Source of the DNA: Vicinamibacterales bacterium
GTDB taxonomy: Bacteria > Acidobacteriota > Vicinamibacteria > Vicinamibacterales > JAMQPK01
Length of the DNA: 64,000 bases
Reading direction: 5' to 3'
NCBI GenBank assembly: GCA_035937795.1
Contig: DASZHO010000062.1
Location: forward strand, 7,467-71,466
A program made the translations under genes and the position numbers. The notes beneath the pieces are model-generated. The model made no database searches. It was not told the origin of the DNA and saw nothing but the letters and a program-made list of their open reading frames with translations. This document shows positions 1 through 64,000 of this stretch, piece by piece; the stretch's first letter is position 1, and the number at the start of each line of letters is the position of its first letter.

Positions 1-2
1 TC

Positions 3-500
3 TTGCGCCATCTGTGCGCCGCAAACCCCTCCATTCGCGGGTTTGGCATCGACATCTCGCCCGCGGCCATCGCGGATGGCGAGGAACTGGTGCGCAAGGC
101 GGGCCTGCAGGAGCGCATCCAGCTGGCCGTCGTGGACATCAACGCGCTGGGGAGCACACCGGCCGAACTGCAGGACATCGACGCCGCCACCGTGTTCTTC
201 GTCCTACATGAGATTCTGTATCAGGGCAAGGACGCGCTCTTACAGCTGTTGCGCAGTTACCGTACCCTTTTTCCCGGTGTTCCGCTGACAGTCTTTGAGG
301 TCGATAGGGCCACTCCGGACGCTATGCGCCGACGGCCCGGGATGTCTGTTCAGTACACCCTGCAACACGATCTGTCCCACCAGAAGCTGATCAGCAGGTC
401 GGCGTGGCACGCGCTCTTCCATGAGGCTGGCTTCACCGCCATCGAGGAACGCAACCTGAGCTTCGCCAGGACCGTCATCTTTACTGTAATGGGGGAGTGA
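3..500 (+). CDS. Class I SAM-dependent methyltransferase, C-terminal portion (5' end outside window)
   Basis: The ORF is open to the left window edge. 'GFGIDISPAAIADGEELVRKAGLQERIQLAVVDI' and 'ATVFFVLHEILY' resemble the motif II-IV region of Rossmann-fold methyltransferases. Its TGA (498-500) overlaps the GTG (497) of the next ORF. Confidence 0.55.
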   Translation: MRHLCAANPSIRGFGIDISPAAIADGEELVRKAGLQERIQLAVVDINALGSTPAELQDIDAATVFFVLHEILYQGKDALLQLLRSYRTLFPGVPLTVFEVDRATPDAMRRRPGMSVQYTLQHDLSHQKLISRSAWHALFHEAGFTAIEERNLSFARTVIFTVMGE

Positions 501-1402
501 GTTTGATGGCCCCATCGACCGCGCGTCTATCGCCTCTCACCGTGAAAGGGCCGGTGTTGGTTACCGGCGCCTCGTCGGGCATCGGGTTGGAGACCGCACT
601 CTATCTGGCTGCACAGGGGTATACGGTCTGCGCCACCATGCGGGATCTGAGCCGACGTGCTGCCTTGGATAGGGAGGCCAGGCGGCGGAATCTCTTGGTG
701 CAGGTCCAGGCCCTGGATGTGACCGACCCGCCCAGCATCGAGGCGGTGGTGCGCTCCCTGGTGGGTCGTTACGGCGGCATCTATGGCCTCGTGAATAACG
801 CCGGCTTCCAGCTTCAAGGCTACTTTGAAGACCTGACCGATGCCGAGATTCGCACTCTGTTCGAGGTGAATCTCTTCGGCACCATGGCCGTGGTGCGGGC
901 CGTGCTGCCCGGCATGCGCGCTGCCCGCCAGGGGCGGGTCGTGATCGTCTCCTCCGTCGGGGGACTGCTGGGCTCGGTTGCACTCAGTGCCTACTGCGCC
1001 TCCAAGCACGCCCTGGAGGGCTTCGGCGAGGGCCTCTCGTTGGAAGTCTGTGCGCTGGGGATCCAGGTCACGCTGGTGGAGCCTGCCATCGTGCAGACGG
1101 AGATCTGGCGCGGAAATAGGCGTGTGGCCCGGGGCGCGCTGGACCCAGCCAGCCCTTACTACGAGTGGTTTCACGCTGTGGAGCGGTTGACGGACCGGAT
1201 GGTCGCCACGGCTCCTACGACCTCCCTCGATGTGGCCCATGCTGTGCACCGGGCGCTCGCGGCGGGCCGGCCACGTCTGCGGTATCTGGTCGGGAGGCGG
1301 GCGGCCTTGTTGCTGATCCTGCGCCGCTACGTGCCCGCCGCCCTCTTCGAACGGATCTATTTTGGCGAGGTGATCCGCCGCGTAACTGGCACACGCGTTT
1401 GA
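497..1402 (+). CDS. Classical short-chain dehydrogenase/reductase (SDR)
   Basis: Motifs: 'VLVTGASSGIGLETALYLA' (TGxxxGxG), 'NNAG', 'YCASKHALEG' (YxxxK). The start is GTG 497 or the in-frame ATG 506. The 3' end overlaps the convergent gene by 46 nt. Confidence 0.85.
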   Translation: MSLMAPSTARLSPLTVKGPVLVTGASSGIGLETALYLAAQGYTVCATMRDLSRRAALDREARRRNLLVQVQALDVTDPPSIEAVVRSLVGRYGGIYGLVNNAGFQLQGYFEDLTDAEIRTLFEVNLFGTMAVVRAVLPGMRAARQGRVVIVSSVGGLLGSVALSAYCASKHALEGFGEGLSLEVCALGIQVTLVEPAIVQTEIWRGNRRVARGALDPASPYYEWFHAVERLTDRMVATAPTTSLDVAHAVHRALAAGRPRLRYLVGRRAALLLILRRYVPAALFERIYFGEVIRRVTGTRV

Positions 1403-3735
1403 CCCGCACCCCAACTGTCCGACTGACAAAAGAAAGATTCCAGGTAGTCGTTCAGGAACACTCCATTTGGATCCCACTCCTCGCGAAGCCTGACAAAATC
1501 ATCCCACCTCTCATACTGCCCCTTTATGTAATCTCGCTCCGCGCGAGTCTCTTTGCCCCAGTGAAAGCGATAATGAAACGGCCTCAGCAACTGATGTATC
1601 TGATCGAAGAGCGTGGCCGATCGAGGATACTGCCAGCACTCCAGCCAGACGACGTCGCGTCCATAGGCTGGGCTCAACCACAAATCGCTTCGAGCCGAAC
1701 TGCGAATGTGGATCGGCATCAGGGGAAACGTCCTGGTTGTCTGGAAATGCGTACGCAAGAGCCCGATGGCAGCGGGCGCCTGCTCATAGGGAAGGGCAAC
1801 CTCCATATCCCGGATTGTGTCTGGAGATCGGTCTGAGTCACCGAGGTCGCCGAAGGCGAGGACCCAGTCGCTGCGACCGATGCGAAGCGGATAGCAGGAT
1901 CCAACTGAGAATTTCGTAAAGAATCGTTGAATCGTGTTGCCCCTGAGGAGAAGCCAGGCAAACAATTTCAGGCCAAGCACCTTGAGGATCTGCCCGCCTC
2001 TGCTCATGCCCTTTGGCGCAGGCTTTCTACGTGCGATGCAGCTCACATCGTGCAGATTGTCGACATCCCGGTCTTTCAACCGATCGACAGAAAGAATTTC
2101 GATCTCATCTGTGATCGGAAAATAGAGCATGTCGGTGTAGAGACTGTTCCGGTTGATGTCGTCGAACGCGTCCAGCACGTCCTCTGCTTTCCTGACGGCG
2201 CTGCGCGCCTGCAGAGCAAACGCGGGCACACACCGCAATGTCACGGCCGAGATTATGCCGAGGACCCCGACGGAGACGACCACGCCATTAAACAAGTCAT
2301 GCGACCGGTCAATTTCCAGGACGCTTCCATCGGCCCTGACGATTCGCACCGACTCCACATAGTCACTGAGCGATCCATGGAAAATCGTGCCTCCATGAGT
2401 CGCAGTACTGATGGCGCCGGAGACTGTCTGAGCAGTAATCGACCCGCTTACGGGTAGCGCCAGCTTCAATCCTGCCAGGGTTTCATTCAGCTCACGGAGC
2501 GTCATCCCTGCCTCAACAGTCACAAGGGACCCGTCCACTTTCAGGAGCTTCTTATATCTGTCCAGAACCAGGCAGACGCCATCGGTCTCTGGTATGGGGC
2601 AAAGGGAGTGCAGAGAGCCGATGGCCTTGGCTTTAATGTTAGTGTTCGACGCCAGTTGAGCTATTTCAACGAGCTCTCGTTCCGAGGAAGGATGCACGAT
2701 CGCCAGAGGGCGAAACCGCAGGGGCCCATAGTTGTCCAGAGAAAATTGAGTTTTCGCCACGAGGCATTTCTGTTTCGCCCACAGTTCCGTCTTCAACATC
2801 CCTGTCGACAAGCTGACCTCAGGAGAGTATCCCAGAAGCGCAGCCGCCTTTGAGGATGGAAAGGCTTTTGTATTTTCGGACATCCGGATGAGAAACCTGG
2901 CTCCTCTGCGCACGTCATGGGTGCCAGGGAGGACATCTAGCAGCTTTGCAATAGTCCTGACGATCGGAGTCGGGATATGCCGCGCCGGCCGATCCAGCAT
3001 CCGGCTGTAGTGGGAGTAGAAGTCGTTGAGAGTGACGGTCTCATGTCCGATATTGAACACTTCGCCGCGCGCGTGGGGAGATTGCGCGGCCGACAGCAAT
3101 GCCTTCGCGACGTCACCGACGTAGACCACATCCATTACGCCGCGTCCGTCTCCAAGAATGACGGGCAAGCCTTTACGAATCAAGTCGAGCGGCATCAGCG
3201 TATAAGATTTCGTGTTTGGCCCATACACGCACGTGGGACGGAGGATAGTAACGTCGAGGCCATCTTCCCGCGCGATCTCCACCAGAGCCCTTTCCGACTG
3301 CAGTTTCGTCAGGGCATAAACTGCCATGTCCTGGTATTCGACGAGCTCTGCGTTTTCCGTATAATCTGAGTCGGTTCTTGCCGCGCTGTAGACTGCAACC
3401 GAGCTGATGTGGACGAAGCGTTGGCAGCCGTTTGCAGCAGCAGCTCGAGCCAGCCGGCGTGTTCCTTCGACATTCACCGCGTATGAATCTTTGTACGATC
3501 CGGTGATGAGTGCGGCGCAATGAAAGACGAACGTGGTGCCTCTCACCAGCTCGGCAAGGGCTGCATCGCTGGTGACGTCGCCCCATACAGCTCTACACCC
3601 GCGCTTCTCCCACCTCTCCGCCGTGTCGTTCTTCGAGCGGAAGAGGGCCTTCACCTCGTAAAGGTCCACCAGTTGCTCGAGCAACGCTTGGCCTATGCCG
3701 CCGCTTCCGCCGGTCACGCATACGGTCTCCTTCAT
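1357..3735 (-). CDS. Fusion protein: N-terminal extended-SDR (NAD-dependent epimerase/dehydratase-like) + C-terminal FAD-linked oxidase (FAD_binding_4 + ALO/D-arabinono-1,4-lactone-oxidase-type domain)
   Basis: N-terminal domain: 'VCVTGGSGGIGQALLEQL' Rossmann motif and 'YALTK' (YxxxK). C-terminal domain: 'AIGSLHSLCP', 'GAISTATHGG' (PCMH-type FAD binding) and 'YRFHWGKETRA...DPNGVFLNDYL' (ALO-type C-terminus). ATG at 3735 verified. Confidence 0.8.
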   Translation of the reverse strand: MKETVCVTGGSGGIGQALLEQLVDLYEVKALFRSKNDTAERWEKRGCRAVWGDVTSDAALAELVRGTTFVFHCAALITGSYKDSYAVNVEGTRRLARAAAANGCQRFVHISSVAVYSAARTDSDYTENAELVEYQDMAVYALTKLQSERALVEIAREDGLDVTILRPTCVYGPNTKSYTLMPLDLIRKGLPVILGDGRGVMDVVYVGDVAKALLSAAQSPHARGEVFNIGHETVTLNDFYSHYSRMLDRPARHIPTPIVRTIAKLLDVLPGTHDVRRGARFLIRMSENTKAFPSSKAAALLGYSPEVSLSTGMLKTELWAKQKCLVAKTQFSLDNYGPLRFRPLAIVHPSSERELVEIAQLASNTNIKAKAIGSLHSLCPIPETDGVCLVLDRYKKLLKVDGSLVTVEAGMTLRELNETLAGLKLALPVSGSITAQTVSGAISTATHGGTIFHGSLSDYVESVRIVRADGSVLEIDRSHDLFNGVVVSVGVLGIISAVTLRCVPAFALQARSAVRKAEDVLDAFDDINRNSLYTDMLYFPITDEIEILSVDRLKDRDVDNLHDVSCIARRKPAPKGMSRGGQILKVLGLKLFAWLLLRGNTIQRFFTKFSVGSCYPLRIGRSDWVLAFGDLGDSDRSPDTIRDMEVALPYEQAPAAIGLLRTHFQTTRTFPLMPIHIRSSARSDLWLSPAYGRDVVWLECWQYPRSATLFDQIHQLLRPFHYRFHWGKETRAERDYIKGQYERWDDFVRLREEWDPNGVFLNDYLESFFCQSDSWGAGQTRVPVTRRITSPK

Positions 3736-3760
3736 CGAGTCTGGAGCTGGGAATGAAATG

Positions 3761-6112
3761 TCATCGTGAAGTGTCGTTTCTACAAAAGAACGGTTCCAAA
3801 TAGCTGTTCAAGAACATGCCTGTCGGATCCCACTCTTCGCGGAGTCGGAGAAAATCATCCCACCTTTCATATTGCCGATTTATGTACTCCCGACCGGCGT
3901 GAGTTTCTTTTCCCCAGTGAAAACGATAGTGGAACGGTTCAAGTAGTTCGTGGATTTGTTGTTTGGAAAGGTTGTCAGAGCGGGGGTACAGCCAGAACTC
4001 CAGCCAGCAGACGTCGCGTTTGTACGTGGGACTCAACCACAGGCCGCTTCGAGAAGAACAGCGAATATGGATCGGCAACAGAGGATACTTCTGAGTCGTC
4101 AAGAAATGACTGCGAAGGAGGGCGATCGCTTTGTGAGCCTGCTCATACGGAATCGCAATCTCTATACCCTGGAGCAGAAGCGTCAGAGGAGATCGGTCCG
4201 ACGTCCCGACGTCACCGAAGGCGAGAACCCGATCGCTGCGGGCCGTGCGCGTTCGATAAGAGCGTCCAGCTGCACATTCAGTCAACCATCTGTGAATCGA
4301 ATTGTTGCCGAGGACAAGCCATACCAACGCTTTCAGCCCGAGTGTCCTGAGGCGCCGGGCGACTTTTGTATTGACGAGCGACGGCGGCCTTCTGGACGTC
4401 GCGGGCTGCTCGTTCGCCGGCGTGTCGCTGTCCTCGCTCTCTATTCTGTTAATCGCGAGTATTTCCATCTCATCCGTAACGGGGAAATAGAGCATATCGA
4501 TATAGAGATTGCGTCGGTTTATCTCATCGAACTCTTCAAGAACTTGCTGGGCTTTCGAAACGGAGCTGCGCGATCGCAGGAGAAACGAGGGAACGCACCG
4601 GAATGTCACCGTCGAAATGATGCCGAGGAGGCCAAGGGAAACAACGACGGCTTGGAACAGGTCCTGCGAGCGGTCAATCTCCAGAATACTTCCGTCGGCT
4701 CTGACTATTCTCAGAGACTCCACACAGTCGCTAATCGATCCGAAGTGAATGGACCCTCCGTGAGTCGCGGTGCTGATAGCCCCAGACACGGTCTGCGCGG
4801 TAATCGCTCCTAGTATCGGCAATGCTAAATTCAACTCTGCCAAGGTCTCGTTCAGGGTTCGAAGCTTCATACCTGCCTGGACTGTTACAAGGGATTCCTC
4901 AACTTTCAGCAGCTTGTCGTATCTGTCCAGAACGACGCAGATGCCTTCGGTCTCTGGTATGGGGCACAGGGAGTGCAAAGAGCCAATGGCTTTGGCTGTA
5001 ATGTTGTCGGTCAGGGCGATCCGGGTAATTTGCACCAGGTCGTCTTCTGCCAGAGGGTGCACGACAGCCAAAGGAGAGAAAGGTATAGGCCCAGGGCTGT
5101 AGGCGTCTACGGAATATTCGGTTCTAGGAATGAGATGTTCACGTTTCGCCCACAATTCGGTCTTCAGCATGCCGGCGAACAGGTTGACTTCAGGAGCGTA
5201 CCCCAGGAGGGTTCTGGCTTTTGTACATGGAAAGCGGTCGGCATTGTCAGACATCCGAATGAGGAAGCCGGCGGCTTGCCGCAGCGCTGGCAACGCTGTG
5301 CCTGGGATGAACCGGAGCAGTCGTAACAAGGCCCTCACGGGTGAGACGGGTAGATGTCGTGCAGGCCGGTTCAGCATTCGGCCGTAATGAGCGTAAAAGT
5401 CGTTGAGTGTGACCGTCTCATGACCGATGTTGAACACTTCCCCGTTGGCTTGCGGAGATCGCGCGGCCAGCAATAAGGCCCTGGCGACATCATCGACATA
5501 AACGACATCTAGGAGGCCGCGGCCATCTCCCACAATGACGGGCAAGCCCTTGCCAATCAGCTTGATCGGAATCAGCGTATACGCTTTGATGTTCGGCCCG
5601 TAGACACAGGTGGGCCGCAGAATCGTGTACTCGAGGCCATATTCTTGCGCCACCTCTTTCAGCGCTTGTTCTGACTGTAATTTGGTCAGGCTATAGGCCG
5701 CCATGCCGTCACGTTCACATAATTCTGCGTCCTCCACGTAGGCTGGCTGATTTGGCGCTCCGCTATACACAGCAACGGAACTGACATGGACGAAGCGTCG
5801 GCAGCCGTGTGTGGCGGCGAGTCGAGCTAAGCGGCGCGTCCCTTCCACATTGACGGGATACGCCTCCTCATACGACCCTTGCGTAATCGCCGCACAGTGA
5901 AAGACGAACTTGGCGCCCGTGACCAACTCTGAGAGTGCTTCTTCGTCTGCGACGTCGCCCCATACAGCCGCACACCCTGGTTGTATCCACTTGTCACTTA
6001 TTTCATTCGCTGTGCGGAAGAGGGCTTTTACTTCGTAAAGGCCGACCAGGCGCTGCAGCAAAGCCTGGCCTATGCCGCCGCTTCCACCGGTCAGGCATAC
6101 AGTCTCTCGCAC
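3761..6112 (-). CDS. Paralog of the preceding SDR + FAD/ALO-oxidase fusion (tandem duplicate)
   Basis: Collinear with 1357-3735 over its full length, by eye about 65-70% identical (e.g. 'MRETVCLTGGSGGIGQALLQRLVGLYEVKALFR' vs 'MKETVCVTGGSGGIGQALLEQLVDLYEVKALFR'). The same 'GSLHSLCPIPE', 'STATHGG' and 'YRFHWGKETHA' motifs are present. The start codon is GTG at 6112. Confidence 0.8.
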   Translation of the reverse strand: MRETVCLTGGSGGIGQALLQRLVGLYEVKALFRTANEISDKWIQPGCAAVWGDVADEEALSELVTGAKFVFHCAAITQGSYEEAYPVNVEGTRRLARLAATHGCRRFVHVSSVAVYSGAPNQPAYVEDAELCERDGMAAYSLTKLQSEQALKEVAQEYGLEYTILRPTCVYGPNIKAYTLIPIKLIGKGLPVIVGDGRGLLDVVYVDDVARALLLAARSPQANGEVFNIGHETVTLNDFYAHYGRMLNRPARHLPVSPVRALLRLLRFIPGTALPALRQAAGFLIRMSDNADRFPCTKARTLLGYAPEVNLFAGMLKTELWAKREHLIPRTEYSVDAYSPGPIPFSPLAVVHPLAEDDLVQITRIALTDNITAKAIGSLHSLCPIPETEGICVVLDRYDKLLKVEESLVTVQAGMKLRTLNETLAELNLALPILGAITAQTVSGAISTATHGGSIHFGSISDCVESLRIVRADGSILEIDRSQDLFQAVVVSLGLLGIISTVTFRCVPSFLLRSRSSVSKAQQVLEEFDEINRRNLYIDMLYFPVTDEMEILAINRIESEDSDTPANEQPATSRRPPSLVNTKVARRLRTLGLKALVWLVLGNNSIHRWLTECAAGRSYRTRTARSDRVLAFGDVGTSDRSPLTLLLQGIEIAIPYEQAHKAIALLRSHFLTTQKYPLLPIHIRCSSRSGLWLSPTYKRDVCWLEFWLYPRSDNLSKQQIHELLEPFHYRFHWGKETHAGREYINRQYERWDDFLRLREEWDPTGMFLNSYLEPFFCRNDTSR

Positions 6113-6118
6113 TCTCTG

Positions 6119-7057
6119 TTACGCCCTTTGGAGCCACAAGCTGCCACCAACGCCAAAGGTGGGAGGATCGATGCAGAGCGGCATCAGCTTTCGTATGGCG
6201 TCGGAGTGAAACTTCATCATGAAGTCATTCCAGAATCTGATGGGACACTGCGTGTTGTACTGAAGGAACGCGCGCAGGATGTAAGCCTCATTCCACGAAA
6301 TCCCGAGCTCGAACCACTCCTGGGGATACTCAAACGGGTAGGGGACGTCGTGAAAGTGGACGAGCACTCCAGGCGTCAGTCTCGGCATGAGCTCGAAGAG
6401 AATGTGGTTGACGTCGCTGCCGGCCTTCGATACGTGTGAGCAATCAATGAACAGAATGTCGTTCGCGGCAAGCTGGTCGACGATGCTCCGATCGAGCTGC
6501 TGGATCGGCTGTTCCACGATTGAGACGGAGTTGTAGTCCTCCTCTTTCAGCAGCTTGCGCAGCCGCGTGCTCTCGGGTTCGATGAACGTGAACTGGATAC
6601 CGCGGTTCATGAACCGTTCGTTGGTGTCCAGCATCACGGCCGAGGAGAACCCAGATCCGATCTCGATAATCCGACGCGGGCGGATCAGCCGAATCATGGA
6701 ATACAGGAAAAGGGCGTCAGCGCGTCCGTACCAATAATTGTCGAAGAAGTAGCGCATGCCGTTCCGCGGTGTTTCGGAGAATGGCTGCTCATCGTAAAAC
6801 GTCGCGAATTGCGTTAACAGCGTCAGTTGACCGGCCTCGTTCAACTCGACGCCCGGGAGGGTCCGCAACGATCGGTCAAAAATCCGCGGCGCGTCGCGCT
6901 CCAGTTCCTTGATGGACGGTACCGGAGAGTAATAATGCCCGTTTCTTACGCGCAGGATCCGCCACGTCGCCAGCTTGCGTCCCACGGCCAACCAGAATTC
7001 GCGTTTCGCGCGCGCGCGCGCCCACGAACGTCCGTCGTACCCGGAGTCATCTGCCAT
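6119..7057 (-). CDS. Putative SAM-dependent methyltransferase (Methyltransf_24/CmcI-like)
   Basis: 'RIIEIGSGFSSAVML' is a motif I-like ExGxGxG. 'ILFIDCSHVSKAGSDV' resembles the post-motif region of TylF/CmcI-type methyltransferases. ATG 7057 verified. The TAA is 6 nt before the next start. Confidence 0.5.
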   Translation of the reverse strand: MADDSGYDGRSWARARAKREFWLAVGRKLATWRILRVRNGHYYSPVPSIKELERDAPRIFDRSLRTLPGVELNEAGQLTLLTQFATFYDEQPFSETPRNGMRYFFDNYWYGRADALFLYSMIRLIRPRRIIEIGSGFSSAVMLDTNERFMNRGIQFTFIEPESTRLRKLLKEEDYNSVSIVEQPIQQLDRSIVDQLAANDILFIDCSHVSKAGSDVNHILFELMPRLTPGVLVHFHDVPYPFEYPQEWFELGISWNEAYILRAFLQYNTQCPIRFWNDFMMKFHSDAIRKLMPLCIDPPTFGVGGSLWLQRA

Positions 7058-7129
7058 GTCGACCTCTATCCATTTGCCTACGCAACAACCTGCGGGTGCT
7101 CCGTTTTGTCATAGCACGCCGCATGTTTT

Positions 7130-10100
7130 CTACCGGTGTTGAGTCGAACGGGGTTGACCGTCTCTCAAGGACAGAAGTGAGAGCAGAAGAGACTTTCCTG
7201 TCCCCTCTGGCACAGATCCTGCCGTTGCGGTGTCGGAAACAGGGATCGCCTGCCCGCCCACGGAATTGACCATGGAACGCGCCAGCTCAGACAGACTCGG
7301 CCCTTTGATGAGCTGAAGAAGCGGGATGGCGACTCCGATTTCCTTTTCGACGCGGTTCTTCAGCTCAATCGCCATCAAGGAATCGATCCCCATGGTGACC
7401 AGTGGCTGGTCGAGGTCGATCTTGGACGCCGCAAGCCTCACCACGCCGGCGACGTGCTCCCGGAGGCGATCGGTCAGGATCTGAAGCCGCTCTGCGGGAC
7501 CCGCTGCCAGAAGCTGGGTGCGCGTCGGGTTCTGCGTATCCGCACGGACGGATATCGCGCCTTCAAGCCTGGAGAAGAAGGGCATCTCCGCCAGGACCGG
7601 ATGGGATGCTCGCCACACTTGCCAATCGACGCCCATCACCAAGACCTGAGATACGTCCGAAATCATCACCCGTCCGAGCGCTTCCACTCCTTGACGCAGA
7701 GAGAGACTCTCGATGCCCGCAATTCCGAGTCGTCCTCCACGGTCCGGCCGCGCGGCGAGTCCAACGTCCGACCATGGCCCCCAGTTGATGCTCACGGCGG
7801 GCAGGTTCCGGGCTCGCCGATAATGCGCGAGTGCATCGAGAAACTGGTTAGCGGCAGCGTAATTCGCCTGCCCCGCCGAGCCGAGCATCGATGCTGCGGA
7901 AGAGAAGAGCAGAAAGAAATCGAGAGGTGAGTCGAGACTCGCGCGGTGCAGGTTCCACGCCCCCTCGACCTTCGGTGCCATGACCCGGCGAAATCGCTCT
8001 GGCGTCTGCTGGAGCAGGGTGCCATCATCAAGTAATCCGGCCGCGTGCACAATGCCGCGCACCGGGGGCAGATCCCGCGCCCAGCGCACGAACGCGGCGT
8101 CCACAGAACCGGCGTCACCCACGTCGAATCGGTCGACCACAACCTGGGCGCCCGCGCGCTCCATAGCCTCGATCGCCTGACGAGCCTCCAGCGTCGGTTC
8201 GCTCCTCCCCACGAGGACAAGGCTTGTGGCACCCTTTTCGACCAGCCATCCACCTACAACAAGCCCAATGCCTCCAAGACCGCCGGTGAGGACGTAGGTG
8301 GAATCGTCTCGGATTCGGGCGGAAGCGTCCGTCGGAGGAGCCACCGTGACGCTCCGTGGATCCATATCGATCACGACCTTACCGATGTGGCGACTCCGCG
8401 CCATGTGATGGAGTGCCTCGGCCAGATCGTTCGCCGCGAAGACCTGCTTCGGAAGCGGCGCTAGATGCTTTTCCTCGAAGAGGCGCACCGCCTCCCGAAG
8501 GAGTCGACCGCAGTCTTCCGGCCGCTTTGCCGCCAGGCTGTTCAGGTCGACAAGGAAGAACGAACGGCTGTCCTCAAGGCACCGAAGGGGAAGCTGACCC
8601 CCTTCGAGAAGGTCGCGCTTGCCCAACTCTATGAACCGGCCTCCAGGGCGGAGGATTTCCAACCCGCGGGCGAACGCCTCTCCCGCGAGAGAGTTCACTA
8701 TCACGTCGACGCCCTTCCCCCCCGAGGCTTCCATCACCTCGTCGGCGAACGAGAGCGATCGCGAGTCCATCGCGCGGCGCACATCGAGACTCTCGAGGAG
8801 CCGGCGTTTTTCGTCGGTGCCGGCAGTCGCATAGATCTCGGCGCCCGTTTCCTGCGCCAGACGCACGCAGGCGAGCCCAACTGCGCCCGTGGCCGAGTGA
8901 ACGAGAACCCGCTCGTCTCTCCGCAGCCTGCCGAGGTGGTTCACCGCATAGTGTGCGGTGAGGAACGCGATGGGCAGCGTGGCGGCTTCCTCGAAATCAA
9001 GCCGCGCCGGTTTCGCGACAACGAGCCAGGCCGGGGTGCGGACCACTGAGCTCAGGCTCGGTCGAGCGAGCGCGACGACTTCATCGCCCACGGAGAACGA
9101 GGTCACCCCCTCGCCCAAGGCGGTGATCCTTCCCGCGCACTCGTGTCCGAGGACGAGGTCTCCATCGCTGGGCAGCAGACCCAGTGCAAGGAAGATGTCG
9201 CGGAAGTTCAGACCGGCGGCGACCACCTCGATTTCCACTTCGCCGGCGGCGGGTCGGCGGCGGGCGACTTGCCGAAAAGAAATGCCCGAAAGGTTCCCGG
9301 TCTCTGCCAGCTGGGCGCGAAACGGCATCGGCTTTAGGAGTTTCGTCGCCGCGCTATCCGCCCGCGTCAGGCGCGCCACGAATCGCCGGTCGTCGCGGAA
9401 AGCGACCTGCTGCTCGCGGTCACTGCGCCACAGCTCGTCTGCGAGTGCGCGCGCCTCGTTTTCGCTCGACTCTGCGCTCAAATCGATCGCGGTGCAGAAG
9501 AACTCCGGATGCTCCTGGACGATGGTTCGGGCGAGGCCCCATAGCGGCGCTCGAAATGGTGAGACTTCGTCGCTCTCGACAATGTATTGCACCCCGCGCG
9601 TCGTAAGCCACAGGCGGGTCGATTCATCGATGCCCCTCCGTACCAGAGCCTGCACGAGAAGCAGGGCGCTCTCCACTCCGAGCGCGGAAGCGTCGCTCGC
9701 GCCTTCAGCAACGTCGAGACTCCATAAATGGATGACGGAATCAAGCGCGATCCCTCTTCGTTTCAGCGCTCCGAGAAGCTCTGAGTAGTCCTGGCTGCGT
9801 GCTGGGTCGATTCGGCACAAGCCTGCCTCAGAGAGGTTCTCCGGGACGTGAAGCGCCGCACCCCGGGTAACGAGGATCGCCGTTTCCCCTCGGGCGGTTA
9901 TCAGTTCCGCCAGACGGGTACCAACTCCCGTCGAGTCGGCGAAGATCAGGAAGCCGCCCTCCCTCGTTTCCTTGACGGCGTCTGGCCGCGTCGAGTGTTG
10001 CTCCCACGTGAGGCTGTAGAACCGCTCCTTTTCAGGATCCGCGGACACGTCCAACGGCGCGAGACCTATTGCGCTCGCTTCCGCGACGAGCTCGTCCGCT

Positions 10101-13100
10101 TCGGTGAGCAAACGCACGTCTCCACAGACTCGGGAGCCTTCGTGCCTACACACAGCATGCGCCCAGAGAGCGCCCGAAGTCGCATCTTGCTTGTGAAGAC
10201 GGAAGCGGTCCATGGACACGGGCACGAGGGTTGCGCGGAAATCGGTGGACAGGGCTGTCGCGAGGACCTGCAAAGCGGAATCAAGAAGGGCAGGATGTAT
10301 CCGATAGCGCCTGGCGTCGGAAGGCGCCGGCCTCAGTCGGGCGATCGCTTCGCCGTCTCCTGTCCAGACCGATTCGATTCCCTGGAAGGAAGGGCCGTAG
10401 TCCAGGCGGAGGTCCGCCATACGCTGATAGTGATCCGCACCGGGCCTTTCGATGGAGCAGCGTGCTTGAATGGCGGCGAGGGAATCGGTGCTAACTCCCA
10501 CTTGCTCGTCTTCCGAAGCGGACACCCGAATCTGGCCCCGTGCGTGCCGGGAAAAACTCGGCGCCCCTTCGATCCCCGGTGCAGGGGTTTCACCAAACAC
10601 TTGCCACTCGAAGCGGGTAGGCACCTGCCGGGTCAGGGTCACTTGGATCTCGCGAGCCTCGCCGTCGGAAAGCACGAGCGCCTTTTCAAAGCGAACGTTC
10701 TCCAGAGCGATCGAAGCCGCATCACCCAGAGCCTCCCCAGCTGCCTCGAGCGCCATCTCGAGATAGACAGTGGCGGGGACCATGATTTCCCCGTGGACCC
10801 GATGGTCCTGCAAGAAGGGGAAGGCGTCCGTGCTGAGCGGGCGTTGCCAGAATTCGGTTGCGGGGTCCGCCGCTGACCGAGTGCGGTCGCCAAGTAAAGG
10901 ATTCTTCGCCCTGAGGCTCACTCGCTTCTTTCCCGAGGATTTCCCGCTCTCGTCGTCGAACCAAAAGCGCTCTCGCTGCCAGGGATAGCCGGGTAGCGGC
11001 ACGCATTCGGCGCCAGGTGGATAGAGCCGGCCCCACTCCACGGACCTTCCGAGTGCATAAAGGCTCGCGAGCGTTGAGAGCAGCGATCGGCGTTCAGGCT
11101 CATCACGCCGCAGCGAGCCGAGCACCATCCCGTCCCGCTCCAAGTGGAACAGGCACTGCTGGATAGCGGGCAACACGATCGGATGAGGGCTGACCTCGAG
11201 AAAGACGTCGATTCCGTCTTCGAGAAGCTTCTCGATGACGCCAGCGAACAGTACCGGCTCGCGGAGGTTGCGCACCCAATATTCCGCACTAAGGTCGCGA
11301 CCCGACGCGATTGCCCCGGTGACAGTGGAATACAAAGGAGCTGTCGTCCTCCGCGGAACGATGCCTTCCAGCATGGAAAGCAGGTCGTCACGCAGGACTT
11401 CCATCTGAGGGCTGTGCGACGCGTAGTCCACCTTGATGCGGCGGCAGAAAACTCCGTCGTGCTCGAGGCCGGTGAGGACCTCCTCCAGAGCGTCGGGGTC
11501 ACCCGATAGCACCGTCGAGGTTGGACTGTTGCTGACCGCGATCGAGAGACGGTCCTGGTATCCCGTGAGGACTTCGGTCGATCTCGCCAAAGAAAGTTCG
11601 ACCATCGCCATCGCTCCGCGTCCGCTCGTTCGCCTTGCGAGGCGGCTCCGACGGCAGATGATGCGCGCTGCGTCTCCCAGAGAAAGGGCCCCGGCGACGT
11701 GCGCGGCCGCCACCTCGCCCATGCTTTGACCCACCACGGCGTCGGGCTTTACTCCCCAGGATCGCCAGAGCTCGGCGAGAGCGACCTGGAGGGCGAAGAT
11801 CGCGGGCTGTATCACGTCAACCTCTTCGAGCCGCGATTTCTCCTTTGAGGCTTGGATCTCGGCGGTCAACGACCAATCGACGTGCTCCGCGAAGGCAGCC
11901 TCGCATCTTTCGATCGCGTCGGCGAAGACCGGCTCGCGCGCGCTGAGTTCCCTTCCCATTCCCAGCCATTGCGAGCCCTGGCCGGGAAACACGAAGGCTA
12001 CTTTTCGCCGCCTGTTCGTGAGGCGCCGGCCCACCTCGACCTCACGAGGGTTGTCCCGCTCCAGAAACGCCACGAGCTTTGAGAGCATCTCCGAGCGAGT
12101 CGCCGCCACTGCCGCGAGCCGAAAATCGTGATGGCTTCGTCGAACGGCAGCCGTCGCACACAAATCGACCAGCGACACCGTGTTCTTTCCATCGGCCAGG
12201 TGTTCTGCGTAGGCACGAGCCAGACTTGAAAGCGCTTCTCCGCTTCGGGCAGACATAGGAAGAACACAGGCGTCGTCTGCCGACGCCCGTCCGCTCGGGG
12301 TTCTTGGGGAAAGTTCTTCGAGGACCAAGTGTGCGTTCGTGCCTCCGAAGCCGAATGAGCTCACGCCCCCTCGGGCCGGCTTGGACTCCGCTGGCCACGG
12401 CTCGAGACGGGTGACGACCCGGAGCGGCAGGACGTCGAATCGAATATATGGATTGGGCTTCTCAAAATGAAGGCTCGGAGGCAACTGCCGCCGGTCGAGA
12501 GACAGAGCGAGTTTGATGAGACCGGCGACGCCGGCCGCGGCTTCCAGATGTCCGAAGTTCGTCTTGGCCGAACCCACGGCACAGCGCGCTTCCCGGGAAC
12601 GGCCGGCGGCGAGCACTGCCCCAAGGGCATTCAGCTCGATCGGATCTCCAAGCGCCGTTCCGGTACCGTGCGCTTCTACGTATTGGATGTCCGATGGACC
12701 GATACCGGCATTCGAGAGAGCCTCGCGGACGAGCGCTTCCTGGGAAAGACCGTTGGGTGCCGTGAGCCCGTTGGTCCGCCCGTCCTGATTGACCGAGCCC
12801 CCCCGGATGACTGCGTAGATTCGATCTCCATCCGATAACGCGCTCTCGAGGGGCTTGAGGAAGACGACACCCGCTCCTTCCCCGCGCACGTAGCCGTTGG
12901 CGCGAGCATCGAAAGCTTTGCAGCGGCCGTCGGGCGCCATCGCGTGCAGCTTTGAGAATCCGATTGTGACGGCGGGAGAGAGCATCACATTGACGCCCCC
13001 GGCGAGAGCGAGCGTGGACTCGCCGCGCCGCAGACTCTGACAGGCGTAATAGGCGGCGACGAGAGACGAGGAGCATGCCGTGTCGATGACGACGCTGGGG

Positions 13101-13600
13101 CCGCGGAAATCGAAGAGATACGAGATCCGGTTTGCGGCCATGCTGAGCGCGCTCCCGGTGTTGACGTATCCGTCGCGGATTTCGTCGAAGCGGGCAAGCT
13201 GCCGGCTTCCGTAGTCGTAGCTCGATATTCCCACGAAGACGCCTACCGGCTGCCCGGCCAGCTTCTCGGCCGGAATCCCGGCATCCTCCATCGCTTCCCA
13301 GGCGACTTCCATGAGGAGCCGCTGCTGAGGGTCTATGTACGCCGCTTCGCGCGGAGAGATACCGAAGAACGCGGCGTCAAACCGATCCACCTCTGTCAGG
13401 AAACCGCCCCAACGAGTGTTCATCTTTCCCGGCACAGCGGGATCGTCGTCGTGCAGCTCATCCAGATTCCAGCGTTCGGGAGGCACTTCGCGAATCGCGT
13501 CGACGCCGTCAGCAAGCAATCGCCAGAATGCGTCAGGACCGCTGGCCCCGGGAAACCGGCACCCGACGCCGACGATGGCGACCGGCTCGAACCTGTCCAT
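7130..13600 (-). CDS. Fully reducing type I polyketide synthase, KS-AT-DH-ER-KR-ACP (mycocerosic-acid-synthase-like architecture)
   Basis: KS: 'VAIVGVGCRFPG', 'DTACSSSL', 'EAHGTGT', 'NFGHLEAAAG'. AT: 'FVFPGQGSQW', 'GQSMGE' (11717-11731), 'YASH' (11414-11425). DH: 'HRVHGEIMVP' (HxxxGxxxxP). ER: 'LVHSATGAVGLACVRLAQETGAEIYATAG'. KR: 'YVLTGGLGGIGLVVGGWL', 'YAAANQFLD'. ACP: 'MGIDSLMAIELKN'. The ORF track begins at TTG 13606. The first ATG is 13600, 2 nt after the upstream TGA. Confidence 0.95.
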   Translation of the reverse strand: MDRFEPVAIVGVGCRFPGASGPDAFWRLLADGVDAIREVPPERWNLDELHDDDPAVPGKMNTRWGGFLTEVDRFDAAFFGISPREAAYIDPQQRLLMEVAWEAMEDAGIPAEKLAGQPVGVFVGISSYDYGSRQLARFDEIRDGYVNTGSALSMAANRISYLFDFRGPSVVIDTACSSSLVAAYYACQSLRRGESTLALAGGVNVMLSPAVTIGFSKLHAMAPDGRCKAFDARANGYVRGEGAGVVFLKPLESALSDGDRIYAVIRGGSVNQDGRTNGLTAPNGLSQEALVREALSNAGIGPSDIQYVEAHGTGTALGDPIELNALGAVLAAGRSREARCAVGSAKTNFGHLEAAAGVAGLIKLALSLDRRQLPPSLHFEKPNPYIRFDVLPLRVVTRLEPWPAESKPARGGVSSFGFGGTNAHLVLEELSPRTPSGRASADDACVLPMSARSGEALSSLARAYAEHLADGKNTVSLVDLCATAAVRRSHHDFRLAAVAATRSEMLSKLVAFLERDNPREVEVGRRLTNRRRKVAFVFPGQGSQWLGMGRELSAREPVFADAIERCEAAFAEHVDWSLTAEIQASKEKSRLEEVDVIQPAIFALQVALAELWRSWGVKPDAVVGQSMGEVAAAHVAGALSLGDAARIICRRSRLARRTSGRGAMAMVELSLARSTEVLTGYQDRLSIAVSNSPTSTVLSGDPDALEEVLTGLEHDGVFCRRIKVDYASHSPQMEVLRDDLLSMLEGIVPRRTTAPLYSTVTGAIASGRDLSAEYWVRNLREPVLFAGVIEKLLEDGIDVFLEVSPHPIVLPAIQQCLFHLERDGMVLGSLRRDEPERRSLLSTLASLYALGRSVEWGRLYPPGAECVPLPGYPWQRERFWFDDESGKSSGKKRVSLRAKNPLLGDRTRSAADPATEFWQRPLSTDAFPFLQDHRVHGEIMVPATVYLEMALEAAGEALGDAASIALENVRFEKALVLSDGEAREIQVTLTRQVPTRFEWQVFGETPAPGIEGAPSFSRHARGQIRVSASEDEQVGVSTDSLAAIQARCSIERPGADHYQRMADLRLDYGPSFQGIESVWTGDGEAIARLRPAPSDARRYRIHPALLDSALQVLATALSTDFRATLVPVSMDRFRLHKQDATSGALWAHAVCRHEGSRVCGDVRLLTEADELVAEASAIGLAPLDVSADPEKERFYSLTWEQHSTRPDAVKETREGGFLIFADSTGVGTRLAELITARGETAILVTRGAALHVPENLSEAGLCRIDPARSQDYSELLGALKRRGIALDSVIHLWSLDVAEGASDASALGVESALLLVQALVRRGIDESTRLWLTTRGVQYIVESDEVSPFRAPLWGLARTIVQEHPEFFCTAIDLSAESSENEARALADELWRSDREQQVAFRDDRRFVARLTRADSAATKLLKPMPFRAQLAETGNLSGISFRQVARRRPAAGEVEIEVVAAGLNFRDIFLALGLLPSDGDLVLGHECAGRITALGEGVTSFSVGDEVVALARPSLSSVVRTPAWLVVAKPARLDFEEAATLPIAFLTAHYAVNHLGRLRRDERVLVHSATGAVGLACVRLAQETGAEIYATAGTDEKRRLLESLDVRRAMDSRSLSFADEVMEASGGKGVDVIVNSLAGEAFARGLEILRPGGRFIELGKRDLLEGGQLPLRCLEDSRSFFLVDLNSLAAKRPEDCGRLLREAVRLFEEKHLAPLPKQVFAANDLAEALHHMARSRHIGKVVIDMDPRSVTVAPPTDASARIRDDSTYVLTGGLGGIGLVVGGWLVEKGATSLVLVGRSEPTLEARQAIEAMERAGAQVVVDRFDVGDAGSVDAAFVRWARDLPPVRGIVHAAGLLDDGTLLQQTPERFRRVMAPKVEGAWNLHRASLDSPLDFFLLFSSAASMLGSAGQANYAAANQFLDALAHYRRARNLPAVSINWGPWSDVGLAARPDRGGRLGIAGIESLSLRQGVEALGRVMISDVSQVLVMGVDWQVWRASHPVLAEMPFFSRLEGAISVRADTQNPTRTQLLAAGPAERLQILTDRLREHVAGVVRLAASKIDLDQPLVTMGIDSLMAIELKNRVEKEIGVAIPLLQLIKGPSLSELARSMVNSVGGQAIPVSDTATAGSVPEGTGKSLLLSLLSLRDGQPRSTQHR

Positions 13601-13602
13601 GA

Positions 13603-15711
13603 TCAATCCCGCCCATCTTCAGCCGGAGCTCTCCCGGGGGGCGCTTCAGCGAGATGGGCAGCGAGGTCTGAAATCGTCGGGTAGTTCCAAAACAACGTGG
13701 GCGATAGTTTGCGGCCCAGCCAGATCTCGATTTCGCCGAGGAAGGTCAACGTCCGCAAAGAGTCGAGACCGAGCGAGCTGAACGGTTGGCTGACGTCCAC
13801 CTCAAGCGGTGAGATCGAGAGGCTGCTCGAGATCTTCTGCGAAAGAACCGCCTCGATTTCCTCCTGCGATCGCATCCGGATATCGGTGGCCTCGCCAGCG
13901 GTGACCGGTGATTCCCTCCACTCGTAAACGATCGGAAGGCGTCCTTCGAGAAACGCCCGTGCGCAGGCGCTCCGCTGGATCTTTCCACTCGAAGTTTTCG
14001 CGACTCCATTCTGACGGACGAGCACGACGGCGTACGGCGTGATCTCATGGTCCTGGGTGATCGCGGAGCGGATGAGCGCAACAGCTTTCTCTGCTTCGTG
14101 GTGATGATGCCGATCGATTTCCTGGACCACGATCAGCCGTTCTTCGCCGTCCACGTCCACCGGCAAAGCCGCGCCCCCATCAACGCGAAGAGCCGGATGG
14201 GTGTTTTGGGCCGTCAGCTCGATGTCATGCGGGTAGTGATTGCGCCCCCGAATGATGATGAGATCTTTGATGCGGCCAGTCACGAAGAGCTCTCCATCGC
14301 GCAGCAAGCCGAGATCGCCGGTGCGCAAAAAGCGCCCCGGTCCCGTGTCTCCCGCAGGCGAGGCCTGGAACACGAACGTCGATTCTTCGGGTTGGTTCCA
14401 GTAACCCTTCGCCACGCTGGCGCTGTCGACCCAGATTTCCCCTACCTCGTCCGGCGCGCAAGCAAGAAGAGTCTCCGGATGCACGATGAGCACGTTTGTT
14501 CCGGGCTCCGGGCCGCCGCAGCCGACGAGAGCCTTCACATCAGAATCAGAATCAGACTCGGCCGCTTCAGTGACTCGGCCGCCGCCGAGCGCGCGAGCGG
14601 ACGCGAGAAAACAGGCTGGCTCCTGGCCCCGGCGTGCGGTTGTGACCTTCAACGTGGCCTCCGCCAGACCGTAGGCTGGGCAGAGCGCGGTGGGTGAAAA
14701 CCCGCAGCTCGCGAACGCCCTCGCGAACTGATCGAGCGTCTGCTTGCGGACCGGCTCTGCGCCGTTGAAAGCGACGGCCCAGCGGCTCAGGTCGAGGCCC
14801 TCCTTCTGTTCGGAGGTGATGCGTTGTGTGCAGAGATCGTAGGCGAAGTTGGGACCGCCGCTATGGGTGGCGCCGAAGCGCGAAATGGCCTGGAGCCAAC
14901 GAAGTGGCCGCTGGAGAAACGCAGCCGGGGCCATGAAATAGCAGGGAAACCCGAGGACCACTGGCGCGACCATCCCCCAGACAAGGCCCATATCGTGGAA
15001 ATGCGGCAGCCAGCTCACAGCAACGCTGTCGTCGCCATGGCGAAATCCGCGCTCGATATCCGCGACGTTGGCGAGAAGATTCCCGTGGGACACCATCACC
15101 CCTTTTGGGGTCCGTGTGGATCCGGAGGTGTATTGCAGGTACGCGAGGGAATTCGGATCCAGGCTTCTATAACCTCCGCTCCACTCGGGCGAGGGATCCG
15201 GGGGAATCTCTTCGGGAGCGATCCAGCGAAGCCCGGCGAGCTCAGGTGAATGGCGGAACGCGCGATCGAGCCCCGCGCGAACGGAGCTGGTCGTCAGCGC
15301 GAAACGCGCCCCCGCGTCGCGCGACACATCGATCAATCGAGCATCACGGCGGTTCAGCTTCGGCGGGTAGAGCGGCACCGCAACCACTCCGGCGTAGAGG
15401 CAGCCGACGAGCGCCGCGAGGAATTCGAGCCCCGGCGGATGAAGCAGAAGTGCGCGCTCGCCCACGGCGCCCTGATCCAGCAAGTGACCCGCGATGGTGC
15501 GCGCTTGACGATCCAGGCTCCCGTAGGTCAACGAATTCAGTTCCTCGTCGCCGTCCTCGAGGAAGGCGCAGGCCAGGCGATCGCCTTCATGCTCGGCGCG
15601 CGATCTCAGAATGTCGATGACGGAAGACGAGTTTCGGATGCGCCACGAGAGATCGTGGGCGACGGTATCGTCCCCCAGCACGGTCGCCGCGGCAGGGCCA
15701 CTTCGACGCAT
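13603..15711 (-). CDS. Fatty acyl-AMP ligase (FAAL) fused to a C-terminal acyl carrier domain
   Basis: Motifs: 'LAYLQYTSGSTRTPKGVMVSHGNLL', 'FLRTGDLG', 'SSGKIQR', and a C-terminal carrier motif 'LGLDSLRTLTFLGEIE'. The longest ORF (to 15987) has a low-complexity N-terminus that overlaps the upstream gene. ATG 15711 lies 2 nt after that gene's TGA (15714-15716). Confidence 0.9.
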   Translation of the reverse strand: MRRSGPAAATVLGDDTVAHDLSWRIRNSSSVIDILRSRAEHEGDRLACAFLEDGDEELNSLTYGSLDRQARTIAGHLLDQGAVGERALLLHPPGLEFLAALVGCLYAGVVAVPLYPPKLNRRDARLIDVSRDAGARFALTTSSVRAGLDRAFRHSPELAGLRWIAPEEIPPDPSPEWSGGYRSLDPNSLAYLQYTSGSTRTPKGVMVSHGNLLANVADIERGFRHGDDSVAVSWLPHFHDMGLVWGMVAPVVLGFPCYFMAPAAFLQRPLRWLQAISRFGATHSGGPNFAYDLCTQRITSEQKEGLDLSRWAVAFNGAEPVRKQTLDQFARAFASCGFSPTALCPAYGLAEATLKVTTARRGQEPACFLASARALGGGRVTEAAESDSDSDVKALVGCGGPEPGTNVLIVHPETLLACAPDEVGEIWVDSASVAKGYWNQPEESTFVFQASPAGDTGPGRFLRTGDLGLLRDGELFVTGRIKDLIIIRGRNHYPHDIELTAQNTHPALRVDGGAALPVDVDGEERLIVVQEIDRHHHHEAEKAVALIRSAITQDHEITPYAVVLVRQNGVAKTSSGKIQRSACARAFLEGRLPIVYEWRESPVTAGEATDIRMRSQEEIEAVLSQKISSSLSISPLEVDVSQPFSSLGLDSLRTLTFLGEIEIWLGRKLSPTLFWNYPTISDLAAHLAEAPPGRAPAEDGRD

Positions 15712-15713
15712 TC

Positions 15714-16577
15714 TCACCCCGTTACCTGGGGCGCGTCGAGGAGGCCGCGCCGCTCTCTCAAGAAATTGAGGATGTTGTTCAAGACGAGCTCGGGATGCTC
15801 CAGGCTGCTGAAGTGCTTGAGCTTGGCCCCGGGAACGATTGTTGACGAGCTCGCCGGCAGCCGCTCGCTCAGTTCCCGATGGGCCTCGAGAAAGACCGAG
15901 TTCGACTCGCAGATCAATAATGTTGGATGCTCGATTTTCGAAAGGCTGTCGAGCCCCATATTGCCCTCGGCTTCTCGTCCCTCCCACATTGGCCTCAAGA
16001 TGTCGAGCACGCGGAAGACGATCTCCTCATCCCGGAGCCTTCCCTGGGCGGGACCGTAGAGAATTGGAATCTCGATAAGCCGCCGCAGCAAATATTCCAG
16101 GTCGCAGCGATTCTCCTCGGGGATCGGTCGCCCCGACAGCGTTTCGATTGTCTCGGTCACGTAGGCCCAGCCGTCCCAGTCGCGACGGCGGTACACGGAG
16201 GCGAGCGGCGCGAGGAGGGCACCTTCCACGAGGACCAGCTCGGAGACGCGCTCCGGATTCAGCAGGGCAAAGTGCAGGACGATGTCAGCGCCCCAGGAAT
16301 GACCGACAAACGCTGCCTTCTCGATGCCGAGGCCATCCAGAATGGCGCGAAGGTCCTGGACCATGTCGCCGGTCGCATAGCCGGCTGGCAGTGCGTCGCT
16401 GCGTCCGTGCCCCCGCAGGTCGTACGTCAAAACACGGTATTCGCGCTGGAGCTCCGGCACCATTGTGAGGTGCCACGCGGCGAGATTTCCCCCGAGGCCG
16501 TGAACGAGAACGAGATCGGGTCCTTGCCCCGATACCCAGTAGTGAAACTCCAGGTTGTTAGCTTCGATTTTCGGCAC
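15714..16577 (-). CDS. Alpha/beta-fold hydrolase (possible thioesterase/release or editing enzyme)
   Basis: 'LVLVHGLGGNLAAW' (oxyanion region) and the 'FVGHSWGAD' GxSxG nucleophile elbow. The start is GTG at 16577. Confidence 0.8.
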   Translation of the reverse strand: MPKIEANNLEFHYWVSGQGPDLVLVHGLGGNLAAWHLTMVPELQREYRVLTYDLRGHGRSDALPAGYATGDMVQDLRAILDGLGIEKAAFVGHSWGADIVLHFALLNPERVSELVLVEGALLAPLASVYRRRDWDGWAYVTETIETLSGRPIPEENRCDLEYLLRRLIEIPILYGPAQGRLRDEEIVFRVLDILRPMWEGREAEGNMGLDSLSKIEHPTLLICESNSVFLEAHRELSERLPASSSTIVPGAKLKHFSSLEHPELVLNNILNFLRERRGLLDAPQVTG

Positions 16578-16667
16578 CGCGGCTCCGTCCCGTGGCTGTT
16601 GGGGAAGCCACTGCCCAGGGCGTAGTTACCGTAGCCCCTTTCGCCAAGTCAACTGCAAAGCCGATCG

Positions 16668-17330
16668 TCATCGGCGCCGGCAAACGAATGCCCGGTGCTG
16701 GACGGCACGAATTGTCACGGACGGGAAAACGCGCTTGAAGCCGATCTCCCGTTCGATCGAAAAGCCCTGTTGAGGCAGATCGTTTCGCCACTCCGCAGGC
16801 GATCGATAATGGTGCGGCGCCTCATCCGGCTCGAAATTCAATCGGCGGTCGGCACGCAGGGTGGTTTCAGCCTCTCGAGCGTTTCCCGGCGTATCCTCGA
16901 GCAGCACAAACGCCCCGGCCGGCCGGAGCACCCGCCTAATCTCGCCAAGAATGGTCTGCTGCCCTTCGAACCGGACATGGTGCAATACGAAAGCGGCCCA
17001 CACGCCGTCAAATGTCGCATCAAGAAAGGGCAGATCCGTGCCGCTCCCCTTTGTGGCATAACAGGAAAACGCAGAGATACGACGAGCCACATGCCGGGAG
17101 ACTGAATTAACCGGGTCCATCATCACGCAGGAGCGACCGGGAGCATCCCGGAGAACGGTTTCCGTGATGTGGCCAAGCCCTGAACCAAGATCGAGCAGCA
17201 GGCCTTCCTGGGGCAGGTGACGGTCAAGCTGCGACTTGCGCAGCACGTCACGCGTCCGCCAACGGATCACGGCCTCACCCAACCCCCAATTGCTCACGAC
17301 GCGCTGGACGCCGGCGCCGAAAAGGCTCAT
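16668..17330 (-). CDS. Class I SAM-dependent methyltransferase (Methyltransf_11/25-like)
   Basis: 'LLLDLGSGLGHITE' is motif I and 'FDGVWAAFVLHHV' is motif IV-like. There is an ATGA overlap with the upstream GT stop (17327-17330). Confidence 0.8.
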   Translation of the reverse strand: MSLFGAGVQRVVSNWGLGEAVIRWRTRDVLRKSQLDRHLPQEGLLLDLGSGLGHITETVLRDAPGRSCVMMDPVNSVSRHVARRISAFSCYATKGSGTDLPFLDATFDGVWAAFVLHHVRFEGQQTILGEIRRVLRPAGAFVLLEDTPGNAREAETTLRADRRLNFEPDEAPHHYRSPAEWRNDLPQQGFSIEREIGFKRVFPSVTIRAVQHRAFVCRRR

Positions 17331-18586
17331 GCCGCCACCGCGAGGTAGTCCTGAATTGCCTCGATCGCGCGCGCAACCCCGTTCTCCTTCCGGATCTTCG
17401 CGCCAAGAGCGGCTGCGCGACGGCGCATCTCTCTGTCCGCGGTACGCCGGATGGCGTCGGCTAAGTTGTCAGCCGTTAGCTGCTTGACCGGGATAGGACA
17501 TGAACCTGCGCCAAGCTGAAACACTTGTCGCCCCCAGAACGGCTGGTCACCGAAGACCGGTACGACAACAGACGGCAGATCAGCGCGTAATGCTGCTCCG
17601 GTCACTCCGGCCCCGCCGTGATGCACGGCTGCGGATACCTGGGGAAACAGCCAGCTGTGGGGCACCGAATCGATGCTCAACACGTCATCCGTCAGTCGAC
17701 CAGTTCGCAGTCGGCTGCCACCTGCGACGACGACGCCGCGCTGACGGGCGCGTGTCAGCGCCCCGACCACGATGTCGGTCGCCGCCTCGGGCTCTGGGAA
17801 CGGCGTGCTTCCAAACCCGACGAACAGGGGCGGCGAACCGGACCCCAGAAAGTCAACCAATTCGCTCGGCGGCAGCCACCCCGGTGTGTCGTCCAGAAAC
17901 CAATATCCCGTCACGTGAATCCAACTGCCACAGTCGGGTGACCCGGGCACGACAGATGGACTGTATGCGTCCAACACCGGGATGCGCTGACGGTTCATCG
18001 CGCCGAACGGCTCTCTCAAAGGAAGCGGCGGCAGCTCAAGAATGTTCCGGCGCGCAGAGTTTGTGACGTGCCGAAGCTGGTTCCAGATCAGGATGCGGAA
18101 AACAGCCGCGCTGAAAGCACTCAATTCTCCGCGCAGTGCAGTCACCAGATTTGTGCGACCCGCCCAGTCATGCCTTGTTGGTGCGAACGACGCTCGAATC
18201 AGCGGCACTCCGAGCCGCTCGGCGATATGTATACCGATCGGGAGGCCCATCGGAGGGACGATAAGCGCCTCGACATCCCGGCAGGCTTGCCAGTAGCTGG
18301 CGATACCAGCCTCGATGGTCGAAGCCGCCACACGCACGAAGCCGCGCAGAAAACCGATGGTGCTGACGCGTCGCTCTATCCAGTCGCGCCCCGCGGCGGT
18401 GTTCGCGATCTCCTGCGGAGTGTCGCCGATCCGAAGATGGTCGAGGCCATGACGCCGAACAAGCGTCTCGAAACCGCCCAGCGTGACGACGCGAGCGTAA
18501 TGCCCCCCCAGCTTCAGGCCAACACCCAACGCAACACTCGGTTGGACGTCGCCTTGAGAGCCAATGGCCAGAATATCGATGCGCAT
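17327..18586 (-). CDS. GT1-family glycosyltransferase (sterol/lipid UDP-glycosyltransferase-like; GT28 N-terminal + UDPGT C-terminal type)
   Basis: 'MRIDILAIGSQGDVQPSVALG' and 'HHGGAGVTGAALRADLPSVVVPVFGDQPFWG' form the GT-B nucleotide-sugar binding signature. ATG 18586 verified. Confidence 0.85.
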   Translation of the reverse strand: MRIDILAIGSQGDVQPSVALGVGLKLGGHYARVVTLGGFETLVRRHGLDHLRIGDTPQEIANTAAGRDWIERRVSTIGFLRGFVRVAASTIEAGIASYWQACRDVEALIVPPMGLPIGIHIAERLGVPLIRASFAPTRHDWAGRTNLVTALRGELSAFSAAVFRILIWNQLRHVTNSARRNILELPPLPLREPFGAMNRQRIPVLDAYSPSVVPGSPDCGSWIHVTGYWFLDDTPGWLPPSELVDFLGSGSPPLFVGFGSTPFPEPEAATDIVVGALTRARQRGVVVAGGSRLRTGRLTDDVLSIDSVPHSWLFPQVSAAVHHGGAGVTGAALRADLPSVVVPVFGDQPFWGRQVFQLGAGSCPIPVKQLTADNLADAIRRTADREMRRRAAALGAKIRKENGVARAIEAIQDYLAVAA

Positions 18587-18606
18587 GGATCGAATTGAAA
18601 GTACGC

Positions 18607-19527
18607 TTAAGCCACTGACACAGCTGTGCGAGATCGCCCAGAGACGGCGCCGGTCCCACGCTCGGCGAACAGGAGTCCACGGCCGACCCCCTTGTACATG
18701 TTTTCATCCTCGCAGTACATCTTCTCGTCCAGCACGGTGCTAAGCCCCCGCTCAGCCAGTAATTCGACGACGCGGCGGCCGAGGTCCATCGAGTGATACT
18801 CGACGATCAGCCGATCCACGATCGGGAACGATTCGTGGGCTCCCTGAAGTACGTCGAGCTCAAAACCCTCGACATCGACCTTCAAGAGGTCGATCCGGTT
18901 GATCCCAAGCGTGCGCACGACCCGGTCAACAGTCTGGACTTCGACCCTCACACGACTTCCTCCGGCGCGAGGCATCCATTCGGGCCGGAGCGAGCCCATG
19001 GGCGTGAGCCCCTCGGGAACGAGCAGGTCCGCCGATCCGGCAGTTGCACCGAGAGCGCAGTTGATGGCCATCACATGGTGCTCCACGTTATTGGCACGGA
19101 CCGACTTCTGGAGGCGGCGGTAACAGTCCGGATTCGGCTCGAAGGCGTAGACGTGCGCACCTCGCCGCGCTTGCTGGACCGCATAGACTCCGGCGTTGGC
19201 TCCAACGTCAAACACAATCCAGCCGGGTTGCGGGACAAAATCTGGGAGCCGGTCGTAGCCGCGCACCCAGTAGACCTCCTGTGGAGTGAGCAACTCGCCG
19301 GTACCAAGCCCAAAAACGTGCGTCACTCCTTGAAGACGCAGCGTTTCGTCTCGTTGACCATTTGATGACCCCCTGAGGCGCCACAGCACGACCTTGAGGA
19401 AGAGTCCCAGAACCCGCGCCATTTCGACTGGGCCGCTCGCCAGGCGGACCGTGTTCAGCAAAGACCGGAGGAAGATCCTCGCATTGCTCGCGGAAAGACG
19501 CTGCCAGTCGCGCGCCGGCGTTCTCAC
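18607..19527 (-). CDS. FkbM-family methyltransferase
   Basis: 'VFDVGANAGVYAV' and 'RIDLLKVDVEGFELDVLQGA' are hallmark FkbM-family motifs. The start is uncertain: GTG 19527 or ATG 19422. Confidence 0.8.
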   Translation of the reverse strand: MRTPARDWQRLSASNARIFLRSLLNTVRLASGPVEMARVLGLFLKVVLWRLRGSSNGQRDETLRLQGVTHVFGLGTGELLTPQEVYWVRGYDRLPDFVPQPGWIVFDVGANAGVYAVQQARRGAHVYAFEPNPDCYRRLQKSVRANNVEHHVMAINCALGATAGSADLLVPEGLTPMGSLRPEWMPRAGGSRVRVEVQTVDRVVRTLGINRIDLLKVDVEGFELDVLQGAHESFPIVDRLIVEYHSMDLGRRVVELLAERGLSTVLDEKMYCEDENMYKGVGRGLLFAERGTGAVSGRSRTAVSVA

Positions 19528-19559
19528 TGTGGACCTCCGTTACCGCACTGTGCCATGGG

Positions 19560-20402
19560 CTACGCTCTTCGCCAGAATGCGCCGGTCCAATCGATCTGCT
19601 CGATGGAGTCCGTGATGCCGTTCTCCTGTCTATACTCCGTGACAGCCTGTCGTGCACCACTCTGACTGTAGTAGTCGTCGATGATGCAATAGCCGCCGGT
19701 CGAAAGCTTGGGGTAAAGGGCGCGTAGGGCGTCCATCGTAGACTGGTACATGTCGCCATCCAGACGCAACAGCGCCAGTCGTTCGATCGGCGCCGACGGG
19801 AGCGTGTCGCTGAACCAACCTGGGATGAATCGAACCTGATCATCGAGGAGACCGTAGCGCTCGAAATTCGCGCGCACCTGCTCGAGCGGAACGGCGAGGG
19901 TATTCTTGAACCTCGAGAGGTCTAACTGCTCGTCATCCCGCCAGACTCCAGGCTGCGGCTTTGGCAGGCCCTGGAACGAGTCCGCTACCCAGACAATCCG
20001 ATCCGTGTCGCCATAAGCCTTCAGCACGCCCCGCATGAAGATCGACGCGCCTCCGCGCCAGACTCCGGTTTCGATGACATCGCCGGGTACGTCGTCTTGA
20101 AGGACGCGCTCGAGAGAGGACTGAAGACTGTCGAGGCGCCTCAGGCCGACCATGGTTTCGGCGTCCACCGGCCAATCGCGTCCTTCGCTGCGCATCTTGG
20201 GATCGGCGGCCACGCGCTGCACCACGGTCCATCCGCGAGCCTTCAGGTACAACTGAAGGGGGAGAAACCACCATCGCATGATGCCGAACCACGGCTCGGC
20301 CGCAGAAAACGTCTCGGATGCGATCGCCCGGGTCAGGCTCTTCTTCAACAGATCGAGGTACAGCACCTCCACGCGCGTATTAATCAAGGTGGCTGGTTCC
20401 AT
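19560..20402 (-). CDS. TylF/MycF-family (macrocin-type) O-methyltransferase
   Basis: 'GDVIETGVWRGGASIFMRGVL' and 'LRLDGDMYQSTMDAL' match the TylF family. ATG 20402 directly follows the upstream TGA (20403-20405). Confidence 0.85.
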   Translation of the reverse strand: MEPATLINTRVEVLYLDLLKKSLTRAIASETFSAAEPWFGIMRWWFLPLQLYLKARGWTVVQRVAADPKMRSEGRDWPVDAETMVGLRRLDSLQSSLERVLQDDVPGDVIETGVWRGGASIFMRGVLKAYGDTDRIVWVADSFQGLPKPQPGVWRDDEQLDLSRFKNTLAVPLEQVRANFERYGLLDDQVRFIPGWFSDTLPSAPIERLALLRLDGDMYQSTMDALRALYPKLSTGGYCIIDDYYSQSGARQAVTEYRQENGITDSIEQIDWTGAFWRRA

Positions 20403-21677
20403 TCACGCAGTCCTTTTCAGGTGGCGTTCGAAGGTGGTAACGGCTCGAGCCACGCCGTCTTCGGCCCGGATCCGCTCGCCCAAGGCGGCGGCCCGTTTGT
20501 GCATCTCCCCGTCTGTCGTCGCCAGGCGGATGGCCTCGGCGAGAGCTTCCATTTTCAGGTGCTTTCGCCTGATCGGCTGAGGGCCGACGCCGAGCTCGAA
20601 GACGCGCCTGCCCCAGAAGAACTGATCCAAAAAGAACGGGACGATCACAGTCGGCACACCCGCGCGCAAGCTGGCGGCCGTGGTACCCGCGCCGCCGTGG
20701 TGGACGACCGCTGCCACTCGAGGGAGCAGCCAGTCAAAAGGGACCCAATCGATAGCGAAAATATCGCGCGGCAGCTCGGAGGGACGCAGACCGCCCCACC
20801 CCGTGAGCACCATGGCGCGCTGTCCCGTCAAGGCCAAGGCACCGACGACAGTTCGTGCAAGCTCGGTCGGGTCGCGGTTCGTCATGCTCCCGAAACCGCC
20901 GATGTACACCGGGGGAGGGCCATCGTCCAGAAAGGCGACCAAAGCGGGAGGCGGGGTCCAGTCGGCCGACCGGTCCAGGAACCAATAACCCGTCACGTCG
21001 ATCCAACTTCCCCAGTCCGGCGGCGGCGGCGCGACCTCCCCGCTATAGCAGTACAGCAGCAGTTGTTGCTGCCGATCCAGTTCTCCAAACGGCTCGAGAC
21101 GTGGCAGCGTCTCAGGACCCAGCACCTCACGACAGGCGCCGGCTACCCACGGCCGAGCGAGTTGCCAGAGGAGCTGACGCTGCGCATGATAGGACGCCAG
21201 GTTGAAGCGCTCACTGAGCGGGAGCCATTTCGGCACAAAGTCCACCGGGTACGAACGCGTCGGCGAGACCGGGAAATAAAACGCCCTGACGAGTGGTACC
21301 TGCAGCTTCTTCGCGATCGCGTAACCAAACAAGTACGGCAGGATGGAGACGATGATCACGTCCGCGTCCTGACACGCTTCCCAGCAGTCCCGCAGCCGTT
21401 GGCGCATAAGGGGCGCGTCAACGTCAGTGAATGTGCGCCACCAGCGGAATACGTTCCGGCCGTCGTCGAGCAATGCCCGCACCTGGCGATTGTCCGCTAG
21501 CTCGCGCGGATCCCCCGCGACCGAAGCGAAGTCCAGGCCGCATCCACGCACCAGAGACTCAAACCCGGGATGCGCGACGATTCGTACGTGATGACCGGCG
21601 GCATGCAATCCGGCGCCAAACGCCACGTACGGGCGCACATCACCCTCGGAACCGACAGTGATGACTCTAATGCGCAC
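20403..21677 (-). CDS. GT1-family glycosyltransferase, paralog of 17327-18586
   Basis: 'HHGGAGTTAASLRAGVPTVIVPFFLDQFFWG'. The N-terminus '(V/M)RIRVITVGSEGDVRPYVAFG' aligns with the paralog's 'MRIDILAIGSQGDVQPSV'. The ORF track start is TTG 21707. GTG 21677 has a 'GGAGAGG' ~5 nt upstream and removes the overlap with the upstream gene. Confidence 0.85.
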   Translation of the reverse strand: MRIRVITVGSEGDVRPYVAFGAGLHAAGHHVRIVAHPGFESLVRGCGLDFASVAGDPRELADNRQVRALLDDGRNVFRWWRTFTDVDAPLMRQRLRDCWEACQDADVIIVSILPYLFGYAIAKKLQVPLVRAFYFPVSPTRSYPVDFVPKWLPLSERFNLASYHAQRQLLWQLARPWVAGACREVLGPETLPRLEPFGELDRQQQLLLYCYSGEVAPPPPDWGSWIDVTGYWFLDRSADWTPPPALVAFLDDGPPPVYIGGFGSMTNRDPTELARTVVGALALTGQRAMVLTGWGGLRPSELPRDIFAIDWVPFDWLLPRVAAVVHHGGAGTTAASLRAGVPTVIVPFFLDQFFWGRRVFELGVGPQPIRRKHLKMEALAEAIRLATTDGEMHKRAAALGERIRAEDGVARAVTTFERHLKRTA

Positions 21678-21694
21678 GTCCCTCTCCACCCCCG

Positions 21695-23968
21695 CTAGTT
21701 CGTGCAAAATTCACTGGAGATCACCTCCTGCGGCATCCGTGCGAACAGCTCGAGCCGTCGTTCGAGCTTGGCCATCATGATCTCGAGGTCGGTCGCATCG
21801 GGTTGCCGAACAGAAGCGGATGCCTTCTGTGGGTTGAGGGTCTCGAGAGACTCGCTGATCTGGCAGCTCGCTGCCAATGTTTGCGCATCCGCAATCATCT
21901 CGCGCACTGTCGTCACCTTCCGGACTGCGCCGCGGAATCGCCCGCGTTGGTTCAAACGGTCGACTTCGTGCAGGAGCCCGGCAAAGGTCATCGGTGGCGT
22001 GAGGAGCGGAAGGGCCACCAGGTTCGACTGGTCGGAGACGCGGCCTTTTTTCACCACCACGACGTAGTACATGTACTTCTTGTCCGTTTGCACGGTAGTG
22101 TCGAGGTAGAACAAGTCTTGGGTCGCCCCGATTTGCTCGTACGGGCCGATGTACGTGTCCCGGACTAGATTGCCACTAATCCCGTTCCACGCTTCGATGT
22201 TCAGCTGGGTGCGTACCTGGATAGGGAGTCGCTCCGCGCGCCAGATCTGATACAGCTCGGCGCCGGGCGCCACTTTCCATGACAGCAGAGCGTCGCCGCT
22301 TCTGGTCGGCTCGATCTCCAGGCGGTCTGGTGGATCGGGCGCAGCGGACCCGTGAGGAGCAGCGCGAAAAATGGCGAGTCCGTAGTAGTCGTTCACCGTG
22401 CCGAAAAACGCGCCGTGTGGCGTTGTCGCCATCGTCCGGATGCCATAGTCGAAACGGCCGCCGAAAGGATCGGAAGCGTCGGCAAAGCCGTTTGTGGTGA
22501 TTGCGGTGTAGTACCAACCGTCGTTCGTTCGATAGAGGTGAGCCCCCATGTTGTGCTGCAGCAGTGGGCCATACACGGGGTCGTTCTTCGATCCGACGCT
22601 TCCGTTATAGGTCCCGATGAACAGGGACCCATAGACATCGTCCATTTGCCACGCGTGATCGTTCATGCTATGGCCGAATCCGACATCCAGGCCGCTGAGC
22701 GGATACTTCCATTCTGAACCGCCGTTAGACGATGGAACAGCGCGTGGTTGCCCGATCACCAGGTCCCATGTATCGTCAGGGTTGATGCGTACAATCTCGG
22801 TAAACGACGCGGTTCCCACGTACAGGCGGCCGTGGTATTCATGCATGCTCACGACGGACCTGCTGGCGAGCCTGGGGTCCGGATGGTATGCACCGCTCGG
22901 TATGACCGTGACGAACTCGTACGGGGGTGTTCCTTCGGCGCGCGTTTTGATGACTGAGTAGCCGGCGCCTACCGGATCGAATGTCCCCAGGTACAGCCAC
23001 CCGTTGAACGACGCCATTTCGTAGAACACTAATTCCGGCGGAGCGGCCAGGAACCAGGCGTCATCGCCCTTGGCTGGGTCAGCCGAGCCTATGAGCGAAC
23101 CCTGGCCGAAGATTGGGCCCGAGAGCACGAAGAGCTTTCCCGCGTGGGACACTGGCGACCGAAAGCTGGAGTGGTCAGAGTTGAAGGGCAAGTCACCCAG
23201 AAACGTTCCTGGATTCTGCGGAATCGGCGTGAAATTGAGGCCGTCGGTGGTGCGCAGGATACGCGGCGGCGGAATCTTCGTGCTATCCCACATGACGGCG
23301 GTGTTCACGCCGAACGCGTACAGGGCCTCCGTGCCATCGGGATCCGTATGCGGCGCCATACCGCGGAAGGTCATCTCGAACGGTAGCTTCTTCCCTGGGC
23401 GGCCGGGGTTATCGAGTTCAAGGGGCGATTGGAACACTCGCGACCAGGTGTCAACCTGATCCCGCTCGCGGTCGCGCTCGCGTGCGTCCGAGCCGGAGCG
23501 ACCGTCTCGGCCGGGATCGCGGGAGCCATCATCGCGATCATGGGAATCGTCACCCCAATGGGGGTTGTCGACGCCTGGTGTCCAGCGCCAGATCTCGGCC
23601 TGAAGGGAGAGGTCCCCACCGTCAGGTGGGCACGACAGATCGGGATCCGGGGGAGGATAGGGAAGAAAGGTGTCGGCAAATTCCCGGCTGATGACCCCGG
23701 CCGCGAATTGCCAGATCGCAAAGAGGCTGGTGCACACCGCAGCTCGACCCGTGCCGACGTAGAGGGCGCCGTGCCACCACACCATGGACTGGGCCCAGCT
23801 GTTGTTCCGGTCGCCGAAGCCCCGAGGCGCCGCCTGCTGGAAGTCTTCGGCCGTGATCGGCCGGGCGCCGGACTCGTGTGCCTGCGCTGCCGGACTGAGG
23901 TCGATAATCGCGGCAACCGCCAGCAGAGCCGTCATCAATGCCGCAAGTGCGTACCGTCTCGTCTTCAT
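21695..23968 (-). CDS. Secreted protein of unknown function: signal peptide, Asp/Arg-rich low-complexity insert, beta-propeller-like repeats, FN3-like domain, helical C-terminus
   Basis: 'MKTRRYALAALMTALLAVAAIIDLSPAAQA' is a signal peptide. The blade motif recurs as 'HGALYVGTG', 'NGWLYLGTF', 'HGRLYVGTA', 'YGSLFIGTY'. 'PPDRLEIEPTRSGDALLSWKVAPGAELYQIWRAE...YMYYVVVV' is FN3-like. ATG 23968 was chosen because the longer ORF overlaps the upstream gene. Confidence 0.6.
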   Translation of the reverse strand: MKTRRYALAALMTALLAVAAIIDLSPAAQAHESGARPITAEDFQQAAPRGFGDRNNSWAQSMVWWHGALYVGTGRAAVCTSLFAIWQFAAGVISREFADTFLPYPPPDPDLSCPPDGGDLSLQAEIWRWTPGVDNPHWGDDSHDRDDGSRDPGRDGRSGSDARERDRERDQVDTWSRVFQSPLELDNPGRPGKKLPFEMTFRGMAPHTDPDGTEALYAFGVNTAVMWDSTKIPPPRILRTTDGLNFTPIPQNPGTFLGDLPFNSDHSSFRSPVSHAGKLFVLSGPIFGQGSLIGSADPAKGDDAWFLAAPPELVFYEMASFNGWLYLGTFDPVGAGYSVIKTRAEGTPPYEFVTVIPSGAYHPDPRLASRSVVSMHEYHGRLYVGTASFTEIVRINPDDTWDLVIGQPRAVPSSNGGSEWKYPLSGLDVGFGHSMNDHAWQMDDVYGSLFIGTYNGSVGSKNDPVYGPLLQHNMGAHLYRTNDGWYYTAITTNGFADASDPFGGRFDYGIRTMATTPHGAFFGTVNDYYGLAIFRAAPHGSAAPDPPDRLEIEPTRSGDALLSWKVAPGAELYQIWRAERLPIQVRTQLNIEAWNGISGNLVRDTYIGPYEQIGATQDLFYLDTTVQTDKKYMYYVVVVKKGRVSDQSNLVALPLLTPPMTFAGLLHEVDRLNQRGRFRGAVRKVTTVREMIADAQTLAASCQISESLETLNPQKASASVRQPDATDLEIMMAKLERRLELFARMPQEVISSEFCTN

Positions 23969-24015
23969 AGGTAACCTGCTCCCGATTCTTACGCTCATTG
24001 CATGGAACACTGACG

Positions 24016-25197
24016 TCAACGGGCCCCGACCCGAGAACGGTTGCCGCACGGGCCCTTGAAGGTGATGATCGAGGCCTCCACCTCGGGAAAGAAGAGGTGG
24101 AGAGCGGAGATCGATCTGCCGTCGGGATACCATTCGCCGTTGGCCGCTACCCCTCCTCTTTTGTCGTAGTCCGGATAGCCAGGTGAATTGTAGTGAGTGA
24201 GCTGCTGAAGCCCGCTGCCGTCTTTATTCATCAACATGAATTCAGTCTTGAGGAAAAGGAAGTTGTGCGACAACCGGTTATTTCGGAACGGATACGAGCT
24301 CATGAAGAAGATCTTCTCGCCGTCGGGAGAGAAGACTCCGTGCTCGTCCCATACCCCCGGAGTGTTGGTTAGATTGCGGACGCTGCCTGTGGTGATGTCA
24401 AGAACGTACTGATCCTGCCCCTGCGGGTCCTTCATCCCGATGTCGGCTGTGATCACCAACGACTTACCATCGGGCGCGAAGTTGCCGGGCTCGACCCAAT
24501 TGGCGCCAGCCGGCGTGATGTTTCTGAGATTGGCGAAAGAAGGCACACCGTTTCGGTCTTCGCGGAAGTCGGCCAGTATGAGTTCCCAGCGGCCGAACAG
24601 GTTCTTGAAAACGTTGCCATCGACGATCTGCGCCCACACCCCCTGTTTGCCATCGGGAGTGAACGGGATGCCAGTGAACCCGTCGCCCCGCTGGCTGCCG
24701 CCGAAGTCCGAAAGCCGGTGCCACTCGCTGCCGTCGGGTCGCGTGGCGTAGATGTTCACAAACAGGCCTGACAGTATCCAGCCTTCGATCATGCTCTTTG
24801 TATAAATGAGCGGCTTCTTGTACTCGTCCCGTTCGGCGGCGAGCAGGATCCACTTACCGGACGGGTGCCAGTGCGGCTGCTGCTTGTGGCGTTTGACTGC
24901 CGGGCTGTTCGGGCGCTCGCTGCATGTGATGCAGGTGGGACTGTTGCTCCCTTTCGCACCAACATAGAGCTGGTAAGTGCCTGCCGCGTCCTTCTTGTTC
25001 AGAACGTATTGCTCGCCGGTAGGAGACCACATCGCAAGCCCATCCGCATGCGCGATGTCTCGAACTTCGCACTCCGGATCGCCAGGCGCGCCGGCATCTG
25101 GTCGTCTCTGCGTCGCGGATGTACCGGCATGATCAGAGGTCGAAGCGCAGCTAAGACCGAGCTGGACAGCGAGCAGGATGATCGCGTTCGCCTTCAT
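24016..25197 (-). CDS. TolB-like (PD40 / WD40-like) beta-propeller protein, secreted or lipoprotein
   Basis: 'MKANAIILLAVQLGLSCAST' is a signal peptide with a possible lipobox Cys. PD40-type repeats: 'FTPDGKQ', 'FAPDGKS', 'FSPDGEK', 'WYPDGRS'. There is an ATGA overlap with the upstream GT stop (25194-25197). Confidence 0.7.
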   Translation of the reverse strand: MKANAIILLAVQLGLSCASTSDHAGTSATQRRPDAGAPGDPECEVRDIAHADGLAMWSPTGEQYVLNKKDAAGTYQLYVGAKGSNSPTCITCSERPNSPAVKRHKQQPHWHPSGKWILLAAERDEYKKPLIYTKSMIEGWILSGLFVNIYATRPDGSEWHRLSDFGGSQRGDGFTGIPFTPDGKQGVWAQIVDGNVFKNLFGRWELILADFREDRNGVPSFANLRNITPAGANWVEPGNFAPDGKSLVITADIGMKDPQGQDQYVLDITTGSVRNLTNTPGVWDEHGVFSPDGEKIFFMSSYPFRNNRLSHNFLFLKTEFMLMNKDGSGLQQLTHYNSPGYPDYDKRGGVAANGEWYPDGRSISALHLFFPEVEASIITFKGPCGNRSRVGAR

Positions 25198-26516
25198 GCG
25201 GCTGTCGCCGGTACCGGCGCCTCTTTCGCAAGCTTCTCAAGCAGCTTACCCGCCCCCGCTGGTCCAGGCGCCTCGGCGAATCGACGCGCCATACGCCGCG
25301 CATTTTCGCGGAAGGCCGGCTCGTCGAGCAGCCGCATGACCGCCGCGCGCACCCGATCAGGAGTGCAACGGCGCGGCGCCAGACGCAGCCCCACCCCGGC
25401 TTCGACGACGCGCTGAGCGTTATCACTCTTATCCCAGAACGTGGGCACCACCACCAGCGGCACCCCGGCCTTGAGCGAGGCTAATACTGTGGCCGCTCCA
25501 CCCGTTGTCACGATAACCGCGCAGCGCGGGAGGAGGTCCTCGTGGCTGACCCAGCGCTCTACGTGAACATTTGCCGCCAACGAGTGAAAGCCGAGCGTTA
25601 CTGGATCGCGGGATTGGGTGCCGGTCGTCAGGATGACCTCCATCGGTTGATTGGCGAGCCCCTCCGCAGTCGCGCGGAGCAGAAACGGCTCCTGATACTG
25701 CGCAGTCCCCTCAGTCGCATGAACCCACGGTCGGTCGACCGGCAGTGCATCCAACCAGTCGAGTGGCGCTGCACCCGCAGGCCTGGTCCAGACGCACGGG
25801 CCGATGTAATGCACATTGGCCGGCTGATCGCGACGGTTGTAATCGAGCTCCGGTACGCTGGGAATCAGGTAGAGCGGCAGGCGGCCGGTGAACGCATTCA
25901 CCGAACAACCCATTGGACGCAGGCCATACCGTGCCCTGATGTGATTGACGTGGCGGCGCATATTATTTGCGACGATGTCCACGCCTAGTTGCGCCACGCG
26001 CGCGAGCAGGCGGGTTCGTAAGGTCCGCGGCGGTGGCAGACCCGGACCCCAAGGCGGCGCATCGGGCCCAGGAATCATCGATCCGATCATCTGAGTTAAG
26101 AGGGCAACCGGGATGCCGGTCAGCTCCCACACAACTAAAATCGACGCCCATAACGCCGGATCGGTGATGATGACGTCCGGCCGCCACGTGCGGATGATTG
26201 ACCGCAGGTCGGCAACCATCTCCGGGATGGAACCGGCAAGCATGTCGCGATACGCCGTCATCGCGACCGACAGCGTTCGATACTTCGGCTGCGTGGCGGG
26301 CACCTCGGCCTCGAGCGCATGGATCCGTTCGTAGCGTCGCTGGTCCACGTGATCGAAGGCGAAGAGTGTGAATCCCTCACCCTCGACCACCGACCGTGCT
26401 GACTCGTGGCTGTAGAAAGCCACGTCATGACCTCGCTCCCGCAGCGCGTGAGCCACACTGATCTGCGGGTAGAGGTGGCCAACAAACGGCCAGCATGTCA
26501 CGAGAAAGTGCGCCAT
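25194..26516 (-). CDS. GT1-family glycosyltransferase (MGT / macrolide-glycosyltransferase-like)
   Basis: 'MAHFLVTCWPFVGHLYPQISVAHALRERGHDV' and 'VIVTTGGAATVLASLKAGVPLVVVPTFWDKSDNAQRVVEAGVG'. ATG 26516 shares one nucleotide with the upstream TGA (TGATG). The longer ORF N-terminus is Arg/Ala-rich shadow sequence. Confidence 0.85.
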   Translation of the reverse strand: MAHFLVTCWPFVGHLYPQISVAHALRERGHDVAFYSHESARSVVEGEGFTLFAFDHVDQRRYERIHALEAEVPATQPKYRTLSVAMTAYRDMLAGSIPEMVADLRSIIRTWRPDVIITDPALWASILVVWELTGIPVALLTQMIGSMIPGPDAPPWGPGLPPPRTLRTRLLARVAQLGVDIVANNMRRHVNHIRARYGLRPMGCSVNAFTGRLPLYLIPSVPELDYNRRDQPANVHYIGPCVWTRPAGAAPLDWLDALPVDRPWVHATEGTAQYQEPFLLRATAEGLANQPMEVILTTGTQSRDPVTLGFHSLAANVHVERWVSHEDLLPRCAVIVTTGGAATVLASLKAGVPLVVVPTFWDKSDNAQRVVEAGVGLRLAPRRCTPDRVRAAVMRLLDEPAFRENARRMARRFAEAPGPAGAGKLLEKLAKEAPVPATAA

Positions 26517-27928
26517 CAGTACCGGCCTCGCGCTGTCTTCCGAGTCAGCATCGCGGCGCCGACCGCCTCGCGTGTTGTCGAGCGGTCGCTGGCGGAGGAC
26601 GCTGAGGCCAGCGGCGCCGCAGGTCGATGCGGCCCGCCGTGCCGGTGAATGGCGAGGTCTTCGAGCAGATTCGCGGCCTGCGGAGCACCTCCGTAACGCG
26701 CAAAGTCGGCCGCGAGCCGCCGGGCGTTCTGCCGAAATGACTGCTCTCGCAGCACACGCTCGACTGCTGTGCGAATCGCCTCGGGCGTGCACTGACCAGG
26801 CGTCAGGCGCATGCCCGCCCCAGCCTCGGCAACTCGCCAGGCATTCTCAGGCTGGTCCCAGGCCATCGGCACGATAACGAGCGGCACCCCTGCAGACAAG
26901 GTAGCGAGAACGGTGCCCGTGCCGCCCGTGGTCACGACAACATCTGCGCGGGGAAGCAGCTCGATATGAGGCACCCACTGTTCGACCCGCGCATTCGGCG
27001 GAATTGAGCCAAGCCCGAGACTTCGCGGGTCTCGGTGCCTACCTGTCGTAGCAATGACCTGTGCCCGCAGAGACGCCAGCCCCTGCAAAGCCCCGCGCAA
27101 CAAGATCGGCGGCTTCGAATGCATCGTCCCCTCTGTCACATAGACGACGGGGCGGTCCCGTGGCAGATCGGTCAGCCACGGCGCGGGCGGAGCAGCGCCG
27201 GGTTTGTCCCACTGGCACGGACCGACGTAGCGCACCGACTGCGGCAAATCGTGCCGGGAACGGTCGTAGGCCGGCGTGCTGGGCATCAGGTAGAGAGGCA
27301 TCCGCCCCGCAAACGCCGTGACGGACGTGCCCATGGGCGCCAAACCGTGGCGCGCGCGAAGTACTTCGGCGCCCCGCCGCACGTCGGCCGCGACTACGTG
27401 CGCCACCGAGCGGAGCACGCTGCGGCCGAAACGTGCGAACCGTCCATGAGCACGCGGCAAGGGAACTCCCAGGATGGGGCCCTCGGGTCCGGGCAGCATG
27501 CACGCCCCGACGTACGACATGATGGCTAGCGGAACTCGCGCAGTCTCCTGAAGTACGAGCAGCGGACCCCACATCGCCGGATCGCAGACCAGCACGTCGG
27601 GACGCCAGGCGGACAGAACCACTGCCAGGTCCTCTAATTGCCCCTCGACCGTTCCCAGGAGCCACTCGCGCAGCAGCGCCTTGCTCTGCCGAGCCTTCCG
27701 CCACTGCAGGCTCTGCGCATCGAGAGCGAGCACGATCTTCTCGACCCGTTTCTCATCCACCGCCTGGAACGGGAAGCAGCGAAACCCCTCGCTTTCGAGC
27801 GACGGCCTGATAGAGTCGCCGGTATAGAAAGCGGTCTCGTGCCCGCGGTTGCCGAGGGCATGGGCAATTGGAACGTTCGGATGTATGTGCCCTGGATAGG
27901 GCCATACAGTGAAGAGGAACCTCGCCAT
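26516..27928 (-). CDS. GT1-family glycosyltransferase (MGT-like), tandem paralog of 25194-26516
   Basis: 'MARFLFTVWPYPGHIHPNVPIAHALGNRGHET' and 'VVVTTGGTGTVLATLSAGVPLVIVPMAWDQPENAWRVAEAGAG'. ATG 27928 verified. Confidence 0.85.
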   Translation of the reverse strand: MARFLFTVWPYPGHIHPNVPIAHALGNRGHETAFYTGDSIRPSLESEGFRCFPFQAVDEKRVEKIVLALDAQSLQWRKARQSKALLREWLLGTVEGQLEDLAVVLSAWRPDVLVCDPAMWGPLLVLQETARVPLAIMSYVGACMLPGPEGPILGVPLPRAHGRFARFGRSVLRSVAHVVAADVRRGAEVLRARHGLAPMGTSVTAFAGRMPLYLMPSTPAYDRSRHDLPQSVRYVGPCQWDKPGAAPPAPWLTDLPRDRPVVYVTEGTMHSKPPILLRGALQGLASLRAQVIATTGRHRDPRSLGLGSIPPNARVEQWVPHIELLPRADVVVTTGGTGTVLATLSAGVPLVIVPMAWDQPENAWRVAEAGAGMRLTPGQCTPEAIRTAVERVLREQSFRQNARRLAADFARYGGAPQAANLLEDLAIHRHGGPHRPAAPLASASSASDRSTTREAVGAAMLTRKTARGRY

Positions 27929-27940
27929 CGTTCGACTCTC

Positions 27941-29542
27941 TTAATCCACGTAGCCCAGCGCCTGCAGGCGCCTCAGAATCTCGCTTTCTGCCTCCGCATC
28001 CAGCTCGGCCGCAACCATCTCCGGCGTGTGGACAGGTCCATCGTCCGAATACCTTGGCGGCCGCGTGCCGAGGACAGCCGGATCCAGAGCCTCCGACACG
28101 AAGCGCCCTTCCAAATTCGGCGGGATCGGCAAATCGAGCGCGTGGAGAAGCAAGGGCGCTACATCAAGGATCGACAGTGGTTGGATCCGGGCGCCCTTGT
28201 TTACGCCGGGACCGGCGAGGACCAGTACACCGTCAGGCCTGTGGGTGCCCGTCGGCAGCGGTCTGCGTCGCGCAGGATCCGGCGAGTCCAAAATTGAAAT
28301 CAGACCGCCATCAGCGAGCTCCAGTGTCAGATCCGGGGCCAGAGAGAGGTTCGGTCCCGTGAAGATCTCCTCCCGCGTCCACACACGTGCCACCACTGCT
28401 TCGCCTGACTCCGGGTCCCGAATCTGCAGAAGATCCGAGGCCAAATCGTCTCGAAACGCCTTGTACTCATCCGCGGATACCCCGTGCGGGTGCGTTTGGT
28501 CGGCGTGAACGATATGGATGCCGTTTCCGCTCGGCAGCGGCGCGAACGCCCGCGTGCGAGTCCAATCCATCTGAAAGACATGGCGCGCCATCTGGTTCAG
28601 TCCGAGCGCCGTCGCTCCCACGCTTGCTGGCGCCTCACCCGGCTGCCACGCAAGGCGGCCGGTCTGACGCAACCAGGCATTCACGAACAACGTACGGACC
28701 TGCGGCCCGAAGCCGTGGTCCGAGGCGATGAAGACGCTGGCCTCATCGCCAACGACATCCAGTAGTTCTTCAATGCGGCGGTCCAGCTCGCTGAAGTATT
28801 CGCGGCACTTGTCGCGGACGCGAAGCTCCCAATCCGAGGCGAGCGCTCCCGTCATCTTTGGGTCGATAAACCTCCAGCAGAGGTGCTGGATCTTGTCGAC
28901 GCCGTCAAACAGGACGGCGGTGAAGTCAGCCGGCTCCTTCTCGGCAAGGTAGCGCGCAATGTCGACCCACTGCCGCTCCCGGCGGATGTGCATGTCTATC
29001 CACGGCTCGTATTCGGCTTCCTCGCAGCCCTCGATCGCCTTCGCCTCCTGCGTCATATCGAGTGCCAGCTCACGCGCGTTGAACGATGGCAGCGTGCGTA
29101 GTCGGTCGAAGAGCCCCTCCGGATGACATCCGAGCCTGAGCTGCCGCCACGGCACGAACCCACCGGGCACGATGTGACCGGCAACCTTCGGCGGCGGAAA
29201 CGTGAGCGGAAAGTTCAAGACGGTCGATCGCAGCCCTGCGCTGTTGGCGAACGACCATATCGTCGGACACGCGACGTCATGCGAGGTGAGGAAGCGGAAC
29301 AACGGGCTCGATTCCCCGTCCTTGCGAAAAAAATCGAAAATGCCGTGTGATCCTGGTCCCCGACCGGTGACGAGCGAGGTCCACGCGGGTGGCGTCAGGG
29401 CCGGCACCGTCGATCGGAGGGTTGCGCGCACGCCCGAGCCAATCACGTCGCGCAGCACGGGCATCGCGCCCTCTTCCATCAGCGGATCGAGGAGGTCGAA
29501 CGTCGCGCCATCGAGTCCGATCAGGAGCACCTCGCGCGTCAT
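27941..29542 (-). CDS. Alkaline-phosphatase-superfamily enzyme (type I phosphodiesterase / nucleotide pyrophosphatase, PF01663-like)
   Basis: 'VLLIGLDGATFDLL' (metal-site Asp), 'PALTPPAWTSLVTG' (putative Thr nucleophile), 'VFIASDHGFG'. ATG 29542 overlaps the ACP stop (ATGA, 29539-29542). Confidence 0.75.
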   Translation of the reverse strand: MTREVLLIGLDGATFDLLDPLMEEGAMPVLRDVIGSGVRATLRSTVPALTPPAWTSLVTGRGPGSHGIFDFFRKDGESSPLFRFLTSHDVACPTIWSFANSAGLRSTVLNFPLTFPPPKVAGHIVPGGFVPWRQLRLGCHPEGLFDRLRTLPSFNARELALDMTQEAKAIEGCEEAEYEPWIDMHIRRERQWVDIARYLAEKEPADFTAVLFDGVDKIQHLCWRFIDPKMTGALASDWELRVRDKCREYFSELDRRIEELLDVVGDEASVFIASDHGFGPQVRTLFVNAWLRQTGRLAWQPGEAPASVGATALGLNQMARHVFQMDWTRTRAFAPLPSGNGIHIVHADQTHPHGVSADEYKAFRDDLASDLLQIRDPESGEAVVARVWTREEIFTGPNLSLAPDLTLELADGGLISILDSPDPARRRPLPTGTHRPDGVLVLAGPGVNKGARIQPLSILDVAPLLLHALDLPIPPNLEGRFVSEALDPAVLGTRPPRYSDDGPVHTPEMVAAELDAEAESEILRRLQALGYVD

Positions 29543-29865
29543 ACACCCTCCGACGCGCCCGCGGCGCGGGAAGCTGCGGCCACCGGTTGGCGGACGTGCC
29601 GCTCGATGAAGTCGACCCATTCACTAATCGTGAGGTCGCGTACTTCACGCTGTCCGATATCCGCGAAGAATTGTGGAAACGGAAAGGTCTGGCGGAAATG
29701 CTCCTGAACCTTTGAGCCAAGGACGACGAGATCTAGCGATTCGAACGCGAGGTCGGCGAACAGCCGGGTGTTGGCGCCGACCGGCCCTTCGAATTCCCAG
29801 TCTCGAGCCACGCCGTTCAGAAGCTCCAACACCTCTGCCAGGATCTGTTCGCGCGTATATGTCAT
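29539..29865 (-). CDS. Discrete acyl carrier protein
   Basis: 108 aa. 'FADLAFESLDLVVLGSKVQE' matches the (D/E)SLD phosphopantetheine-attachment helix. A 'GGAGGAAAG' lies ~8 nt upstream of ATG 29865. Confidence 0.7.
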   Translation of the reverse strand: MTYTREQILAEVLELLNGVARDWEFEGPVGANTRLFADLAFESLDLVVLGSKVQEHFRQTFPFPQFFADIGQREVRDLTISEWVDFIERHVRQPVAAASRAAGASEGV

Positions 29866-29898
29866 GAAGTGCTTTCCTCCATTGTGTTCAGGCGATCG

Positions 29899-32800
29899 TT
29901 ATCGAATACATGTGGCGACGATCCACTCGCCTTCGCGTGCGGTTGATGCCGACAGCGTGACGCTGCCCGCATTCGGCGACACGTAACGCATAACGACGGT
30001 GCCGCGCTCGCGGTGGATGCGCTCGACCGCCAGACCCTCGGACACGGGGTTGACGTCGCAGCCCGTGGCTTTGGCTGATGCTTCCTTCGCACACCACAGG
30101 CGTAGAGCCCATGCCTGGCGCTCGTCGCCGTCGAGGCTCTCGAGCATCTCGCGCTCACGGGCGCCAAACGCCACGTTCTCCATCCCCGGCTTCATTCGAC
30201 CGTACCGCTCGAGATCGATGCCAACGCCGGAGATGCCCTCGCCGTCGGTGAGAACGGCGACCGCCGCTCCATCGACGTGCGAAATCGAGACGAGCGGCAC
30301 CCGCGGCACCTGGCCGGTCCACGACCCGGTCACGATGGGCCGACCGGATGGCTCCGGCAAAATCTCGACATCGGCGGGACGCAGACTCAGGTGGAAGTGC
30401 CGCTGCAGATGATCGCGCACCGCATCCTTGGCCGCGATGCGCCCAAGGAGCCATTCGAGCCGACGCCGTTCGGGTACTTTCAAGCCGTACCAGATCGCGC
30501 GTTCGCGTCGGCCGAGGGTGAGCGCCCCGAGCACCCGGGACCACATCCCGCCGTGGGCGTGCAGCCAGCCAGGAGGAAACGTGTCGAGTCCGATCCTGAA
30601 CGCGATCACCCGATTCGTCTCGACTGCAGCGTTCACAAGCGCCCACGGATGAGACAACCGTACTGACGCGGGCTGTAGCAAACCGCGAAATGCCGCCTCC
30701 GGCAATTCGAAACGGCGATCCTCCCAATCCTTGAACCGCGCCCACAGACGCCCGTCCGAACGCACCACGTCCAGGTCGGAACGCACCTGATGATCTCCGA
30801 CCAGTGCGATATGCGCGCGACACGTGAGCTGTTCTCCTGCCGGAAGGGGAGGACCGTAGAGGTGCAGCGCTCCCATGCGGAAAGGCAGCACGACGAATCC
30901 ACGCTCGAGGTACTGAGACGTCCAGAAACCGACAGCCTGGCCGGGTTGATCCAGCAGGACGAAATCGGTGACGAGGCCGTCAGCGGCCTGGGGCGCGAGC
31001 AGCCTCTCCCGAGGGACGATCGTGAGCGTCGCCTCGGCCCCGTTGTCGCCGACGCGATCGATCGAGCGCACGCCGCGAAACAGCGGGCCGTGAAACATCG
31101 TTTCGTCGTACAACCGCTCGGGCGCCCATTTGTACGCCCGCTCGTGTTGCAGACCGAGCGGCTCCGGCGCGGGCGGTATCGGGTAGCTGTCGCCGAGCAG
31201 CATCACACCCTCTGCGACCGGTCCCGCCTCAGAAGCCCCAGCGTCCAGAACTCGAACTGATACCTGTGCGTCGCCGCTCCAATCGGCCGTGATTTCGAGC
31301 TGCAGCGATCCGCGGTCCACGGCGAGCCATCGATTGACGCGGACCTCCCGCATTCCGGTGACTGTTTTCTGCGGCGCGAGCGCTGTCGCTGCTTCTGCCA
31401 TGATTTCCATCAGTACCGTGAACGGCACGATCGGAAATCCTGTCAGAAGGGGATCATCGGCCGAAACGTTCCGGCCGAACGTGTGATCGCGCAGGAATGG
31501 ATGCTGATCGAGATCGAGCGTGCAGTGCGCCACCAACGGCCCGTCCACCCCGCCAGCGACAGTCTGGATGAGCGGCAACGGCCGGTATGCAGTGGCTGCG
31601 TCGCGCACGCCGGCGAACGTGTTGTTGATCAGGGCGTGCTCGACGGTCAGGAAGCGGTCCATCGTGTGCAAGAACGCCGACATCACTTGCGTTGCACCAG
31701 TTCGTTGCGCGGACGCGGAAATGGCCTGCGACTCGACGGTCTCCGACCGCATCGCCGCTGGCGGATTGGCCTCCTCGACGGTGGACCGGGTCGGCGGTGG
31801 TGCCACGTCCGCTAGGGTCGCGGGGCGGGCCGCGGGACTGGTCCGAGTACGGACCAACTCGATCATTTCTGGCGACAGGCGCATCGCGGGGGCGCCTGTC
31901 GGAAGCTTCACGGCGCCTAACGACCGACGCGGCGCGGTTTGCTTGGGGTCTGTCGTCCAGTCGATCCGCGACAATCGACGTCGTTCGTACAATGGCTCGA
32001 GCGTCAGTGCGACACCGTGTGCCGCGAGCTGCGCAATGAGATGGTGCAGCTGCAAGAGGCCGGTGCGACGGCTGACGTTTGCCGAGATGGCTGCGAACGG
32101 ACGATCGGCGAGGACGTCCTCGACAAAGGCCGTCAGGTTGCCCCGCGGTCCTGCCTCGACGAAGATGCGAAAGCCGTCCCGCCACATGTTTTCAATCGTG
32201 CGTCTGAATTCGACCGGCCGAATCCAGTGATCGAAGGCGAGCTGTTGCGCCCGCGCCAGATTTGACGGATACAGGGTCGTGCTCGTGCACGAGTAGAGCG
32301 GGACGACCGGCGGGCGCACGATCCACCGCTCGAGTAGAGGCCGCAGCGTCCGCGCGAAGGGTTCGAACTGCGGCGTATGGTACGGCCGGTCGAATGACAA
32401 CCGTTCGTAGAGGAGTCCTTCGTCTCGCAATCGCGCCTCGAGCACGCTCGCTGCGCCAGGATCGGCAATCACAACCACCTGATACCGGCAGTTATCCATC
32501 GCCACACAGGCCGTCAGGCCGATTGATGCGCACAGCGACTCCACCCGCTCCCGCGCTGCACCCACCGCGATCAGAGGTGCTTCGATCGGGAGATCGCCCG
32601 ACCCGGCAGCTTTTCCATGCTGATCGTTCAGCTCGACGACTCGTTGATCGTTGTGCACCTCGTCGACCATGCCGGCCGCACGCATCGCCGAGTACTCGCC
32701 GGAGCTGTGCCCCAGGACCGCGTCGGGGACGATACCGAGCCGTTTGAGAAGCGTACAGATCGCCTGGTTCGCGGCGACGACCGCCTCGACGGCCACGTCC

Positions 32801-34749
32801 ATCTGCCACAAGCGGCGTTCTGCGGCCGCGCGCTCGGCTTCGGTGAACGGCGGAGGCGGAAACACCAATTCACTGAGCCGATATCCGCGCGGATGGTTGA
32901 ACAGCACGCGATCCATCGCGTCGAAGCACGCGCGAACGCCGGGGAAATGACGGCAGAGATCGCTCAGCATGTTGACGTACTGCGCGCCCTCGCCGGGGAA
33001 CACGAACGCGAGCCTTCCGCTCCGCGCGAGCGGCTCGTCGAAGTAATAAATGCCGCCTACGTCTTTGATCTTGCGACACGTCGGGTCGCCAAGGCGCGTC
33101 AGCGCACGGTCCAGTTTGCGCGCCAGATCATCGATCGATCGTGCGACGATGCCGAGCGTGGTACTCGATGGTCCGCCGGCGCCGTGTTGGGTATTGAGCG
33201 AGTACGCCACGTCGGCAAGTGCTGGCGCCGGGTCGCGCGCCAGCACGGCTGCCACGCGACGACCGAGGCCAATCACCTCATCGCGACTGGCGACCGAGAA
33301 CAGACACACTTCGCTGTCCCACTCGGTATCGAGCGTCGGGCCATCATCAGGCGCGGGAGCTTCCTCGATGACGACGTGGGCGTTGATGCCGCCGAACCCG
33401 AAGGCGTTGATCCCTGCACGGCGCGGTTCGGTCGCGTCTCCATGGATCCACGGCCGCGTCTCCGTGTTGATGTAGAAGGGCGTGCGCTCGATTCCCAGCC
33501 GCGGACTCGGTCCTGTCACATTCAGTGTGGCCGGGAGCACCTTGTGGTAGAGGGCAAGCACGGCCTTGATGAAGCCCGCGATGCCGGCCGCCGGCATCGT
33601 ATGGCCGATCATCGACTTCACGCTGCCAAGTGCGCACTGTGGGGCCCGCACACGTGGCCCGAACACGCGAGCGAGTGCCTCGACTTCGGCGGCATCGCCC
33701 ACCAACGTGCCCGTGCCGTGCGCCTCAATGAGACCGACGGTCGACGGAGCAATGCCAGCCGCTGTGTACGCGCGCCGGAGGGCGAGCTCTTCCCCCTCGA
33801 TGCGGGGCGCAAGAACGCCGACAGCCCGGCCATCGCTCGCCACGCCCGTGCCCTTGATGAACGCGTAGATCCGATCGCCGTCTCGCTCGGCCTGCGACCG
33901 ACGCTTGAGGACGGCCATCCCGATTCCTTCGCTCAACAGGGTGCCATCCGCATCTTTGTCGAAGGGCCGGATGCGCTCGGTCAACGACAGCGCTTTCAGC
34001 TGACAGAACAGGCTGAGCACCGGAAGCGGTGTCGCCACCTGGAGGCCTCCCACGAGCGCGAGGTCGTACTCCCCATGACGAAGACCTTTCACGGCGATAT
34101 CGACGGCCACGAGCGACGAGGCGCACGCGGCGTCCACCGTGTAGCTGGGACCCATGATGTCCAGCCGGTTTGCGATGCGGCCCACTGTGACGTTCGGAAT
34201 CAGCGCAGGAGCTGTTTCCGCGTCGAACCGGGGAAGACGCCGTTTCAGATCCGCGCGAATGCGACACAGGTCCTCTTCGGTGAGCTCTGGTTGAATCGAT
34301 TTCAGCACTCCGAGCGTGTAATCCACGATGAGCGCATGCTGGACGACACTCAACGTCCCGCGGTTCGCGTACGTGCCCTTTCCCAGGATCAGGGCAGCTC
34401 GTTCGCGGTAGGCGCTGGCGTCCAGACATCCGGCATCGCGGAGCGCTTCGCGAGCGACGTGGAGTGCGAGCCACTGATCTGGCTCGCCACCTTCGACGGC
34501 GCGCGGCATGATGCCATGCTCCAGCGGATCGAAGTGGGCCAGCGGCCCGAGATAGCCACCTTTCCTGCAATACACCCGGTCGTTCTCGTCGGCGTTGACG
34601 TCGTAGTACACCGCCGGATCCCACGCCTCGTGCGGCGGATCCGTGATGGCGTCGACCTTGGACAAGATGTTTCGCCAGAACGCGCCGACGTTGGGCGCGC
34701 CCGGAAACAGACAGGCCACGCCGACAACGGCGATGTCTTCCGGCCTCAT
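29899..34749 (-). CDS. Pfa-like synthase subunit: KS-AT-DH-PPTase
   Basis: KS: 'IAVVGVACLFPGAPN', 'VDAACASSLVAVDIA', 'EAHGTGT', 'SMIGHTMPAAG'. AT: 'FVFPGEGAQY', 'GHSSGEYSAMRAAG'. DH (double hotdog): 'HPFLRDHTFGRNV...FPIVPFTVLMEIMAEAA', 'LLDQPGQAVGFW'. The C-terminal ~250 aa carry Sfp-type PPTase motifs 'SISHVDG', 'GVGIDLER', 'WCAKEASAKATG'. There is an ATGA overlap with the upstream gene (34746-34749). Confidence 0.9.
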   Translation of the reverse strand: MRPEDIAVVGVACLFPGAPNVGAFWRNILSKVDAITDPPHEAWDPAVYYDVNADENDRVYCRKGGYLGPLAHFDPLEHGIMPRAVEGGEPDQWLALHVAREALRDAGCLDASAYRERAALILGKGTYANRGTLSVVQHALIVDYTLGVLKSIQPELTEEDLCRIRADLKRRLPRFDAETAPALIPNVTVGRIANRLDIMGPSYTVDAACASSLVAVDIAVKGLRHGEYDLALVGGLQVATPLPVLSLFCQLKALSLTERIRPFDKDADGTLLSEGIGMAVLKRRSQAERDGDRIYAFIKGTGVASDGRAVGVLAPRIEGEELALRRAYTAAGIAPSTVGLIEAHGTGTLVGDAAEVEALARVFGPRVRAPQCALGSVKSMIGHTMPAAGIAGFIKAVLALYHKVLPATLNVTGPSPRLGIERTPFYINTETRPWIHGDATEPRRAGINAFGFGGINAHVVIEEAPAPDDGPTLDTEWDSEVCLFSVASRDEVIGLGRRVAAVLARDPAPALADVAYSLNTQHGAGGPSSTTLGIVARSIDDLARKLDRALTRLGDPTCRKIKDVGGIYYFDEPLARSGRLAFVFPGEGAQYVNMLSDLCRHFPGVRACFDAMDRVLFNHPRGYRLSELVFPPPPFTEAERAAAERRLWQMDVAVEAVVAANQAICTLLKRLGIVPDAVLGHSSGEYSAMRAAGMVDEVHNDQRVVELNDQHGKAAGSGDLPIEAPLIAVGAARERVESLCASIGLTACVAMDNCRYQVVVIADPGAASVLEARLRDEGLLYERLSFDRPYHTPQFEPFARTLRPLLERWIVRPPVVPLYSCTSTTLYPSNLARAQQLAFDHWIRPVEFRRTIENMWRDGFRIFVEAGPRGNLTAFVEDVLADRPFAAISANVSRRTGLLQLHHLIAQLAAHGVALTLEPLYERRRLSRIDWTTDPKQTAPRRSLGAVKLPTGAPAMRLSPEMIELVRTRTSPAARPATLADVAPPPTRSTVEEANPPAAMRSETVESQAISASAQRTGATQVMSAFLHTMDRFLTVEHALINNTFAGVRDAATAYRPLPLIQTVAGGVDGPLVAHCTLDLDQHPFLRDHTFGRNVSADDPLLTGFPIVPFTVLMEIMAEAATALAPQKTVTGMREVRVNRWLAVDRGSLQLEITADWSGDAQVSVRVLDAGASEAGPVAEGVMLLGDSYPIPPAPEPLGLQHERAYKWAPERLYDETMFHGPLFRGVRSIDRVGDNGAEATLTIVPRERLLAPQAADGLVTDFVLLDQPGQAVGFWTSQYLERGFVVLPFRMGALHLYGPPLPAGEQLTCRAHIALVGDHQVRSDLDVVRSDGRLWARFKDWEDRRFELPEAAFRGLLQPASVRLSHPWALVNAAVETNRVIAFRIGLDTFPPGWLHAHGGMWSRVLGALTLGRRERAIWYGLKVPERRRLEWLLGRIAAKDAVRDHLQRHFHLSLRPADVEILPEPSGRPIVTGSWTGQVPRVPLVSISHVDGAAVAVLTDGEGISGVGIDLERYGRMKPGMENVAFGAREREMLESLDGDERQAWALRLWCAKEASAKATGCDVNPVSEGLAVERIHRERGTVVMRYVSPNAGSVTLSASTAREGEWIVATCIR
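29902..30711 (-). other. Integrated Sfp-type 4'-phosphopantetheinyl transferase domain (C-terminus of the KS-AT-DH protein)
   Basis: The last ~270 aa after the DH double hotdog carry 'GRPIV...VSISHVDG', 'GVGIDLERY' and 'LWCAKEASAKATG'. These correspond to the PPTase signatures (V/I)G(I/V)D and (F/W)(S/C/T)xKE(A/S)xxK. Confidence 0.75.
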
Positions 34750-37562
34750 GGCTGGCTCCCGTCGCGCGCGTCGTCGCTGGCGAGCCTGTTCAGCGCACTG
34801 GTGCAGCTCGCCTCCATACCGTCGAGGACTGCGAGTACGCGCCCGGCTGCGTCGATGAAATGAACGTTGCTCTTCAGTGCGTGACCCGCCGCCAGGCTCT
34901 CCACGGCGACGTAACAGGTCAGCGGCTCATCTGCAAGCGGTCCGTATCGCGCGAACGAATGAAAGCGCGATGGCAGCGCCGTCTTATCATTCTTGGCACG
35001 CGACCACATGAGCAGAAGTTGCAAGGCCGCATCAAAGACAAACGGATCGATGATCCATTTTGGACGCGCGACGTCGAAGAGCACGGGGATCGCGGACGAG
35101 GAGTAGACCCTCCCCACCATCGAGGCAACACCAATGCCCACGATCTGGGTGATCCGCTGAAACAGCGGTCCGTGAAACGTCCAGTCGCTATACGCCCGGT
35201 CCAGCGATTTCGATAACGGGAGGAGCGGCCACGCCGGAATGTCGACAGCCGGGGTCTCAATCCTCCGCGAGGCCATTTGCACGACCGACCGGTAACGCAG
35301 CGGCGGGTTCATCGACGGTGTTGAGATGTCGACGTCCACTTCCGTCAATCCGTTTTCGTTGCTGTGGACTGCACTCCGCGCCGTCACACTGATGGGCACG
35401 GGCGCAGGGTCGACGGCGATGCCTTTGAGGAGCTGCAGGTCGCGCACGGCAACGACGCGGAGGTCGGGCCGTGCGGCTTGAGCCGCTTCCGCCATGAATT
35501 CCGTGGCGAACGCCAGCGGTAGCACCGGCTTTCCGTCGAGGCGGTGATCGTGTAAGTAGAGATCGACCGACTGGTCGAGGTGTCGCACGAACCGAACGGC
35601 ATCAGCTTGCGGCGACTCTCGCGTCGCATACTTGAGCAGCGGCAACCTTTCGTGCTCCGTAACGGTTCCGAGCGGAACTGCCGCGTGGCCGGCTACCACC
35701 ACCTCCGCGCCGGTCGCGGGGCCTTGCTGGATCTCCTGCCACAACGCACGGCGGCCGGCCACCGGTGAGAGGAGCTCGACGCCGCGTCGGGCGAATTCTC
35801 GCTTGAGCTCGGGCGAGACCATGCCCAACTTGTCCCACGGCGCCCACGCAATGGAACAGACGCGAACCGGCCACCGCCGCTGCAGCACGACGGCGAGCTT
35901 GCTGACCACCTCATTGGCGGCCGCGTAGTCCGCCTGCCCGCGGTTACCGAACCGCCCGGCCACAGACGAGAAGAACACCACAAACCGCAGCGATTCAGGC
36001 TGGAGGTGGCGGCCCAGCACGAAAGCGCTGACCGCCTTCGTGCGAAACACGCGGTCGAACGACTCGGCCGACTTGTCGCGCACGAGCTTGTCCTCGATGA
36101 TCCCCGCGCCATGAATCACCCCGTCGAGCCGGCCATAGGTCGCGTAGACATCATCGATGAGGGCGCCAAAGGCCTGTTCGTCCTGGACGTCCAGCTGGAC
36201 ATAGTGCGCGCGGGCGCCGGCCGCGCTGAGCTTGCTGATGGTCTCGCGAATCTCGCGCTCCTTGAGAAGCTGCCGATGCGCCTTTTCCACCATCGCCGGC
36301 GTCACCCGAGCGCCTCCCTCCCGCAACCGGGCCATCAGCGCTCGCTTGATGTCGGCCCCGATGGTCAGCGTGGCGACGTCCGCCGGTTCGGTCAGTGGAG
36401 GCAGGGGACTCTGTCCGACCAGCACGAAGGTGGGCTGATACCGATCGGCGAGCTCCAAACAGACTTCGGACGTGATGCCGCGCGCGCCACCCGTCGCGAG
36501 AATCACAGCATCACTCGGCACGACAAACGATGGATCGAGGGGTGCGGGGCTACGCACCATATCCACACCCACACGTTTGCCGTTGACGTACCCAATCTCA
36601 GGACTGGAGTCGAGCGACCACAGTTCATCGATCACATGCGCCGCCAGCGCGTCGATCGGCTCGGTCGCATCCAGATCGACGGCACGGACGCGAACGGCAG
36701 GCCATTCGATCGCCACGCATTTCGTGAATCCGACGACCCCGCCTTGACTGGGAAGCATTGAACGATCGACGGACCGAATCCCGAAGGTCCCACCCATCGA
36801 TGTCGCGGCAATGAGGGCGGCTCCCCCATTCTGCGCCGCGCTCTCCAACGAGGAACCGAGCGACCGCGCGAGCAGGAACAGCGTGCGCGTTTCACACGAG
36901 AGCCGGTTCCACCACGATGTGGCGTCGAACGTGTCGAACTGCGGCGCGACCGAGATCGGCGCCAGATGAATCAATGCGCCGACAGGCCCGCACGAGTCGC
37001 CGATCAGATGCGCGATTCGCTCGGCCTCATCCGCCGAATCGAGACGCGACACGAAGAGATCGGGTTGCGGATCCAATCCGTCGTGAGGTGCGATGACCGC
37101 CACCGGGCGCCCGTCGCGCCGGAGTTGCTCGGCAACGAGTCTCGCCACTCCGCGGCCATCGTCAGTCAAGACAACCGCGTGACCGGGCGCGACCGCGGCA
37201 TGCGCGTTGCCGGAGGGGCGCTCTCGCACGGTCAACGCGTAGCGAGAGAACGCCGCCTGATCGATCGGTGCGTGTCCGTACTGCCGTGGCTCGACAACCG
37301 GAGCGGCCTGGGCGGGAAGCGGAGGCCGTTCGGGAACTGTCGCGTGCGCGGGCGGAGCCGAAACAGCCGCAAATGCGGTTTCAGCCGCCGCTCGGGGCAC
37401 GGGCTGCGCCGCGCGAACGCGCGGTTTCCCGCGTGCGAATGCGCCTGTCACGTCCATCTGGAGATCGAGAAACTGCGCCATTACCAGCTGGAAATCCAGG
37501 AGCACGTCGGCGACCGGAGCGACCAAAGGGTATTTCATGTGCCGAGCGTCCATGGGGAGCAT
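34746..37562 (-). CDS. Pfa-like synthase subunit: KR-DH (with N-terminal helical/Pro-Ala linker and pseudo-KR region)
   Basis: KR: 'AVILATGGARGITSEVCLELA', 'GVIHGAGI', 'YAAANEVVSK'. DH: 'HDHRLDGKPVLP' (HxxxGxxxxP) plus 'FDAALQLLLMW'. ATG 37562 shares one nucleotide with the upstream TAA (TAATG). Confidence 0.85.
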   Translation of the reverse strand: MLPMDARHMKYPLVAPVADVLLDFQLVMAQFLDLQMDVTGAFARGKPRVRAAQPVPRAAAETAFAAVSAPPAHATVPERPPLPAQAAPVVEPRQYGHAPIDQAAFSRYALTVRERPSGNAHAAVAPGHAVVLTDDGRGVARLVAEQLRRDGRPVAVIAPHDGLDPQPDLFVSRLDSADEAERIAHLIGDSCGPVGALIHLAPISVAPQFDTFDATSWWNRLSCETRTLFLLARSLGSSLESAAQNGGAALIAATSMGGTFGIRSVDRSMLPSQGGVVGFTKCVAIEWPAVRVRAVDLDATEPIDALAAHVIDELWSLDSSPEIGYVNGKRVGVDMVRSPAPLDPSFVVPSDAVILATGGARGITSEVCLELADRYQPTFVLVGQSPLPPLTEPADVATLTIGADIKRALMARLREGGARVTPAMVEKAHRQLLKEREIRETISKLSAAGARAHYVQLDVQDEQAFGALIDDVYATYGRLDGVIHGAGIIEDKLVRDKSAESFDRVFRTKAVSAFVLGRHLQPESLRFVVFFSSVAGRFGNRGQADYAAANEVVSKLAVVLQRRWPVRVCSIAWAPWDKLGMVSPELKREFARRGVELLSPVAGRRALWQEIQQGPATGAEVVVAGHAAVPLGTVTEHERLPLLKYATRESPQADAVRFVRHLDQSVDLYLHDHRLDGKPVLPLAFATEFMAEAAQAARPDLRVVAVRDLQLLKGIAVDPAPVPISVTARSAVHSNENGLTEVDVDISTPSMNPPLRYRSVVQMASRRIETPAVDIPAWPLLPLSKSLDRAYSDWTFHGPLFQRITQIVGIGVASMVGRVYSSSAIPVLFDVARPKWIIDPFVFDAALQLLLMWSRAKNDKTALPSRFHSFARYGPLADEPLTCYVAVESLAAGHALKSNVHFIDAAGRVLAVLDGMEASCTSALNRLASDDARDGSQP

Positions 37563-40500
37563 TACGCGACAGCCGCCTCGGCCTGTCCGGCCAGCAGCTC
37601 CGCAAGAACGGACGCCGTTTCGCGCAGCCCCTTGATTGCTGTCAGCTTCTCCATTGCCCCCTGGAACGCACCGCGTCGAGCGCCTGCGTGCATCTGCTGA
37701 AATGCCGTCAGGATTTCCATGCGCTTGATCGAATCGATCCCCAGGTCTGCCTCGATGTTCGCGTCGGCGTCGAGCATCTCCAGCGGGTACCCGGTGCGCT
37801 CGCTGACGATGTGGAGCAACTGCGACAGAACGTCGGACGCCGAGGTGCCCGCCTGCAGCACGCCCGCAGCGGGCTGAGCGGCCGCCGGCGCAGGCGCCGC
37901 CACCATCACCGCGGCGGGTTGCGACGCGGGTTTCGACGGCGCCGCCACCGCGTGCACGGCAGAGGCAGCGACCGGTGGGGCCACGGGCGACGCCGTCACG
38001 AACTGCGCCGCGCTGTACCCAGCGGGCGGTGCAGGTCGCGGCGTCAACGCTCGCGGCGCAGCAGAAGCGACCGCCGGCAGCGTGGATGGCAGCATGGATG
38101 GGCCGACAGCGGGCGCCCCCTGCAGGTAGGCTGTCATCACGAGGGCTTGCGTCTGCAGGAACTGACTCATGAGCTGCTGAAACTGGCGCATGACGTCGTC
38201 GGAGTCTGTGTCAACCCTGAACTGAGGGCTCGGAATCGGCGAATCTGATTGCATAAGGCCATCCTGAGGAATGGGGATCTCGTCGGAGGATTCAACCGCG
38301 TTCGATGTCGGCGCGGCCAGAGCGCCAACCGGCGCCAAGGCCTGCCGCGACGCCGAGGCCTGCCGCGGCGCCTTCGACCTCGTCTCGTCCTGTCGGCGCG
38401 CCCGTCCGCCGCTGACCATCCAGACGTGCCGGGGGAGCGGTTCGGCCGGCGCCAGGTCCGCGAGCTGGATCGACTCGATCGCGCGACCCCGCCACAATTC
38501 CTCGAAATCGATCGGCACACCGGCAACCGCCAGCTGCGCGACGACGTGGAGCAGTTGTACGACTCCGTGTCGCTCCTGCGAATCCATCGACAGGATCACC
38601 GGACCGTGAACCGACAGCGTCTCGCGCACCAGGCTCGAGAGGACCGCGCGAGGACCGACTTCGACGAAGATCCGGGCACCCTCCCGGTACATCGCGTCCA
38701 GCTGCTCGGCGAACCGGACCGGCGCACTGATGTGTTCGGAAAGGACCCTTCTGATTTCCCCTGGCTCGGCCGGATACGGCGCCGCCAATGTGTTCGAGAA
38801 CACCGGAATCTTCGGTTCGTGAACATCGGTTCGCGCGAGAAGTTCGGCCATCACACGTCCCGCGGGCTGGACGAGCGGCGTGTGGAATGCGCACGCGACG
38901 GGGATTCGCCGCGCCGCCAGACCCGCCGCCGACAAAGCCACGACCGCGGCGTCGATCGCGTCGACGCGTCCAGCCAATACGGTTTGCCTCGGCGAATTCA
39001 CATTCGCGATCCACACATCGGCCGGTTGCGCCAGCACCCGCGTGATCGCGTCCGGCGACGCTGACACCGCGGCCATCGTTCCGGAATGATCGCCAGCGGC
39101 AGCCTTGATCGCGCGGCCACGGGCCGCCGAAATCGCGAAGAGGACATCGGTTGGGAACGCTCCCGCGACCGACAAGGCGACATACTCACCGTAGCTGTGC
39201 CCGGCCGTCATGTCCGGGCGCACGCCAAGCCGTCGAAGCAGATCGCACAGGCCAATCTCGACCGCTCCCAACGCGGGCTGTGCCACGACGGTATCCGTCA
39301 GCTCGCGCAGCTGCTGGTCCGCCTGATCGTCCGAGAACGCGGGCGGCGGGAGCACATACGAGCTCAAGCGTCGCGAGTACTGGCCTGACGTCACACGATC
39401 GGCGACCTCCAGCGCATGCCGCAGATCGGGGAAATGCACGGACAAATCGCGAAGCATGCCCGGATACTGCGAGCCCTGCCCCGGAAACAGGAATGCAACC
39501 TTTCCGACCGGTTCGCGGAGCCCGGACAAGTACAAACCGGCGGCTTCCATCACGTGTGTCTTGCCCGTCTTCAGCGCCTCGCATAAAGCCGCCAGCTTGC
39601 TGCGCAGATCCCTTGGGGAGGAGGCAACGATCGCGAGCCGCACGGCACCGGGTGCCGACCCGCTCGCCGTGCGACAGATCGCTGCTGCGATACTGCGCAA
39701 CGGCACATCGGGAGCGCGCGACAGCCGCTCCTCGAGCTGCTGGAGCGTGGCGAGGAGATGTTGCGGGCTCGGACTGGTGAAATACGCCACTTCCGATGGC
39801 CACGTCTCGGTGGGAGCGGCTTCAGGCAGCGCGCCGGGGCCGCTCCGTTCGTACTCTTCGACGACGACGTGAAAGTTCGTTCCGCCGAAGCCGAACGAGC
39901 TGACGGCCGCTCGCCGCGGCTGCTCGGGGTCTGGCGACGCCACCCACGGGAGTGGCTCGGTGTTGACGAAGAAGGGCGTGCCGGCCTCGCGCAGCTTTGC
40001 GTTCGGCCTGGTCACGTGGAGCGTGGGCGGCAGCACCTTGTGATGCAGCGCGAGCGCCACCTTGAGCAGACCACTGACGCCTGCTGCGGACTTCGTGTGG
40101 CCGATCATCGATTTGATCGACCCGAGCGCGCACGATCCTGGCGGTGTGCCGGCGGCTTCGAACGCGCGCGCAAGGGCGGTGACCTCCGCCGTATCGCCCG
40201 CCACGGTGCCGGTGCCGTGCGCCTCGACCAAGCCAATCGTGGCTGGCGAGAAGCCTGCCGCCGCGTACGCACGCTGGAGAACCCGCACCTGGCCCTCGGG
40301 CCGCGGGGCCGTCAGACCTTTACCGCGGCCGTCGCTCGAGCCCGCTACGCTACGGATGACGGCATATATCCGGTCGCCGTCCCGTTCCGCGTCCGCCACC
40401 CGCTTCAGCACGAGAGCGACCAGCCCCTCGCTGATCACAATCCCGTCGGCGGTGTCGTCGAACGTGCGGCAGCGCCCGGTTGGCGACAACGCCTGCGCGG

Positions 40501-43363
40501 AGCTGAAGCACAGATAACCGAACGGGCTGTTCACCGTATCGATGCCGCCGACGATCACCATGTCGCTGGCGCCAGATTCCAGCTCCCGCGCGGCCACGTA
40601 CACCGCCGCGAGCGACGACGCGCATGCGGCGTCGACGGTGAAGTTCAGACCGCCCAGATTGAGCCGGTTGGCGACACGACCAGCGGCCACGTTCAGCAGC
40701 ACTCCGGCAAAGGAGTCTTCGGTCCATTCCGGCAGCTGCGCGAGCGTCTCCTCCGGCACGGTGTCAAGGTACATTGGCAGGCCCGCCCGGATCCCATAAC
40801 GGAAGCCCAGATCGCCGCCACCGCCGCTGGCGCCGAGGATGACGGAGGTGCGTTCCCGATCGAACGATCGATCGCCGTATCCCGCATCATCGAGCGCCTG
40901 GTAGACGACTTCGAGCGTCAGGAGTTGAAACGGATCGATCGACGGCACCGCCGCAGGCGGAATACCGTACTTCAGCGGATCGAACGGGATTTCGCCGAGA
41001 AACCCGCCCCATTTCGAGTAGATCTTGTCGCGCGCGCGCCGATCGGTGTCGTAGTACCGAGTCGCGTCGAACCGCTCGGGGGGAATCTCGCCAATCGCAT
41101 CGGCCTTGTTGAAGACATTGCTCCACAGCGTGCGCGCGTCGGACGCATGGGGAAGAAGACAGCCGGCGCCGACAATGGCGATCTTCGACGACAACGACGC
41201 GGCGGCCGGCAGCTCCGACTGTGCGGTCACGGACGCGACGACCTTGCCGTTCAAAAGGGCGGTGCTGTCGATCGACACGGCGTGATGCAGGTCCGCGACT
41301 GAACACGTCGCATTGCGGAGCGCGGCCACCTGCCCGATCATGTACATGCCGTCGGCGCGCTGCACCTCCCTGTCAATCGAAACGTAGGCTGTCTGCTCGC
41401 GGCCTCCTTCGCTTGCCCGTGCGATGCCCTTCGAGGCGACGCGCAGCCGGCCGAGGTTCAGGATCTCGAGCTTCAGGCGGATATCGTCAGGTTTTTCACC
41501 CTGGTCAACCAACCGCCTGTGGGTCTCGCGGAACAGGTCGAAGAACGGCGTGTCCGCGCACCTCGTCGCGTGCCCAGGCCCGGATTCCAGCAGCACCGTC
41601 CGGGAGCATTTCACGGCCTCTTCCTGAAATGCTTCGACGATCGCGCCGGTCGCGACGGCTTCCTCGGTGAAGAGATAGGCTGTGCCCATCAGGACGCCAA
41701 TCCGCGCGCCGAGCTTCGCGAGCGGCGCACCGATGGTGGCGACCATCGCCGCCGACCGCGCATCGTGAATGCCGCCGGCAAACACGACGTGGAGCTCGCT
41801 CGCCGGCACGCCGCGCTCAACGGCTTCGATGAGCGTGTCGACCATCGACTCCCAGAGTACGAAGCTGGTCCTCGGCCCCACGTGGCCGCCGCACTCACGC
41901 CCTTCGAAAATAAACCGGCGCGCCCCGTCGTCGAGGAACATCTGAAGAAGCGACGGCGCCGGCACATGCAGGTACGTGGGGATGCCGTGCTTTTCGAGCT
42001 TCGACGCCTGATCCGGACGTCCTCCGGCGATCAGCGCGAACGGTGGTCTGAACTCTTCGATCACGCGCAGCTGCTCTTCCCGGAGCTCGTTCGGAACGAA
42101 CCCGAGAATGCCGACGCCCCAGGAGCGATCTGCGAGCAGCTCCTTCGTTGCGGCGAGCAGCGATCGCACCTCCGGCCCACGCAGGAGCGCAAAGGCCAGA
42201 AACGGCAACCCGCCGGCTTTGGCGACCGCGTCCGCGAAGGGAGCGGTGTCGCTGACTCGCGTCATGGGACCCTGGAGGATTGGGTATTCGGTTCGATGCG
42301 CAACGGCGAGCGGGGCGCCGCGATCGAGGGGCCGCAACTGCTGCGCGGTGGTGACGTGTTCGGACAGCGCTTCCGACAGGCCGGACAGGATTCCGCTCAC
42401 GGATCGGAAGCGGCGAGCCAGCGTGCGCGCAAACGTGGCGTCCTGACCGAGCGGCCACATTGGCGCGCCAACGCCGGTCCAGTTGATGCGCTTCCCGACA
42501 GCCTGCTGCCACTCGGCGTGGGTGTTTGGTTCCGCCGCAATCGTCCGCGCAAGCTCGCTTTCGAGGCGTTGCAGCTCATCGACCGCCTCGAAGCCGGGCC
42601 GGCGGTACACCCGGTAACGATCGGCGAGCTCGCCGCCGAGGCAGACAGTTTCGTCGCCTCCCATCCGGCGCAGGACCTTTTTGACGGCGCCCGGCAGTGC
42701 CGACTCGCGCGCGAGCGCCAACTGCACGTCGAGGACGGCCCCGGCACATCCGGCGACGAAACACGCTCCAATGGTGTGGCAGCCGATTCCTCCATGCGCG
42801 TACACAGGGAGAGTGGTTTCGGCGACAAGCCGCTGGACGAGCACGAAGGTCGTCTCGTCGCCCACCCGGCCGCCCGATTCATGCCCCTTCGCAATCAGCC
42901 CGTTCACACCCAGTTCCGAGCCCAGGCGTGCTTCGTCGGCGGTTGTGCATTCGAGCAAGAGCTCACGGGAAGGTGCGCGCAGGCGATCGATCGAATCGAT
43001 GGTGTCAGCGAGCGCGCGGGTCGCGACGATGACGACATCGATCGCATCAGCGAGATCCCGGCACGGATCGAGCACGCCGGTCGCGTCCACGCGGACGCCG
43101 AGACGACCTGGCTTGTTCCACGTCAGAGCCGCGAGGCTCGCCCTGACTTCCGACGCCGTCATCGCTTCGAGGTTGAGGACGGCCGTGGCGCCAGCCCGCG
43201 CAGCGGCGCGGAGGACGCTGACATCGGGCCATCCAGGCAAGCTCGAAACGATGAAGGGCCAGGCAGTCGTGGTTCGCCCGGTGCGTGGTTCCATGCTCCT
43301 CGTAACGGCGGCGCCGACGAGCAGCGCCTCGATTGCGACAGAAACGTGACTTGCAGGCTGCAC
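37562..43363 (-). CDS. Pfa-like synthase subunit: tandem PfaD/nitronate-monooxygenase-type enoyl reductase domains + KS-AT-ACP
   Basis: ER-like domain 1 (aa ~30-330): 'LIAKGHESGGRVGDETT', 'VYAHGGIG'. ER domain 2 (aa ~350-700): 'PILQGPMTRVSD', 'FEGRECGGHVGPRTS', 'VVFAGGIHD'. KS: 'IAIVGAGCLLPHAS', 'VDAACASSLAAVYVA', 'EAHGTGT', 'SMIGHTKSAAG'. AT: 'FLFPGQGSQY', 'GHSYGEYVALSVAG', 'CAFHT'. ACP: 'DLGIDSIKRMEIL'. The start is uncertain: GTG 43363 or ATG 43294. Confidence 0.9.
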   Translation of the reverse strand: MQPASHVSVAIEALLVGAAVTRSMEPRTGRTTTAWPFIVSSLPGWPDVSVLRAAARAGATAVLNLEAMTASEVRASLAALTWNKPGRLGVRVDATGVLDPCRDLADAIDVVIVATRALADTIDSIDRLRAPSRELLLECTTADEARLGSELGVNGLIAKGHESGGRVGDETTFVLVQRLVAETTLPVYAHGGIGCHTIGACFVAGCAGAVLDVQLALARESALPGAVKKVLRRMGGDETVCLGGELADRYRVYRRPGFEAVDELQRLESELARTIAAEPNTHAEWQQAVGKRINWTGVGAPMWPLGQDATFARTLARRFRSVSGILSGLSEALSEHVTTAQQLRPLDRGAPLAVAHRTEYPILQGPMTRVSDTAPFADAVAKAGGLPFLAFALLRGPEVRSLLAATKELLADRSWGVGILGFVPNELREEQLRVIEEFRPPFALIAGGRPDQASKLEKHGIPTYLHVPAPSLLQMFLDDGARRFIFEGRECGGHVGPRTSFVLWESMVDTLIEAVERGVPASELHVVFAGGIHDARSAAMVATIGAPLAKLGARIGVLMGTAYLFTEEAVATGAIVEAFQEEAVKCSRTVLLESGPGHATRCADTPFFDLFRETHRRLVDQGEKPDDIRLKLEILNLGRLRVASKGIARASEGGREQTAYVSIDREVQRADGMYMIGQVAALRNATCSVADLHHAVSIDSTALLNGKVVASVTAQSELPAAASLSSKIAIVGAGCLLPHASDARTLWSNVFNKADAIGEIPPERFDATRYYDTDRRARDKIYSKWGGFLGEIPFDPLKYGIPPAAVPSIDPFQLLTLEVVYQALDDAGYGDRSFDRERTSVILGASGGGGDLGFRYGIRAGLPMYLDTVPEETLAQLPEWTEDSFAGVLLNVAAGRVANRLNLGGLNFTVDAACASSLAAVYVAARELESGASDMVIVGGIDTVNSPFGYLCFSSAQALSPTGRCRTFDDTADGIVISEGLVALVLKRVADAERDGDRIYAVIRSVAGSSDGRGKGLTAPRPEGQVRVLQRAYAAAGFSPATIGLVEAHGTGTVAGDTAEVTALARAFEAAGTPPGSCALGSIKSMIGHTKSAAGVSGLLKVALALHHKVLPPTLHVTRPNAKLREAGTPFFVNTEPLPWVASPDPEQPRRAAVSSFGFGGTNFHVVVEEYERSGPGALPEAAPTETWPSEVAYFTSPSPQHLLATLQQLEERLSRAPDVPLRSIAAAICRTASGSAPGAVRLAIVASSPRDLRSKLAALCEALKTGKTHVMEAAGLYLSGLREPVGKVAFLFPGQGSQYPGMLRDLSVHFPDLRHALEVADRVTSGQYSRRLSSYVLPPPAFSDDQADQQLRELTDTVVAQPALGAVEIGLCDLLRRLGVRPDMTAGHSYGEYVALSVAGAFPTDVLFAISAARGRAIKAAAGDHSGTMAAVSASPDAITRVLAQPADVWIANVNSPRQTVLAGRVDAIDAAVVALSAAGLAARRIPVACAFHTPLVQPAGRVMAELLARTDVHEPKIPVFSNTLAAPYPAEPGEIRRVLSEHISAPVRFAEQLDAMYREGARIFVEVGPRAVLSSLVRETLSVHGPVILSMDSQERHGVVQLLHVVAQLAVAGVPIDFEELWRGRAIESIQLADLAPAEPLPRHVWMVSGGRARRQDETRSKAPRQASASRQALAPVGALAAPTSNAVESSDEIPIPQDGLMQSDSPIPSPQFRVDTDSDDVMRQFQQLMSQFLQTQALVMTAYLQGAPAVGPSMLPSTLPAVASAAPRALTPRPAPPAGYSAAQFVTASPVAPPVAASAVHAVAAPSKPASQPAAVMVAAPAPAAAQPAAGVLQAGTSASDVLSQLLHIVSERTGYPLEMLDADANIEADLGIDSIKRMEILTAFQQMHAGARRGAFQGAMEKLTAIKGLRETASVLAELLAGQAEAAVA

Positions 43364-43470
43364 GGCCCACAGATTGTCGGGGTCGCTTCCCCGTCAATCG
43401 GTCTGCCGGGCGGTTCGGCGAGTGTGTCGAGAGGACCGCCAAAACGGGAGCGCGGCGATAGCGGGCGATT

Positions 43471-43510
43471 GGTGACGACCGGCTCCCCCTAGGGGCGGCC
43501 GGTCATCACC
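43471..43510 (-). terminator. GC-rich inverted repeat 11 nt downstream of the stop of the 1,156-aa gene (possible intrinsic terminator / operon boundary)
   Basis: 'ggtgacgaccggc' (43471-43483) pairs with 'gccggtcatcacc' (43498-43510) at 12 of 13 positions. The apex holds a nested palindrome 'cccctagggg'. No U-tract follows directly; the nearest 'tttt' on the transcribed strand is ~25 nt further on. Confidence 0.35.
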
Positions 43511-43520
43511 AGCACGTGCC

Positions 43521-46500
43521 TTACTGAAGCTTGCAGGTTATCCCGATGTAATCCCGCAAGTCCGGTGATACGCCTGCCCCGATTGTGAGGATGTCCGGCG
43601 CCGCACACGTCACGAATCCACCCAAATCCAGTCCCGCACCGCAGATATCGGGTGACAGCTGTCCGGCGTTGGTGGCGATCGGAATCGTAATCGTGTCATT
43701 GGACGCTGAGTTCAGGACGTTGCCGTCACTCGTTGCCGACGTCGCACCGGAGCAGACCACGCCGATCTGACGGTTGAGGATCTGGACACTGTCGAACACG
43801 CTCTTGAACCCGGGCTTACCGCCGGGGCAGGTATTGAGGAACTGCATACCGAAGTTCAAGTTCAGGTCAAGGCACGCAGAGAAGACGTTGCAATCGACCG
43901 CGTTGGATACGCCCGGCGTGAAGCAGCCAGGCACGGCCGCCAGCGCGCCGTCGACCTTGTGATTCCCGTCGCGGTCGATCACCAGCGCGACGGTGAAATC
44001 GTTCAGGCGAAGCGCTGTCGGCACAAGGCTTCCTGGTGTTCCAGTGTTCGGGAACAGCATCCGGGGCGGCACGTCGCCCTTGGCGCAGAACAGTAAGGGC
44101 TCGCTTGCATGCAGGTTCAAGTCCGGCGTGATCAGGCAGGCGCCGATCTTGACGAGATCGCCTGTTGGCGAGATCGTGCTGCACGTATCGCCCAGCGCTC
44201 CGTGGCACACGCCCTGTTCCGTACTCGTGAGGAAACCGTTGCCGGTGAAGGTCAGGGTGTCGCAGTTGTCGGCTTTGATCGCGTGACAGTATCCACGCGC
44301 GGCAGCGGTCGCGAGACCAGGAGGGTTATCGACCGTCAGCGTATCGCAGTCGGCCGGCAGAAGGCTGCCCACGTTGGCGCCTGTGTCAAAACAGCCTTGG
44401 TCGTCGCCTGCCTTCAACTTGCCGGCCGCGGTCAGGCTGGCGAACATCATGTTGATGGCATCGTCCGAGAGACCGATGAGGGCGTCCTGGGCGCCCTGCG
44501 ACTGCATGGCTGACATGGTGGGCACCGGCGCCGGCGTCAGGATGATGCCCGGCGTCTGCGCGACACCGGCGTCCACGACCGTCGTCGCAAACGTTCCTTT
44601 GAGTCCGGCCGTGATTCCGGCCGGGGAGATGTGTACCTCGGTTACGGCTCCGCTCACTTTCTGATCGAAGTTCGCCACGACCTGTTCGTCGACCTTGATT
44701 TGTTTCAACTTGACCGGGTCCGGTTGACTGGCCCCGATCTGCGTCGAGAAGTCCTGCACCGTCGAGAAGTCGATGTGCGGGTTGATGTCGACAGCGCCAA
44801 ACGTGAAAATCGTCACGACGACATTGCACAACACGCTCAAGCCGCAGAAATCGACGCCCACCGATCCATTCGAGGCGGCAGTCGCGCCTGCATTGAAATT
44901 GGAGTTCGAGAACGTGTTCGTGAGCAGGTTGTTTTCCGTCACGTCGAACCCGAGGTTGATGCCTGTCACGTCGGCGAAGGCATCCCCCTCGACCTTGACG
45001 CCCTCGACGCAGATGGTGTCGCCCCAGTCGCCGCCGGTACCATACGCGTGCACATCGACGTGGATGTCTGGCAGGCCGACGGTGACATGGAAGAAGCCGT
45101 CATGGAAGTCGGTGTTGCAAGCAAAGTTATTGCCGACGCTGACGTTCGTGATGCTCAACGTGACGTCGGGGTCGCTCGCGCACGGCACGCTCGGCTTGAT
45201 GTGCTGCTGGCCGATGCTGTTGATGCCATCGGTGATCTTCTTTTTGAAAATCTGCGCGGGTGTCATGCCGTTGAACGGGCTCGTCGGATCGTCGAGCGGT
45301 TTGTTGCACAGGTTACTGAACAGCGTCTGTGTGCCGGCCGCCGAGAGCCCCACGATGAACGCATTCTGCAGATCGGTGGATGCCGGATCCATCGCGATTT
45401 GAACCTGGTCCTGGACCAGCTGCTTCAGCTGGTCATTCACCGCAGCTTGGATGGCCGCGCTCTGAAACACTCTGGCGTTCGGGTCTATGCCGATGGGCGC
45501 GACGGCGCCGGTGGCAAAGATCAAGTTCTTGTACGTCCGGCTTCCGCCTATTTCCCTCGCGGATACGGCGAGCCGATTCGTGCCGGCGTCGAATGTGCCG
45601 AGCGGCGCATCGTGCGTCTGGAGGACATCGCGCACTAGGTCGGTTTGATCCAGCGTTGTGTTGATCGCCACCGTGTAGACATCGCCGGTGGTCGTGCCGT
45701 TGCCGGCCACGTGCGTCTCGCCGGCAACCGACAGCGTCTTCCCGTTGATGTTCACGTCGACAATCTGAGTACCGCTGCACACCTGGCCGGCCACGGGAGT
45801 CGGCACGATCGGTGTGATCTCCCCGGGCACCGGATCGGTGATCGAGATCGCAAATACGGACGAGGTGCCCTTGTCGGCGAGACGTTCAAAGCACCCTCTG
45901 CGATCGTCGTGCTCTTCCTCGTCCCCCCTCCCAAACCTCCCATCGTGGTGCTCTTCTTCGTCCTTCTCCCCGAACCTCCCGTCGTGGTGCTCTTCTTTGT
46001 CCAGGTCCAGCTCATGGGCACTGACGTTGAAGACGTGGCCTCCGCACGAGAGGTCCTGCAGGGTCACCCGGACCGTGTTCGACGACAGCGAACTGATATT
46101 CGACGCGATGTCGACAATCAAATTCGTATAGCTCAGCGGTTGCCCATTGATCGTCGCCGTACCGTTGCACGGTGACAGGGGGGTGCAACCGAGGTAATTG
46201 GGAACGCTGGTCAGGAGGTCGCCGCCATCCACGTACAGATGGAGGGAGGACGGATTGGTGAGCGGAACAGCCGCGAGGACGTTCGTCGCGGTGCTCGAGG
46301 CGCTCACCACGGCGCCTTGCGGCTGGACCACCTCGACCCAAGGAATGGTTGAGCAGAACGCTTCTGCCCTCTGTCCTTGATCCTCGACCGTGACATGCAG
46401 GAGCGGAACCGGCGCGACGACGGTATATTCGTGTTCGCGTTGATTGTACGAAAATCGCCATTCATGCCGCGATAGCTCGCTGGCCAGGCGGGCCTCGTCG

Positions 46501-46991
46501 CCATTCTTGACCAGGAACGATTTCAGCAAGTTCCCCTTCGTATCCAGGCCCATCAGCTCCGCGGTGATCTTGGCGTTGGGTCCAGCGCCCAATACCTGGT
46601 ACTTGATCAGGTGCTCTCTCTCGCTGCACTCCTCGCCTTCTTCGTGTTCGCGATGCTCGGGTGGCAGCGCGCACATCGCGACCAACGGGGCCGAGGGGGC
46701 CGAGGTGCCGGCAGCCGCTCCGACTGCGCCCACTGCGCCAAACATGGCGACTGGCGGGAGGGCCGTGACATCAGCACTGCACGACCCGCCGGGGTCCTTC
46801 GTAGCAGCCGCTCCAAGCTCGGTCGCAATCGATCGCACGTCAGCGGGCACAACCGCCGCCGACGCCCCCGACGCCGCGATGCGGATTCCGCTCGCCGCGA
46901 CGATCGCCACGGCCGCAGCGGCCTGCACCATCGCTTGTGAGAAATGCGCCCAAGAAAGAGTTCGGCCCGCACGGAGAATGGGAACTCTCAT
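43521..46991 (-). CDS. Large secreted cysteine-rich protein of unknown function with acidic His-rich tandem repeats
   Basis: ATG 46991 is preceded by 'GGAG' ~8 nt upstream. The N-terminal hydrophobic stretch is 'AAAAVAIVAASGIRIAASGASAAV'. There are 31 Cys by my count, about half in the last ~330 aa. The repeats are 'EEHHDGRFGEKD / EEEHHDGRFGRGD / EEEHDDRRG'. I recognise no family motif. Confidence 0.6.
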   Translation of the reverse strand: MRVPILRAGRTLSWAHFSQAMVQAAAAVAIVAASGIRIAASGASAAVVPADVRSIATELGAAATKDPGGSCSADVTALPPVAMFGAVGAVGAAAGTSAPSAPLVAMCALPPEHREHEEGEECSEREHLIKYQVLGAGPNAKITAELMGLDTKGNLLKSFLVKNGDEARLASELSRHEWRFSYNQREHEYTVVAPVPLLHVTVEDQGQRAEAFCSTIPWVEVVQPQGAVVSASSTATNVLAAVPLTNPSSLHLYVDGGDLLTSVPNYLGCTPLSPCNGTATINGQPLSYTNLIVDIASNISSLSSNTVRVTLQDLSCGGHVFNVSAHELDLDKEEHHDGRFGEKDEEEHHDGRFGRGDEEEHDDRRGCFERLADKGTSSVFAISITDPVPGEITPIVPTPVAGQVCSGTQIVDVNINGKTLSVAGETHVAGNGTTTGDVYTVAINTTLDQTDLVRDVLQTHDAPLGTFDAGTNRLAVSAREIGGSRTYKNLIFATGAVAPIGIDPNARVFQSAAIQAAVNDQLKQLVQDQVQIAMDPASTDLQNAFIVGLSAAGTQTLFSNLCNKPLDDPTSPFNGMTPAQIFKKKITDGINSIGQQHIKPSVPCASDPDVTLSITNVSVGNNFACNTDFHDGFFHVTVGLPDIHVDVHAYGTGGDWGDTICVEGVKVEGDAFADVTGINLGFDVTENNLLTNTFSNSNFNAGATAASNGSVGVDFCGLSVLCNVVVTIFTFGAVDINPHIDFSTVQDFSTQIGASQPDPVKLKQIKVDEQVVANFDQKVSGAVTEVHISPAGITAGLKGTFATTVVDAGVAQTPGIILTPAPVPTMSAMQSQGAQDALIGLSDDAINMMFASLTAAGKLKAGDDQGCFDTGANVGSLLPADCDTLTVDNPPGLATAAARGYCHAIKADNCDTLTFTGNGFLTSTEQGVCHGALGDTCSTISPTGDLVKIGACLITPDLNLHASEPLLFCAKGDVPPRMLFPNTGTPGSLVPTALRLNDFTVALVIDRDGNHKVDGALAAVPGCFTPGVSNAVDCNVFSACLDLNLNFGMQFLNTCPGGKPGFKSVFDSVQILNRQIGVVCSGATSATSDGNVLNSASNDTITIPIATNAGQLSPDICGAGLDLGGFVTCAAPDILTIGAGVSPDLRDYIGITCKLQ
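45885..46001 (-). repeat. Coding 39-nt tandem repeat (two good copies plus one degenerate) encoding D(K/E)EEHHDGRFG(E/R)(K/G)
   Basis: Units 45924-45962 and 45963-46001 are near-identical ('...aacctccc(a/g)tcgtggtgctcttcttt/cgtc'). A degenerate copy lies at ~45885-45923. Confidence 0.8.
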
Positions 46992-47104
46992 GACGAATCT
47001 CCTTCGATTGGTTTGACGGTGCGCGCATGCGCCAGAAAAAACGCGTGTATCCTCCGATGCGCTAGCGCGAGTGTCAAGCGATAAACGACGACGGAATCGA
47101 TCCT

Positions 47105-47225
47105 CGAAAATCTTTTTGTGCAAACTTACGAAATTGTTTTGTGCTATTACAAAATCGTTTTGTACTATTCCGAACTTGCGTTTGTGCTATTACAAAATTG
47201 TTTGTGAAATTCTTTGTGAAAGCCG
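47105..47225. promoter_or_regulatory. AT-rich divergent intergenic island with phased TTTGTG hexamers and two TTTTGT-N6-ACAAAA palindromes (candidate operator/promoter array)
   Basis: TTTGTG occurs at 47115, 47138, 47181, 47201 and 47213, plus TTTGTA at 47159. The spacings are 23, 21, 22, 20 and 12 nt. Palindromes: 'TTTTGTgctattACAAAA' at 47137-47154 and 'TTTGTgctattACAAA' at 47181-47196. The island lies between divergent genes starting at 46991 (-) and 47412 (+). Confidence 0.5.
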
Positions 47226-47411
47226 ATCGCGCCTTTCATGTTGAGATTCTGCGACGACACCGGGTCACGATAGCCGACTGTCGTGACCGTTCTGCAGCGG
47301 CGGATGCAAGGCGATGTAAATTTTTTTCAAGCCGGAAAAATCTTGCGCGCGCTGAACGAGGCGCTGCTATTATCGGCGTCGCACAACGCGGATCGTGTTT
47401 GGAGGAGAGCC

Positions 47412-48452
47412 ATGGCAGCGATGCGTCATTCATGTGTCACGGTGATCGCGCTCGTGTTCGCAGCAACTGCCGCACACGCCCAAGGTGCGGCCGACAGGGC
47501 GGCAGCGGTCAACGGCAAACCAATCATGGCCGCCGACGTCGACGCAAAGCTTGGGAACAATCTGGCGAAGCTTCAGGAGCAAATGTTCAGCCTGCGCCAG
47601 CAACAACTCGACGCGATGATCGATCAGAGACTCCTCGAGGACGAAGCGGCCAGGAGAGCCGTCACGATCGCCGCGCTGGTCCAGTCCGAGATCACGTCGC
47701 GCCTGACCCCGGTCACCGGGGAGGAGGTCGCCAAGTTCTACGACGAGAACAAATCGAAGCTGCAGGGCGATCTCAAGAGCCTCGAGGAACAGATCAAGAA
47801 TTATCTGACCGCGCAGCGCGCTCAGACGCGGCAGCAGGAGTTCCTGAAGTCGCTCCGGGCGTCGGCCAAGATCGAGGTGTTCCTGACGCCGCCTCCAACG
47901 TTCCGATCGGAGGTGGCGACATCCGGTGCACCTGTCCGCGGTGCCGGCAACGCGCCCGTCACGATCGTGGAATTCTCGGACTTCCACTGTCCCTTCTGTC
48001 GCAAGGTCCAGCCCGTGCTCGACGAGCTGCGCGCGAAGTACGGAGACAAGGTCAAGCTCGTGTACCGCGACTTTCCCCTCGACAGCCTGCATTCCCAGGC
48101 ACGAGCGGCGGCAGAGGCGGCCCACTGCGCCATCGAGCAAGGGAAATTCTGGGAATTTCACGACAAGTTGTTCAAGAACGATCCCGACGCGTCGCCGGCC
48201 ACGCTGGACCGGTTGGCGCGAGAAGCCGGAATGGATGTCGGCGCTTTCGAAGCGTGCCGCTCGGCGGGCAAGTACAAGACCTCAGTCCAGGCGAGCGTTC
48301 AAGAGGGCTCGAAGCTCGGGATTACGGGTACGCCGACGTTTTTCATCAACGGCAGAACGGTCGTCGGCGCTCAGCCACTCGACGCGTTTACCCGGGTGAT
48401 CGATGAAGAGCTGGCGACAGCCGAACCGCGTCAGTCGGCCGGAAACCGCTGA
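47412..48452 (+). CDS. Periplasmic thiol:disulfide oxidoreductase, SurA-N-like chaperone domain + DsbA-type thioredoxin domain
   Basis: ATG 47412 is preceded by 'GGAGGAGAG'. The signal peptide is 'MAAMRHSCVTVIALVFAATAAHAQ'. 'FSDFHCPFCRKV' is the CxxC active site, followed by 'KLVYRDFPL'. Confidence 0.8.
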   Translation: MAAMRHSCVTVIALVFAATAAHAQGAADRAAAVNGKPIMAADVDAKLGNNLAKLQEQMFSLRQQQLDAMIDQRLLEDEAARRAVTIAALVQSEITSRLTPVTGEEVAKFYDENKSKLQGDLKSLEEQIKNYLTAQRAQTRQQEFLKSLRASAKIEVFLTPPPTFRSEVATSGAPVRGAGNAPVTIVEFSDFHCPFCRKVQPVLDELRAKYGDKVKLVYRDFPLDSLHSQARAAAEAAHCAIEQGKFWEFHDKLFKNDPDASPATLDRLAREAGMDVGAFEACRSAGKYKTSVQASVQEGSKLGITGTPTFFINGRTVVGAQPLDAFTRVIDEELATAEPRQSAGNR

Positions 48453-48469
48453 GACAGTCGACGTTGCGC

Positions 48470-49849
48470 ATGCGAACCATACTGATTGGCCTTGACTGCG
48501 CCGCTCCGGAGATTCTGTTCGGCGAGAGCCGGCTGACCAACCTGCGCCAGCTGATGTCGAGTGGATGCTACGGCCGCCTCGAAAGCGTGGTCCCGCCAAT
48601 CACCGTTCCGGCCTGGATGTGCATGGCCACCAGCCAGGATCCCGGCTCGCTCGGCGTGTACGGGTTTCGGAACCGTACGAGCTACTCATACGACGAACTC
48701 GGTGTTGTGACCTCGCAATCGATTACCGCCCCGGCGGTCTGGGATTATTTTGGGGAGAACGGCCAGGTGGTTGTGGTCGGCGTGCCCCCCGGATATCCGC
48801 CGCGGAAGGTGAACGGCGTCAGCATCGGGTGCTTTCTGACGCCGGATCCGGTGCGCTCCGAGTTCACGCATCCGGTAGATCTGAAGCGGACACTCTGCCA
48901 ACTCGTCGGGGACTACCCGGTCGACGTCAGCGGATTCCGGACCGGCGACAAGGTGTGGCTGAAAGATCAGATCTACGAGATGACGCGAAAGCACTTCCAG
49001 GTGATCCGGTATCTCATGGAGCGCGTCGATTGGCACTACTTCCAGTTCGTCGAAATCGGCCTCGATCGCATCCAGCACGGATTCTGGAAATTTCACGACC
49101 GCGAGCATCGGCAGTACGTGCCGGGTAACGCGTTCGAGAGCGTCGTGCGCGATTACTATGCGTACCTCGACGAAGAGATCGGCACAATTCTGAGGCTGAT
49201 CGACGACCAGGACACGGTGCTCGTGGTTTCGGATCACGGCGCGCAGCGGCTGGACGGGGGATTCTGCGTCAACGAATTCCTCCATCGCCAGGGCCTGCTC
49301 GCACTGAAGGAGCGTCCCGATCGGCCGGGGCCACTCAAGCCGTCGCAGATCGACTGGAGCCGGACGCAGGTGTGGAGCGAGGGCGGCTACTACGCGCGCG
49401 TATTCCTGAACGTCGAAGGCCGGGAGCCCGCAGGCATCGTGCCTCAGCGCTGGTACGAAGGGCTGCTCGAGGATGTGCGCGCGCGGCTGGAGGCGCTACC
49501 CGACGACCGGGGCGTCCCGATGCGCACTCGGGTCTTTCGGCCGCGGGACATCTATCGCCGGCAGAGCCGCATCCCGCCCGATCTGATCGCGCATTTCGGC
49601 CAATTGCACTGGCGGTCGATCGGAGGCGTCGGATACAACGAGCTCTACGTGCAGGAGAACGACACCGGACCCGACGATTGCAATCACGCTCAGTTCGGCG
49701 CGTTCATTCTGAGCGGCCCGCGCCTCGCGATCCGGGGGGAGGTTGAAGGCATGCACCTCCTGGATGTCGGACCTACGCTGCTCGACATGGCCGGCGGTAC
49801 GATCCCCGGGTCGATGCAGGGCCGGTCGCTCCTGCGACGGGACTCGTAA
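48470..49849 (+). CDS. Alkaline-phosphatase-superfamily enzyme (type I phosphodiesterase/nucleotide pyrophosphatase-like), distant paralog of 27941-29542
   Basis: 'ILIGLDCAAPEIL', 'PPITVPAWMCMATS', 'IGLDRIQHGFWKF' and 'VLVVSDHGAQ' are collinear with the cluster-encoded copy. The ORF track start is TTG 48464; the first ATG is 48470. Confidence 0.75.
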   Translation: MRTILIGLDCAAPEILFGESRLTNLRQLMSSGCYGRLESVVPPITVPAWMCMATSQDPGSLGVYGFRNRTSYSYDELGVVTSQSITAPAVWDYFGENGQVVVVGVPPGYPPRKVNGVSIGCFLTPDPVRSEFTHPVDLKRTLCQLVGDYPVDVSGFRTGDKVWLKDQIYEMTRKHFQVIRYLMERVDWHYFQFVEIGLDRIQHGFWKFHDREHRQYVPGNAFESVVRDYYAYLDEEIGTILRLIDDQDTVLVVSDHGAQRLDGGFCVNEFLHRQGLLALKERPDRPGPLKPSQIDWSRTQVWSEGGYYARVFLNVEGREPAGIVPQRWYEGLLEDVRARLEALPDDRGVPMRTRVFRPRDIYRRQSRIPPDLIAHFGQLHWRSIGGVGYNELYVQENDTGPDDCNHAQFGAFILSGPRLAIRGEVEGMHLLDVGPTLLDMAGGTIPGSMQGRSLLRRDS

Positions 49850-49975
49850 CCGGCTGCGTTGCCGCTCAAGGGGGCGGTCCGGCGAGTACCGAGGGGCACG
49901 GCGCCGATGTTTTGCGGTGCCGCGACAATCACGTGCAGCATCATGAGCAGACGCGTGTTCATGGGTTGGATCCGC

Positions 49976-50380
49976 TCATTCGCAGCGAATCCGCACCTGC
50001 GCGTCCCCGTCGACATCCACGGTGAGCTCACCGATGTCCTTGATCATCGCTTCGAGGTCCGTGTACGTCACCTTCGACAGGTCGAGCTCGTTACCATTGG
50101 CGAGCTGGATCTTCTTCTTGGCAAGCATGCCGGGGAACAACGAGCCGAGCCGCAGCCCGCCGCGAACGACGGTCATCGGCACGCGGATGTTCACGGCCTC
50201 GGCCTTCTTGCCCTCGCCGGCAGGCTTATTGACGAGAATGCGGAAATACCTCGGCTCCACCTTCTTCTCGTCCGCACTCTGATTTGGCGCGGTGAGGGCC
50301 TGAAGCAGTTGCTCTGCCTCCTGCACACTGACCTTGCCGTTCGACAACATCTCGAGCACCTTCCGTGTCTCTTCACTCAT
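49976..50380 (-). CDS. SHOCT-like / LiaX-N-terminal-like domain protein
   Basis: 'MSEETRKVLEMLSNGKVSVQEAEQLLQAL' is the short helical SHOCT-like motif. There is an ATGA overlap with the upstream DUF2089 gene (50377-50380). Confidence 0.55.
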   Translation of the reverse strand: MSEETRKVLEMLSNGKVSVQEAEQLLQALTAPNQSADEKKVEPRYFRILVNKPAGEGKKAEAVNIRVPMTVVRGGLRLGSLFPGMLAKKKIQLANGNELDLSKVTYTDLEAMIKDIGELTVDVDGDAQVRIRCE

Positions 50381-50784
50381 GGCGTCTCCTCACTTTTCTT
50401 TGAGTCTTTGAGCCGTTCGAGCGCCTGCGCCATCGTCAGCTCTCCCCGCGAAAGCCGATCGAGTACCTCGCTGCGCGTCTGCGGCGGCGCATCGGTTTCC
50501 GATCCCTGTTCGATCTCGACAAACGACAACTGGTTGCCGATCCTGTTCAGCCGGTTCTTGATCGTGGGATAGCTGACGCCGAAATACTTCTCCATCTGTT
50601 TGATGGATCCGTGGCAGCGCAAGAACGCCGCGACGAAGACCTGGTCTTCGGCCGTCAGTTGCGCCAGCGGCGGCAGCGTAAACGGTCCCTCGATCGCCAC
50701 GCCGGTTTCGATGAGGCGGACACGTTCGACTTCGATGGGGGCTTGCCCGACGAGCCTGGTGAGTTCTTGCCAATCATGTCCCAT
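50377..50784 (-). CDS. DUF2089-family HTH protein (variant lacking the N-terminal zinc-ribbon cysteines)
   Basis: 'FVAAFLRCHGSIKQMEKYFGVSYPTIKNRLNRIGNQL' matches the DUF2089 HTH core. The start is ATG 50784, or alternatively TTG 50802. Confidence 0.6.
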   Translation of the reverse strand: MGHDWQELTRLVGQAPIEVERVRLIETGVAIEGPFTLPPLAQLTAEDQVFVAAFLRCHGSIKQMEKYFGVSYPTIKNRLNRIGNQLSFVEIEQGSETDAPPQTRSEVLDRLSRGELTMAQALERLKDSKKSEETP

Positions 50785-50815
50785 AACAAAATATGGAGAC
50801 AAGATAGGCCATTCT

Positions 50816-50851
50816 ATTAATTATTTCAAGTGGACTCTTGATTTTATTAAT
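50816..50851. promoter_or_regulatory. AT-rich imperfect 36-bp palindrome upstream of the DUF2089 operon (candidate operator)
   Basis: The layout is ATTAAT (50816-50821) - 5 nt - CAAG (50827-50830) - tggact - CTTG (50837-50840) - 5 nt - ATTAAT (50846-50851), in a locally AT-rich stretch of a GC-rich genome. Confidence 0.3.
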
Positions 50852-50930
50852 CAATTCAGCCAAGTGCGGCGTGCTCAATATTTTACGGCTCTCCTCGGTT
50901 GCACAATGTGCACAGCGTCAATAGCGACGG

Positions 50931-51881
50931 CTAGCGTCCGAGCCGCAGCGAGTCGCCAAAGGGAAGCGTGCGGAAACGCGAACGCGGGATATTTCGCGCG
51001 CGACACGCCTCCTCGAGTGCACGGAGCGGTTCGTCGATGCCTTCGGTTGTCAGATGGAACGTGCCGAAATGCATGCCGACGCTCTCGGACGCCCCGAGAT
51101 CCAGGTGCGCCTGCACCGCCTCCGCTGGATTCATATGAACGGGCTGCATGAACCAGCGCGGCTCGTACGCGCCGATGGGCAGCAGCGCCAGATCGACCGG
51201 ATCGAACCGCCGCCCGATATCGCGGAAGAAGGGGGCATATGCGGTGTCGCCGGCGAAAAAGATGCGCGCGCCTCCGGCCACGAGCATGAATCCCCCCCAC
51301 AGCGCGCGGTTTCGATCGAACGGACTCCGCGCCGAGAAATGCTGCGCCGGCGTCAGTGTGACCGGCAGCGCGGAGGTCCTCGCCTGTTGCCACCAATCGA
51401 GTTCCTCCACACGACGGATGCCAGATGAGCGGACCAGCGCCCCGTTGCCGAACGGTGTGATGACGACAGGATCGAAACGTCGCGCGAGCGCGCGGAGCGT
51501 GCGCAGATCGCAATGGTCGTAATGGTTGTGACTCAGTAGCACGACCGAGATGGACGGCAGGTCGTCGAACTTCACAGCCGGCTGCCGGACCCGCCGAGGT
51601 CCGAGCACGTTCAGCGGACCGGCGCGCTGAGAGTACATGGGGTCGGTCAAGACATTCCCCGCCGCCGTCTGAATCAGAAACGTCGCGTGACCGATGAATG
51701 TGGCGACCGCGGCGGCGCCGTCCAGATCCGGCGGCCGCCGCGGCGGCTCGTCGATGCGCGCCGGCCAGGGCGTTCGCGGCTCGAGGAGCATCCGCGGCAC
51801 AGCCGAGAATGGCTGCCCGGCAGTGCCCGCCGGATTGACGAATCGCCTTCCGTCATAGTGATCGCTCGTCTCAAACGTCAT
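50931..51881 (-). CDS. MBL-fold metallo-hydrolase (Lactamase_B_2 / NAPE-PLD-like)
   Basis: 'VVLLSHNHYDHCD' (HxHxDH metal motif) and 'FIGHATFLIQ'. ATG 51881 verified. Confidence 0.8.
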   Translation of the reverse strand: MTFETSDHYDGRRFVNPAGTAGQPFSAVPRMLLEPRTPWPARIDEPPRRPPDLDGAAAVATFIGHATFLIQTAAGNVLTDPMYSQRAGPLNVLGPRRVRQPAVKFDDLPSISVVLLSHNHYDHCDLRTLRALARRFDPVVITPFGNGALVRSSGIRRVEELDWWQQARTSALPVTLTPAQHFSARSPFDRNRALWGGFMLVAGGARIFFAGDTAYAPFFRDIGRRFDPVDLALLPIGAYEPRWFMQPVHMNPAEAVQAHLDLGASESVGMHFGTFHLTTEGIDEPLRALEEACRARNIPRSRFRTLPFGDSLRLGR

Positions 51882-51940
51882 CCGGTGGTGATGTTAGTCA
51901 GGAGGCGGGCAAAACTCATCACGTGAATCACGCGATAACC

Positions 51941-52186
51941 TCAGGATATTTCATCCTCCTGGAACTTGAGGCTGCAGCGCTGAAGCCGCGGATCAATCCT
52001 GGCGGCAACCTCGGACCACAGCCTGATCTCCATGGTGAGCAGCGCGTCGACTTCGATGCGGGTCAGCTCCCAACCTTGTTCCCCAAGCTCCGCGAGCGTT
52101 CCCTTCGGCGAGCGAGTGAATTTGAACCGCAGCTCCTCATCCGTGAGCAGGCGGCCGATGACTCGTTCAATCGTTCGATGTGACAT
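51941..52186 (-). CDS. Small hypothetical protein (81 aa)
   Basis: The ORF has an ATG at 52186. 'IERVIGRLLTDEELRFKF...IDPRLQR' faintly recalls small NHLP/Nif11-like helical proteins, but I cannot verify this. Confidence 0.35.
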   Translation of the reverse strand: MSHRTIERVIGRLLTDEELRFKFTRSPKGTLAELGEQGWELTRIEVDALLTMEIRLWSEVAARIDPRLQRCSLKFQEDEIS

Positions 52187-52619
52187 GGCAGCAAACCTTT
52201 CTCTTCTTATGCGTCTTCGGCTCGTGAAACGGCGGCGTGGTTCCTCCGACGTTCACGCCAACGCGCAGCGGTGTAATGCCGAGACGAATATCCGTCCCGG
52301 CAACCTGACCGACGGCGGTGATAACCGTGACTGGTGGCGCCGCAAAGCCCTGTACGTCCGCCTGGAGCGAACAAGTGTCAACGGGCACGTTCAGAAAGCG
52401 GAACGCTCCGTGTTCATCCGAGACTTCCGTTCTCGTCGTTCCATCCTCGGCGCACGCCAGCGTCACTCGTGCGCCTTCGCCAGGAAATGTGCCTCCGCCG
52501 GCAGCCGTCAGCGTGACCGTGCCGGCAACCGTGGCGCCGGGAGCAACACCTGCGACGGCAGACACAGAGGCGGCTACCGTTATCACCCCCGCGACGAAGA
52601 CACCGAGCAGCGGCCTCAT
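52167..52619 (-). CDS. Secreted carboxypeptidase-regulatory-like (CarboxypepD_reg) domain protein
   Basis: ATG 52619 has 'GAGGGTG' upstream. The signal peptide is 'MRPLLGVFVAGVITVAASVSAVAG'. 'VAGTVTL...GARVTLACAEDGTTRTEVSDEHGAFRFLNVPVDTCSLQADVQGF' is the typical beta-sandwich signature. Confidence 0.6.
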   Translation of the reverse strand: MRPLLGVFVAGVITVAASVSAVAGVAPGATVAGTVTLTAAGGGTFPGEGARVTLACAEDGTTRTEVSDEHGAFRFLNVPVDTCSLQADVQGFAAPPVTVITAVGQVAGTDIRLGITPLRVGVNVGGTTPPFHEPKTHKKRKVCCHVTSND

Positions 52620-52650
52620 TTGACACCCTCTTTCACGTGACACCGCTCCT

Positions 52651-54045
52651 TCAAGCCGCCGCGGCCGACGGCGCCCGCAATTCCACCGGAGCGCCGAGCC
52701 GCACCAGCTGCGAGGCGGCCATGCCGTGCAGCGCGTTGCGCGTGTCAACGATGTTCCGGCAGTGATGCGCGATGAACTCGTAGTCGAACGCCCGGTGATC
52801 GGTGATGATGACGGCAATGTCGCACGCCTCCAGAGCCGTTTGATCGAGCGTGAGCGATGCCAGAGCGTGGGGCCCGCTCCATAGCTCCGCAGCCAGGAAC
52901 GGAACGTGAGGATCGCTGTAAGCCACGTCCGCACCCTTTTCGCGGAGCAGCTTCATGACATCGAGCGCGGGCGATTCCCGCACATCGTCTATGTCCCGTT
53001 TGTAGGCCACGCCGAGCACGAGCACGCGTGCGCCGTTCACGGCTTTTCGGTCGGCGTTCAACGTTTCGGCAATCTTCTCCACGACGTAGCGCGGCATGTG
53101 ACCGTTCACCTCACCAGCCAGCTCGATGAATCGCGCGTCGAAGCCGTTCTGCTTGGCCTTCCAGCTCAGATAGAACGGGTCGATGGGAATGCAATGACCG
53201 CCGAGCCCCGGTCCCGGATAGAACGGCATGAACCCGAACGGCTTGGTGGCCGCGGCGTCAACGACCTCCCACACGTCAATGCCCAGCGTGTCGCACATCA
53301 TCGCGATCTCGTTGACGAGGCCGATGTTGACCGCGCGAAATGTGTTCTCGAGCAGCTTCACCATCTCCGCCGCTTGCGTGGACCCGACGGTCACGACTCG
53401 CTCGATGGCGCGCTGGTAGAGCGCCGACGCGAGCGCGGCGCACGCCGCCGTCGTACCGCCCACCACCTTGGGCACGTTGGCGGTGTGAAACTGAGCATTA
53501 CCTGGATCAATGCGTTCGGGCGAAAAGGCCAGAAAAAAGTCGCGCCCGGCTTTGAGGCCCGTTGCTTCAAGCATCGGACGGACCAGCTCCTCGGTCGTCC
53601 CCGGATACGTCGTCGACTCCAGGATGACGAGCATGCCCGGATGCAGATATTTCACGACCTGCTCGACGGCGGCCACCATGTAGGAAACGTCCGGATCCCT
53701 GGTCTTACGGAGCGGCGTGGGAACGCAGATGTTGACCGTGTCGAGGCGCTGGAGCACGGCAAAGTCGCTCGTCGCATGCAGCCGATCCGTCGCGACCAAC
53801 TTGCCAAGTTGCGCATCCTGCACATCGGGGATGTAGGAGGTGCCTCTTTCGATCGCCTCGACTTTGCGCTCGTCGATGTCGAGGCCAACCACCGAATAAC
53901 CTGCGCGGGCCAACTCAACGGCCAGCGGCAAGCCGACATATCCAAGGCCGATCACCCCGGCGCGGATATCCGATTGCCTGATCCGTCGCAGCAGCTGAGC
54001 GGCGAGAGGATTCGTCAGCGTTGGAGGGTTCGTCAACGTGCTCAT
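52651..54045 (-). CDS. Nucleotide-sugar dehydrogenase (UDP-glucose/GDP-mannose dehydrogenase family; WecC/WbpA/Cap5O-like)
   Basis: 'RAGVIGLGYVGLPLAVELARAGYSVVGLD' is the NAD-binding fold. 'GLGGHCIPIDP' is the catalytic Cys region. ATG 54045 is preceded by 'AGGAG'. Confidence 0.85.
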   Translation of the reverse strand: MSTLTNPPTLTNPLAAQLLRRIRQSDIRAGVIGLGYVGLPLAVELARAGYSVVGLDIDERKVEAIERGTSYIPDVQDAQLGKLVATDRLHATSDFAVLQRLDTVNICVPTPLRKTRDPDVSYMVAAVEQVVKYLHPGMLVILESTTYPGTTEELVRPMLEATGLKAGRDFFLAFSPERIDPGNAQFHTANVPKVVGGTTAACAALASALYQRAIERVVTVGSTQAAEMVKLLENTFRAVNIGLVNEIAMMCDTLGIDVWEVVDAAATKPFGFMPFYPGPGLGGHCIPIDPFYLSWKAKQNGFDARFIELAGEVNGHMPRYVVEKIAETLNADRKAVNGARVLVLGVAYKRDIDDVRESPALDVMKLLREKGADVAYSDPHVPFLAAELWSGPHALASLTLDQTALEACDIAVIITDHRAFDYEFIAHHCRNIVDTRNALHGMAASQLVRLGAPVELRAPSAAAA

Positions 54046-54073
54046 CTGTTCTACTCCTGCGTGTGCCCGCTTC

Positions 54074-56617
54074 TTAGAATTCGAACACCCACTTGCCGCG
54101 GAACGTCCGGCCAACGCTGTTCGCGAAACCGCCGAAACCGGCGCTCGCGAGGTTGCCCTGAAAGTCGCGCGGGTTGAAATGATCCGTGATGTTGAAGACC
54201 TTCAGGCCGATCGTGGCGTTGTGATGAAACAGGCGGAGCCGCTTGCTCACCTGCATGTCGAGCGACACGAACGTTGGATAGCGGCCGGCCTCATTGCGCG
54301 CGCCCACGAAATCCCGGTTTTCGTCGACCACCGATAGTGGGAATCCGGTCCGTACGTCCAGTACCGGGTATACCGTGACGCCGAGCGGCAAGCTGATGTT
54401 GCTCCAGAAGAGGTACCGGTTGGGCGCGTCCCACGGTAGCGGTCCGCGTGCGTCGGGTCTGATTACCGGGTTCTCGATGTTTCCGAAGTAACTGTTGAAG
54501 TCATTCAGATTGCCGACAGCCGATGACCGCGTGTAGGACCCGACGACTTGATCGGCGCCGTGAAACTTGTAGCGGGCAGTGATCTGGCCTTCGCGGTACC
54601 GCGATCGACCGTCGGTCGCCAGCAACAGGACCGGGGCGCCGCCGGCCGGTGTCATGGGATTCAGAACCGGTTCGAAGCGGTCGTCCCGCTGCTGATAACC
54701 GACGCGAACGAAGAAGTTCGCGAACCACTCCCGATCGACCTCGAGATTCCAATTGATGCTCCGCGGCGTGTGGAGGGCCGACGCGAAGACATTCTGCACG
54801 AGCACCGTTGGCCCGGCAGGCGTCACACCGTCGGCCTCAAACGATGTCATCGAACGTTCCTGCATCTGGCCGAAGCTCGCCACGTTGAGTGGAAGCGGGT
54901 CATAGAACACGCCGCCGCCGCCGCGCATCACGGTCCGCCCGTCATCGGATGTCACCAAGGTGAACGAACCGCGCGGAGCGAGGTTGACGTCGCCGGTGTA
55001 CGAGTCGTAGTCGTACCGCGCGCCGAACACGACGCTCAGCCGCGATGACACCGTCCACGAATCCTGCCCGTAGCCGCGGAGCGCCGTTCGATGGCGATTC
55101 AGCAGACCGTTTCCGGTGAAGGTGATCTCCTGGCTCAACGTGCCGTTCTCACGCGCGATGTCCACGGGACCGCTTCTGCTGACGCCGTCAAAGGTCTCGT
55201 AGGTGACGCCGGTGCCGACCTTCACAAGGTTCCGGGGTCCCAGCGGGGTAAAGGCGTACGTCGTCAGCCATTCGGCGCGGCGGCTGGTGCGGTCCTGATC
55301 GTTGAAGTAACTGCCTGAGTTGACATCGGGCGCGAGCACCATGGGCCCGCTCCCCTGGCTGGGATAGATGGTCGCGTCGAATTGCTTCACGCTCACGCGG
55401 CTGTCGAGCACGCTCTGGCCGCCAACGACGATCTGGTCGGATGCGCTGCCGAGCACGTTGTGGTTGGTGATGTCCGGTGTCACGCCCTGCGGGTTGAACG
55501 TGTTCAAACCGGCGTACGTCGTCTTACGCGGCGAGACCATGGCCGATCCGGTGAAATGATTGGCCGCGGTGATGGTCCAGTCGACGCGGCTGTACGATTC
55601 GAAGCTCTCGAGCCTGGTGTCGCTCGCAAGCGGAGGAAGACCGAACACGCGCGTCTGGCTGTATTCGTACTGCGCCGACTCGAGAAAGTTGAGTTTCCCC
55701 TTGACGAGCGGGCCGCCGATTGTGGCGCGCGGGGTCCACGATTCGATGCCTCGGAACTCGCCCGCGCGACGTCTGAGGCGAGGCTCGAGATCGTTCACCG
55801 TGATGTGCCAGGCGTCGCCCGCCCGCTCGGTCTCGACCGTCGTCACGGCGCCCGCCGACAGGCCGAACTCGGGCGCGAACGCGGCGCCTCGCACCTGAAC
55901 CGCGCTCACGGCATCAATCGGCAGCTCGATCGCATCCTCGCCCGTCACCGGATCCGTGCCGTCCGCGTCGTTGAACATCAACGCGCTCTGATTACTGCGC
56001 GTGCCGCTGATATTGAGCAGCCCGTCCGGCCCCCGGACGACGCCCGGAATAAGCGGGAGTGCGTCCTGAAACCGCTCGCTGGCGATCGGCGCCGTTTGCA
56101 TCACGCTCGCGGTGATCCGCTCGACCCGAGCGACGATCGGGCTGCCTTCAACTGATTCCTGGCTGCCGATGACGCTGACTTGCTCGTGGAGCGTTTCGAG
56201 ATCGAGACCCAGGGTCACGTCTGCGGTCTCACCTGGCTTCACCGCAATCGCCTTGGTGGCCGACTTGAAACCCTGCAGCTCAGCCACGATCGTGCAGGCA
56301 CCGGCGGGAACGTCCGCAAATCGGAACTGCCCCAGCTCGTTTGAAGTGTCGCTGCGCGAGTCCGTGCCGGCACACCTCAGCGACAGCGTCACGCCCGGCA
56401 CCGCCACCGGCTTTCCGTCAGGCTCCGGCAGCGACACTGTGCCAGAGACGATACCCGCGGGTGATTGCCCAGCGGCTCCCTGCACCTCGGTCCCGCGCGC
56501 AGCTGCCGCGCGCGGGGCCTGCGCCTCCGTCCCACGCGCGGCTGCCGCGCGCGGGGCCTGCGCGTGAAGAAATGCCAGTACGAATGCGGTGTAGCAGGTG
56601 CGCCTCAGGATCCTCAT
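54074..56617 (-). CDS. TonB-dependent-receptor-like outer-membrane protein with N-terminal CarboxypepD_reg domain
   Basis: A signal peptide is followed by 'GIVSGTVSLPEPDGKPVAVPGVTLSLRC...GQFRFADVPAGACTIVAELQGF'. The plug-like region is 'QDALPLIPGVVRGPDGLLNISGTR'. The long beta-barrel region ends in 'WVFEF' (terminal Phe). Confidence 0.8.
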   Translation of the reverse strand: MRILRRTCYTAFVLAFLHAQAPRAAAARGTEAQAPRAAAARGTEVQGAAGQSPAGIVSGTVSLPEPDGKPVAVPGVTLSLRCAGTDSRSDTSNELGQFRFADVPAGACTIVAELQGFKSATKAIAVKPGETADVTLGLDLETLHEQVSVIGSQESVEGSPIVARVERITASVMQTAPIASERFQDALPLIPGVVRGPDGLLNISGTRSNQSALMFNDADGTDPVTGEDAIELPIDAVSAVQVRGAAFAPEFGLSAGAVTTVETERAGDAWHITVNDLEPRLRRRAGEFRGIESWTPRATIGGPLVKGKLNFLESAQYEYSQTRVFGLPPLASDTRLESFESYSRVDWTITAANHFTGSAMVSPRKTTYAGLNTFNPQGVTPDITNHNVLGSASDQIVVGGQSVLDSRVSVKQFDATIYPSQGSGPMVLAPDVNSGSYFNDQDRTSRRAEWLTTYAFTPLGPRNLVKVGTGVTYETFDGVSRSGPVDIARENGTLSQEITFTGNGLLNRHRTALRGYGQDSWTVSSRLSVVFGARYDYDSYTGDVNLAPRGSFTLVTSDDGRTVMRGGGGVFYDPLPLNVASFGQMQERSMTSFEADGVTPAGPTVLVQNVFASALHTPRSINWNLEVDREWFANFFVRVGYQQRDDRFEPVLNPMTPAGGAPVLLLATDGRSRYREGQITARYKFHGADQVVGSYTRSSAVGNLNDFNSYFGNIENPVIRPDARGPLPWDAPNRYLFWSNISLPLGVTVYPVLDVRTGFPLSVVDENRDFVGARNEAGRYPTFVSLDMQVSKRLRLFHHNATIGLKVFNITDHFNPRDFQGNLASAGFGGFANSVGRTFRGKWVFEF
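56485..56562 (-). repeat. 39-nt tandem duplication (2 copies, 3 mismatches) encoding AQAPRAAAARGTE x2 just after the receptor signal peptide
   Basis: Units 56485-56523 and 56524-56562: 'cctc(g/c)gtccc(g/a)cgcgc(a/g)gctgccgcgcgcggggcctgcg'. Confidence 0.85.
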
Positions 56618-56765
56618 GCCGGGGTGAAAGGCAAGGGACAGGCCGGTCGCCGAATCACGACCAGAAAAGGTGTTTCCTCTGTATTTGCTGTGGATTACGC
56701 GAATGACGGTAAAGTGGGCGGCAGGAGGGTGACCGACAGTGACTGCGCGGCCATGCGCAGTCTGC

Positions 56766-57680
56766 TCAAGGACGAGCAGGCCGCATCAGCACGAACACGA
56801 TGCCGACGGCGCTCCAGAACAGCAAGCGCGTCCTCCGGACAAGGGCGAGCGTGATGCCGGTAGCCGAGCCGAGCCCGAGTCGATCGGCAAAGACGGCAGA
56901 ACCCGCCTCGTCGACGCCGATCCGCATCGGCAGCATCTTGAACACGATCGTGACGGCGCGGCTCACGGTCTCGAGCAGCAGCGCGGAGGTCCAGGCGACG
57001 TGACGCGGTGTAATCAGGGCGAGCGTCAGGTACACCTCGGCGACCGCGAGGAGTTGAAAAGCGGCTTCAAGGGCAACGAGGCGCCGCGTGCGGCCAGGAT
57101 TCAGGGAAGCAAACCTGAACACGGGATCGCCGAGCCGCCGCAGGCGCTCGACCACTCGCGTTACCACGTTGGCGACATGGTCCTGAGAAGCGCGACGGTT
57201 CCTGTTCCGAACGAGCGGCACGACCGTGGGTGCCATCACGATGATGAAGAGAGCCGTCGAAAGCGGAAACAGCGCAACAACACCCGCGCTGAACAGCAGC
57301 AGCAGCGAGGTGCTGTAGAACGCCAGCTCCACAACCAGCGCACCGAATGCGGTGGCGAACGGCAACCGATGGCCGACGTGCTCCGCTTTCATCGGCTCGC
57401 CGACAAGCATTCCCATCGGCAGAAGCGCGTTGAGCGCCTCACCCGCCAGGCGCGCCCGGAACGCGTCGGGGAACGACAGGCGCACCGGCCCTTCGACGGT
57501 GTGTGTCCACGCCACCGTTCTCACCGCTTCTCGAGCGCCGGACAGAAAAAGAATCCCGCAGAACCCCCATCCCATCCGCACAAACGCTTCCCGGATACCA
57601 GCCAGCCCCAGGGCCTTGATCGAGTACGCGAACAAGGCCGTACCGACGACGGCCACTCCGGCGACAAACGCGCGCTTCAC
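56766..57680 (-). CDS. Flippase-like / lysyl-phosphatidylglycerol-synthase-TM-region (UPF0104) membrane protein
   Basis: A polytopic hydrophobic protein. 'RLAGEALNALLPMGMLVGEPMKAEH' resembles the conserved UPF0104 loop. The GTG start at 57680 overlaps the upstream TGA (GTGA). Confidence 0.6.
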   Translation of the reverse strand: MKRAFVAGVAVVGTALFAYSIKALGLAGIREAFVRMGWGFCGILFLSGAREAVRTVAWTHTVEGPVRLSFPDAFRARLAGEALNALLPMGMLVGEPMKAEHVGHRLPFATAFGALVVELAFYSTSLLLLFSAGVVALFPLSTALFIIVMAPTVVPLVRNRNRRASQDHVANVVTRVVERLRRLGDPVFRFASLNPGRTRRLVALEAAFQLLAVAEVYLTLALITPRHVAWTSALLLETVSRAVTIVFKMLPMRIGVDEAGSAVFADRLGLGSATGITLALVRRTRLLFWSAVGIVFVLMRPARP

Positions 57681-58672
57681 GGATTCGATCCGCCGGAAAG
57701 GGCTGACCCGCTCAGGGTGTCTCCGCTCGTGGTGTCATCGAGCGACAGACCGATCTCCATCCACCATCTGGGTTGATACGACATGGCGATCGGGATCTCC
57801 GCCAGCGGCCCCTCCGTGCCATACGTGATCGAGAACCCGGTGACCTCCCCGTCGTACGTACTCCTGGTCTCGAAGTCCGATGCAATCACGTGCGCGTACG
57901 CCCGGCCGCCGACCTGAGTGCTTGGCAACGCTCGCGTGCGCGTCGCGCGCAGCTCGTAGATCCGGCCGTAATAGACATAGTCGATCGGTCCGCCAGGCTG
58001 GACGCGACCTGACGCGTGCCACTGATCAACATGCCGGTGCATCAACGCCGCGACCGCCGTGAGAAACCCCGGATTTGTCCCTGCGGGAAGACGGGTCACG
58101 CGGACTGCTGCTTCCACGTCCTTCGATGACGCTCGCTCGGCCAACTTCAGCAAGGTGTCGACTTGCCGATAGCTGTAGTCCGCCGGCGCCGCGATCGAGG
58201 TCACGACGGACTTCGCTTCGCCGGCGTCGATGGTGCCTCGAATGATTTTGAAGGTGCGATCGCCGACGGCTTGCTTGCGGACATTCGCTTCGGCCTGCTG
58301 GATGGAATCCTCGTCCGACTTCGTCATGAGCCCAATCAGCGTCGCCTCGGAGCCGCGAACATCCTCGCTGATATAGCCCCATCGGTTGATCCGCCGCGGA
58401 GCCCGGTCGGGATCGGAGCCAATCAAGAGCGAGTATCCAGCCTCGTCGGGTCCCTGCCGTTTCGTGACGACCGCCTCACCGACCCCGCTCCGGCTGATCC
58501 AGAACACCAGCAGAGGCCTGATCCTCGCCTTGATCGAGTAGTGGTGGCGCTCGACAGTCGGATCCGGCGACGGGACCGAAGGGGACGGGCCCGGAGAGGA
58601 CGGCCCTGCATTGGCTGGAACGCCCAACGCGAGGACGAGAGCGACAAGCGCGAGAAACAGTTGACGACTCAT
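57677..58672 (-). CDS. Secreted hypothetical protein
   Basis: ATG 58672 overlaps the upstream TGA (ATGA). The signal peptide is 'MSRQLFLALVALVLALGVPANAG', followed by a Pro/Ser linker. No family was recognised. Confidence 0.45.
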   Translation of the reverse strand: MSRQLFLALVALVLALGVPANAGPSSPGPSPSVPSPDPTVERHHYSIKARIRPLLVFWISRSGVGEAVVTKRQGPDEAGYSLLIGSDPDRAPRRINRWGYISEDVRGSEATLIGLMTKSDEDSIQQAEANVRKQAVGDRTFKIIRGTIDAGEAKSVVTSIAAPADYSYRQVDTLLKLAERASSKDVEAAVRVTRLPAGTNPGFLTAVAALMHRHVDQWHASGRVQPGGPIDYVYYGRIYELRATRTRALPSTQVGGRAYAHVIASDFETRSTYDGEVTGFSITYGTEGPLAEIPIAMSYQPRWWMEIGLSLDDTTSGDTLSGSALSGGSNP

Positions 58673-59709
58673 TGGATCACCCCAGCTGAACGGACGCCCA
58701 CCGGACGAGGACCAGCCCAAACTTGCCGGATGGCTCTCGGCCGAGCCTCAGCAATCGTGTAGATCCGCCGTTCACGGCCATCCGTGTAGATGCGCGTGAG
58801 CAACTCGGCGAGGAGACCGAGGCTGAGCAGGACGACACCGGTCTGTACCAGCACCGCGCTGAGCAGCAGCAGTGGCCCGTGGGCCAGAAAGATTGGCGCG
58901 CCGGTCCAGAGCTTTGTCGCGAGAATCCACGCCGCGGCGGTCCCGCCGGCGCCGATGCTGAGGAATCCGAGCGGCCCGAAGAGATGCAGCGGCCGGTTGA
59001 CGTACTTCAGGAGGAATCGGATCGTGATCAGGTCGGCCATCACCCGCCACGTACGCGATAGCCCGTAATGCGATTGGTTTTGTGGCCGTGGAATGTTCGC
59101 AATCGGCACTTCCGCAATCCGCGCGCCGCCCCAACTCGCGAGGGCCGGAATGAACCGGTGCAGATCGCCGTACAGGCGGATCCGCTTGATGACCGGAGCC
59201 CGATACGCCTTGAACGTCGTGCCGAAGTCGTGCAGCGACACGCCGGAGAGCTTCGCCATCAACCAGTTGGCCATCTTCGACGGCAGGCGGCGCGTCCAGA
59301 GGTTGTCCACCCGCTGCTCTCGCCATCCACTGACGATGTCGTACCCATCGTCCAACCTGGCGAGCAGCTTGGGGATTTCCTCTGGCGCGTGCTGCAGGTC
59401 GCCGTCCATGGCGATGATCACCTCGCCGGCCGCCGCGTCGAAGCCGGCCGCGAGCGCGGCCGTCTGACCGTAGTTCCTCGCCAGATTGATCGCGCGAACC
59501 TGCGGATCGCGCTGGGCCACTGCGGCCAGAGCCTCCCGTGTCCCGTCGGTGCTCCCGTCGTCGACGTAGATGATTTCGTACTCGATCCCAAGGACCAACA
59601 GCACAGCCGTCAGGCGACGGTGCAGCTCGTCGAACGTTGCTGACTCATTGAAGAGCGGCACGACGATCGAGAGGTCCAGGCCGTGTCGGTCCTTGTTCTT
59701 ACGAGGCAT
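58669..59709 (-). CDS. GT2-family polyprenyl-phosphate glycosyltransferase (ArnC/GtrB/DPM1-like) with C-terminal TM helices
   Basis: 'LSIVVPLFNESATF', 'IIYVDDGSTDGT' and 'IAMDGDLQHAPEEI' (DxD/QH motif), plus two C-terminal hydrophobic helices. ATG 59709 is preceded by 'AAGGAG' 8 nt upstream; the alternative is ATG 59745. Confidence 0.85.
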   Translation of the reverse strand: MPRKNKDRHGLDLSIVVPLFNESATFDELHRRLTAVLLVLGIEYEIIYVDDGSTDGTREALAAVAQRDPQVRAINLARNYGQTAALAAGFDAAAGEVIIAMDGDLQHAPEEIPKLLARLDDGYDIVSGWREQRVDNLWTRRLPSKMANWLMAKLSGVSLHDFGTTFKAYRAPVIKRIRLYGDLHRFIPALASWGGARIAEVPIANIPRPQNQSHYGLSRTWRVMADLITIRFLLKYVNRPLHLFGPLGFLSIGAGGTAAAWILATKLWTGAPIFLAHGPLLLLSAVLVQTGVVLLSLGLLAELLTRIYTDGRERRIYTIAEARPRAIRQVWAGPRPVGVRSAGVIQ

Positions 59710-60592
59710 GGCGAAAGCTCCTTGTCGCTGAGGTAGCGAGGTCATGACGAATCAACTGGATCTGCTCCTTGACGAGGAGGGTGTGCGTATCGGGTGCGCA
59801 CAGCAATTCGACTTCCTCGGCGCGTGAGAACCGCAGCCGGGTGTCAGTCCGCAAAAGCGCATCATCGACGAAACCGGGATGGACCATCAGCTCGGTGACG
59901 CCGGGCCGAAGGCGACGGAGCGCACCTTCGAGCGAGCCGGCGCTCAGGACGCCGGTGTGAATGCGCCCCACAAACTGCGGCGCGCGGAGCCGTCGCATGG
60001 ACGCCAGGCGGTAGTCGCGTCGCGCCCACGGGAGCATCACTGCGTTCATGAGCGCCTGACGGCGGGCTGCGCGTCGTTGGTGGCCATCACCCCACACGGG
60101 CGACCACCTCTCATACGGCACTCGAACCACCGGGATGTGGAACCGCTGGGCTAATCGCACGACGATCGCGAAAACCGGAGGGAACGCGTGCACGTGCTTG
60201 TGCGCGTCGAGATGCGTCAGCCGGATGCCCTCGCTTCGGATTCGATCGATCTGCGCCGTCAGCTCCCGTTCGACTTCCTCGAACGCCACTCGGCCTCGCA
60301 GGCAGGCGACGATGAACGGCTTCCACGAGGCGCGGAAGCGTCCATCGTCTTCGACCAGGCTGGGAACGCGGTGGGGCGGAAGCATCGGAGTACCGTCTAC
60401 GAGTGCGAGATGGACCCCGATGCCGAGTGAAGGACGAATGCGGGCACGACGAATAGCGTCACCCGTCGCCGGCGCGTTGGCGAACACGCTGGCGCTGGTG
60501 AGGATGCCCCGGTCATGGGCGGCGAAAATGCCGTCATTCACGCCCACGGTCAGGCCAAGGTCATCGGCGTTCACGACAAGATGTCGAATCAT
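59699..60592 (-). CDS. YdjC/ChbG/HpnK-family carbohydrate deacetylase
   Basis: 'MIRHLVVNADDLGLTVGVNDGI' and 'THLDAHKHVH'. ATG 60592 lies 2 nt after the upstream TAA (60595-60597). The 756-aa ORF in the track is this gene plus out-of-frame shadow sequence. Confidence 0.8.
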   Translation of the reverse strand: MIRHLVVNADDLGLTVGVNDGIFAAHDRGILTSASVFANAPATGDAIRRARIRPSLGIGVHLALVDGTPMLPPHRVPSLVEDDGRFRASWKPFIVACLRGRVAFEEVERELTAQIDRIRSEGIRLTHLDAHKHVHAFPPVFAIVVRLAQRFHIPVVRVPYERWSPVWGDGHQRRAARRQALMNAVMLPWARRDYRLASMRRLRAPQFVGRIHTGVLSAGSLEGALRRLRPGVTELMVHPGFVDDALLRTDTRLRFSRAEEVELLCAPDTHTLLVKEQIQLIRHDLATSATRSFRHAS

Positions 60593-60594
60593 GG

Positions 60595-62229
60595 TTATTT
60601 TCCTGGGATGTGGAACACCTGAGCCGTCAGCGCGTCGCCCGCACGAAACTCCTGCCAGGGCGCCGATTGGCGCCGAAGCTGTTCCACGACGTCGTGGTTT
60701 TCGAACGTCGCGTGATCGTCCTGGACAATGACCCACGACGGCTGGCGGCCGTTCGGAATGCCCTGCCCGGACAACGATCGCACTTGAAGATCGGTTCGGC
60801 CGGCGGCCTTCAGGTAGTACGCAACGACGGCAGGCGCGTCGCTGACGACAACGGCCGACGGTCCCGGCGTCCCGGCGATCGCAGCGACCGCTTCGCGGAC
60901 GCCGTAGTCGTAGGCTTCCTCGGGGAAGGTTTCGCCCGCGGCGGAGATCCGTTCGCCCACGGCATTCCGAAATAGCGAATAGAACGGAGACGCAGACTGG
61001 AGCCCGAATGCCAGCGCCGTGATGGAGACGACGACGGCAAGAAGGGAAACAGTCACACGGGTCACACGCGGCAGCCATCCCTTGCGAAGCAGCCAACCGA
61101 TGCCGGCGACGAAGCCGATGGCTGCGACAAGGTCGACCGCCGCAAACAACGGGAGGGCATAGCGCATGAACTTTGCCGCCATCAGCGAGTACGGAATGAG
61201 GACAAACACCAACCACACCCGGAGCAGCACGAAGCCGCGCTCCCGCCGGCGGCGAACGAGCTCGAAGAGTCCGGCCACGGTTGCGCCGAGGACCGCCAGA
61301 GGGACCTTGGTCGCCAGCAAACGAAGGTAAAAGGTCGGGGGCACACCCAGGGGCGAGATCGGGATGTTCGTCACCCAGAGCTGTCCCGCGTAGAGATACC
61401 CGTGGTGCACGAGGTCGGTACCTGCGACGTACCGCATGCAGTACTCCCAGGTCGCCGGCATCAGAATCACGGCGTTGGCGGCGATGAATGCGGCAGCCAT
61501 GGCGCCGTAGTAGCGGATCTTGTTCGGCCGATTGGCGCCTGGTTTGCGGTCCGCGATCACATTGAAGAGCGCGTAGATGCCCAGGTAGTGCGGCATGTAT
61601 TTCGAGGCGAGCATCAGGCCGAACGACGCCCCGCTGCGCGCGTACCACCGCTGCGCCCCGATCGGGTCGGTGGCCCCTTGACGTTTGGCGCGCTCGTAAC
61701 ACCACATCGCCAAGACAAAAAAGAAAAGAAGAAATGTGTCTTCCTTGCCAATCCGGTTGATCGCGATCGCGTTCACGTCGAGCGCCCACAACAGCGAAGC
61801 CAGGACAGCCACGCCGGTCCCGAACAACAGCTCGGCCAGGCCGAACAGCGCAAGCGTTGTGAGAGTGCCGGCGAGCACATTCGGAAGACGAAGGGCGGAC
61901 TCGACCGCGATGGTCTCCCCGGCCGGCGCGACGTGGTTCCACGCACTCGCGAGGTCGACGCTCCCCCACATCGCGAGTTTCATGAGCATCGGATGTTCGG
62001 CGTTCGCGCCAAAATGGCCGAGACGGTACTGTTCGATCGCTCGAACCTTATTGACCTCGTCGTCGCTGAGCCCATAGGTCGACAGCGCGACGGCCCGGTA
62101 TCCGAACGCCAGGCTGGTCACAACCACGAGCGCGACGACTCGCGCCCTGGCCCGCGAGATCGCGAACCGCTCGAGCGAAGGCAGCCGCCATATCGCCGGT
62201 TGCGTTGACGGAAAGACCGCGGTTGCCAT
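60595..62229 (-). CDS. GT-C-fold polyprenyl-phosphate-sugar-dependent glycosyltransferase (ArnT / PMT_2-like)
   Basis: About 11 hydrophobic segments. The first-loop motif is 'YGLSDDEVNKVRAIEQY...EHPMLMKL', followed by 'GKEDTFLLFFFVLAMWCYERA'. A soluble C-terminal domain follows. ATG 62229 verified. Confidence 0.8.
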   Translation of the reverse strand: MATAVFPSTQPAIWRLPSLERFAISRARARVVALVVVTSLAFGYRAVALSTYGLSDDEVNKVRAIEQYRLGHFGANAEHPMLMKLAMWGSVDLASAWNHVAPAGETIAVESALRLPNVLAGTLTTLALFGLAELLFGTGVAVLASLLWALDVNAIAINRIGKEDTFLLFFFVLAMWCYERAKRQGATDPIGAQRWYARSGASFGLMLASKYMPHYLGIYALFNVIADRKPGANRPNKIRYYGAMAAAFIAANAVILMPATWEYCMRYVAGTDLVHHGYLYAGQLWVTNIPISPLGVPPTFYLRLLATKVPLAVLGATVAGLFELVRRRRERGFVLLRVWLVFVLIPYSLMAAKFMRYALPLFAAVDLVAAIGFVAGIGWLLRKGWLPRVTRVTVSLLAVVVSITALAFGLQSASPFYSLFRNAVGERISAAGETFPEEAYDYGVREAVAAIAGTPGPSAVVVSDAPAVVAYYLKAAGRTDLQVRSLSGQGIPNGRQPSWVIVQDDHATFENHDVVEQLRRQSAPWQEFRAGDALTAQVFHIPGK

Positions 62230-62509
62230 GACGGGCTTAGAGGCAAAGTCCAGGCCACGTCCAAACGGATTGCCTATCCGCTCGTCGTCCAGCAGTTAGG
62301 CGCAGCTACGTGTGTGGGGCGTGCGTCGAAGCCATCACCCGCATTGCTCAGAGACACGCACGTTGCGCGTCCGCGCGCACCACGCGCGGCGAACTCGCGG
62401 CGCGCGGTGATTGTTGGGAAAAAAACCGGAGAGGTGCGATCGGTCGAGGGTCGACTAGCACGTCATCAAGGACGTGGGAACGAAGAACGACGCGGGAGCG
62501 AAGCCGGAC

Positions 62510-63868
62510 TCAAACTTCGTCTGGGACGAGAAACGGCGGCCGATACCCTCGGTCTCCGTCATGGAGGAGACGATTGGCCTCTTCGTCGCCGACGACCTGC
62601 TCAGTTTCCGGATCGAAGCGTAACGCCCTGCCCAGGCGGTACGAGGCGTTCGCCAGATGGACGAGCCCGGCGGAGATGTGTCCTTCTTCGATTGGCGCGT
62701 TCAGCTCCTCCGCCTTCCGACTGCGCACGCAGCTGATGAAGTTGGCGAAGTGATCGCTGCCCGACTTCCCGCGGGGACCGGCTTGCTGGTCGGAGCCGAG
62801 CCAGCTCTCGTAGCTGAAGCCGTCTTCGTTGCCTCCGGCCAGGTATCCGTTCGATCCGTAAAAGATGTTGCCGATGGCGTTGTGGCGATTGAAGAGGCCG
62901 TGACCGACGCCGGCTTCGTTGTTCGTGATCCAATGCCGTACCTCGAACTCCATCATCTTGCGATGACCGCCGGGCTGATCGAATTCGAATGCGCAATTGA
63001 GTGTGTTCGGCGTCTCCTGGTCGTCATCGAACATGAAGTGACCGCCGACGGCGGAGACACGATTCGGGAACCTGACGCCGAGCCCCCACCGCGCGACATC
63101 GACCTGGTGGACTCCCTGGTTGCCAAGGTCTCCGTTTCCTGTCTCCCAGATCCAGTGCCAGTTGTAATGAAAACGGTTGCGAGTGAACGCCTTCAGCGGC
63201 GCCGGCCCGGTCCAGAGGTCATAGTCGACGCCACTGGGCACGGATTCGATCGGTGTTCGTCCAATCGTGTCGCGCCGCTTGAAGCACAACCCCCGCGCCA
63301 GATAGATGTCGCCAAAGGTGCCTTTGTGAAGGTGGTCGATCGCCTCGATCTGCGCTCGAGCCGAGCGGCTCTGCGTGCCGTGCTGCACGATCCGGCGGTA
63401 CTTCTGTGCGGCGCGCACGAGCTGGCGTCCTTCCCACAGGTTGTGGGAGCACGGCTTCTCGACGTACACGTCTTTGCCCGCCTGGCACGCCCAGATCGCG
63501 ATCAGCGCGTGCCAATGGTTGGGCGTCGCGATCGAAATCGCATCGATGGCCGGGTCTTCGAGCAGACGGCGGACATCCACAAACGTGCGCGGGCTGCCCC
63601 TGACCTCTCCACGTCGCTTGTTGAGAACGGTCTCGTCGACGTCACAGAGGGCGGCAATCTCGACGTTCGGGACGCGCGAAAATCCGTCGAGGTGATCCTT
63701 CCCGCGATTCCGCAGTCCGCAGACGGCGACGCGGACGCGGTCGTTGGCGCCGAACACGCGCTCCGGCTGGGTCAGGAACGTGAGGCCGGTGTACACGCCG
63801 GCGGCCCCCGTCGTCTTGGCCGCGGTTTTGAGGAAGTCCCGTCGCGTCTTGTCTGATTCGGACGACAT
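62510..63868 (-). CDS. Tat-exported Gfo/Idh/MocA-family oxidoreductase
   Basis: 'TRRDFLKTAA' is a twin-arginine signal. 'VRVAVCGLRNRGKDHL' is the Rossmann N-terminus, followed by 'EKPCSHN'. ATG 63868 verified. Confidence 0.85.
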   Translation of the reverse strand: MSSESDKTRRDFLKTAAKTTGAAGVYTGLTFLTQPERVFGANDRVRVAVCGLRNRGKDHLDGFSRVPNVEIAALCDVDETVLNKRRGEVRGSPRTFVDVRRLLEDPAIDAISIATPNHWHALIAIWACQAGKDVYVEKPCSHNLWEGRQLVRAAQKYRRIVQHGTQSRSARAQIEAIDHLHKGTFGDIYLARGLCFKRRDTIGRTPIESVPSGVDYDLWTGPAPLKAFTRNRFHYNWHWIWETGNGDLGNQGVHQVDVARWGLGVRFPNRVSAVGGHFMFDDDQETPNTLNCAFEFDQPGGHRKMMEFEVRHWITNNEAGVGHGLFNRHNAIGNIFYGSNGYLAGGNEDGFSYESWLGSDQQAGPRGKSGSDHFANFISCVRSRKAEELNAPIEEGHISAGLVHLANASYRLGRALRFDPETEQVVGDEEANRLLHDGDRGYRPPFLVPDEV

Positions 63869-63875
63869 ATGTCAC

Positions 63876-64000
63876 CTATCTCTCTGTGCCTGTCTCTGCG
63901 GCGAATTGCGCGTACGCCCCGGCAACCCCGGCCTGCGACGGATCTCCGTGGTGGATGAACACGCGGTAGTGAAAAACGAGCGAGGCTCCTGCCGGAATCG
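63876..64000 (-). CDS. 3' end of an unidentified gene (start outside window)
   Basis: The minus-strand frame is open to the right window edge and translates to '...IPAGASLVFHYRVFIHHGDPSQAGVAGAYAQFAAETGTER*' with TAG at 63876-63878. It is not in the ORF track because it is too short or lacks a start. Family unknown. Confidence 0.3.
   Translation of the reverse strand, partial: IPAGASLVFHYRVFIHHGDPSQAGVAGAYAQFAAETGTER

Follow-up and report, generated by a model that had tools for sequence, protein, structure and literature searches.

Tandem fusions of an extended SDR with an ALO-type flavin oxidase in an acidobacterial gene cluster and their possible role in glycolipid sugar epimerisation

Two adjacent genes of a Vicinamibacterales bacterium (Acidobacteriota), here named FusA and FusB, each encode an extended SDR that is fused to a FAD_binding_4 + ALO oxidase, an architecture that is real, rare and without a characterised member. 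We tentatively propose that both proteins are bifunctional redox enzymes of glycolipid tailoring, which bring about a net sugar epimerisation. The C-terminal VAO-fold, ALO-type half would use O2 to turn one hydroxyl of a sugar residue into the carbonyl, the sugar most likely being bound to the lipid by then, and the N-terminal NADPH-type SDR half would reduce this carbonyl from the opposite face, giving an irreversible epimerisation driven by O2 and NADPH. The order of these steps and the stereochemical outcome are those that we infer. The chemical logic would be that of DprE1/DprE2, carried out by other family members and within one polypeptide. In this mycobacterial pair, the decaprenylphosphoryl-ribose 2'-epimerase, the flavoprotein DprE1 oxidises a hydroxyl of a lipid-linked sugar, and the SDR DprE2 then uses NAD(P)H to turn the resulting ketone into the epimer. 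FusB and then FusA would be co-transcribed after the genes for a fatty acyl-AMP ligase (FAAL), a PKS and a methyltransferase, and the two may act on different residues or positions. All coordinates refer to the window, the stretch of 64,000 nucleotides (64 kb) that was analysed, in which the fusion genes are arranged as follows.

1357..3735, minus strand: FusA, 792-aa extended-SDR + FAD_binding_4 + ALO fusion (ORF, Pfam, AF2 model, ortholog)
2761..3735, minus strand: FusA N-terminal extended SDR domain, residues 1-325 (Pfam Epimerase 137 bits, invariants of 38 homologs, nearest structure)
2311..2709, minus strand: FusA FAD_binding_4 domain, residues 343-475, with H376 and G431 (Pfam, alignments)
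1435..2244, minus strand: FusA ALO cap domain, residues 498-767, with E645, H676-I-R678, W697-L-E699 and R723-F-H-W-G-K728 (Pfam, alignments)
3761..6112, minus strand: FusB, 783-aa paralog with the architecture of FusA (ORF, BLASTP, Pfam)
5129..6112, minus strand: FusB extended SDR domain, residues 1-328 (Pfam Epimerase 130 bits)
3794..5074, minus strand: FusB oxidase half, FAD_binding_4 (347-479) and ALO (502-773) (Pfam)

Both open reading frames had been predicted at exactly these positions; they lie on the minus strand, are intact, start with ATG (FusA) and GTG (FusB) and are separated by 25 bp. A frameshift or stop that would split the halves into separate genes was looked for, and none is present inside either frame. 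The two proteins are close paralogs as predicted, although BLASTP puts them slightly under the 65-70% identity estimated by eye, with 502 of 781 positions identical (64%), 79% positives and E = 0. The predicted order of an N-terminal extended SDR and a C-terminal FAD_binding_4 + ALO oxidase holds for both, as the same three Pfam domains are found in each: Epimerase at residues 5-230 (130-137 bits), PF01565 FAD_binding_4 (86-97 bits) and PF04030 ALO (118-127 bits), the latter two above their cut-offs. The motifs GSLHS (373-377), STATHGG (443-449) and FHWGKET (724-730), on which that assignment had been based, are there, and likewise TGGSGGIG and Y140xxxK144. FusA gives an AF2 model with a pLDDT of 88.7 and a pTM of 0.86 and has its closest ortholog in P0002 (74%), and orthologs of FusB are found in L124 (70.9%) and as P0017 (65.5%).

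An assembly artefact is ruled out by about 77 full-length proteins of like architecture from independent genomes and metagenomes, which share the conserved linker GMLKTELW ... F341-x-P343. These are about 77 full-length fusion clusters among 5.8 billion, and about 13 fusion representatives are found among 1.84 billion. Scans of genome and metagenome contigs, keyed on generic motifs (GAISTATHG; TGGSGGIGQ / VFHCAA), yielded at least one full-length fusion (L005) and at least two stand-alone oxidases (L006, L007). The literature search found no paper on an SDR + FAD_binding_4 + ALO fusion architecture. The architecture search called for in the original prediction returned a rare arrangement without functional assignment and not a common one. 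The fusions come from Acidobacteriota and Nostocales. Since the fusion is kept across phyla, the two steps are most likely linked, the product of an alcohol oxidase being the substrate of a reductase. Acidobacterial relatives that seemed to carry the oxidase only were considered as evidence for split genes and rejected, since P0075 (L123) is a fragmented copy among transposases (Epimerase piece of 131 aa, FAD piece of 470 aa and ALO piece of 99 aa).

The N-terminal half is an extended SDR, predicted to be of the NADP type and to use NADPH. It matches Epimerase, 3Beta_HSD and NAD_binding_10 in Pfam with no adh_short match, it folds into a two-lobed model of 325 residues, and T8GGSGGIG15 (TGxxGxxG) and the catalytic residues S111/S112 and Y140xxxK144 are invariant in 38 homologs. 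NDP-sugar 4-epimerases and 4,6-dehydratases with tightly bound NAD+ contact the adenine ribose of this cofactor through an acidic residue that closes beta-2. At this position the fusions have F32-R33, which is invariant in 38 of them and aligns with the Arg of Gox2253. An Arg after beta-2 indicates NADP(H) preference in SDRs, and Gox2253 prefers NADPH. Gox2253 (3wj7) is also nearest to the SDR half by sequence (E 1e-21) and by structure (E 1e-22, TM 0.78), with 26% identity; this likeness and F32-R33 together make a reductase more plausible than an epimerase or dehydratase with bound NAD+. HpnA (118/100 bits, threshold 367.65) and OleD (94/77 bits, threshold 580) score far lower than their models demand, and none of the Gox2253-, HpnA- and OleD-type SDRs is fused to a flavoprotein, unlike FusA and FusB. 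Overall the neighbours are mixed, comprising NDP-sugar epimerases and decarboxylases, cinnamoyl-CoA reductases, OleD, HpnA and sterol enzymes, a mix that fits more than one class of substrate, and the fold search run with the SDR half by itself did not tell sugar from lipid substrates. Among the structural neighbours the decarboxylase EvdS6, UDP-glucuronate 4-epimerase and the oxidoreductase/decarboxylase Pcryo_0617, together with a UDP-glucose dehydrogenase encoded in the window, would fit a sugar target for which the SDR half is a decarboxylase, a dehydratase or an epimerase-reductase (UXS/EvdS6/GMER-like) and converts a uronic-acid or keto-sugar residue to a pentose, a deoxy sugar or one that is epimerised twice. 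This is improbable, since all matches stay far under the family cut-offs, a C4-oxidising SDR would need no fused flavin oxidase, and the invariant Arg33 favours exchangeable NADP(H) over tightly bound NAD+.

The oxidase half belongs to the FAD_binding_4 + ALO subgroup of the VAO/PCMH family (fold matches with a target-normalised TM of 0.70-0.85). By its alignments it forms a separate clade that is closer to alditol oxidase and galactonolactone dehydrogenase than to DprE1. Alditol oxidase (AldO, 2vfr; actinobacterial AldO 8ot8) and galactono-1,4-lactone dehydrogenase/aldonolactone oxidases (8qmy, 7sml) are the top matches in sequence (E 6e-34, 1e-30, 8e-18) and in fold (E 4e-31 to 1e-26). They have in common with the fusions the VAO fold with FAD_binding_4 and ALO cap, the AldO His aligned with H376, the THG motif, the substrate-strand Arg and the C-terminal HWGK; however, identity is only 22-27%, and FusA and FusB are SDR-fused and lie in glycolipid/PKS clusters rather than in free-sugar contexts. 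E645, H376, H447, R678 and R723xHWGK728 are invariant in 38 diverse fusions, whereby R678 and R723-x-H725-W-G-K728 are (near-)invariant in 38 sequences and common to generic oxidases. H376 aligns with the His of the alditol oxidase motif 'GSGHS', which is the site of covalent FAD attachment in that enzyme; the oxidase half is predicted to bind FAD covalently via H376 as putative link, and galactonolactone dehydrogenase has Leu in this column. G431 may represent the oxidase-type glycine; it falls in the A113G gatekeeper column, a weak test because alditol oxidase itself has Ala there in the HMMER alignment. A helical hairpin at 579-610 was considered as a membrane anchor and rejected, as neither hydrophobicity nor strong amphipathicity is seen (muH 0.24 in the helix 579-597; the Kyte-Doolittle maximum falls on a core beta-strand) and generic oxidases possess the region as well.

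The substrate site departs from that of the known enzymes. The Glu-x-Arg pair (AldO 'CEIRT'; generic 'IEIRF', 'VEVRF') is replaced by H676-I-R678, with Arg or Gln at the first position in some relatives, the Y-I-G of generic oxidases is W-L-E in the fusions, and there is an additional loop after 'RSD'. In NCBIfam, bact_FAD_ox and sugar 1,4-lactone oxidase match best, with 218.5/216.1 bits for TIGR01679 (cut-off 292.25) and 186.6/205 bits for TIGR01678 (cut-off 396.8). These matches, database names such as 'L-gulonolactone oxidase' and the full-length homologs that stand alone among unrelated genes in L003, L004 and L085 (neither a GT nor a PKS lies closer than 10 kb), which also count against the glycolipid reading, would suit a free sugar, polyol or aldonolactone as substrate. 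The reductase would then yield an aldonate or polyol and the oxidase would act on the lactone or alditol in an ascorbate/erythorbate-like route, the link to the cluster being incidental or one of head-group supply. We consider this very unlikely, given that both scores fall below the family cut-offs, that the Glu-x-Arg of all aligned alditol/aldonolactone oxidases has become His/Arg-x-Arg and the Y-I-G W-L-E, and that the fusions recur in GT/PKS clusters. Should the epimerisation mechanism fail, a correctly delimited ALO-type flavoprotein subfamily with its own active-site signature would still be left.

The analogy to DprE1/DprE2 that had been drawn at the outset does not extend to homology. 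Against the DprE1 equivalog NF053785 (cut-off 500) the two oxidase halves score 64.9 and 66.3 bits in partial alignments. In the fold search DprE1 is matched significantly (E 6e-25), but identity in the fold alignments is 15-18%, and DprE1 binds FAD non-covalently and is not known to carry a His at the position of H376. DprE2 is a classical SDR of about 250 aa, whereas the SDR half is extended and has no adh_short match, and DprE1 and DprE2 are separate proteins, whereas FusA and FusB are each one polypeptide. The substrate of DprE1 is a ribofuranose linked to polyprenyl phosphate; genes for polyprenyl-phosphate sugars were not seen in the 64-kb window. The flanking classical SDRs were rejected as DprE2 equivalents, as they give generic SDR matches only, with no DprE2 model among the top matches of the gene at 497-1402.

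The surroundings of the fusion genes in the window are the following.

497..1402, plus strand: classical SDR (adh_short), convergent with FusA, with a 46 bp overlap at the FusA 3' end
6119..7057, minus strand: Methyltransf_24 methyltransferase, 312 aa, 6 bp upstream of FusB
7130..13606, minus strand: type I PKS, KS-AT-DH-ER-KR-ACP, without release domain (from its domains)
13603..15987, minus strand: fatty acyl-AMP ligase + ACP loading protein, true start probably downstream of 15987
17327..29620, minus strand: glycosylation/tailoring block with four GT1, FkbM and TylF methyltransferases, a conserved 812-aa unknown protein, a PD40 protein and a phosphodiesterase
29899..43363, minus strand: PUFA-synthase/heterocyst-glycolipid-synthase-like genes (KS-AT-DH-PPTase; KR-DH; ER-KS-AT-ACP)
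52651-54114: UDP-glucose dehydrogenase

This content may well be that of a glycolipid pathway, in which a long-chain lipid or polyketide aglycone is decorated by several glycosyltransferases and methyltransferases. An NDP-sugar epimerase, dehydratase or aminotransferase is not found in the 64-kb window. Much of the neighbourhood is conserved: the Methyltransf_24 gene accompanies fusion pairs in L122, L123 and L124 (70-81%), a 74% ortholog of the type I PKS adjoins the fusion pair in L124, and orthologs of the glycosylation/tailoring block (50-78%) flank the fusions in L086 and L119. Classical SDRs also lie beside the fusions in Nostoc loci and are fused to the FusA/FusB-type SDR clade in P0170/P0210/P0098. 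Neither the methyltransferase at 6119-7057 nor the 812-aa protein has a relative in NCBIfam or the PDB.

The window PKS, like the Nostoc PKS modules, ends in an ACP without TE, and the SDR half has matches to NAD_binding_4 (65 bits), to the thioester reductase TIGR01746 (65/63 bits, threshold 213.35) and to the structures of cinnamoyl-CoA reductases, so that it could free the ACP-bound acyl chain as aldehyde or alcohol for glycosylation and leave the oxidase to tune the oxidation state. This is the least probable of the alternatives: the window's cluster contains an alpha/beta-hydrolase, the PKS of L121 has a Transferase-family domain of its own at the end, the orthologous Kovacikia cluster has retained the oxidase along with the TubC_N-docked protein but shows no extended SDR within 10 kb, and forming an alcohol only to re-oxidise it would be futile. 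A more serious, though still rather unlikely, alternative keeps the oxidise-then-process chemistry and moves it to a secondary hydroxyl of the polyketide or lipid aglycone, for example as carbinol inversion before O-methylation by Methyltransf_24 or to set keto-ol/diol states as in heterocyst glycolipids. PKS genes adjoin the fusions in the window, L001, L002, L121 and L124, FAAL, PKS, Methyltransf_24, FusB and FusA form a tight operon with co-conserved methyltransferase, the SDR matches include the lipid-acting OleD (94 bits), SdmB and NSDHL, and the top structure Gox2253 reduces aliphatic aldehydes. The spinosyn enzyme SpnJ, which is probably gulonolactone-oxidase-like and may act on a polyketide alcohol, carries no weight as evidence here. 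Against an aglycone target, the fusions in L086 and L119 are surrounded by GT1s and sugar O-methyltransferases and have no PKS closer than 10 kb, and ALO-clade members of known substrate act on carbohydrates or polyols.

Two further arrangements bear on the target. P0130, of which seven sequence variants occur across many contigs, is a GT28 domain fused to an oxidase of the FusA/FusB clade (564 bits). Kovacikia (L006) and Cyanobacteria J06635_1 (L007) have clusters orthologous to those of Nostoc (flanking genes 57-63%, oxidase 59%), in which a stand-alone oxidase and a DegT/EryC1 aminotransferase occur where Nostocales carry the fused SDR; in L006 the genes follow one another as DegT - GT28 - oxidase - methyltransferase, and no other enzyme able to make a keto-sugar is found in these two clusters. 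Alternatively, this DegT could use an NDP-keto-sugar from elsewhere in the genome. The GT28 fusion and the exchange of SDR for DegT favour a sugar target and argue against the aglycone. The original prediction had allowed for a sugar or some hydroxyl of the lipid product as target, of which the sugar residue is now the more likely; its oxidation-reduction epimerisation gains indirect support from both arrangements, and the catalytic residues of both halves are intact, while the DprE1/DprE2 homology falls away. In aminoglycoside pathways (GenD2-GenS2-GenN, NeoQ-NeoB) oxidation at the glycoside level is followed by transamination. The L006/L007 variant would resemble these systems in setting a carbonyl on an attached sugar for a PLP aminotransferase (and a methyltransferase), but the aminoglycoside oxidoreductases are of the GMC or Gfo/Idh/MocA and not of the ALO type, and in FusA and FusB it is the fused SDR that would consume the carbonyl. 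Glycosyltransferases occur within 10 kb in 8 of the 13 fusion contexts on which all co-occurrence figures rest, and these contexts represent three unrelated cluster types: acidobacterial with GT1, Nostocales with cis-AT PKS and GT28, and trans-AT PKS with GT32.

With epimerisation of an attached sugar as the preferred reading, a broader proposal is possible, if more doubtful: the fusions might constitute a hitherto undescribed class of single-polypeptide oxidase-reductase epimerases that act after transfer on the lipid-bound glycoside and pass the keto-sugar directly between sites, with an evolutionarily portable oxidase module that pairs, depending on the lineage, with an SDR (for an epimer), a DegT aminotransferase (for an amino sugar) or a glycosyltransferase, and with a conserved tandem pair inverting two centres of an oligosaccharide glycolipid of Acidobacteriota. 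If the mechanism holds, sugars would be epimerised after transfer by a second route of independent evolutionary origin, next to the drug target DprE1/DprE2 as the example so far. It would be contained in one protein of soil Acidobacteriota and Nostocales and would explain sugar diversification in glycolipid clusters without NDP-sugar tailoring genes. It would also provide a modular oxidase for keto handles on glycosides, useful in glycodiversification biocatalysis, and a functional anchor for the large acidobacterial glycolipid cluster with its PUFA-synthase-like and PKS genes. The data agree with the suggestion that the duplication reflects two substrates or positions: the pair is kept as two orthogroups in another genome, and the fixed differences between FusA and FusB concentrate around the oxidase pocket.

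The original prediction had placed two adjacent genes for fusion proteins of about 785 aa at 1357-6112, and both open reading frames were found there:

1357..3735, minus strand, FusA: ORF of 792 aa with Epimerase (extended SDR), FAD_binding_4 and ALO domains by Pfam
3761..6112, minus strand, FusB: ORF of 783 aa with Epimerase (extended SDR), FAD_binding_4 and ALO domains by Pfam

All three domains score far over the Pfam gathering thresholds in both proteins, which align over their full length (E = 0) with 64% of positions identical and 79% similar. Neither ORF contains a stop or frameshift between the SDR and oxidase halves, and the linker between them (GMLKTELW, F341, P343; FusA numbering throughout) is conserved among the homologs. 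Among 5.8 billion protein clusters, a word-indexed search yielded about 77 three-domain proteins of full length (at least 700 aa), plus fragments; the few that bear names belong to Bryobacterales/Bryobacteraceae and Vicinamibacterales (Acidobacteriota) and to Nostocales (Nostoc minutum NIES-26, CENA369, HT-58-2). To judge by the closest of these named homologs and by its GC content of 63%, the window probably comes from a Bryobacterales acidobacterium. A profile search run exhaustively over 1.84 billion representatives (50% identity) gave about 13 full-length fusion representatives with 375-1228 bits, below which, after a score gap, ordinary oxidases of 430-450 aa follow at about 300 bits. The homologs carry generic database names ('L-gulonolactone oxidase', 'NAD-dependent epimerase/dehydratase'), and no description of an SDR-oxidase fusion was found in the literature searched. 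The architecture is thus rare and functionally unassigned, and varies on kinds of enzyme that are already known.

In the SDR half the catalytic elements TGxxGxxG, S111/S112 and Y140xxxK144 are all invariant, and so is the Phe-Arg pair following beta-2. In SDRs, use of NADP(H) is usually marked by an Arg after beta-2 where others have an acidic residue, and Gox2253 (3wj7), the nearest solved structure in sequence as well as in fold, likewise has an Arg there. This residue speaks for the SDR half being a reductase whose NADPH is exchangeable, and against an epimerase or dehydratase whose NAD+ stays bound. Its low-score neighbours are mixed (HpnA, OleD, SdmB/NSDHL, UDP-sugar 4-epimerases, the EvdS6 decarboxylase, cinnamoyl-CoA reductases) and do not settle the substrate class; that the SDR performs a different chemistry on the keto-sugar is improbable. 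As a homologue of DprE2, the mycobacterial reductase paired with DprE1, the SDR half was ruled out, since DprE2 is a classical SDR and the SDR half has no adh_short match in Pfam.

By sequence, the oxidase half is closest to the alditol oxidases 8ot8 (6e-34) and 2vfr (1e-30), followed by L-galactonolactone dehydrogenase (8e-18) and, far behind, DprE1 (1.7e-11). The AlphaFold model is confident (pLDDT 88.7, pTM 0.86) and ranks GalDH (4e-31) before AldO (4e-29) and DprE1 (6e-25), the latter with 15-18% identity in the fold comparison. None of the curated NCBIfam cut-offs is reached, with 218 bits for bact_FAD_ox (cut-off 292), 187-205 bits for sugar lactone oxidase (397) and 65 bits for DprE1 (500). 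The invariant H376 of the GSLHS motif shares its column with the His of 'GSGHS' in AldO, which is the covalent FAD attachment site, whereas galactonolactone dehydrogenase has a Leu there. G431, likewise invariant, matches the column of the GalDH substitution A113G (8qnc vs 8qmy), which reportedly converts the dehydrogenase into an oxidase; because AldO itself has an Ala there in the same alignment, G431 is only suggestive of oxidase activity. Generic alditol/aldonolactone oxidases have Glu-x-Arg (IEIRF, VEVRF; CEIRT in AldO) and Y-I-G, whereas the fusions have His-x-Arg (IHIRS/C) and W-L-E at these places and carry an inserted loop following 'RSD'. The oxidase half is thus a distinct clade of ALO-type flavoproteins with its own active-site signature, for which covalent FAD, oxidase activity with O2 and a substrate other than free alditols and lactones are predicted. 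Given the differing signature, a role in free sugar or lactone metabolism is very unlikely.

FusB and FusA close a series of closely spaced genes that all run in one direction, in the order FAAL-ACP, PKS, Methyltransf_24, FusB, FusA. Here FAAL-ACP and PKS overlap by 4 bp, and the following gaps measure 72 bp (PKS to Methyltransf_24), 6 bp (Methyltransf_24 to FusB) and 25 bp (FusB to FusA); a convergent classical SDR gene overlaps the FusA 3' end by 46 bp. The 64-kb window holds a large lipid-glycoside cluster, to which this series belongs:

Genes of the lipid-glycoside cluster, all on the minus strand
PUFA-synthase/heterocyst-glycolipid-like genes: ER-KS-AT-ACP; KR-DH; KS-AT-DH with fused PPTase
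Phosphodiesterase; four GT1 glycosyltransferases
PD40 protein; conserved 812-aa protein
Methyltransferases: TylF, FkbM and two more
Alpha/beta-hydrolase
FAAL-ACP; fully reducing PKS module
Methyltransf_24, FusB, FusA

Farther off lie genes for a UDP-glucose dehydrogenase, a barrel protein of the outer membrane, a GT2, a YdjC-like protein and an oxidoreductase of the Gfo/Idh/MocA family. The 64 kb encode neither an NDP-sugar epimerase nor a 4,6-dehydratase nor an aminotransferase. The fusion genes (1357-6112) have GC contents of 0.566 and 0.552 and GC3 values of 0.66 and 0.62, and all other cluster genes (7130-47123) lie above both (GC 0.58-0.67, GC3 0.69-0.79); the genes may have been acquired from a donor of lower GC, or may follow another codon regime.

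Thirteen homolog contexts, each with a full-length fusion, were read. Glycosyltransferases are the most constant neighbours (8/13), followed by PKSs (5/13). The acidobacterial loci L086 and L119 have GT1s (65-78%), TylF (73-74%), the 812-aa protein (55-56%) and the PD40 protein in common with the window. L124 shows the order PKS (74% to that of the window), MFS, FusB ortholog (70.9%), FusA ortholog (74%) and Methyltransf_24 (70%), and L122 has two fusions with Methyltransf_24, an aldo-keto reductase and a GMC oxidoreductase between them. Three Nostocales loci (L001, L002, L005) encode cis-AT PKS modules, a 620-aa protein docked through TubC_N, a classical SDR, the fusion with a GT28 on either side, and MFS. 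At L121 a trans-AT PKS and two trans-ATs are followed by a fusion of 38% identity, whose gene overlaps the AT stop codon, and then by a GT32; L120 has GT32 and GT25 genes near the fusion, and at L003, L004 and L085 the fusions are isolated amid unrelated genes. An aglycone hydroxyl as the target, with which the PKS neighbours would be compatible, is unlikely, and reductive chain release is highly improbable.

Some of these loci show further peculiarities. The last PKS module of L121 (1-10004) ends in KR-ACP-Transferase (PF02458, BAHD-type), an unusual release domain, and an HMG-CoA-synthase beta-branching cassette lies downstream. L123 (1-12588) is a decayed copy of the acidobacterial cluster, with the fusion gene in three pieces, Methyltransf_24 in two, and a DDE transposase, an rve integrase and a PIN gene near the broken fusion. 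An MFS transporter-sulfotransferase fusion is encoded immediately upstream of the SDR-oxidase fusion gene in L086 (7861-9978), and an APS kinase gene adjoins the fusion gene in L122 (11390-11974); therefore, some acidobacterial glycolipids of these clusters may be sulfated.

Both halves also occur with other partners. The 898-aa protein P0130, present in seven sequence variants on many contigs, joins GT28 to FAD_binding_4 and ALO, and its oxidase half bears the fusion-family active-site signature. P0170, P0210 and P0098 (about 625 aa) join an extended SDR of the fusion-protein clade to a classical SDR, and both the window and Nostoc also have a classical SDR gene adjoining the fusions. Kovacikia (L006, 630-20826) and Cyanobacteria bacterium J06635_1 (L007, 26-7788) have clusters orthologous to those of Nostoc, with identities to L001 of 59% (TubC_N protein), 63% (classical SDR), 57-59% (GT28), 57% (MFS) and 59% (oxidase). 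Their oxidases stand alone without an SDR domain, and no extended SDR is encoded within 10 kb of them. Both loci run GT28, UDP-galactopyranose mutase, GT28, DegT/EryC1 aminotransferase, GT28 and oxidase, followed in L006 by a methyltransferase, an MFS transporter and a DevBCA-like (HlyD/MacB/ABC) exporter. This gene content suggests that the variant makes a glycolipid with amino sugar and galactofuranose that is exported. Enzymes of the DegT family aminate keto-sugars or keto-cyclitols, and no other keto-group-forming enzyme is encoded at either locus. The simplest reading is therefore that the oxidase clade puts a carbonyl on a sugar and that a lineage-specific partner sets its fate. In Kovacikia this carbonyl would be aminated, and in Nostocales and Acidobacteriota it would be reduced by the fused SDR; as reduction of the ketone is productive only if the other epimer is the product, the fusions would achieve a net epimerisation. 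Epimerisation of a sugar hydroxyl in the glycolipid after glycosylation is the most likely function, though its probability is put at slightly less than even. The proposed reading as DprE1/DprE2 in one polypeptide is correct as an analogy in chemical logic, which comparative genomics now supports, but as a statement of family membership it does not hold.

In a neighbour-joining tree FusA groups with the homolog P0002 and FusB with P0017, and L124 carries an ortholog of FusA and one of FusB, arranged as in the window. Therefore, the duplication is old and maintained, not recent. Forty positions distinguish the A-type (2 sequences) from the B-type proteins (3 sequences) and are invariant inside each type, with 7 in 325 residues of the SDR, 9 in 155 of the FAD-binding domain and 23 in 275 of the ALO cap. 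Such differences flank G431 (S430L, S432A), E645 (D643G, V646I), R678 (S679C) and W697-x-E699 (V696C, C700F, Q702L), which suggests, from this small sample of 2 vs 3 sequences, that FusA and FusB differ in what the oxidase half binds. The maintained pair and its differences around the oxidase active-site residues fit the earlier idea that the duplication serves two substrates or positions.

Elsewhere in the cluster, the PfaC-like protein at 29899-34749 (KS, AT/CLF-like region, DH) ends in a 4'-phosphopantetheinyl transferase domain (ACPS, residues 1508-1614), which is thus part of the synthase polypeptide. The proteins at 21695-24133 (812 aa) and 43521-47123 (1200 aa) have no match in Pfam, NCBIfam or PDB; the former is kept at 55-64% in the acidobacterial clusters L086, L119 and L123 and therefore probably belongs to the pathway. 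The FAAL ORF (13603-15987), in which the AMP-binding domain starts at residue 128, overlaps the alpha/beta-hydrolase gene (15714-16577) by 274 bp, and the GT1 ORFs 25194-26792 and 26516-27928 overlap by 277 bp, with homologs of one aligning over about 435 aa only; the mechanically assigned starts of the FAAL and of one GT1 are probably too far upstream.

What the first reader, a model, noticed from the sequence alone, without database searches (positions are those of the whole stretch)
29539..43363. Non-canonical Pfa-type synthase: [ER'-ER-KS-AT-ACP] / [KR-DH] / [KS-AT-DH-PPTase] / ACP
Seen: the domain motifs listed in the features. There are two complete KS domains (both with Cys-His-His motifs, so no CLF), two ATs, a single in-line ACP plus one discrete ACP, PKS-type double-hotdog DHs rather than FabA-type pairs, and the ER at the N-terminus of the first subunit. 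Three of the gene junctions are stop/start overlaps (37562, 34746-34749, 29539-29542). Established: canonical PUFA synthases (PfaA-D) have tandem ACP arrays, a KS-CLF pair, FabA-like DH pairs and a separate PfaD. The heterocyst glycolipid Hgl proteins differ again. Inference: this is a distinct secondary-lipid synthase type, probably iterative, and its product chain is not predictable from sequence.
Basis: partly seen in the sequence, partly recalled or inferred. Interest (0 to 1): 0.8.

Follow-up and report, generated by a model that had tools for sequence, protein, structure and literature searches.

The report
Ars/type-M-like iterative lipid synthase
This is a real four-gene fatty-acid/polyketide megasynthase whose unusual layout was read correctly, but the layout was catalogued in 2011, occurs in hundreds of bacterial genomes, and still has no known lipid product.

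Summary
Window 29539-43363 (minus strand) encodes four translationally coupled genes:
- P1: ER'-ER-KS-AT-ACP
- P2: KR-DH
- P3: KS-AT-DH-PPTase
- P4: a 108-aa ACP

Both KS domains keep Cys-His-His. There is no CLF, no FabA-type DH, and only one in-line ACP.

The claim that this is a distinct new type is only partly right. Shulse & Allen 2011 (Table S1) list the same three-part layout, ER-KS-MAT-ACPn-KR / KS-AT-PPTase / ACP, as types M, N and O, whose products are unknown. Type P (Azotobacter/Beijerinckia ArsA/ArsD) is the related, characterised C22-C26 fatty acid synthase.

P1 plus the P2 KR region is collinear with a Beijerinckia ArsA-like protein (41% identity). P3 is collinear with a Streptomyces type-M-like KS-AT-DH-PPTase. 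KS1 and KS2 cluster with their counterparts in those systems.

At least 593 stretches in species-representative genomes encode relatives of P3.

Additions from this work:
- ER' is a conserved pseudo-reductase. Its catalytic His is absent in all 50 homologues.
- AT2 lacks the malonyl-binding Arg, as PfaB does.
- A cytoplasmic NPP-type phosphodiesterase, an alpha/beta hydrolase and an unknown secreted protein travel with the cassette.

Here the cassette heads a ~42-kb glycolipid-type operon.

The parts
37562..43363 (-). P1, 1933 aa: ER'(pseudo)-ER-KS-AT(malonyl)-ACP, a fused pfaD-pfaA/ArsA-like N-terminal part
   Evidence: Pfam and NCBIfam. It is 41% identical and collinear over ~1950 aa with the Beijerinckia ArsA-like protein, and 44% identical to the Streptomyces type-M-like protein.
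42530..43228 (-). ER' (aa ~46-278): diverged duplicate of the ER TIM barrel, with the catalytic His replaced by Arg
   Evidence: NMO hit of 40 bits. hhalign of ER' against ER profiles gives 96% probability, E 1.9e-9. The His position is W/R/F/E/L in 50/50 homologues. The Beijerinckia and Streptomyces proteins have Q and R there.
41414..42292 (-). ER (aa ~358-650): PfaD/FabK-type FMN enoyl reductase, catalytically complete
   Evidence: NMO hit of 65.6 bits. TIGR03151 FabK matches aa 358-621. GPM and ECGGH are invariant in 58-59 of 59 homologues. The motifs are those described in PMC13311796.
39830..41188 (-). KS1 (aa 726-1178), Cys-His-His
   Evidence: The KS1 clade also holds the Beijerinckia ArsA-like KS and the Streptomyces type-M-like A KS.
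38612..39493 (-). AT1 (aa 1291-1584): malonyl transferase (PGQGSQ, GHSYGE, Arg, CAFH)
   Evidence: The Arg is present in 64/64 homologues and xAFH is conserved.
37694..37822 (-). In-line ACP core (aa 1848-1890), LGIDSIKRMEI
   Evidence: Single PP-binding hit in P1; sequence.
34746..37562 (-). P2, 938 aa: pseudo-KR + KR (aa 131-577) and PKS-type DH (aa 641-924; HxxxGxxxxP and DxxxQ present). It corresponds to the PfaA C-terminus.
   Evidence: (TIGR02813 positions 1756-2579). The KR region is 41% identical to the C-terminus of the Beijerinckia ArsA-like protein. A separate KR-DH gene is present in 22 loci.
29899..34749 (-). P3, 1616 aa: KS2 (aa 4-520), AT2 (aa 582-884, Arg-less), PKS-type DH (aa 1069-1348), Sfp-type PPTase (aa 1427-1614)
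   Evidence: It is 34% identical and collinear with the Streptomyces KS-AT-DH-PPTase. Its DH-PPTase half matches the Beijerinckia ArsD-like protein at 29%, E 7.5e-49.
29539..29865 (-). P4, 108 aa: discrete carrier protein (FESLD), with a strong Shine-Dalgarno sequence
   Evidence: The Ser is invariant in 58/58 homologues. A gene of ~100-111 aa follows the P3 homologue in L001, L002, L004, L005, L073 and L087.
27941..29542 (-). 533-aa cytoplasmic NPP-type phosphodiesterase/pyrophosphatase, start overlapping the P4 stop.
   Evidence: Pfam Phosphodiest, E 6.8e-40. Thr50 and the metal ligands are conserved. The AF2 model has pLDDT 84.6. Foldseek top hits are ENPP1/3, Xac NPP and PhnA. It lies downstream of P3 in 44 of 53 GTDB loci.
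15714..16577 (-). Alpha/beta hydrolase (GHSWG), homologue of the hydrolase that follows the cassette elsewhere
   Evidence: tblastn. The family is present in 38 of 53 loci. Pfam on representatives.
21695..24133 (-). 812-aa exported protein with no known family, conserved with the cassette
   Evidence: No Pfam or NCBIfam hit. Relatives occur in 29-31 loci. A signal/anchor segment lies at aa ~59-80.
16668..27928 (-). Tailoring block: four GT1 glycosyltransferases (26516-27928, 25194-26792, 20403-21707, 17327-18586), a PD40 lipoprotein, a TylF O-methyltransferase, an FkbM methyltransferase and a class I methyltransferase
   Evidence: Pfam. Relatives of the GT1s occur in 12 cassette loci.
1357..15987 (-). 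Same-strand continuation: FAAL-ACP, a KS-AT(YASH)-DH-ER-KR-ACP module, a methyltransferase, and two epimerase-FAD oxidase fusions

Best explanation
The four genes encode a self-activating, iterative type I fatty-acid-synthase-like 'secondary lipid' synthase. It belongs to the family that includes Azotobacter/Beijerinckia ArsA/ArsD (type P) and Shulse & Allen types M/N/O.

Proposed course of events:
1. The PPTase domain of P3 converts the in-line ACP of P1 and the discrete ACP P4 to their holo forms.
2. AT1 loads malonyl units.
3. KS1 and KS2 share the repeated condensations, probably over different chain-length ranges.
4. The single KR, the two PKS-type DHs and the one active ER reduce each round. 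ER' serves only as the structural partner of the ER barrel.
5. The result is a long (about C20 or more), largely saturated acyl chain built on the in-line ACP.
6. The Arg-less, PfaB-like AT2 then moves the finished chain off the in-line ACP, most likely onto P4.
7. From P4 the conserved alpha/beta hydrolase and the NPP-type phosphodiesterase process or release the chain.

In this organism the chain then feeds a glycolipid pathway: four GT1s, sugar methyltransferases, a FAAL plus one methylmalonyl-type reducing PKS module, and exported proteins. The expected product is a cell-envelope glycolipid.

Shown: domain content, catalytic residues, homology, and gene linkage.
Inferred: iterativity, chain length and saturation, division of labour between the two KS, the AT2-to-P4 transfer, the phosphodiesterase's role, and the glycolipid end product.
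For: Domain content and motifs.

Homology to catalogued types:
- P1 is 41% identical and collinear with the Beijerinckia ArsA-like protein over ~1950 aa.
- The P2 KR region is 41% identical to that protein's C-terminus.
- The DH-PPTase half of P3 matches the ArsD-like protein at E 7.5e-49.
- P3 is collinear with the Streptomyces KS-AT-DH-PPTase.
- The KS1 and KS2 clades each hold their counterparts from these systems.

Literature:
- Architecture listing for types M/N/O/P.
- The ars system is a single-ACP synthase of C22-C26 fatty acids.

ER' versus ER: His is absent in 50/50 homologues of ER' and present in 59/59 of ER. The two domains are homologous. ERs of this class act as dimers.

AT2: the Arg is replaced (most often by Asn) and PGQGSQ is replaced by PGEGAQ. 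PfaB, shown to be a terminal long-chain acyltransferase, has the same Arg-to-Asn change.

P4 Ser is invariant. PPTase motifs are invariant.

Linkage downstream of P3, among 53 loci: phosphodiesterase 44, ACP 39, hydrolase 38, unknown exported protein 31.

FAAL/ACS-ACP also sits next to the cassette in Actinosynnema and Caldilineae.
Against: - No member with this exact architecture has a known product.
- The only characterised relative (type P) has one KS, one AT and one DH, and hands its chain to type III PKSs. Those are absent here.
- The extra KS2-AT2 and second DH could mean partial reduction (retained hydroxyl groups or double bonds) rather than a saturated chain.
- AT2 keeps GHSxG, unlike bacterial PfaB (GYSMG), so the PfaB analogy is incomplete.
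- P4 could instead carry a starter unit.
- Nothing tested here shows what the phosphodiesterase acts on.
- The link between the synthase and the distal FAAL-PKS and GT genes rests only on same-strand adjacency.
Confidence: 0.75

Rival explanations
1. The synthase makes a partly reduced long chain, with retained mid-chain or omega-1 hydroxyl/keto groups or isolated double bonds, as in heterocyst glycolipid aglycones. KS2 and the second DH would handle a branch of the cycle that skips ER or DH. The glycosyl, sulfate and methyl groups added by neighbouring genes would then sit on those hydroxyls.
For: There are two DHs and two KS against one each in the saturated-chain type P system. Across loci the cassette is linked with GT1s, SDRs, sulfotransferases and sulfatase-like genes, all of which need hydroxyl acceptors. 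There are four GT1s in the window.
Against: The ER is catalytically intact and invariant. No sequence feature was found that programmes skipping. Glycosylation could equally use a reduced terminal alcohol or the carboxyl group.
Confidence: 0.35
2. It is a canonical PUFA synthase variant that makes EPA/DHA-type polyunsaturated fatty acids or the C31:9 olefin precursor.
For: PfaA is the best NCBIfam model for P1, P2 and P3. The ER is PfaD-type. The ACP motif LGIDSIKR is Pfa-like.
Against: All TIGR02813 scores fall below the 1010 cut-off (809, 328, 614). There is no FabA-type DH/isomerase, no CLF, no tandem ACPs and no ole genes.
Confidence: 0.03
3. P3 works like an enediyne/polyene PKSE (KS-AT-ACP-KR-DH-PPTase) and the system makes a conjugated polyene.
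For: A C-terminal DH-PPTase fused to KS-AT is otherwise typical of PKSE (own knowledge). Many P3 relatives carry an internal ACP.
Against: P3 has no KR or ACP of its own. An active ER is present and invariant. No enediyne-cassette genes appear among the scanned ORFs. The closest comparators are ArsA/ArsD-like and type-M-like proteins.
Confidence: 0.04
4. It is a non-iterative two-module assembly line that performs only two condensations and gives a short acyl product.
For: There are two KS-AT pairs in two proteins.
Against: Only one in-line ACP serves both KS, plus one discrete ACP. There is a single KR and a single active ER. The system is homologous with the iterative Ars FAS and with PfaA. 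AT2 is not a malonyl-type AT.
Confidence: 0.03

Closest known systems
Shulse & Allen (2011) secondary lipid synthase types M, N and O (Frankia, Renibacterium, S. avermitilis, Actinosynnema; Chitinophaga, Chryseobacterium; Dinoroseobacter, Gloeobacter, Parvularcula)
   Same: They share the three-part layout ER-KS-MAT-ACPn-KR / KS-AT-PPTase / discrete ACP. A Streptomyces plasmid cluster of this layout (L087) is collinear with P1 (44%) and P3 (34%), and its KS domains fall in the same KS1 and KS2 clades. An alpha/beta hydrolase and a GT follow in both.
   Different: Here the first protein is split after the ACP, and the separate P2 carries a DH after its KR. The Streptomyces protein ends after its KR. 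The window has one in-line ACP rather than 2-3. The NPP-type phosphodiesterase is present here but absent from the Streptomyces locus. Products of M/N/O are unknown, so function cannot be compared.
ArsA/ArsD type I fatty acid synthase of the alkylresorcinol (ars) operon, type P (Azotobacter vinelandii, Beijerinckia indica)
   Same: The ER'-ER-KS-MAT-ACP-KR order matches, with 41% identity over ~1950 aa. The pseudo-ER is shared. A DH-PPTase unit is homologous to the C-terminal half of P3. Type P has one or two ACPs and is iterative, making C22-C26 fatty acids from malonyl-CoA.
   Different: Type P has no KS2-AT2, no discrete ACP and no phosphodiesterase. It has two type III PKS genes that take the chain directly. 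None is in the window or in any of the 80 GTDB loci.
Canonical PUFA synthase PfaABCDE
   Same: The KS-MAT-ACP-KR-DH' order matches PfaA. Both have a PfaD-type ER and a second, non-malonyl AT lacking the Arg, as PfaB does.
   Different: The window has no tandem ACP array, no KS-CLF and no FabA-type DH pairs. Its ER is fused and duplicated, and its PPTase is fused.
Heterocyst glycolipid synthase (HglE/C/D/B, type F)
   Same: Both are Pfa-related synthases linked to glycosyltransferases, so a long-chain glycolipid is the likely end product.
   Different: Hgl has separate KR, KS, CLF-AT and ER genes and an ACP-TE/reductase gene. None of that layout is found here.

Membership tests
Types M/N/O secondary lipid synthases (Shulse & Allen 2011) | First protein ER-KS-MAT-ACP(1-3)-KR | tested here: met
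   P1 plus P2 give ER'-ER-KS-AT-ACP / KR(-DH). The same protein is fused in L002 and L073.
Types M/N/O secondary lipid synthases (Shulse & Allen 2011) | Second protein KS-AT-PPTase | tested here: met
   P3 is KS-AT-DH-PPTase. The paper did not annotate PKS-type DH domains.
Types M/N/O secondary lipid synthases (Shulse & Allen 2011) | Discrete ACP gene directly downstream | tested here: met
   P4 starts 33 nt after P3. Its Ser is invariant in 58/58 homologues.
Types M/N/O secondary lipid synthases (Shulse & Allen 2011) | Proximal KS groups phylogenetically with the type | tested here: inconclusive
   KS1 and KS2 group with a Streptomyces plasmid cluster of type-M layout in an NJ tree without bootstrap. 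The paper's own accessions could not be fetched.
Type P / Ars type I FAS (ArsA/ArsD) | ArsA-like ER-KS-MAT-ACP-KR protein | tested here: met
   41% identity, collinear with Beijerinckia WP_012382816.
Type P / Ars type I FAS (ArsA/ArsD) | Stand-alone DH-PPTase protein (ArsD) | tested here: not met
   A homologous DH-PPTase is present, but fused behind an extra KS-AT in P3.
Type P / Ars type I FAS (ArsA/ArsD) | Type III PKS genes between the two synthase genes | tested here: not met
   tblastn with both Beijerinckia type III PKSs finds nothing in the window.
Type P / Ars type I FAS (ArsA/ArsD) | Product is C22-C26 saturated fatty acid retained on the ACP | not testable with these tools
   Needs biochemistry.
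Canonical PUFA synthase (PfaA-E) | Tandem ACP array (4 or more) | tested here: not met
   One PP-binding hit in P1.
Canonical PUFA synthase (PfaA-E) | KS-CLF pair | tested here: not met
   Both KS keep Cys-His-His, and the residues are conserved in homologues.
Canonical PUFA synthase (PfaA-E) | FabA-type DH/isomerase pair | tested here: not met
   Only PKS_DH_N/PS-DH hits appear.
Canonical PUFA synthase (PfaA-E) | TIGR02813 (PfaA) score at or above the 1010 cut-off | tested here: not met
   Scores are 809, 328 and 614 bits.
Heterocyst glycolipid synthase (type F) | Separate KR, KS, CLF-AT, ER and ACP-TE genes | tested here: not met
   The layout differs from Table S1.
Enediyne PKSE | Single KS-AT-ACP-KR-DH-PPTase protein without ER | tested here: not met
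   P3 lacks ACP and KR. An active ER is present.

The most novel reading that the evidence does not exclude
The discrete ACP, the embedded PPTase and the NPP-type phosphodiesterase, which occur together in about four fifths of cassette loci, could form a previously undescribed off-loading cycle. AT2 would park the finished chain on P4. The phosphodiesterase would then cut the Ser-phosphopantetheine phosphodiester (or a related phosphodiester). This would release an acyl-phosphopantetheine-type or phospho-linked lipid and regenerate apo-ACP for re-priming by the in-cis PPTase. In addition, the ER'-ER tandem would be an intramolecular pseudo-dimer replacing the ER homodimer.
Probability: 0.1. 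Interest if true: 0.8.

Novelty: new member of a known kind. Interest (0 to 1): 0.4.

Why it matters
This synthase family is very widespread. At least 593 stretches in GTDB species-representative genomes encode relatives of P3, spanning Acidobacteriota, Chloroflexota, Actinomycetota, Planctomycetota, Cyanobacteria and Proteobacteria. Yet only its reduced type P form has a known product.

The window shows the family heading a long glycolipid-type operon in a probable Vicinamibacteria (Acidobacteriota subdivision 6) genome, a major soil group with poorly known lipids.

The comparative data turn an old catalogue entry into specific, testable hypotheses: a pseudo-ER, a PfaB-like AT2, and constant partners (ACP, NPP-type phosphodiesterase, hydrolase, unknown exported protein). 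They also name cultured carriers in which the product could be found.

It is not a new class of enzyme.

Tried and rejected
- I tried to read Miyanaga 2008 and Funa 2006 for the ArsA/ArsD domain maps. Neither paper is held. Text searches for ArsA/ArsD domain descriptions gave nothing useful.
- I had recalled ArsD as KS-AT-DH-PPTase. The Beijerinckia ars-like locus shows its ArsD counterpart is only DH-PPTase, 629 aa, so I dropped the idea that the window is simply a split Ars system.
- A homologue search seeded with the Aquipseudomonas P3-like protein, meant to reach Azotobacter ArsD, returned only cassette-type relatives.
- PDB sequence searches with P1 and P3 gave only generic PKS KS-AT matches.
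- Four literature searches for a characterised product of types M/N/O or for this cassette found none. A 2026 paper still calls the Renibacterium-type synthase uncharacterised.
- A promoter/terminator scan upstream of P1 found nothing.
- I counted second-DH occurrence by tblastn but did not use the count, because the P2 and P3 DHs cross-hit.
- No structure was predicted for ER'-ER. No permitted alignment was available and a single-sequence model would be unreliable.
Full report

Yes. The minus strand carries four consecutive ORFs at 37562-43363 (1933 aa), 34746-37562 (938 aa), 29899-34749 (1616 aa) and 29539-29865 (108 aa).

Pfam and NCBIfam give the following:
- P1: NMO-type ER, KS, AT and one PP-binding domain.
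- P2: KR plus PKS-type DH. It matches PfaA model positions 1756-2579.
- P3: KS, AT, PKS-type DH and an ACPS-type PPTase.
- P4: a borderline PP-binding hit (19.9 bits against a cut-off of 20.8).

Scanning the two halves of the P1 N-terminus separately shows two NMO domains, both above the cut-off (40 and 65.6 bits). The last 313 residues hold only one ACP.

Both KS domains carry Cys-His-His. AT1 reads GHSYGE and AT2 reads GHSSGE. No FabA-type DH was reported.

P4 has a GGAGGAAAG ribosome-binding site.

**2. What surrounds it**

The synthase heads a same-strand run of genes down to about position 1357. In order:
- an NPP-family phosphodiesterase whose start overlaps the P4 stop
- two GT1 glycosyltransferases
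- a PD40 lipoprotein
- an 812-aa exported protein with no known family
- a GT1
- TylF and FkbM methyltransferases
- a GT1
- a class I methyltransferase
- an alpha/beta hydrolase
- a FAAL-ACP
- a KS-AT-DH-ER-KR-ACP module
- a further methyltransferase
- two epimerase-FAD oxidase fusions

Upstream lies a 1200-aa ORF with no relatives in the comparison loci, followed by a hairpin. Beyond it the genes run on the other strand.

The closest named relatives are Acidobacteria gp6 / Vicinamibacteria MAGs.

**3. How common is it**

P3-like proteins with the same KS-AT-DH-PPTase domain set fill the top 120 hits of two protein searches.

A scan of one genome per GTDB species found at least 593 stretches that encode relatives of P3. 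The 80 best come from the following groups:
- Acidobacteriota
- Solirubrobacteraceae
- Chloroflexota
- Planctomycetota, including anammox bacteria
- Cyanobacteria
- Alpha-, Beta- and Gammaproteobacteria, including cultured Aquipseudomonas alcaligenes and Rubrivivax gelatinosus
- cultured isolates from other groups: Sinimarinibacterium, Stagnimonas, Singulisphaera, Smaragdicoccus and Nitrolancea

tblastn with the window's domains shows the same order in most loci: ER', ER, KS-AT, ACP, KR-DH, KS-AT-DH-PPTase, small ACP, phosphodiesterase.

Among 53 loci with at least 5 kb downstream of the PPTase:
- 44 have the phosphodiesterase
- 39 have the ACP (a lower bound, because the query is short)
- 38 have the alpha/beta hydrolase
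- 31 have the unknown exported protein
- 12 have a GT1

A separate KR-DH gene, as in the window, occurs in 22 loci. In others, P1 and P2 are one protein.

**4. Comparison with what is known**

Shulse & Allen 2011, Table S1, lists ER-KS-MAT-ACP(1-3)-KR / KS-AT-PPTase / ACP for these organisms:
- Frankia, Renibacterium and S. avermitilis
- Actinosynnema, with an ACS-ACP gene in front
- Chryseobacterium and Chitinophaga
- Dinoroseobacter, Gloeobacter and Parvularcula

These correspond to their types M, N and O, whose products are unknown. Actinosynnema appears in Table S1 with the same layout, but its type letter was not seen in the text read here.

For type P (Azotobacter, Beijerinckia) the table lists ER-KS-MAT-ACP-KR plus a PPTase protein. 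Type P makes the C22-C26 alkyl chains of phenolic lipids.

A 2026 survey still calls the Renibacterium-type arrangement (fused pfaDA; pfaBC with PPTase) uncharacterised.

I fetched two reference loci from the plasmid collection.
- Beijerinckia pBIND02 carries the ars-like cluster: a 2674-aa ER'-ER-KS-AT-ACP2-KR protein, two type III PKSs, and a 629-aa DH-PPTase.
- A Streptomyces plasmid carries a type-M-like cluster: a 2308-aa ER'-ER-KS-AT-ACP-KR protein, a 1496-aa KS-AT-DH-PPTase, a 108-aa ACP, then a hydrolase, a GT and a methyltransferase.

Pairwise comparisons:
- P1 is 41% identical to the Beijerinckia protein and 44% to the Streptomyces protein, collinear with both.
- The P2 KR region is 41% identical to the C-terminus of the Beijerinckia protein.
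- The DH-PPTase half of P3 matches the ArsD-like protein at E 7.5e-49.
- P3 is collinear with the Streptomyces second protein at 34%.

In an NJ tree rooted on the window's own modular KS:
- KS1 falls with the ArsA-like KS and the Streptomyces first-protein KS.
- KS2 falls with the Streptomyces second-protein KS.

No type III PKS is present in the window or in any of the 80 GTDB loci.

The window is therefore a member of the M/N/O group. It is a relative, not a member, of the characterised type P.

**5. New details that bear on mechanism**

(a) ER' is a degenerate copy of ER.
- The two profiles align at 96% probability.
- The catalytic His of the xE(A/C)GGH motif is never present in ER' (0/50) and always present in ER (59/59). 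That motif is described for FabK/PfaD.
- The GPM flavin motif is found only in ER.
- The same holds in the Beijerinckia and Streptomyces proteins.
- ERs of this class work as dimers, and thraustochytrid ERb/ERc form a heterodimer. A pseudo-dimer within one chain is the simplest reading. This is an inference.

(b) AT1 has all malonyl-transferase marks: PGQGSQ, the Arg in 64/64 homologues, and xAFH. AT2 has PGEGAQ, no Arg (most often Asn), and R-A-Y-H-T. PfaB, recently shown to be a terminal long-chain acyltransferase, also has Asn in place of this Arg. AT2 is therefore more likely to move finished acyl chains than to load malonate. This too is an inference.

(c) The Ser of P4 is invariant, so P4 is a real carrier protein.

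(d) Both DHs keep the catalytic His and the DxxxQ motif, and the PPTase motifs are invariant.

(e) The phosphodiesterase has the following properties:
- It has no signal peptide.
- It keeps the Thr nucleophile and all metal ligands of NPP enzymes.
- It models confidently, with pLDDT 84.6.
- It is structurally closest to ENPP1/3, Xanthomonas NPP and phosphonoacetate hydrolase.
- Its family has 3238 representatives at E<=1e-30.
- Its substrate is unknown.

**6. Most likely mechanism**

This is an iterative, self-priming type I FAS-like synthase. It builds a long acyl chain from malonyl-CoA on the P1 ACP. It uses KS1 and KS2 over different parts of the elongation, one KR, two DHs and one active ER.

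AT2 then passes the chain on, probably to P4. The hydrolase and the phosphodiesterase act next. In this genome the chain enters a glycolipid pathway.

The main alternative is that the extra KS and DH programme partial reduction. That would leave hydroxyl groups for the sugars, or for the sulfates seen in other loci.

The PUFA, enediyne-like and non-iterative readings are each contradicted by tested features (see the rival explanations and membership rows).

**7. Verdict**

The architecture, however, is a known, catalogued and very common kind whose product is still unknown. The window adds a new member with a rich tailoring context and several testable details.

Interest is moderate. It would rise sharply only if the ACP-PPTase-phosphodiesterase trio proved to be a new release mechanism.

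Noticed in passing
window 7130-15987 (-): A FAAL (AMP-binding + ACP, 13603-15987) overlaps the start of a single fully reducing module, KS-AT-DH-ER-KR-ACP (7130-13606). The module's AT reads GQSMGE...YASH, the methylmalonyl-type signature. The arrangement resembles mycobacterial FadD-Mas/Pks pairs that add methyl-branched units to long fatty acids. FAAL/ACS-ACP genes also sit beside the cassette in Actinosynnema (Table S1) and in Caldilineae locus L005.
   Followed up: partly
window 1357-3735 and 3761-6112 (-): Two paralogous ~790-aa fusions of an NAD-dependent epimerase/SDR domain with FAD_binding_4 + ALO domains. This is the domain pair of the DprE2/DprE1 lipid-linked sugar 2'-epimerase, here in one chain.
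   Followed up: no
window 21695-24133 (-): An 812-aa protein with an N-terminal signal/anchor and no Pfam or NCBIfam match. It has relatives (35-57% identity) in 29-31 of the cassette loci across phyla. It is a conserved, unnamed, exported partner of this synthase family.
   Followed up: partly
window 48464-49849 (+): A second, shorter (461 aa) NPP-family phosphodiesterase upstream of the operon on the other strand. Close relatives lie next to the cassette in L001, L006 (75% identity) and L023.
   Followed up: partly
P1 aa 1725, P2 aa 21, P3 aa 1023 (window ~38116-38190, ~37428-37502, ~31609-31683, minus strand): A ~25-residue motif, V[ML]xxFxxxMxxFLxx[QE], occurs once in each of the three large subunits. 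In each it sits in a linker: before the ACP (P1), at the N-terminus (P2) and before the DH (P3). It could be a docking or dimerisation helix.
   Followed up: no
window ~43470-43510: A 13-bp inverted repeat (GGTGATGACCGGC ... GCCGGTCGTCACC) lies just after the stop of the upstream 1200-aa ORF and before P1. It has no T-run, and the terminator scan did not call it.
   Followed up: no
window 43521-47123 (-): A 1200-aa ORF with hydrophobic N-terminal segments. It has no family match and no relative in any of the 87 comparison loci.
   Followed up: no
L020 (Candidatus Brocadia), P0187 (Candidatus Scalindua japonica): Anammox planctomycetes carry close relatives of the ER'-ER-KS-AT-ACP-KR-DH / KS-AT-DH-PPTase pair. 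In L020 no phosphodiesterase was detected, but the contig ends ~330 nt after the P3 match, so its absence is not shown.
   Followed up: no
L001, L002, L004, L018, L059: In other cassette loci the tailoring genes are sulfotransferases (Sulfotransfer_3, arylsulfotransferase) and sulfatase-family proteins rather than, or in addition to, GT1s. This suggests that different polar head groups are put on a common lipid core.
   Followed up: partly

Follow-up and report, generated by a model that had tools for sequence, protein, structure and literature searches.

A pfa-like lipid synthase subunit from a Vicinamibacterales bacterium ends in a predicted Sfp-type phosphopantetheinyl transferase

Several bacterial 'secondary lipid synthases' carry a phosphopantetheinyl transferase (PPTase) within a synthase subunit, and the closest precedents for the protein described here are the ArsD-type dehydratase (DH)-PPTase proteins and the pfaBC-PPTase fusions (PMC3098273, PMC13291983, PMC4824345), the latter already published as such (PMC13291983). 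ArsD is described as the PPTase that modifies ArsA (PMC4824345) and is part of the arsABCD alkylresorcinol/alkylpyrone system of Azotobacter vinelandii and Beijerinckia indica, which corresponds to Type P of Shulse & Allen. Their Type M is found in Renibacterium, Frankia and Streptomyces avermitilis, with similar clusters in Aquimarina and Flavobacterium, and combines pfaDA, a fused ER-KS-AT-ACP protein (KS, ketosynthase; AT, acyltransferase), with pfaBC-PPTase, a second, KS-AT-DH protein that has a terminal PPTase (PMC13291983).

Built-in PPTases also stand at the C terminus of more distant synthases. Enediyne PKSEs (SgcE, CalE8 and DynE8) are iterative type I synthases with a C-terminal DH-PPTase, each a single KS-AT-ACP-KR-DH-PPTase polypeptide that primes itself, and the PPTase domain of the fungal FAS alpha subunit is a single AcpS-like lobe that is active as an oligomer. 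A first-pass annotation of the DNA analysed here had drawn its comparisons for the fusion from these two alone, implying that it is rare; given the ArsD-type and pfaBC-PPTase precedents, that rarity was overstated.

The window, by which we mean the whole 64,000-nucleotide stretch from a Vicinamibacterales contig (DASZHO010000062.1), encodes the following synthase subunits and adjoining proteins:

37562-43363, minus strand: ER(PfaD-like)-KS-AT-ACP subunit of 1933 aa, a fused pfaD-pfaA homologue (Pfam NMO(ER)-KS-AT-PP-binding)
37694-37822, minus strand: in-line PUFA-type ACP, residues 1848-1890 of the 1933-aa protein, LGIDSIKRMEIL
34746-37562, minus strand: KR-DH subunit of 938 aa, equivalent to PfaA positions 1756-2579
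29899-34749, minus strand: KS-AT-DH-PPTase subunit gene, 1616 aa by translation
29539-29865, minus strand: discrete 108-aa ACP, with attachment Ser43 in FESLD
27941-29542, minus strand: PF01663 alkaline-phosphatase-superfamily phosphodiesterase, third member of a conserved cassette

All genes from position 43363 down to about 1357 lie on one strand. Start and stop codons overlap between the ER-KS-AT-ACP and KR-DH genes (at 37562), between the KR-DH and KS-AT-DH-PPTase genes (ATGA, 34746-34749) and between the 108-aa ACP and phosphodiesterase genes (ATGA), and the ACP gene begins 33 nt past the stop codon of the PPTase-bearing gene (29899-29901), with the RBS GGAGGA in front of it. The synthase genes (29899-43363) are predicted to be translationally coupled. 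PfaA is the best-matching NCBIfam model for all three synthase subunits (809 bits for the 1933-aa protein), and the synthase is embedded in a cluster rich in glycosyltransferases and methyltransferases, whose probable product is a glycosylated long-chain lipid.

Within the 1616-aa subunit, the domains are arranged as follows:

33517-34740, minus strand: ketosynthase domain, residues 4-411 (Pfam)
32098-33006, minus strand: acyltransferase domain, residues 582-884 (Pfam), with active-site motif GHSSGE
30706-31545, minus strand: PKS-type double-hotdog dehydratase, residues 1069-1348 (Pfam)
30250-30609, minus strand: PPTase N-terminal AcpS-like lobe, residues ~1381-1500, with WLLGRIAAKDA, SGRP (P1a) and VSISH (P1b', His1491)
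29902-30249, minus strand: PPTase C-terminal catalytic lobe, residues 1501-1616, corresponding to the Pfam ACPS match
30070-30279, minus strand: span of the PPTase catalytic and Mg-binding residues His1491 (codon 30277-30279), Asp1512 (30214-30216), Glu1514 (30208-30210), Glu1556 (30082-30084) and Lys1560 (30070-30072)

The KS has its catalytic Cys (DAACASS) and both His (EAHGTGT and IGHT) in place, and the DH has both its His (LRDHTFG) and its DxxxQ motif (LLDQPGQ). Pfam matches neither a PP-binding nor a KR domain anywhere in the polypeptide. The interval first proposed for the PPTase, 29899-30711, was accurate in its coordinates, but its first ~35 residues are the end of the DH and a linker: in the AF2 (AlphaFold) model, the folded PPTase spans residues ~1381-1616 (29902-30609).

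By sequence and predicted structure, this tail is an intact two-lobed Sfp-type PPTase of the W/KEA class. Against a Pfam gathering cut-off of 25, PF01648 (ACPS) matches residues 1508-1614 with 45 bits in the whole protein and the excised last 270 residues with 51.5 bits (E 1.2e-13), a score far above chance expectation, and there is a weak 4PPT_N match at residues 1427-1500. A profile built from 62 homologues finds AcpS (7e-19, in the N-lobe) and Sfp (3e-10, across both lobes), and matches the fungal FAS PPTase weakly (E about 1e-10). The identification relied on profile and fold searches, as a single-sequence search of the PDB with the domain was too weak (marginal matches only, E about 1e-3); the best NCBIfam PPTase model, HetI, scores 31 bits, far below its cut-off of 370. 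The AF2 model of the domain has two lobes (pLDDT 93.8, pTM 0.92), and its top 34 Foldseek matches are all Sfp-type PPTases (E 5e-11 to 2e-8, probability 1.0), the best including MuPPT, PptT, PptAb, AASDHPPT, PcpS and Sfp; full-length Sfp-type enzymes reach target-normalised TM scores of 0.66-0.78, whereas AcpS covers one lobe only. In its two-lobed fold and its catalytic residues the window domain matches the stand-alone enzymes Sfp, PptT, PcpS, HetI and PfaE, from which it differs in being fused rather than free, and the Sfp-type pseudodimer seen with AF2 and Foldseek sets it apart from the PPTase of fungal FAS, which it resembles in its position at the C terminus of a megasynthase.

The active site points the same way. 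SISHVDG (residues 1488-1494), GVGIDLER (1508-1515) and WCAKEASAKATG (1552-1563), the motifs on which the first-pass annotation had based its call, occur in the translation of 29899-34749 exactly as claimed, and SISH, GIDLE and WCAKEASAK have SLTH, GIDAE and FCAKEATYK as their aligned counterparts in mycobacterial enzymes of the PptT type. The annotation had proposed a PF01648 search, a structure prediction and an alignment of the Mg-binding Asp and Glu as checks; Pfam, AF2, Foldseek and the active-site alignment all agree on an Sfp-type PPTase after KS-AT-DH, with Asp1512, Glu1514 and the other catalytic and Mg-binding residues present. The domain also has P1a x(G/D)xP (as SGRP) and P1b' hShxH (as VSISH) and its sequence lacks P0 (hRxhLS), which is the set of motifs described for Types M-T by Shulse & Allen (PMC3098273). 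PfaE differs in being a free enzyme that carries P0 and has P1b ((F/S)NxSH) in place of VSISH (PMC3098273).

An alignment of the DH-PPTase pair with the ArsD homologue of Beijerinckia runs colinearly through both domains (29% identity, E 8e-52, 94% of the query). In both proteins, an Sfp-type PPTase at the C terminus follows directly on a PKS-type DH (PS-DH and ACPS in Pfam), with common SIxH, GxDxE and WCAKEA motifs, and both systems have an ER-KS-AT-ACP(-KR) partner protein whose ACP is necessarily primed in trans. The Beijerinckia homologue, however, is a DH-PPTase only (629 aa), without KS-AT, and the ars locus has no small ACP/phosphodiesterase pair. It has instead two type III PKS genes (arsB and arsC, with two also at the Beijerinckia locus), whereas a scan of the window ORFs, covering all but a few small ones, turned up no type III PKS and no domain resembling chalcone synthase; on that count the window system falls outside the ars (Type P) alkylresorcinol type.

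Type M is the other close precedent. On a Streptomyces plasmid, ER-KS-AT-ACP-KR, KS-AT-DH-PPTase and a 108-aa ACP homologous to that of the window are encoded one after the other as they are here, with a glycosyltransferase and a methyltransferase next in line, and the order ER-KS-AT-ACP, KS-AT-DH-PPTase and 108-aa ACP recurs in Acidobacteriota(-like) and Chloroflexota (Caldilineales) MAGs. The differences are that KR-DH is a separate gene in the window, that the ACP has the PF01663 phosphodiesterase, not an alpha/beta hydrolase, as its conserved next neighbour, and that the DH-PPTase identity is only about 31%. A Type M assignment would thus be one by analogy, drawn from the published verbal description and the Streptomyces plasmid locus, with the Renibacterium and Frankia proteins entering by description only. 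With a PfaD-PfaA-like ER-KS-AT-ACP partner upstream in the operon, as in the DH-PPTase secondary lipid synthases, the system is, to judge from its genes, a member of the pfa-like 'secondary lipid synthase' lineage with a built-in DH-PPTase pair (ArsD/Types M-P).

Set against the general architecture of PKSEs, the window protein shares a C-terminal DH-PPTase in an iterative type I synthase but has neither ACP nor KR; the neighbouring genes encode an ACP, a phosphodiesterase and glycosyltransferases, with no enediyne cassette gene seen among them. A sister subfamily with the architecture KS-AT-ACP-DH-PPTase, which accounts for 64 of the 118 homologues, differs from PKSEs mainly in the missing KR; where its members carry their in-line ACP, the alignment shows a clean gap in the window protein. 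NCBIfam reported no PKSE-specific family, a plasmid tblastn search found no PKSE sequence and a literature search on PKSE self-priming gave nothing useful. The first-pass annotation was right that the subunit has no ACP of its own and that modification must act in trans: unlike a PKSE, it cannot prime itself in cis, and the targets of its PPTase have to lie on other chains. The 108-aa ACP is not a relocated in-line ACP, as no resemblance could be detected between it and either the in-line ACP of the ACP-containing subfamily or the PfaA-type ACP, and the Caldilineales locus has an in-line ACP and a small ACP ORF together.

We infer activity, substrates and product from these comparisons, activity and substrate range from the sequence in particular. 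The ~235-residue tail is very probably a competent Sfp-type PPTase that primes carriers on other chains of a pfa-like lipid synthase. It would move 4'-phosphopantetheine from CoA, with Mg2+, to the serine of apo-carriers that belong to the same synthase but lie on chains other than KS-AT-DH-PPTase, the likeliest targets being the PUFA-type ACP that ends the ER-KS-AT-ACP subunit and the 108-aa ACP just downstream. The former is likely the main substrate and the latter likely a dedicated substrate or partner. All four carrier domains listed in the first-pass annotation are real, and the remaining two are possible further substrates to which conservation lends no support:

13603-15987, minus strand: FAAL-ACP
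7130-13606, minus strand: KS-AT-DH-ER-KR-ACP (MAS-like) synthase

It is possible, if somewhat doubtful, that the PPTase primes the in-line PUFA-type and small downstream ACPs only, and that FAAL-ACP and the MAS-like ACP are primed by a general Sfp-type PPTase encoded elsewhere, in which case the cluster would lack the self-sufficiency that had first been proposed. Only those two carrier types travel with the domain in relatives, FAAL-ACP and MAS-like genes are absent within 10 kb in the related loci examined, and fusions of a PPTase with the same small ACP exist. Sfp-type PPTases are, however, frequently promiscuous, a search of all six frames with the family profile found no second PPTase in the 64-kb window, and the one-strand run of genes fits one large cluster. 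Some of the priming, or even all of it, may fall to a separate housekeeping Sfp-type PPTase elsewhere in the genome.

The PPTase is also part of a conserved cassette. The order PPTase, small ACP and PF01663 gene is shared by the window and six further loci (L005, L009, L010, L011, L014 and L015) and persists even with a stand-alone KS in place of the large KS-AT-DH protein. The cassette occurs in Acidobacteriota and Chloroflexota as well as in further uncultured lineages, at times as a PPTase-ACP fusion next to a stand-alone KS, and the PPTase-ACP fusion proteins of some relatives have an ACP 40% identical to the small ACP of the window. Such conservation, together with the overlap between the stop codon of the ACP gene and the start codon of the phosphodiesterase gene, could suggest an on/off unit in which the arm is installed and then cleaved by the phosphodiesterase, but we consider this unlikely. 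Adjacency, though conserved, does not by itself define chemistry, the PF01663 family has no precedent of acting on ACPs, the protein's own family matches are weak and only to phosphonoacetate hydrolase, and the homologous Streptomyces cluster has an alpha/beta hydrolase at that position. Just as improbable are the reactions that it would entail, in which the Ser-phosphate bond or a CoA-derived pyrophosphate is cut, with release of acyl-phosphopantetheine or recycling of the carrier or 3',5'-ADP. A literature search on a PPTase/ACP/alkaline-phosphatase-family cassette found nothing relevant.

That the domain is instead a degenerate remnant with a purely structural role, such as docking or dimerisation, and incapable of transfer is very hard to credit: some Desulfobacteraceae and Thermodesulfobacteriota relatives retain only the N-terminal lobe, so the PPTase can decay within the family, and catalytic positions are substituted in about 5-8% of the 118 full-length homologues, but the window protein has all its catalytic and Mg-binding residues, which are kept in 109-113 of these homologues (about 93-96%), and both lobes are modelled with high confidence.

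The fusion is real but ordinary, because built-in PPTases are already known in related bacterial lipid synthases and the arrangement is common in soil metagenomes. For annotation, it means that the synthase brings its own activating enzyme; heterologous expression may therefore not require Sfp or another helper PPTase, which would be useful for expressing this and related clusters of uncultured soil bacteria. It further assigns the cluster to a branch of the pfa-like lipid synthases that has received little study, the ArsD/Type M branch, in which the ars products are phenolic lipids. Whereas the fusion opens no new question, the conserved PPTase/small ACP/phosphodiesterase cassette might: were the arm indeed installed and later cleaved, cleavage of phosphopantetheine would be a new route of lipid release, as acyl-phosphopantetheine, or of carrier resetting, in a family of glyco- or sulfolipid synthases that is still uncharacterised.

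The 1616-aa protein encoded by the open reading frame at 29899-34749 (-) ends in a phosphopantetheinyl transferase (PPTase) domain. Translation places SISHVDG at 1488-1494, GVGIDLER at 1508-1515 and WCAKEASAKATG at 1552-1563, so that all three motifs from which the first-pass annotation had recognized a C-terminal Sfp-type PPTase lie where it located them.

Domains of the 1616-aa protein (Pfam matches, then the folded region)
aa 4-411, KS
aa 582-884, AT
aa 1069-1348, PKS-type DH
aa 1427-1500, weak match to 4PPT_N
aa 1508-1614, PF01648 (ACPS)
approximately aa 1381-1616, 29902-30609 (-), folded PPTase

On the excised 270 aa the ACPS match reaches 51.5 bits (E 1.2e-13), over the gathering score of 25, and AlphaFold2 models aa 1347-1616 with high confidence (pLDDT 93.8, pTM 0.92). 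The model's best 34 PDB matches in Foldseek are all two-lobed Sfp-type enzymes (E 5e-11 to 2e-8, probability 1.0), among them MuPPT, PptT, PptAb, AASDHPPT, PcpS and Sfp, and the match to AcpS is limited to one lobe. A profile built on 62 homologues finds AcpS at 7e-19 (N-terminal lobe) and Sfp at 3e-10 (both lobes), as well as fungal FAS PPT, AASDHPPT and PptT. As a side observation, the N-terminal lobe (aa 1427-1500, 30250-30471), which is normally degenerate, retains an AcpS-like GRxAAKD/E motif in this family, and its family-profile match to Bacillus subtilis AcpS (E 7e-19) is stronger than any PDB match of the catalytic lobe.

In a residue-level alignment with mycobacterial PptT-type structures, SISH pairs with SLTH, GVGIDLE with SVGIDAE and WCAKEASAK with FCAKEATYK. 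As established for Sfp and PptT, the aligned residues are the catalytic His, the two Mg-binding acidic residues, the third acidic residue and the Lys. Full-length homologues conserve His1491 (111/118), Asp1512 (109/118), Glu1514 (111/118), Glu1556 (110/118) and Lys1560 (113/118). With family match, fold and Mg ligands all present, a degenerate domain kept for a structural role alone is unlikely, even if some homologues from Desulfobacteraceae and Thermodesulfobacteriota metagenome-assembled genomes (MAGs) stop after the N-terminal lobe, at profile positions 1-174 of 306; no separate reading frame for the missing catalytic lobe was detected at these three loci. We infer PPTase activity for the window domain from its sequence.

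Homologues ending after the N-terminal lobe
L002, 3-2582
L004, 6632-11260
L008, 6797-11389

The gene lies within a tightly coupled minus-strand operon whose start and stop codons overlap (TAATG, ATGA, ATGA). PfaA is the best NCBIfam model for all three large proteins, each scoring under the model cut-off, and the ACP of the 1933-aa protein carries the PUFA-synthase signature LGIDSIKRMEIL.

Operon around the PPTase gene
37562-43363 (-), ER(PfaD-like)-KS-AT-ACP, 1933 aa
34746-37562 (-), KR-DH, 938 aa
29899-34749 (-), KS-AT-DH-PPTase, 1616 aa
29539-29865 (-), 108-aa ACP with Ser43 in FESLD and a GGAGGA site upstream
27941-29542 (-), PF01663 alkaline-phosphatase-superfamily phosphodiesterase

Downstream, GT1 glycosyltransferases and methyltransferases (among them TylF and FkbM) accompany a FAAL-ACP, a KS-AT-DH-ER-KR-ACP synthase and a pair of epimerase/FAD-oxidase fusion proteins; this gene content suggests a glycosylated, methylated long-chain lipid as product. 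Several further features were observed nearby. The ER-KS-AT-ACP gene has a putative GTG start at 43363, and aa ~40-340 of its product hold a second, N-terminal NMO/FabK-like stretch (IAKGHESGG) before the main PfaD-like ER, which may represent a duplicate of the ER or a pseudo-ER. Tandem ~790-aa paralogues at the cluster edge, at 1357-3735 (-) and 3761-6112 (-), fuse an NAD-dependent epimerase/dehydratase to a FAD-binding D-arabinono-1,4-lactone-oxidase-like domain, an unusual sugar-modifying architecture. The frames at 43521-47123 (-) (1200 aa) and 21695-24133 (-) (812 aa) had no match in Pfam, and the strongly negative AT skew in the former (-0.138 at 44001-46000) makes its reality and strand uncertain.

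Among the best 120 full-length-search matches (46-81% identity), almost all end in a PF01648 domain; the few named relatives are MAGs of Vicinamibacteria, Pyrinomonadaceae, Blastocatellia, Caldilineae, Herpetosiphonaceae, Thermomicrobiaceae and Deltaproteobacteria, already labelled by JGI 'acyl transferase domain-containing protein/phosphopantetheinyl transferase'. Searched against a library of 1.84 billion representatives, the 270-aa piece finds 3273 relatives at E<=1e-3, of which 191 reach E<=1e-30. At least 100 residues precede the aligned piece in 105 of the best 150, which are therefore fused; most others of the 150 are short proteins, probably contig-end fragments. The common gene order, ER-KS-AT-ACP(-KR-DH), KS-AT-(ACP)-DH-PPTase, small ACP, PF01663 phosphodiesterase, recurs at L009 (78% identity), L010 and L011 (46%) and the Caldilineales locus L005 (41%).

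The best 118 full-length homologues, drawn from P0121-P0240, form two classes. An in-line PUFA-type ACP (LGIDSIKRVEIL) lies between AT and DH in 64/118 (median length 1820 aa). The remaining 54/118, among them the window protein, show a clean gap at this position and have a median length of about 1650 aa. Pfam likewise gave no PP-binding match in the 1616-aa protein, which bears out the earlier statement that the subunit has no ACP of its own; the PPTase domain must then act on other polypeptides. Very probably it primes the synthase's carriers in trans, and would use CoA and Mg2+ in the transfer.

Two carriers accompany it throughout the related loci, the PUFA-type ACP and the small ACP encoded downstream. 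At all Acidobacteriota- or Chloroflexota-type loci examined, the PPTase is directly followed by an ACP of ~105-111 aa and then a ~535-aa PF01663 phosphodiesterase.

Small ACP plus phosphodiesterase
Window, 27941-29865 (-)
L005, 11785-13811
L009, 14911-16844
L010, 15133-17084
L011, 6556-8489
L014, 10001-12762
L015, 3201-5962

At L014 and L015, where neighbours include ATP sulfurylase/APS kinase, a halogenase and a sulfotransferase, the trio is kept though a stand-alone KS and ACP stand in for the large synthase, and PPTase and ACP form a single fused 385-aa protein beside the stand-alone KS. In the natural fusion P0076 (385 aa), the PPTase shares 36% identity with the window domain, and the ACP after it shares 40% with the small ACP of the window (E 9e-26). 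Such fusions strengthen the tie between PPTase and small ACP. The first-pass interpretation was largely right and too wide in extending priming to four carriers: the FAAL-ACP and MAS-like ACP are plausible further substrates, because Sfp-type PPTases are often promiscuous and no second PPTase turned up when all six frames of the 64 kb were searched with the family profile; conservation lends them no support. The trio's phosphodiesterase, whose family matches are weak (phosphonoacetate hydrolase only), is a candidate, of low probability, for cleaving or recycling the phosphopantetheine arm; a literature search on the PPTase/small ACP/PF01663 cassette found nothing. Separately, the synthase genes have another PF01663 paralogue a few kb upstream of them, both in the window (48464-49849 (+)) and at two related loci (L009, 1-1060 (-); L014, 4630-6039).

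The fusion itself is of a known kind, to which the window adds one member, and the precedents first listed were incomplete. Shulse & Allen described a PPTase within pfaC in Pseudoalteromonas DS-12 and set out motifs P1a, x(G/D)xP, and P1b', hShxH, for their Types M-T (PMC3098273). In the window domain these read SGRP and VSISH; the P0 motif was looked for there and is absent. A plasmid tblastn match is Beijerinckia indica pBIND02, a Type P (ars) cluster in the same scheme (PMC3098273). Besides two type III PKS genes it encodes an ER-KS-AT-ACP-KR protein and an ArsD homologue of 629 aa (PS-DH + ACPS); the window's DH-PPTase is colinear with this homologue (29% identity, E 8e-52). ArsD has been described as a PPTase modifying ArsA (PMC4824345). 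The window is not an ars cluster, since the frames scanned include no type III PKS. Nor is its protein an enediyne PKSE, having neither ACP nor KR in cis, a distinction drawn on domain architecture; on the same basis, the KS-AT-ACP-DH-PPTase form differs from PKSE chiefly in lacking KR.

The window's uncultured lineage is probably acidobacterial. The same layout occurs on a plasmid of a cultured strain, Streptomyces sp. NBC_01243 (L013, 5102-20076). There, an ER-KS-AT-ACP-KR protein and a 1492-aa KS-AT-DH-PPTase are followed by a 108-aa ACP that is homologous to the one in the window (E 8e-10), and hydrolase, glycosyltransferase and methyltransferase genes complete the set. This plasmid cluster could be a tractable experimental model for the KS-AT-DH-PPTase family.
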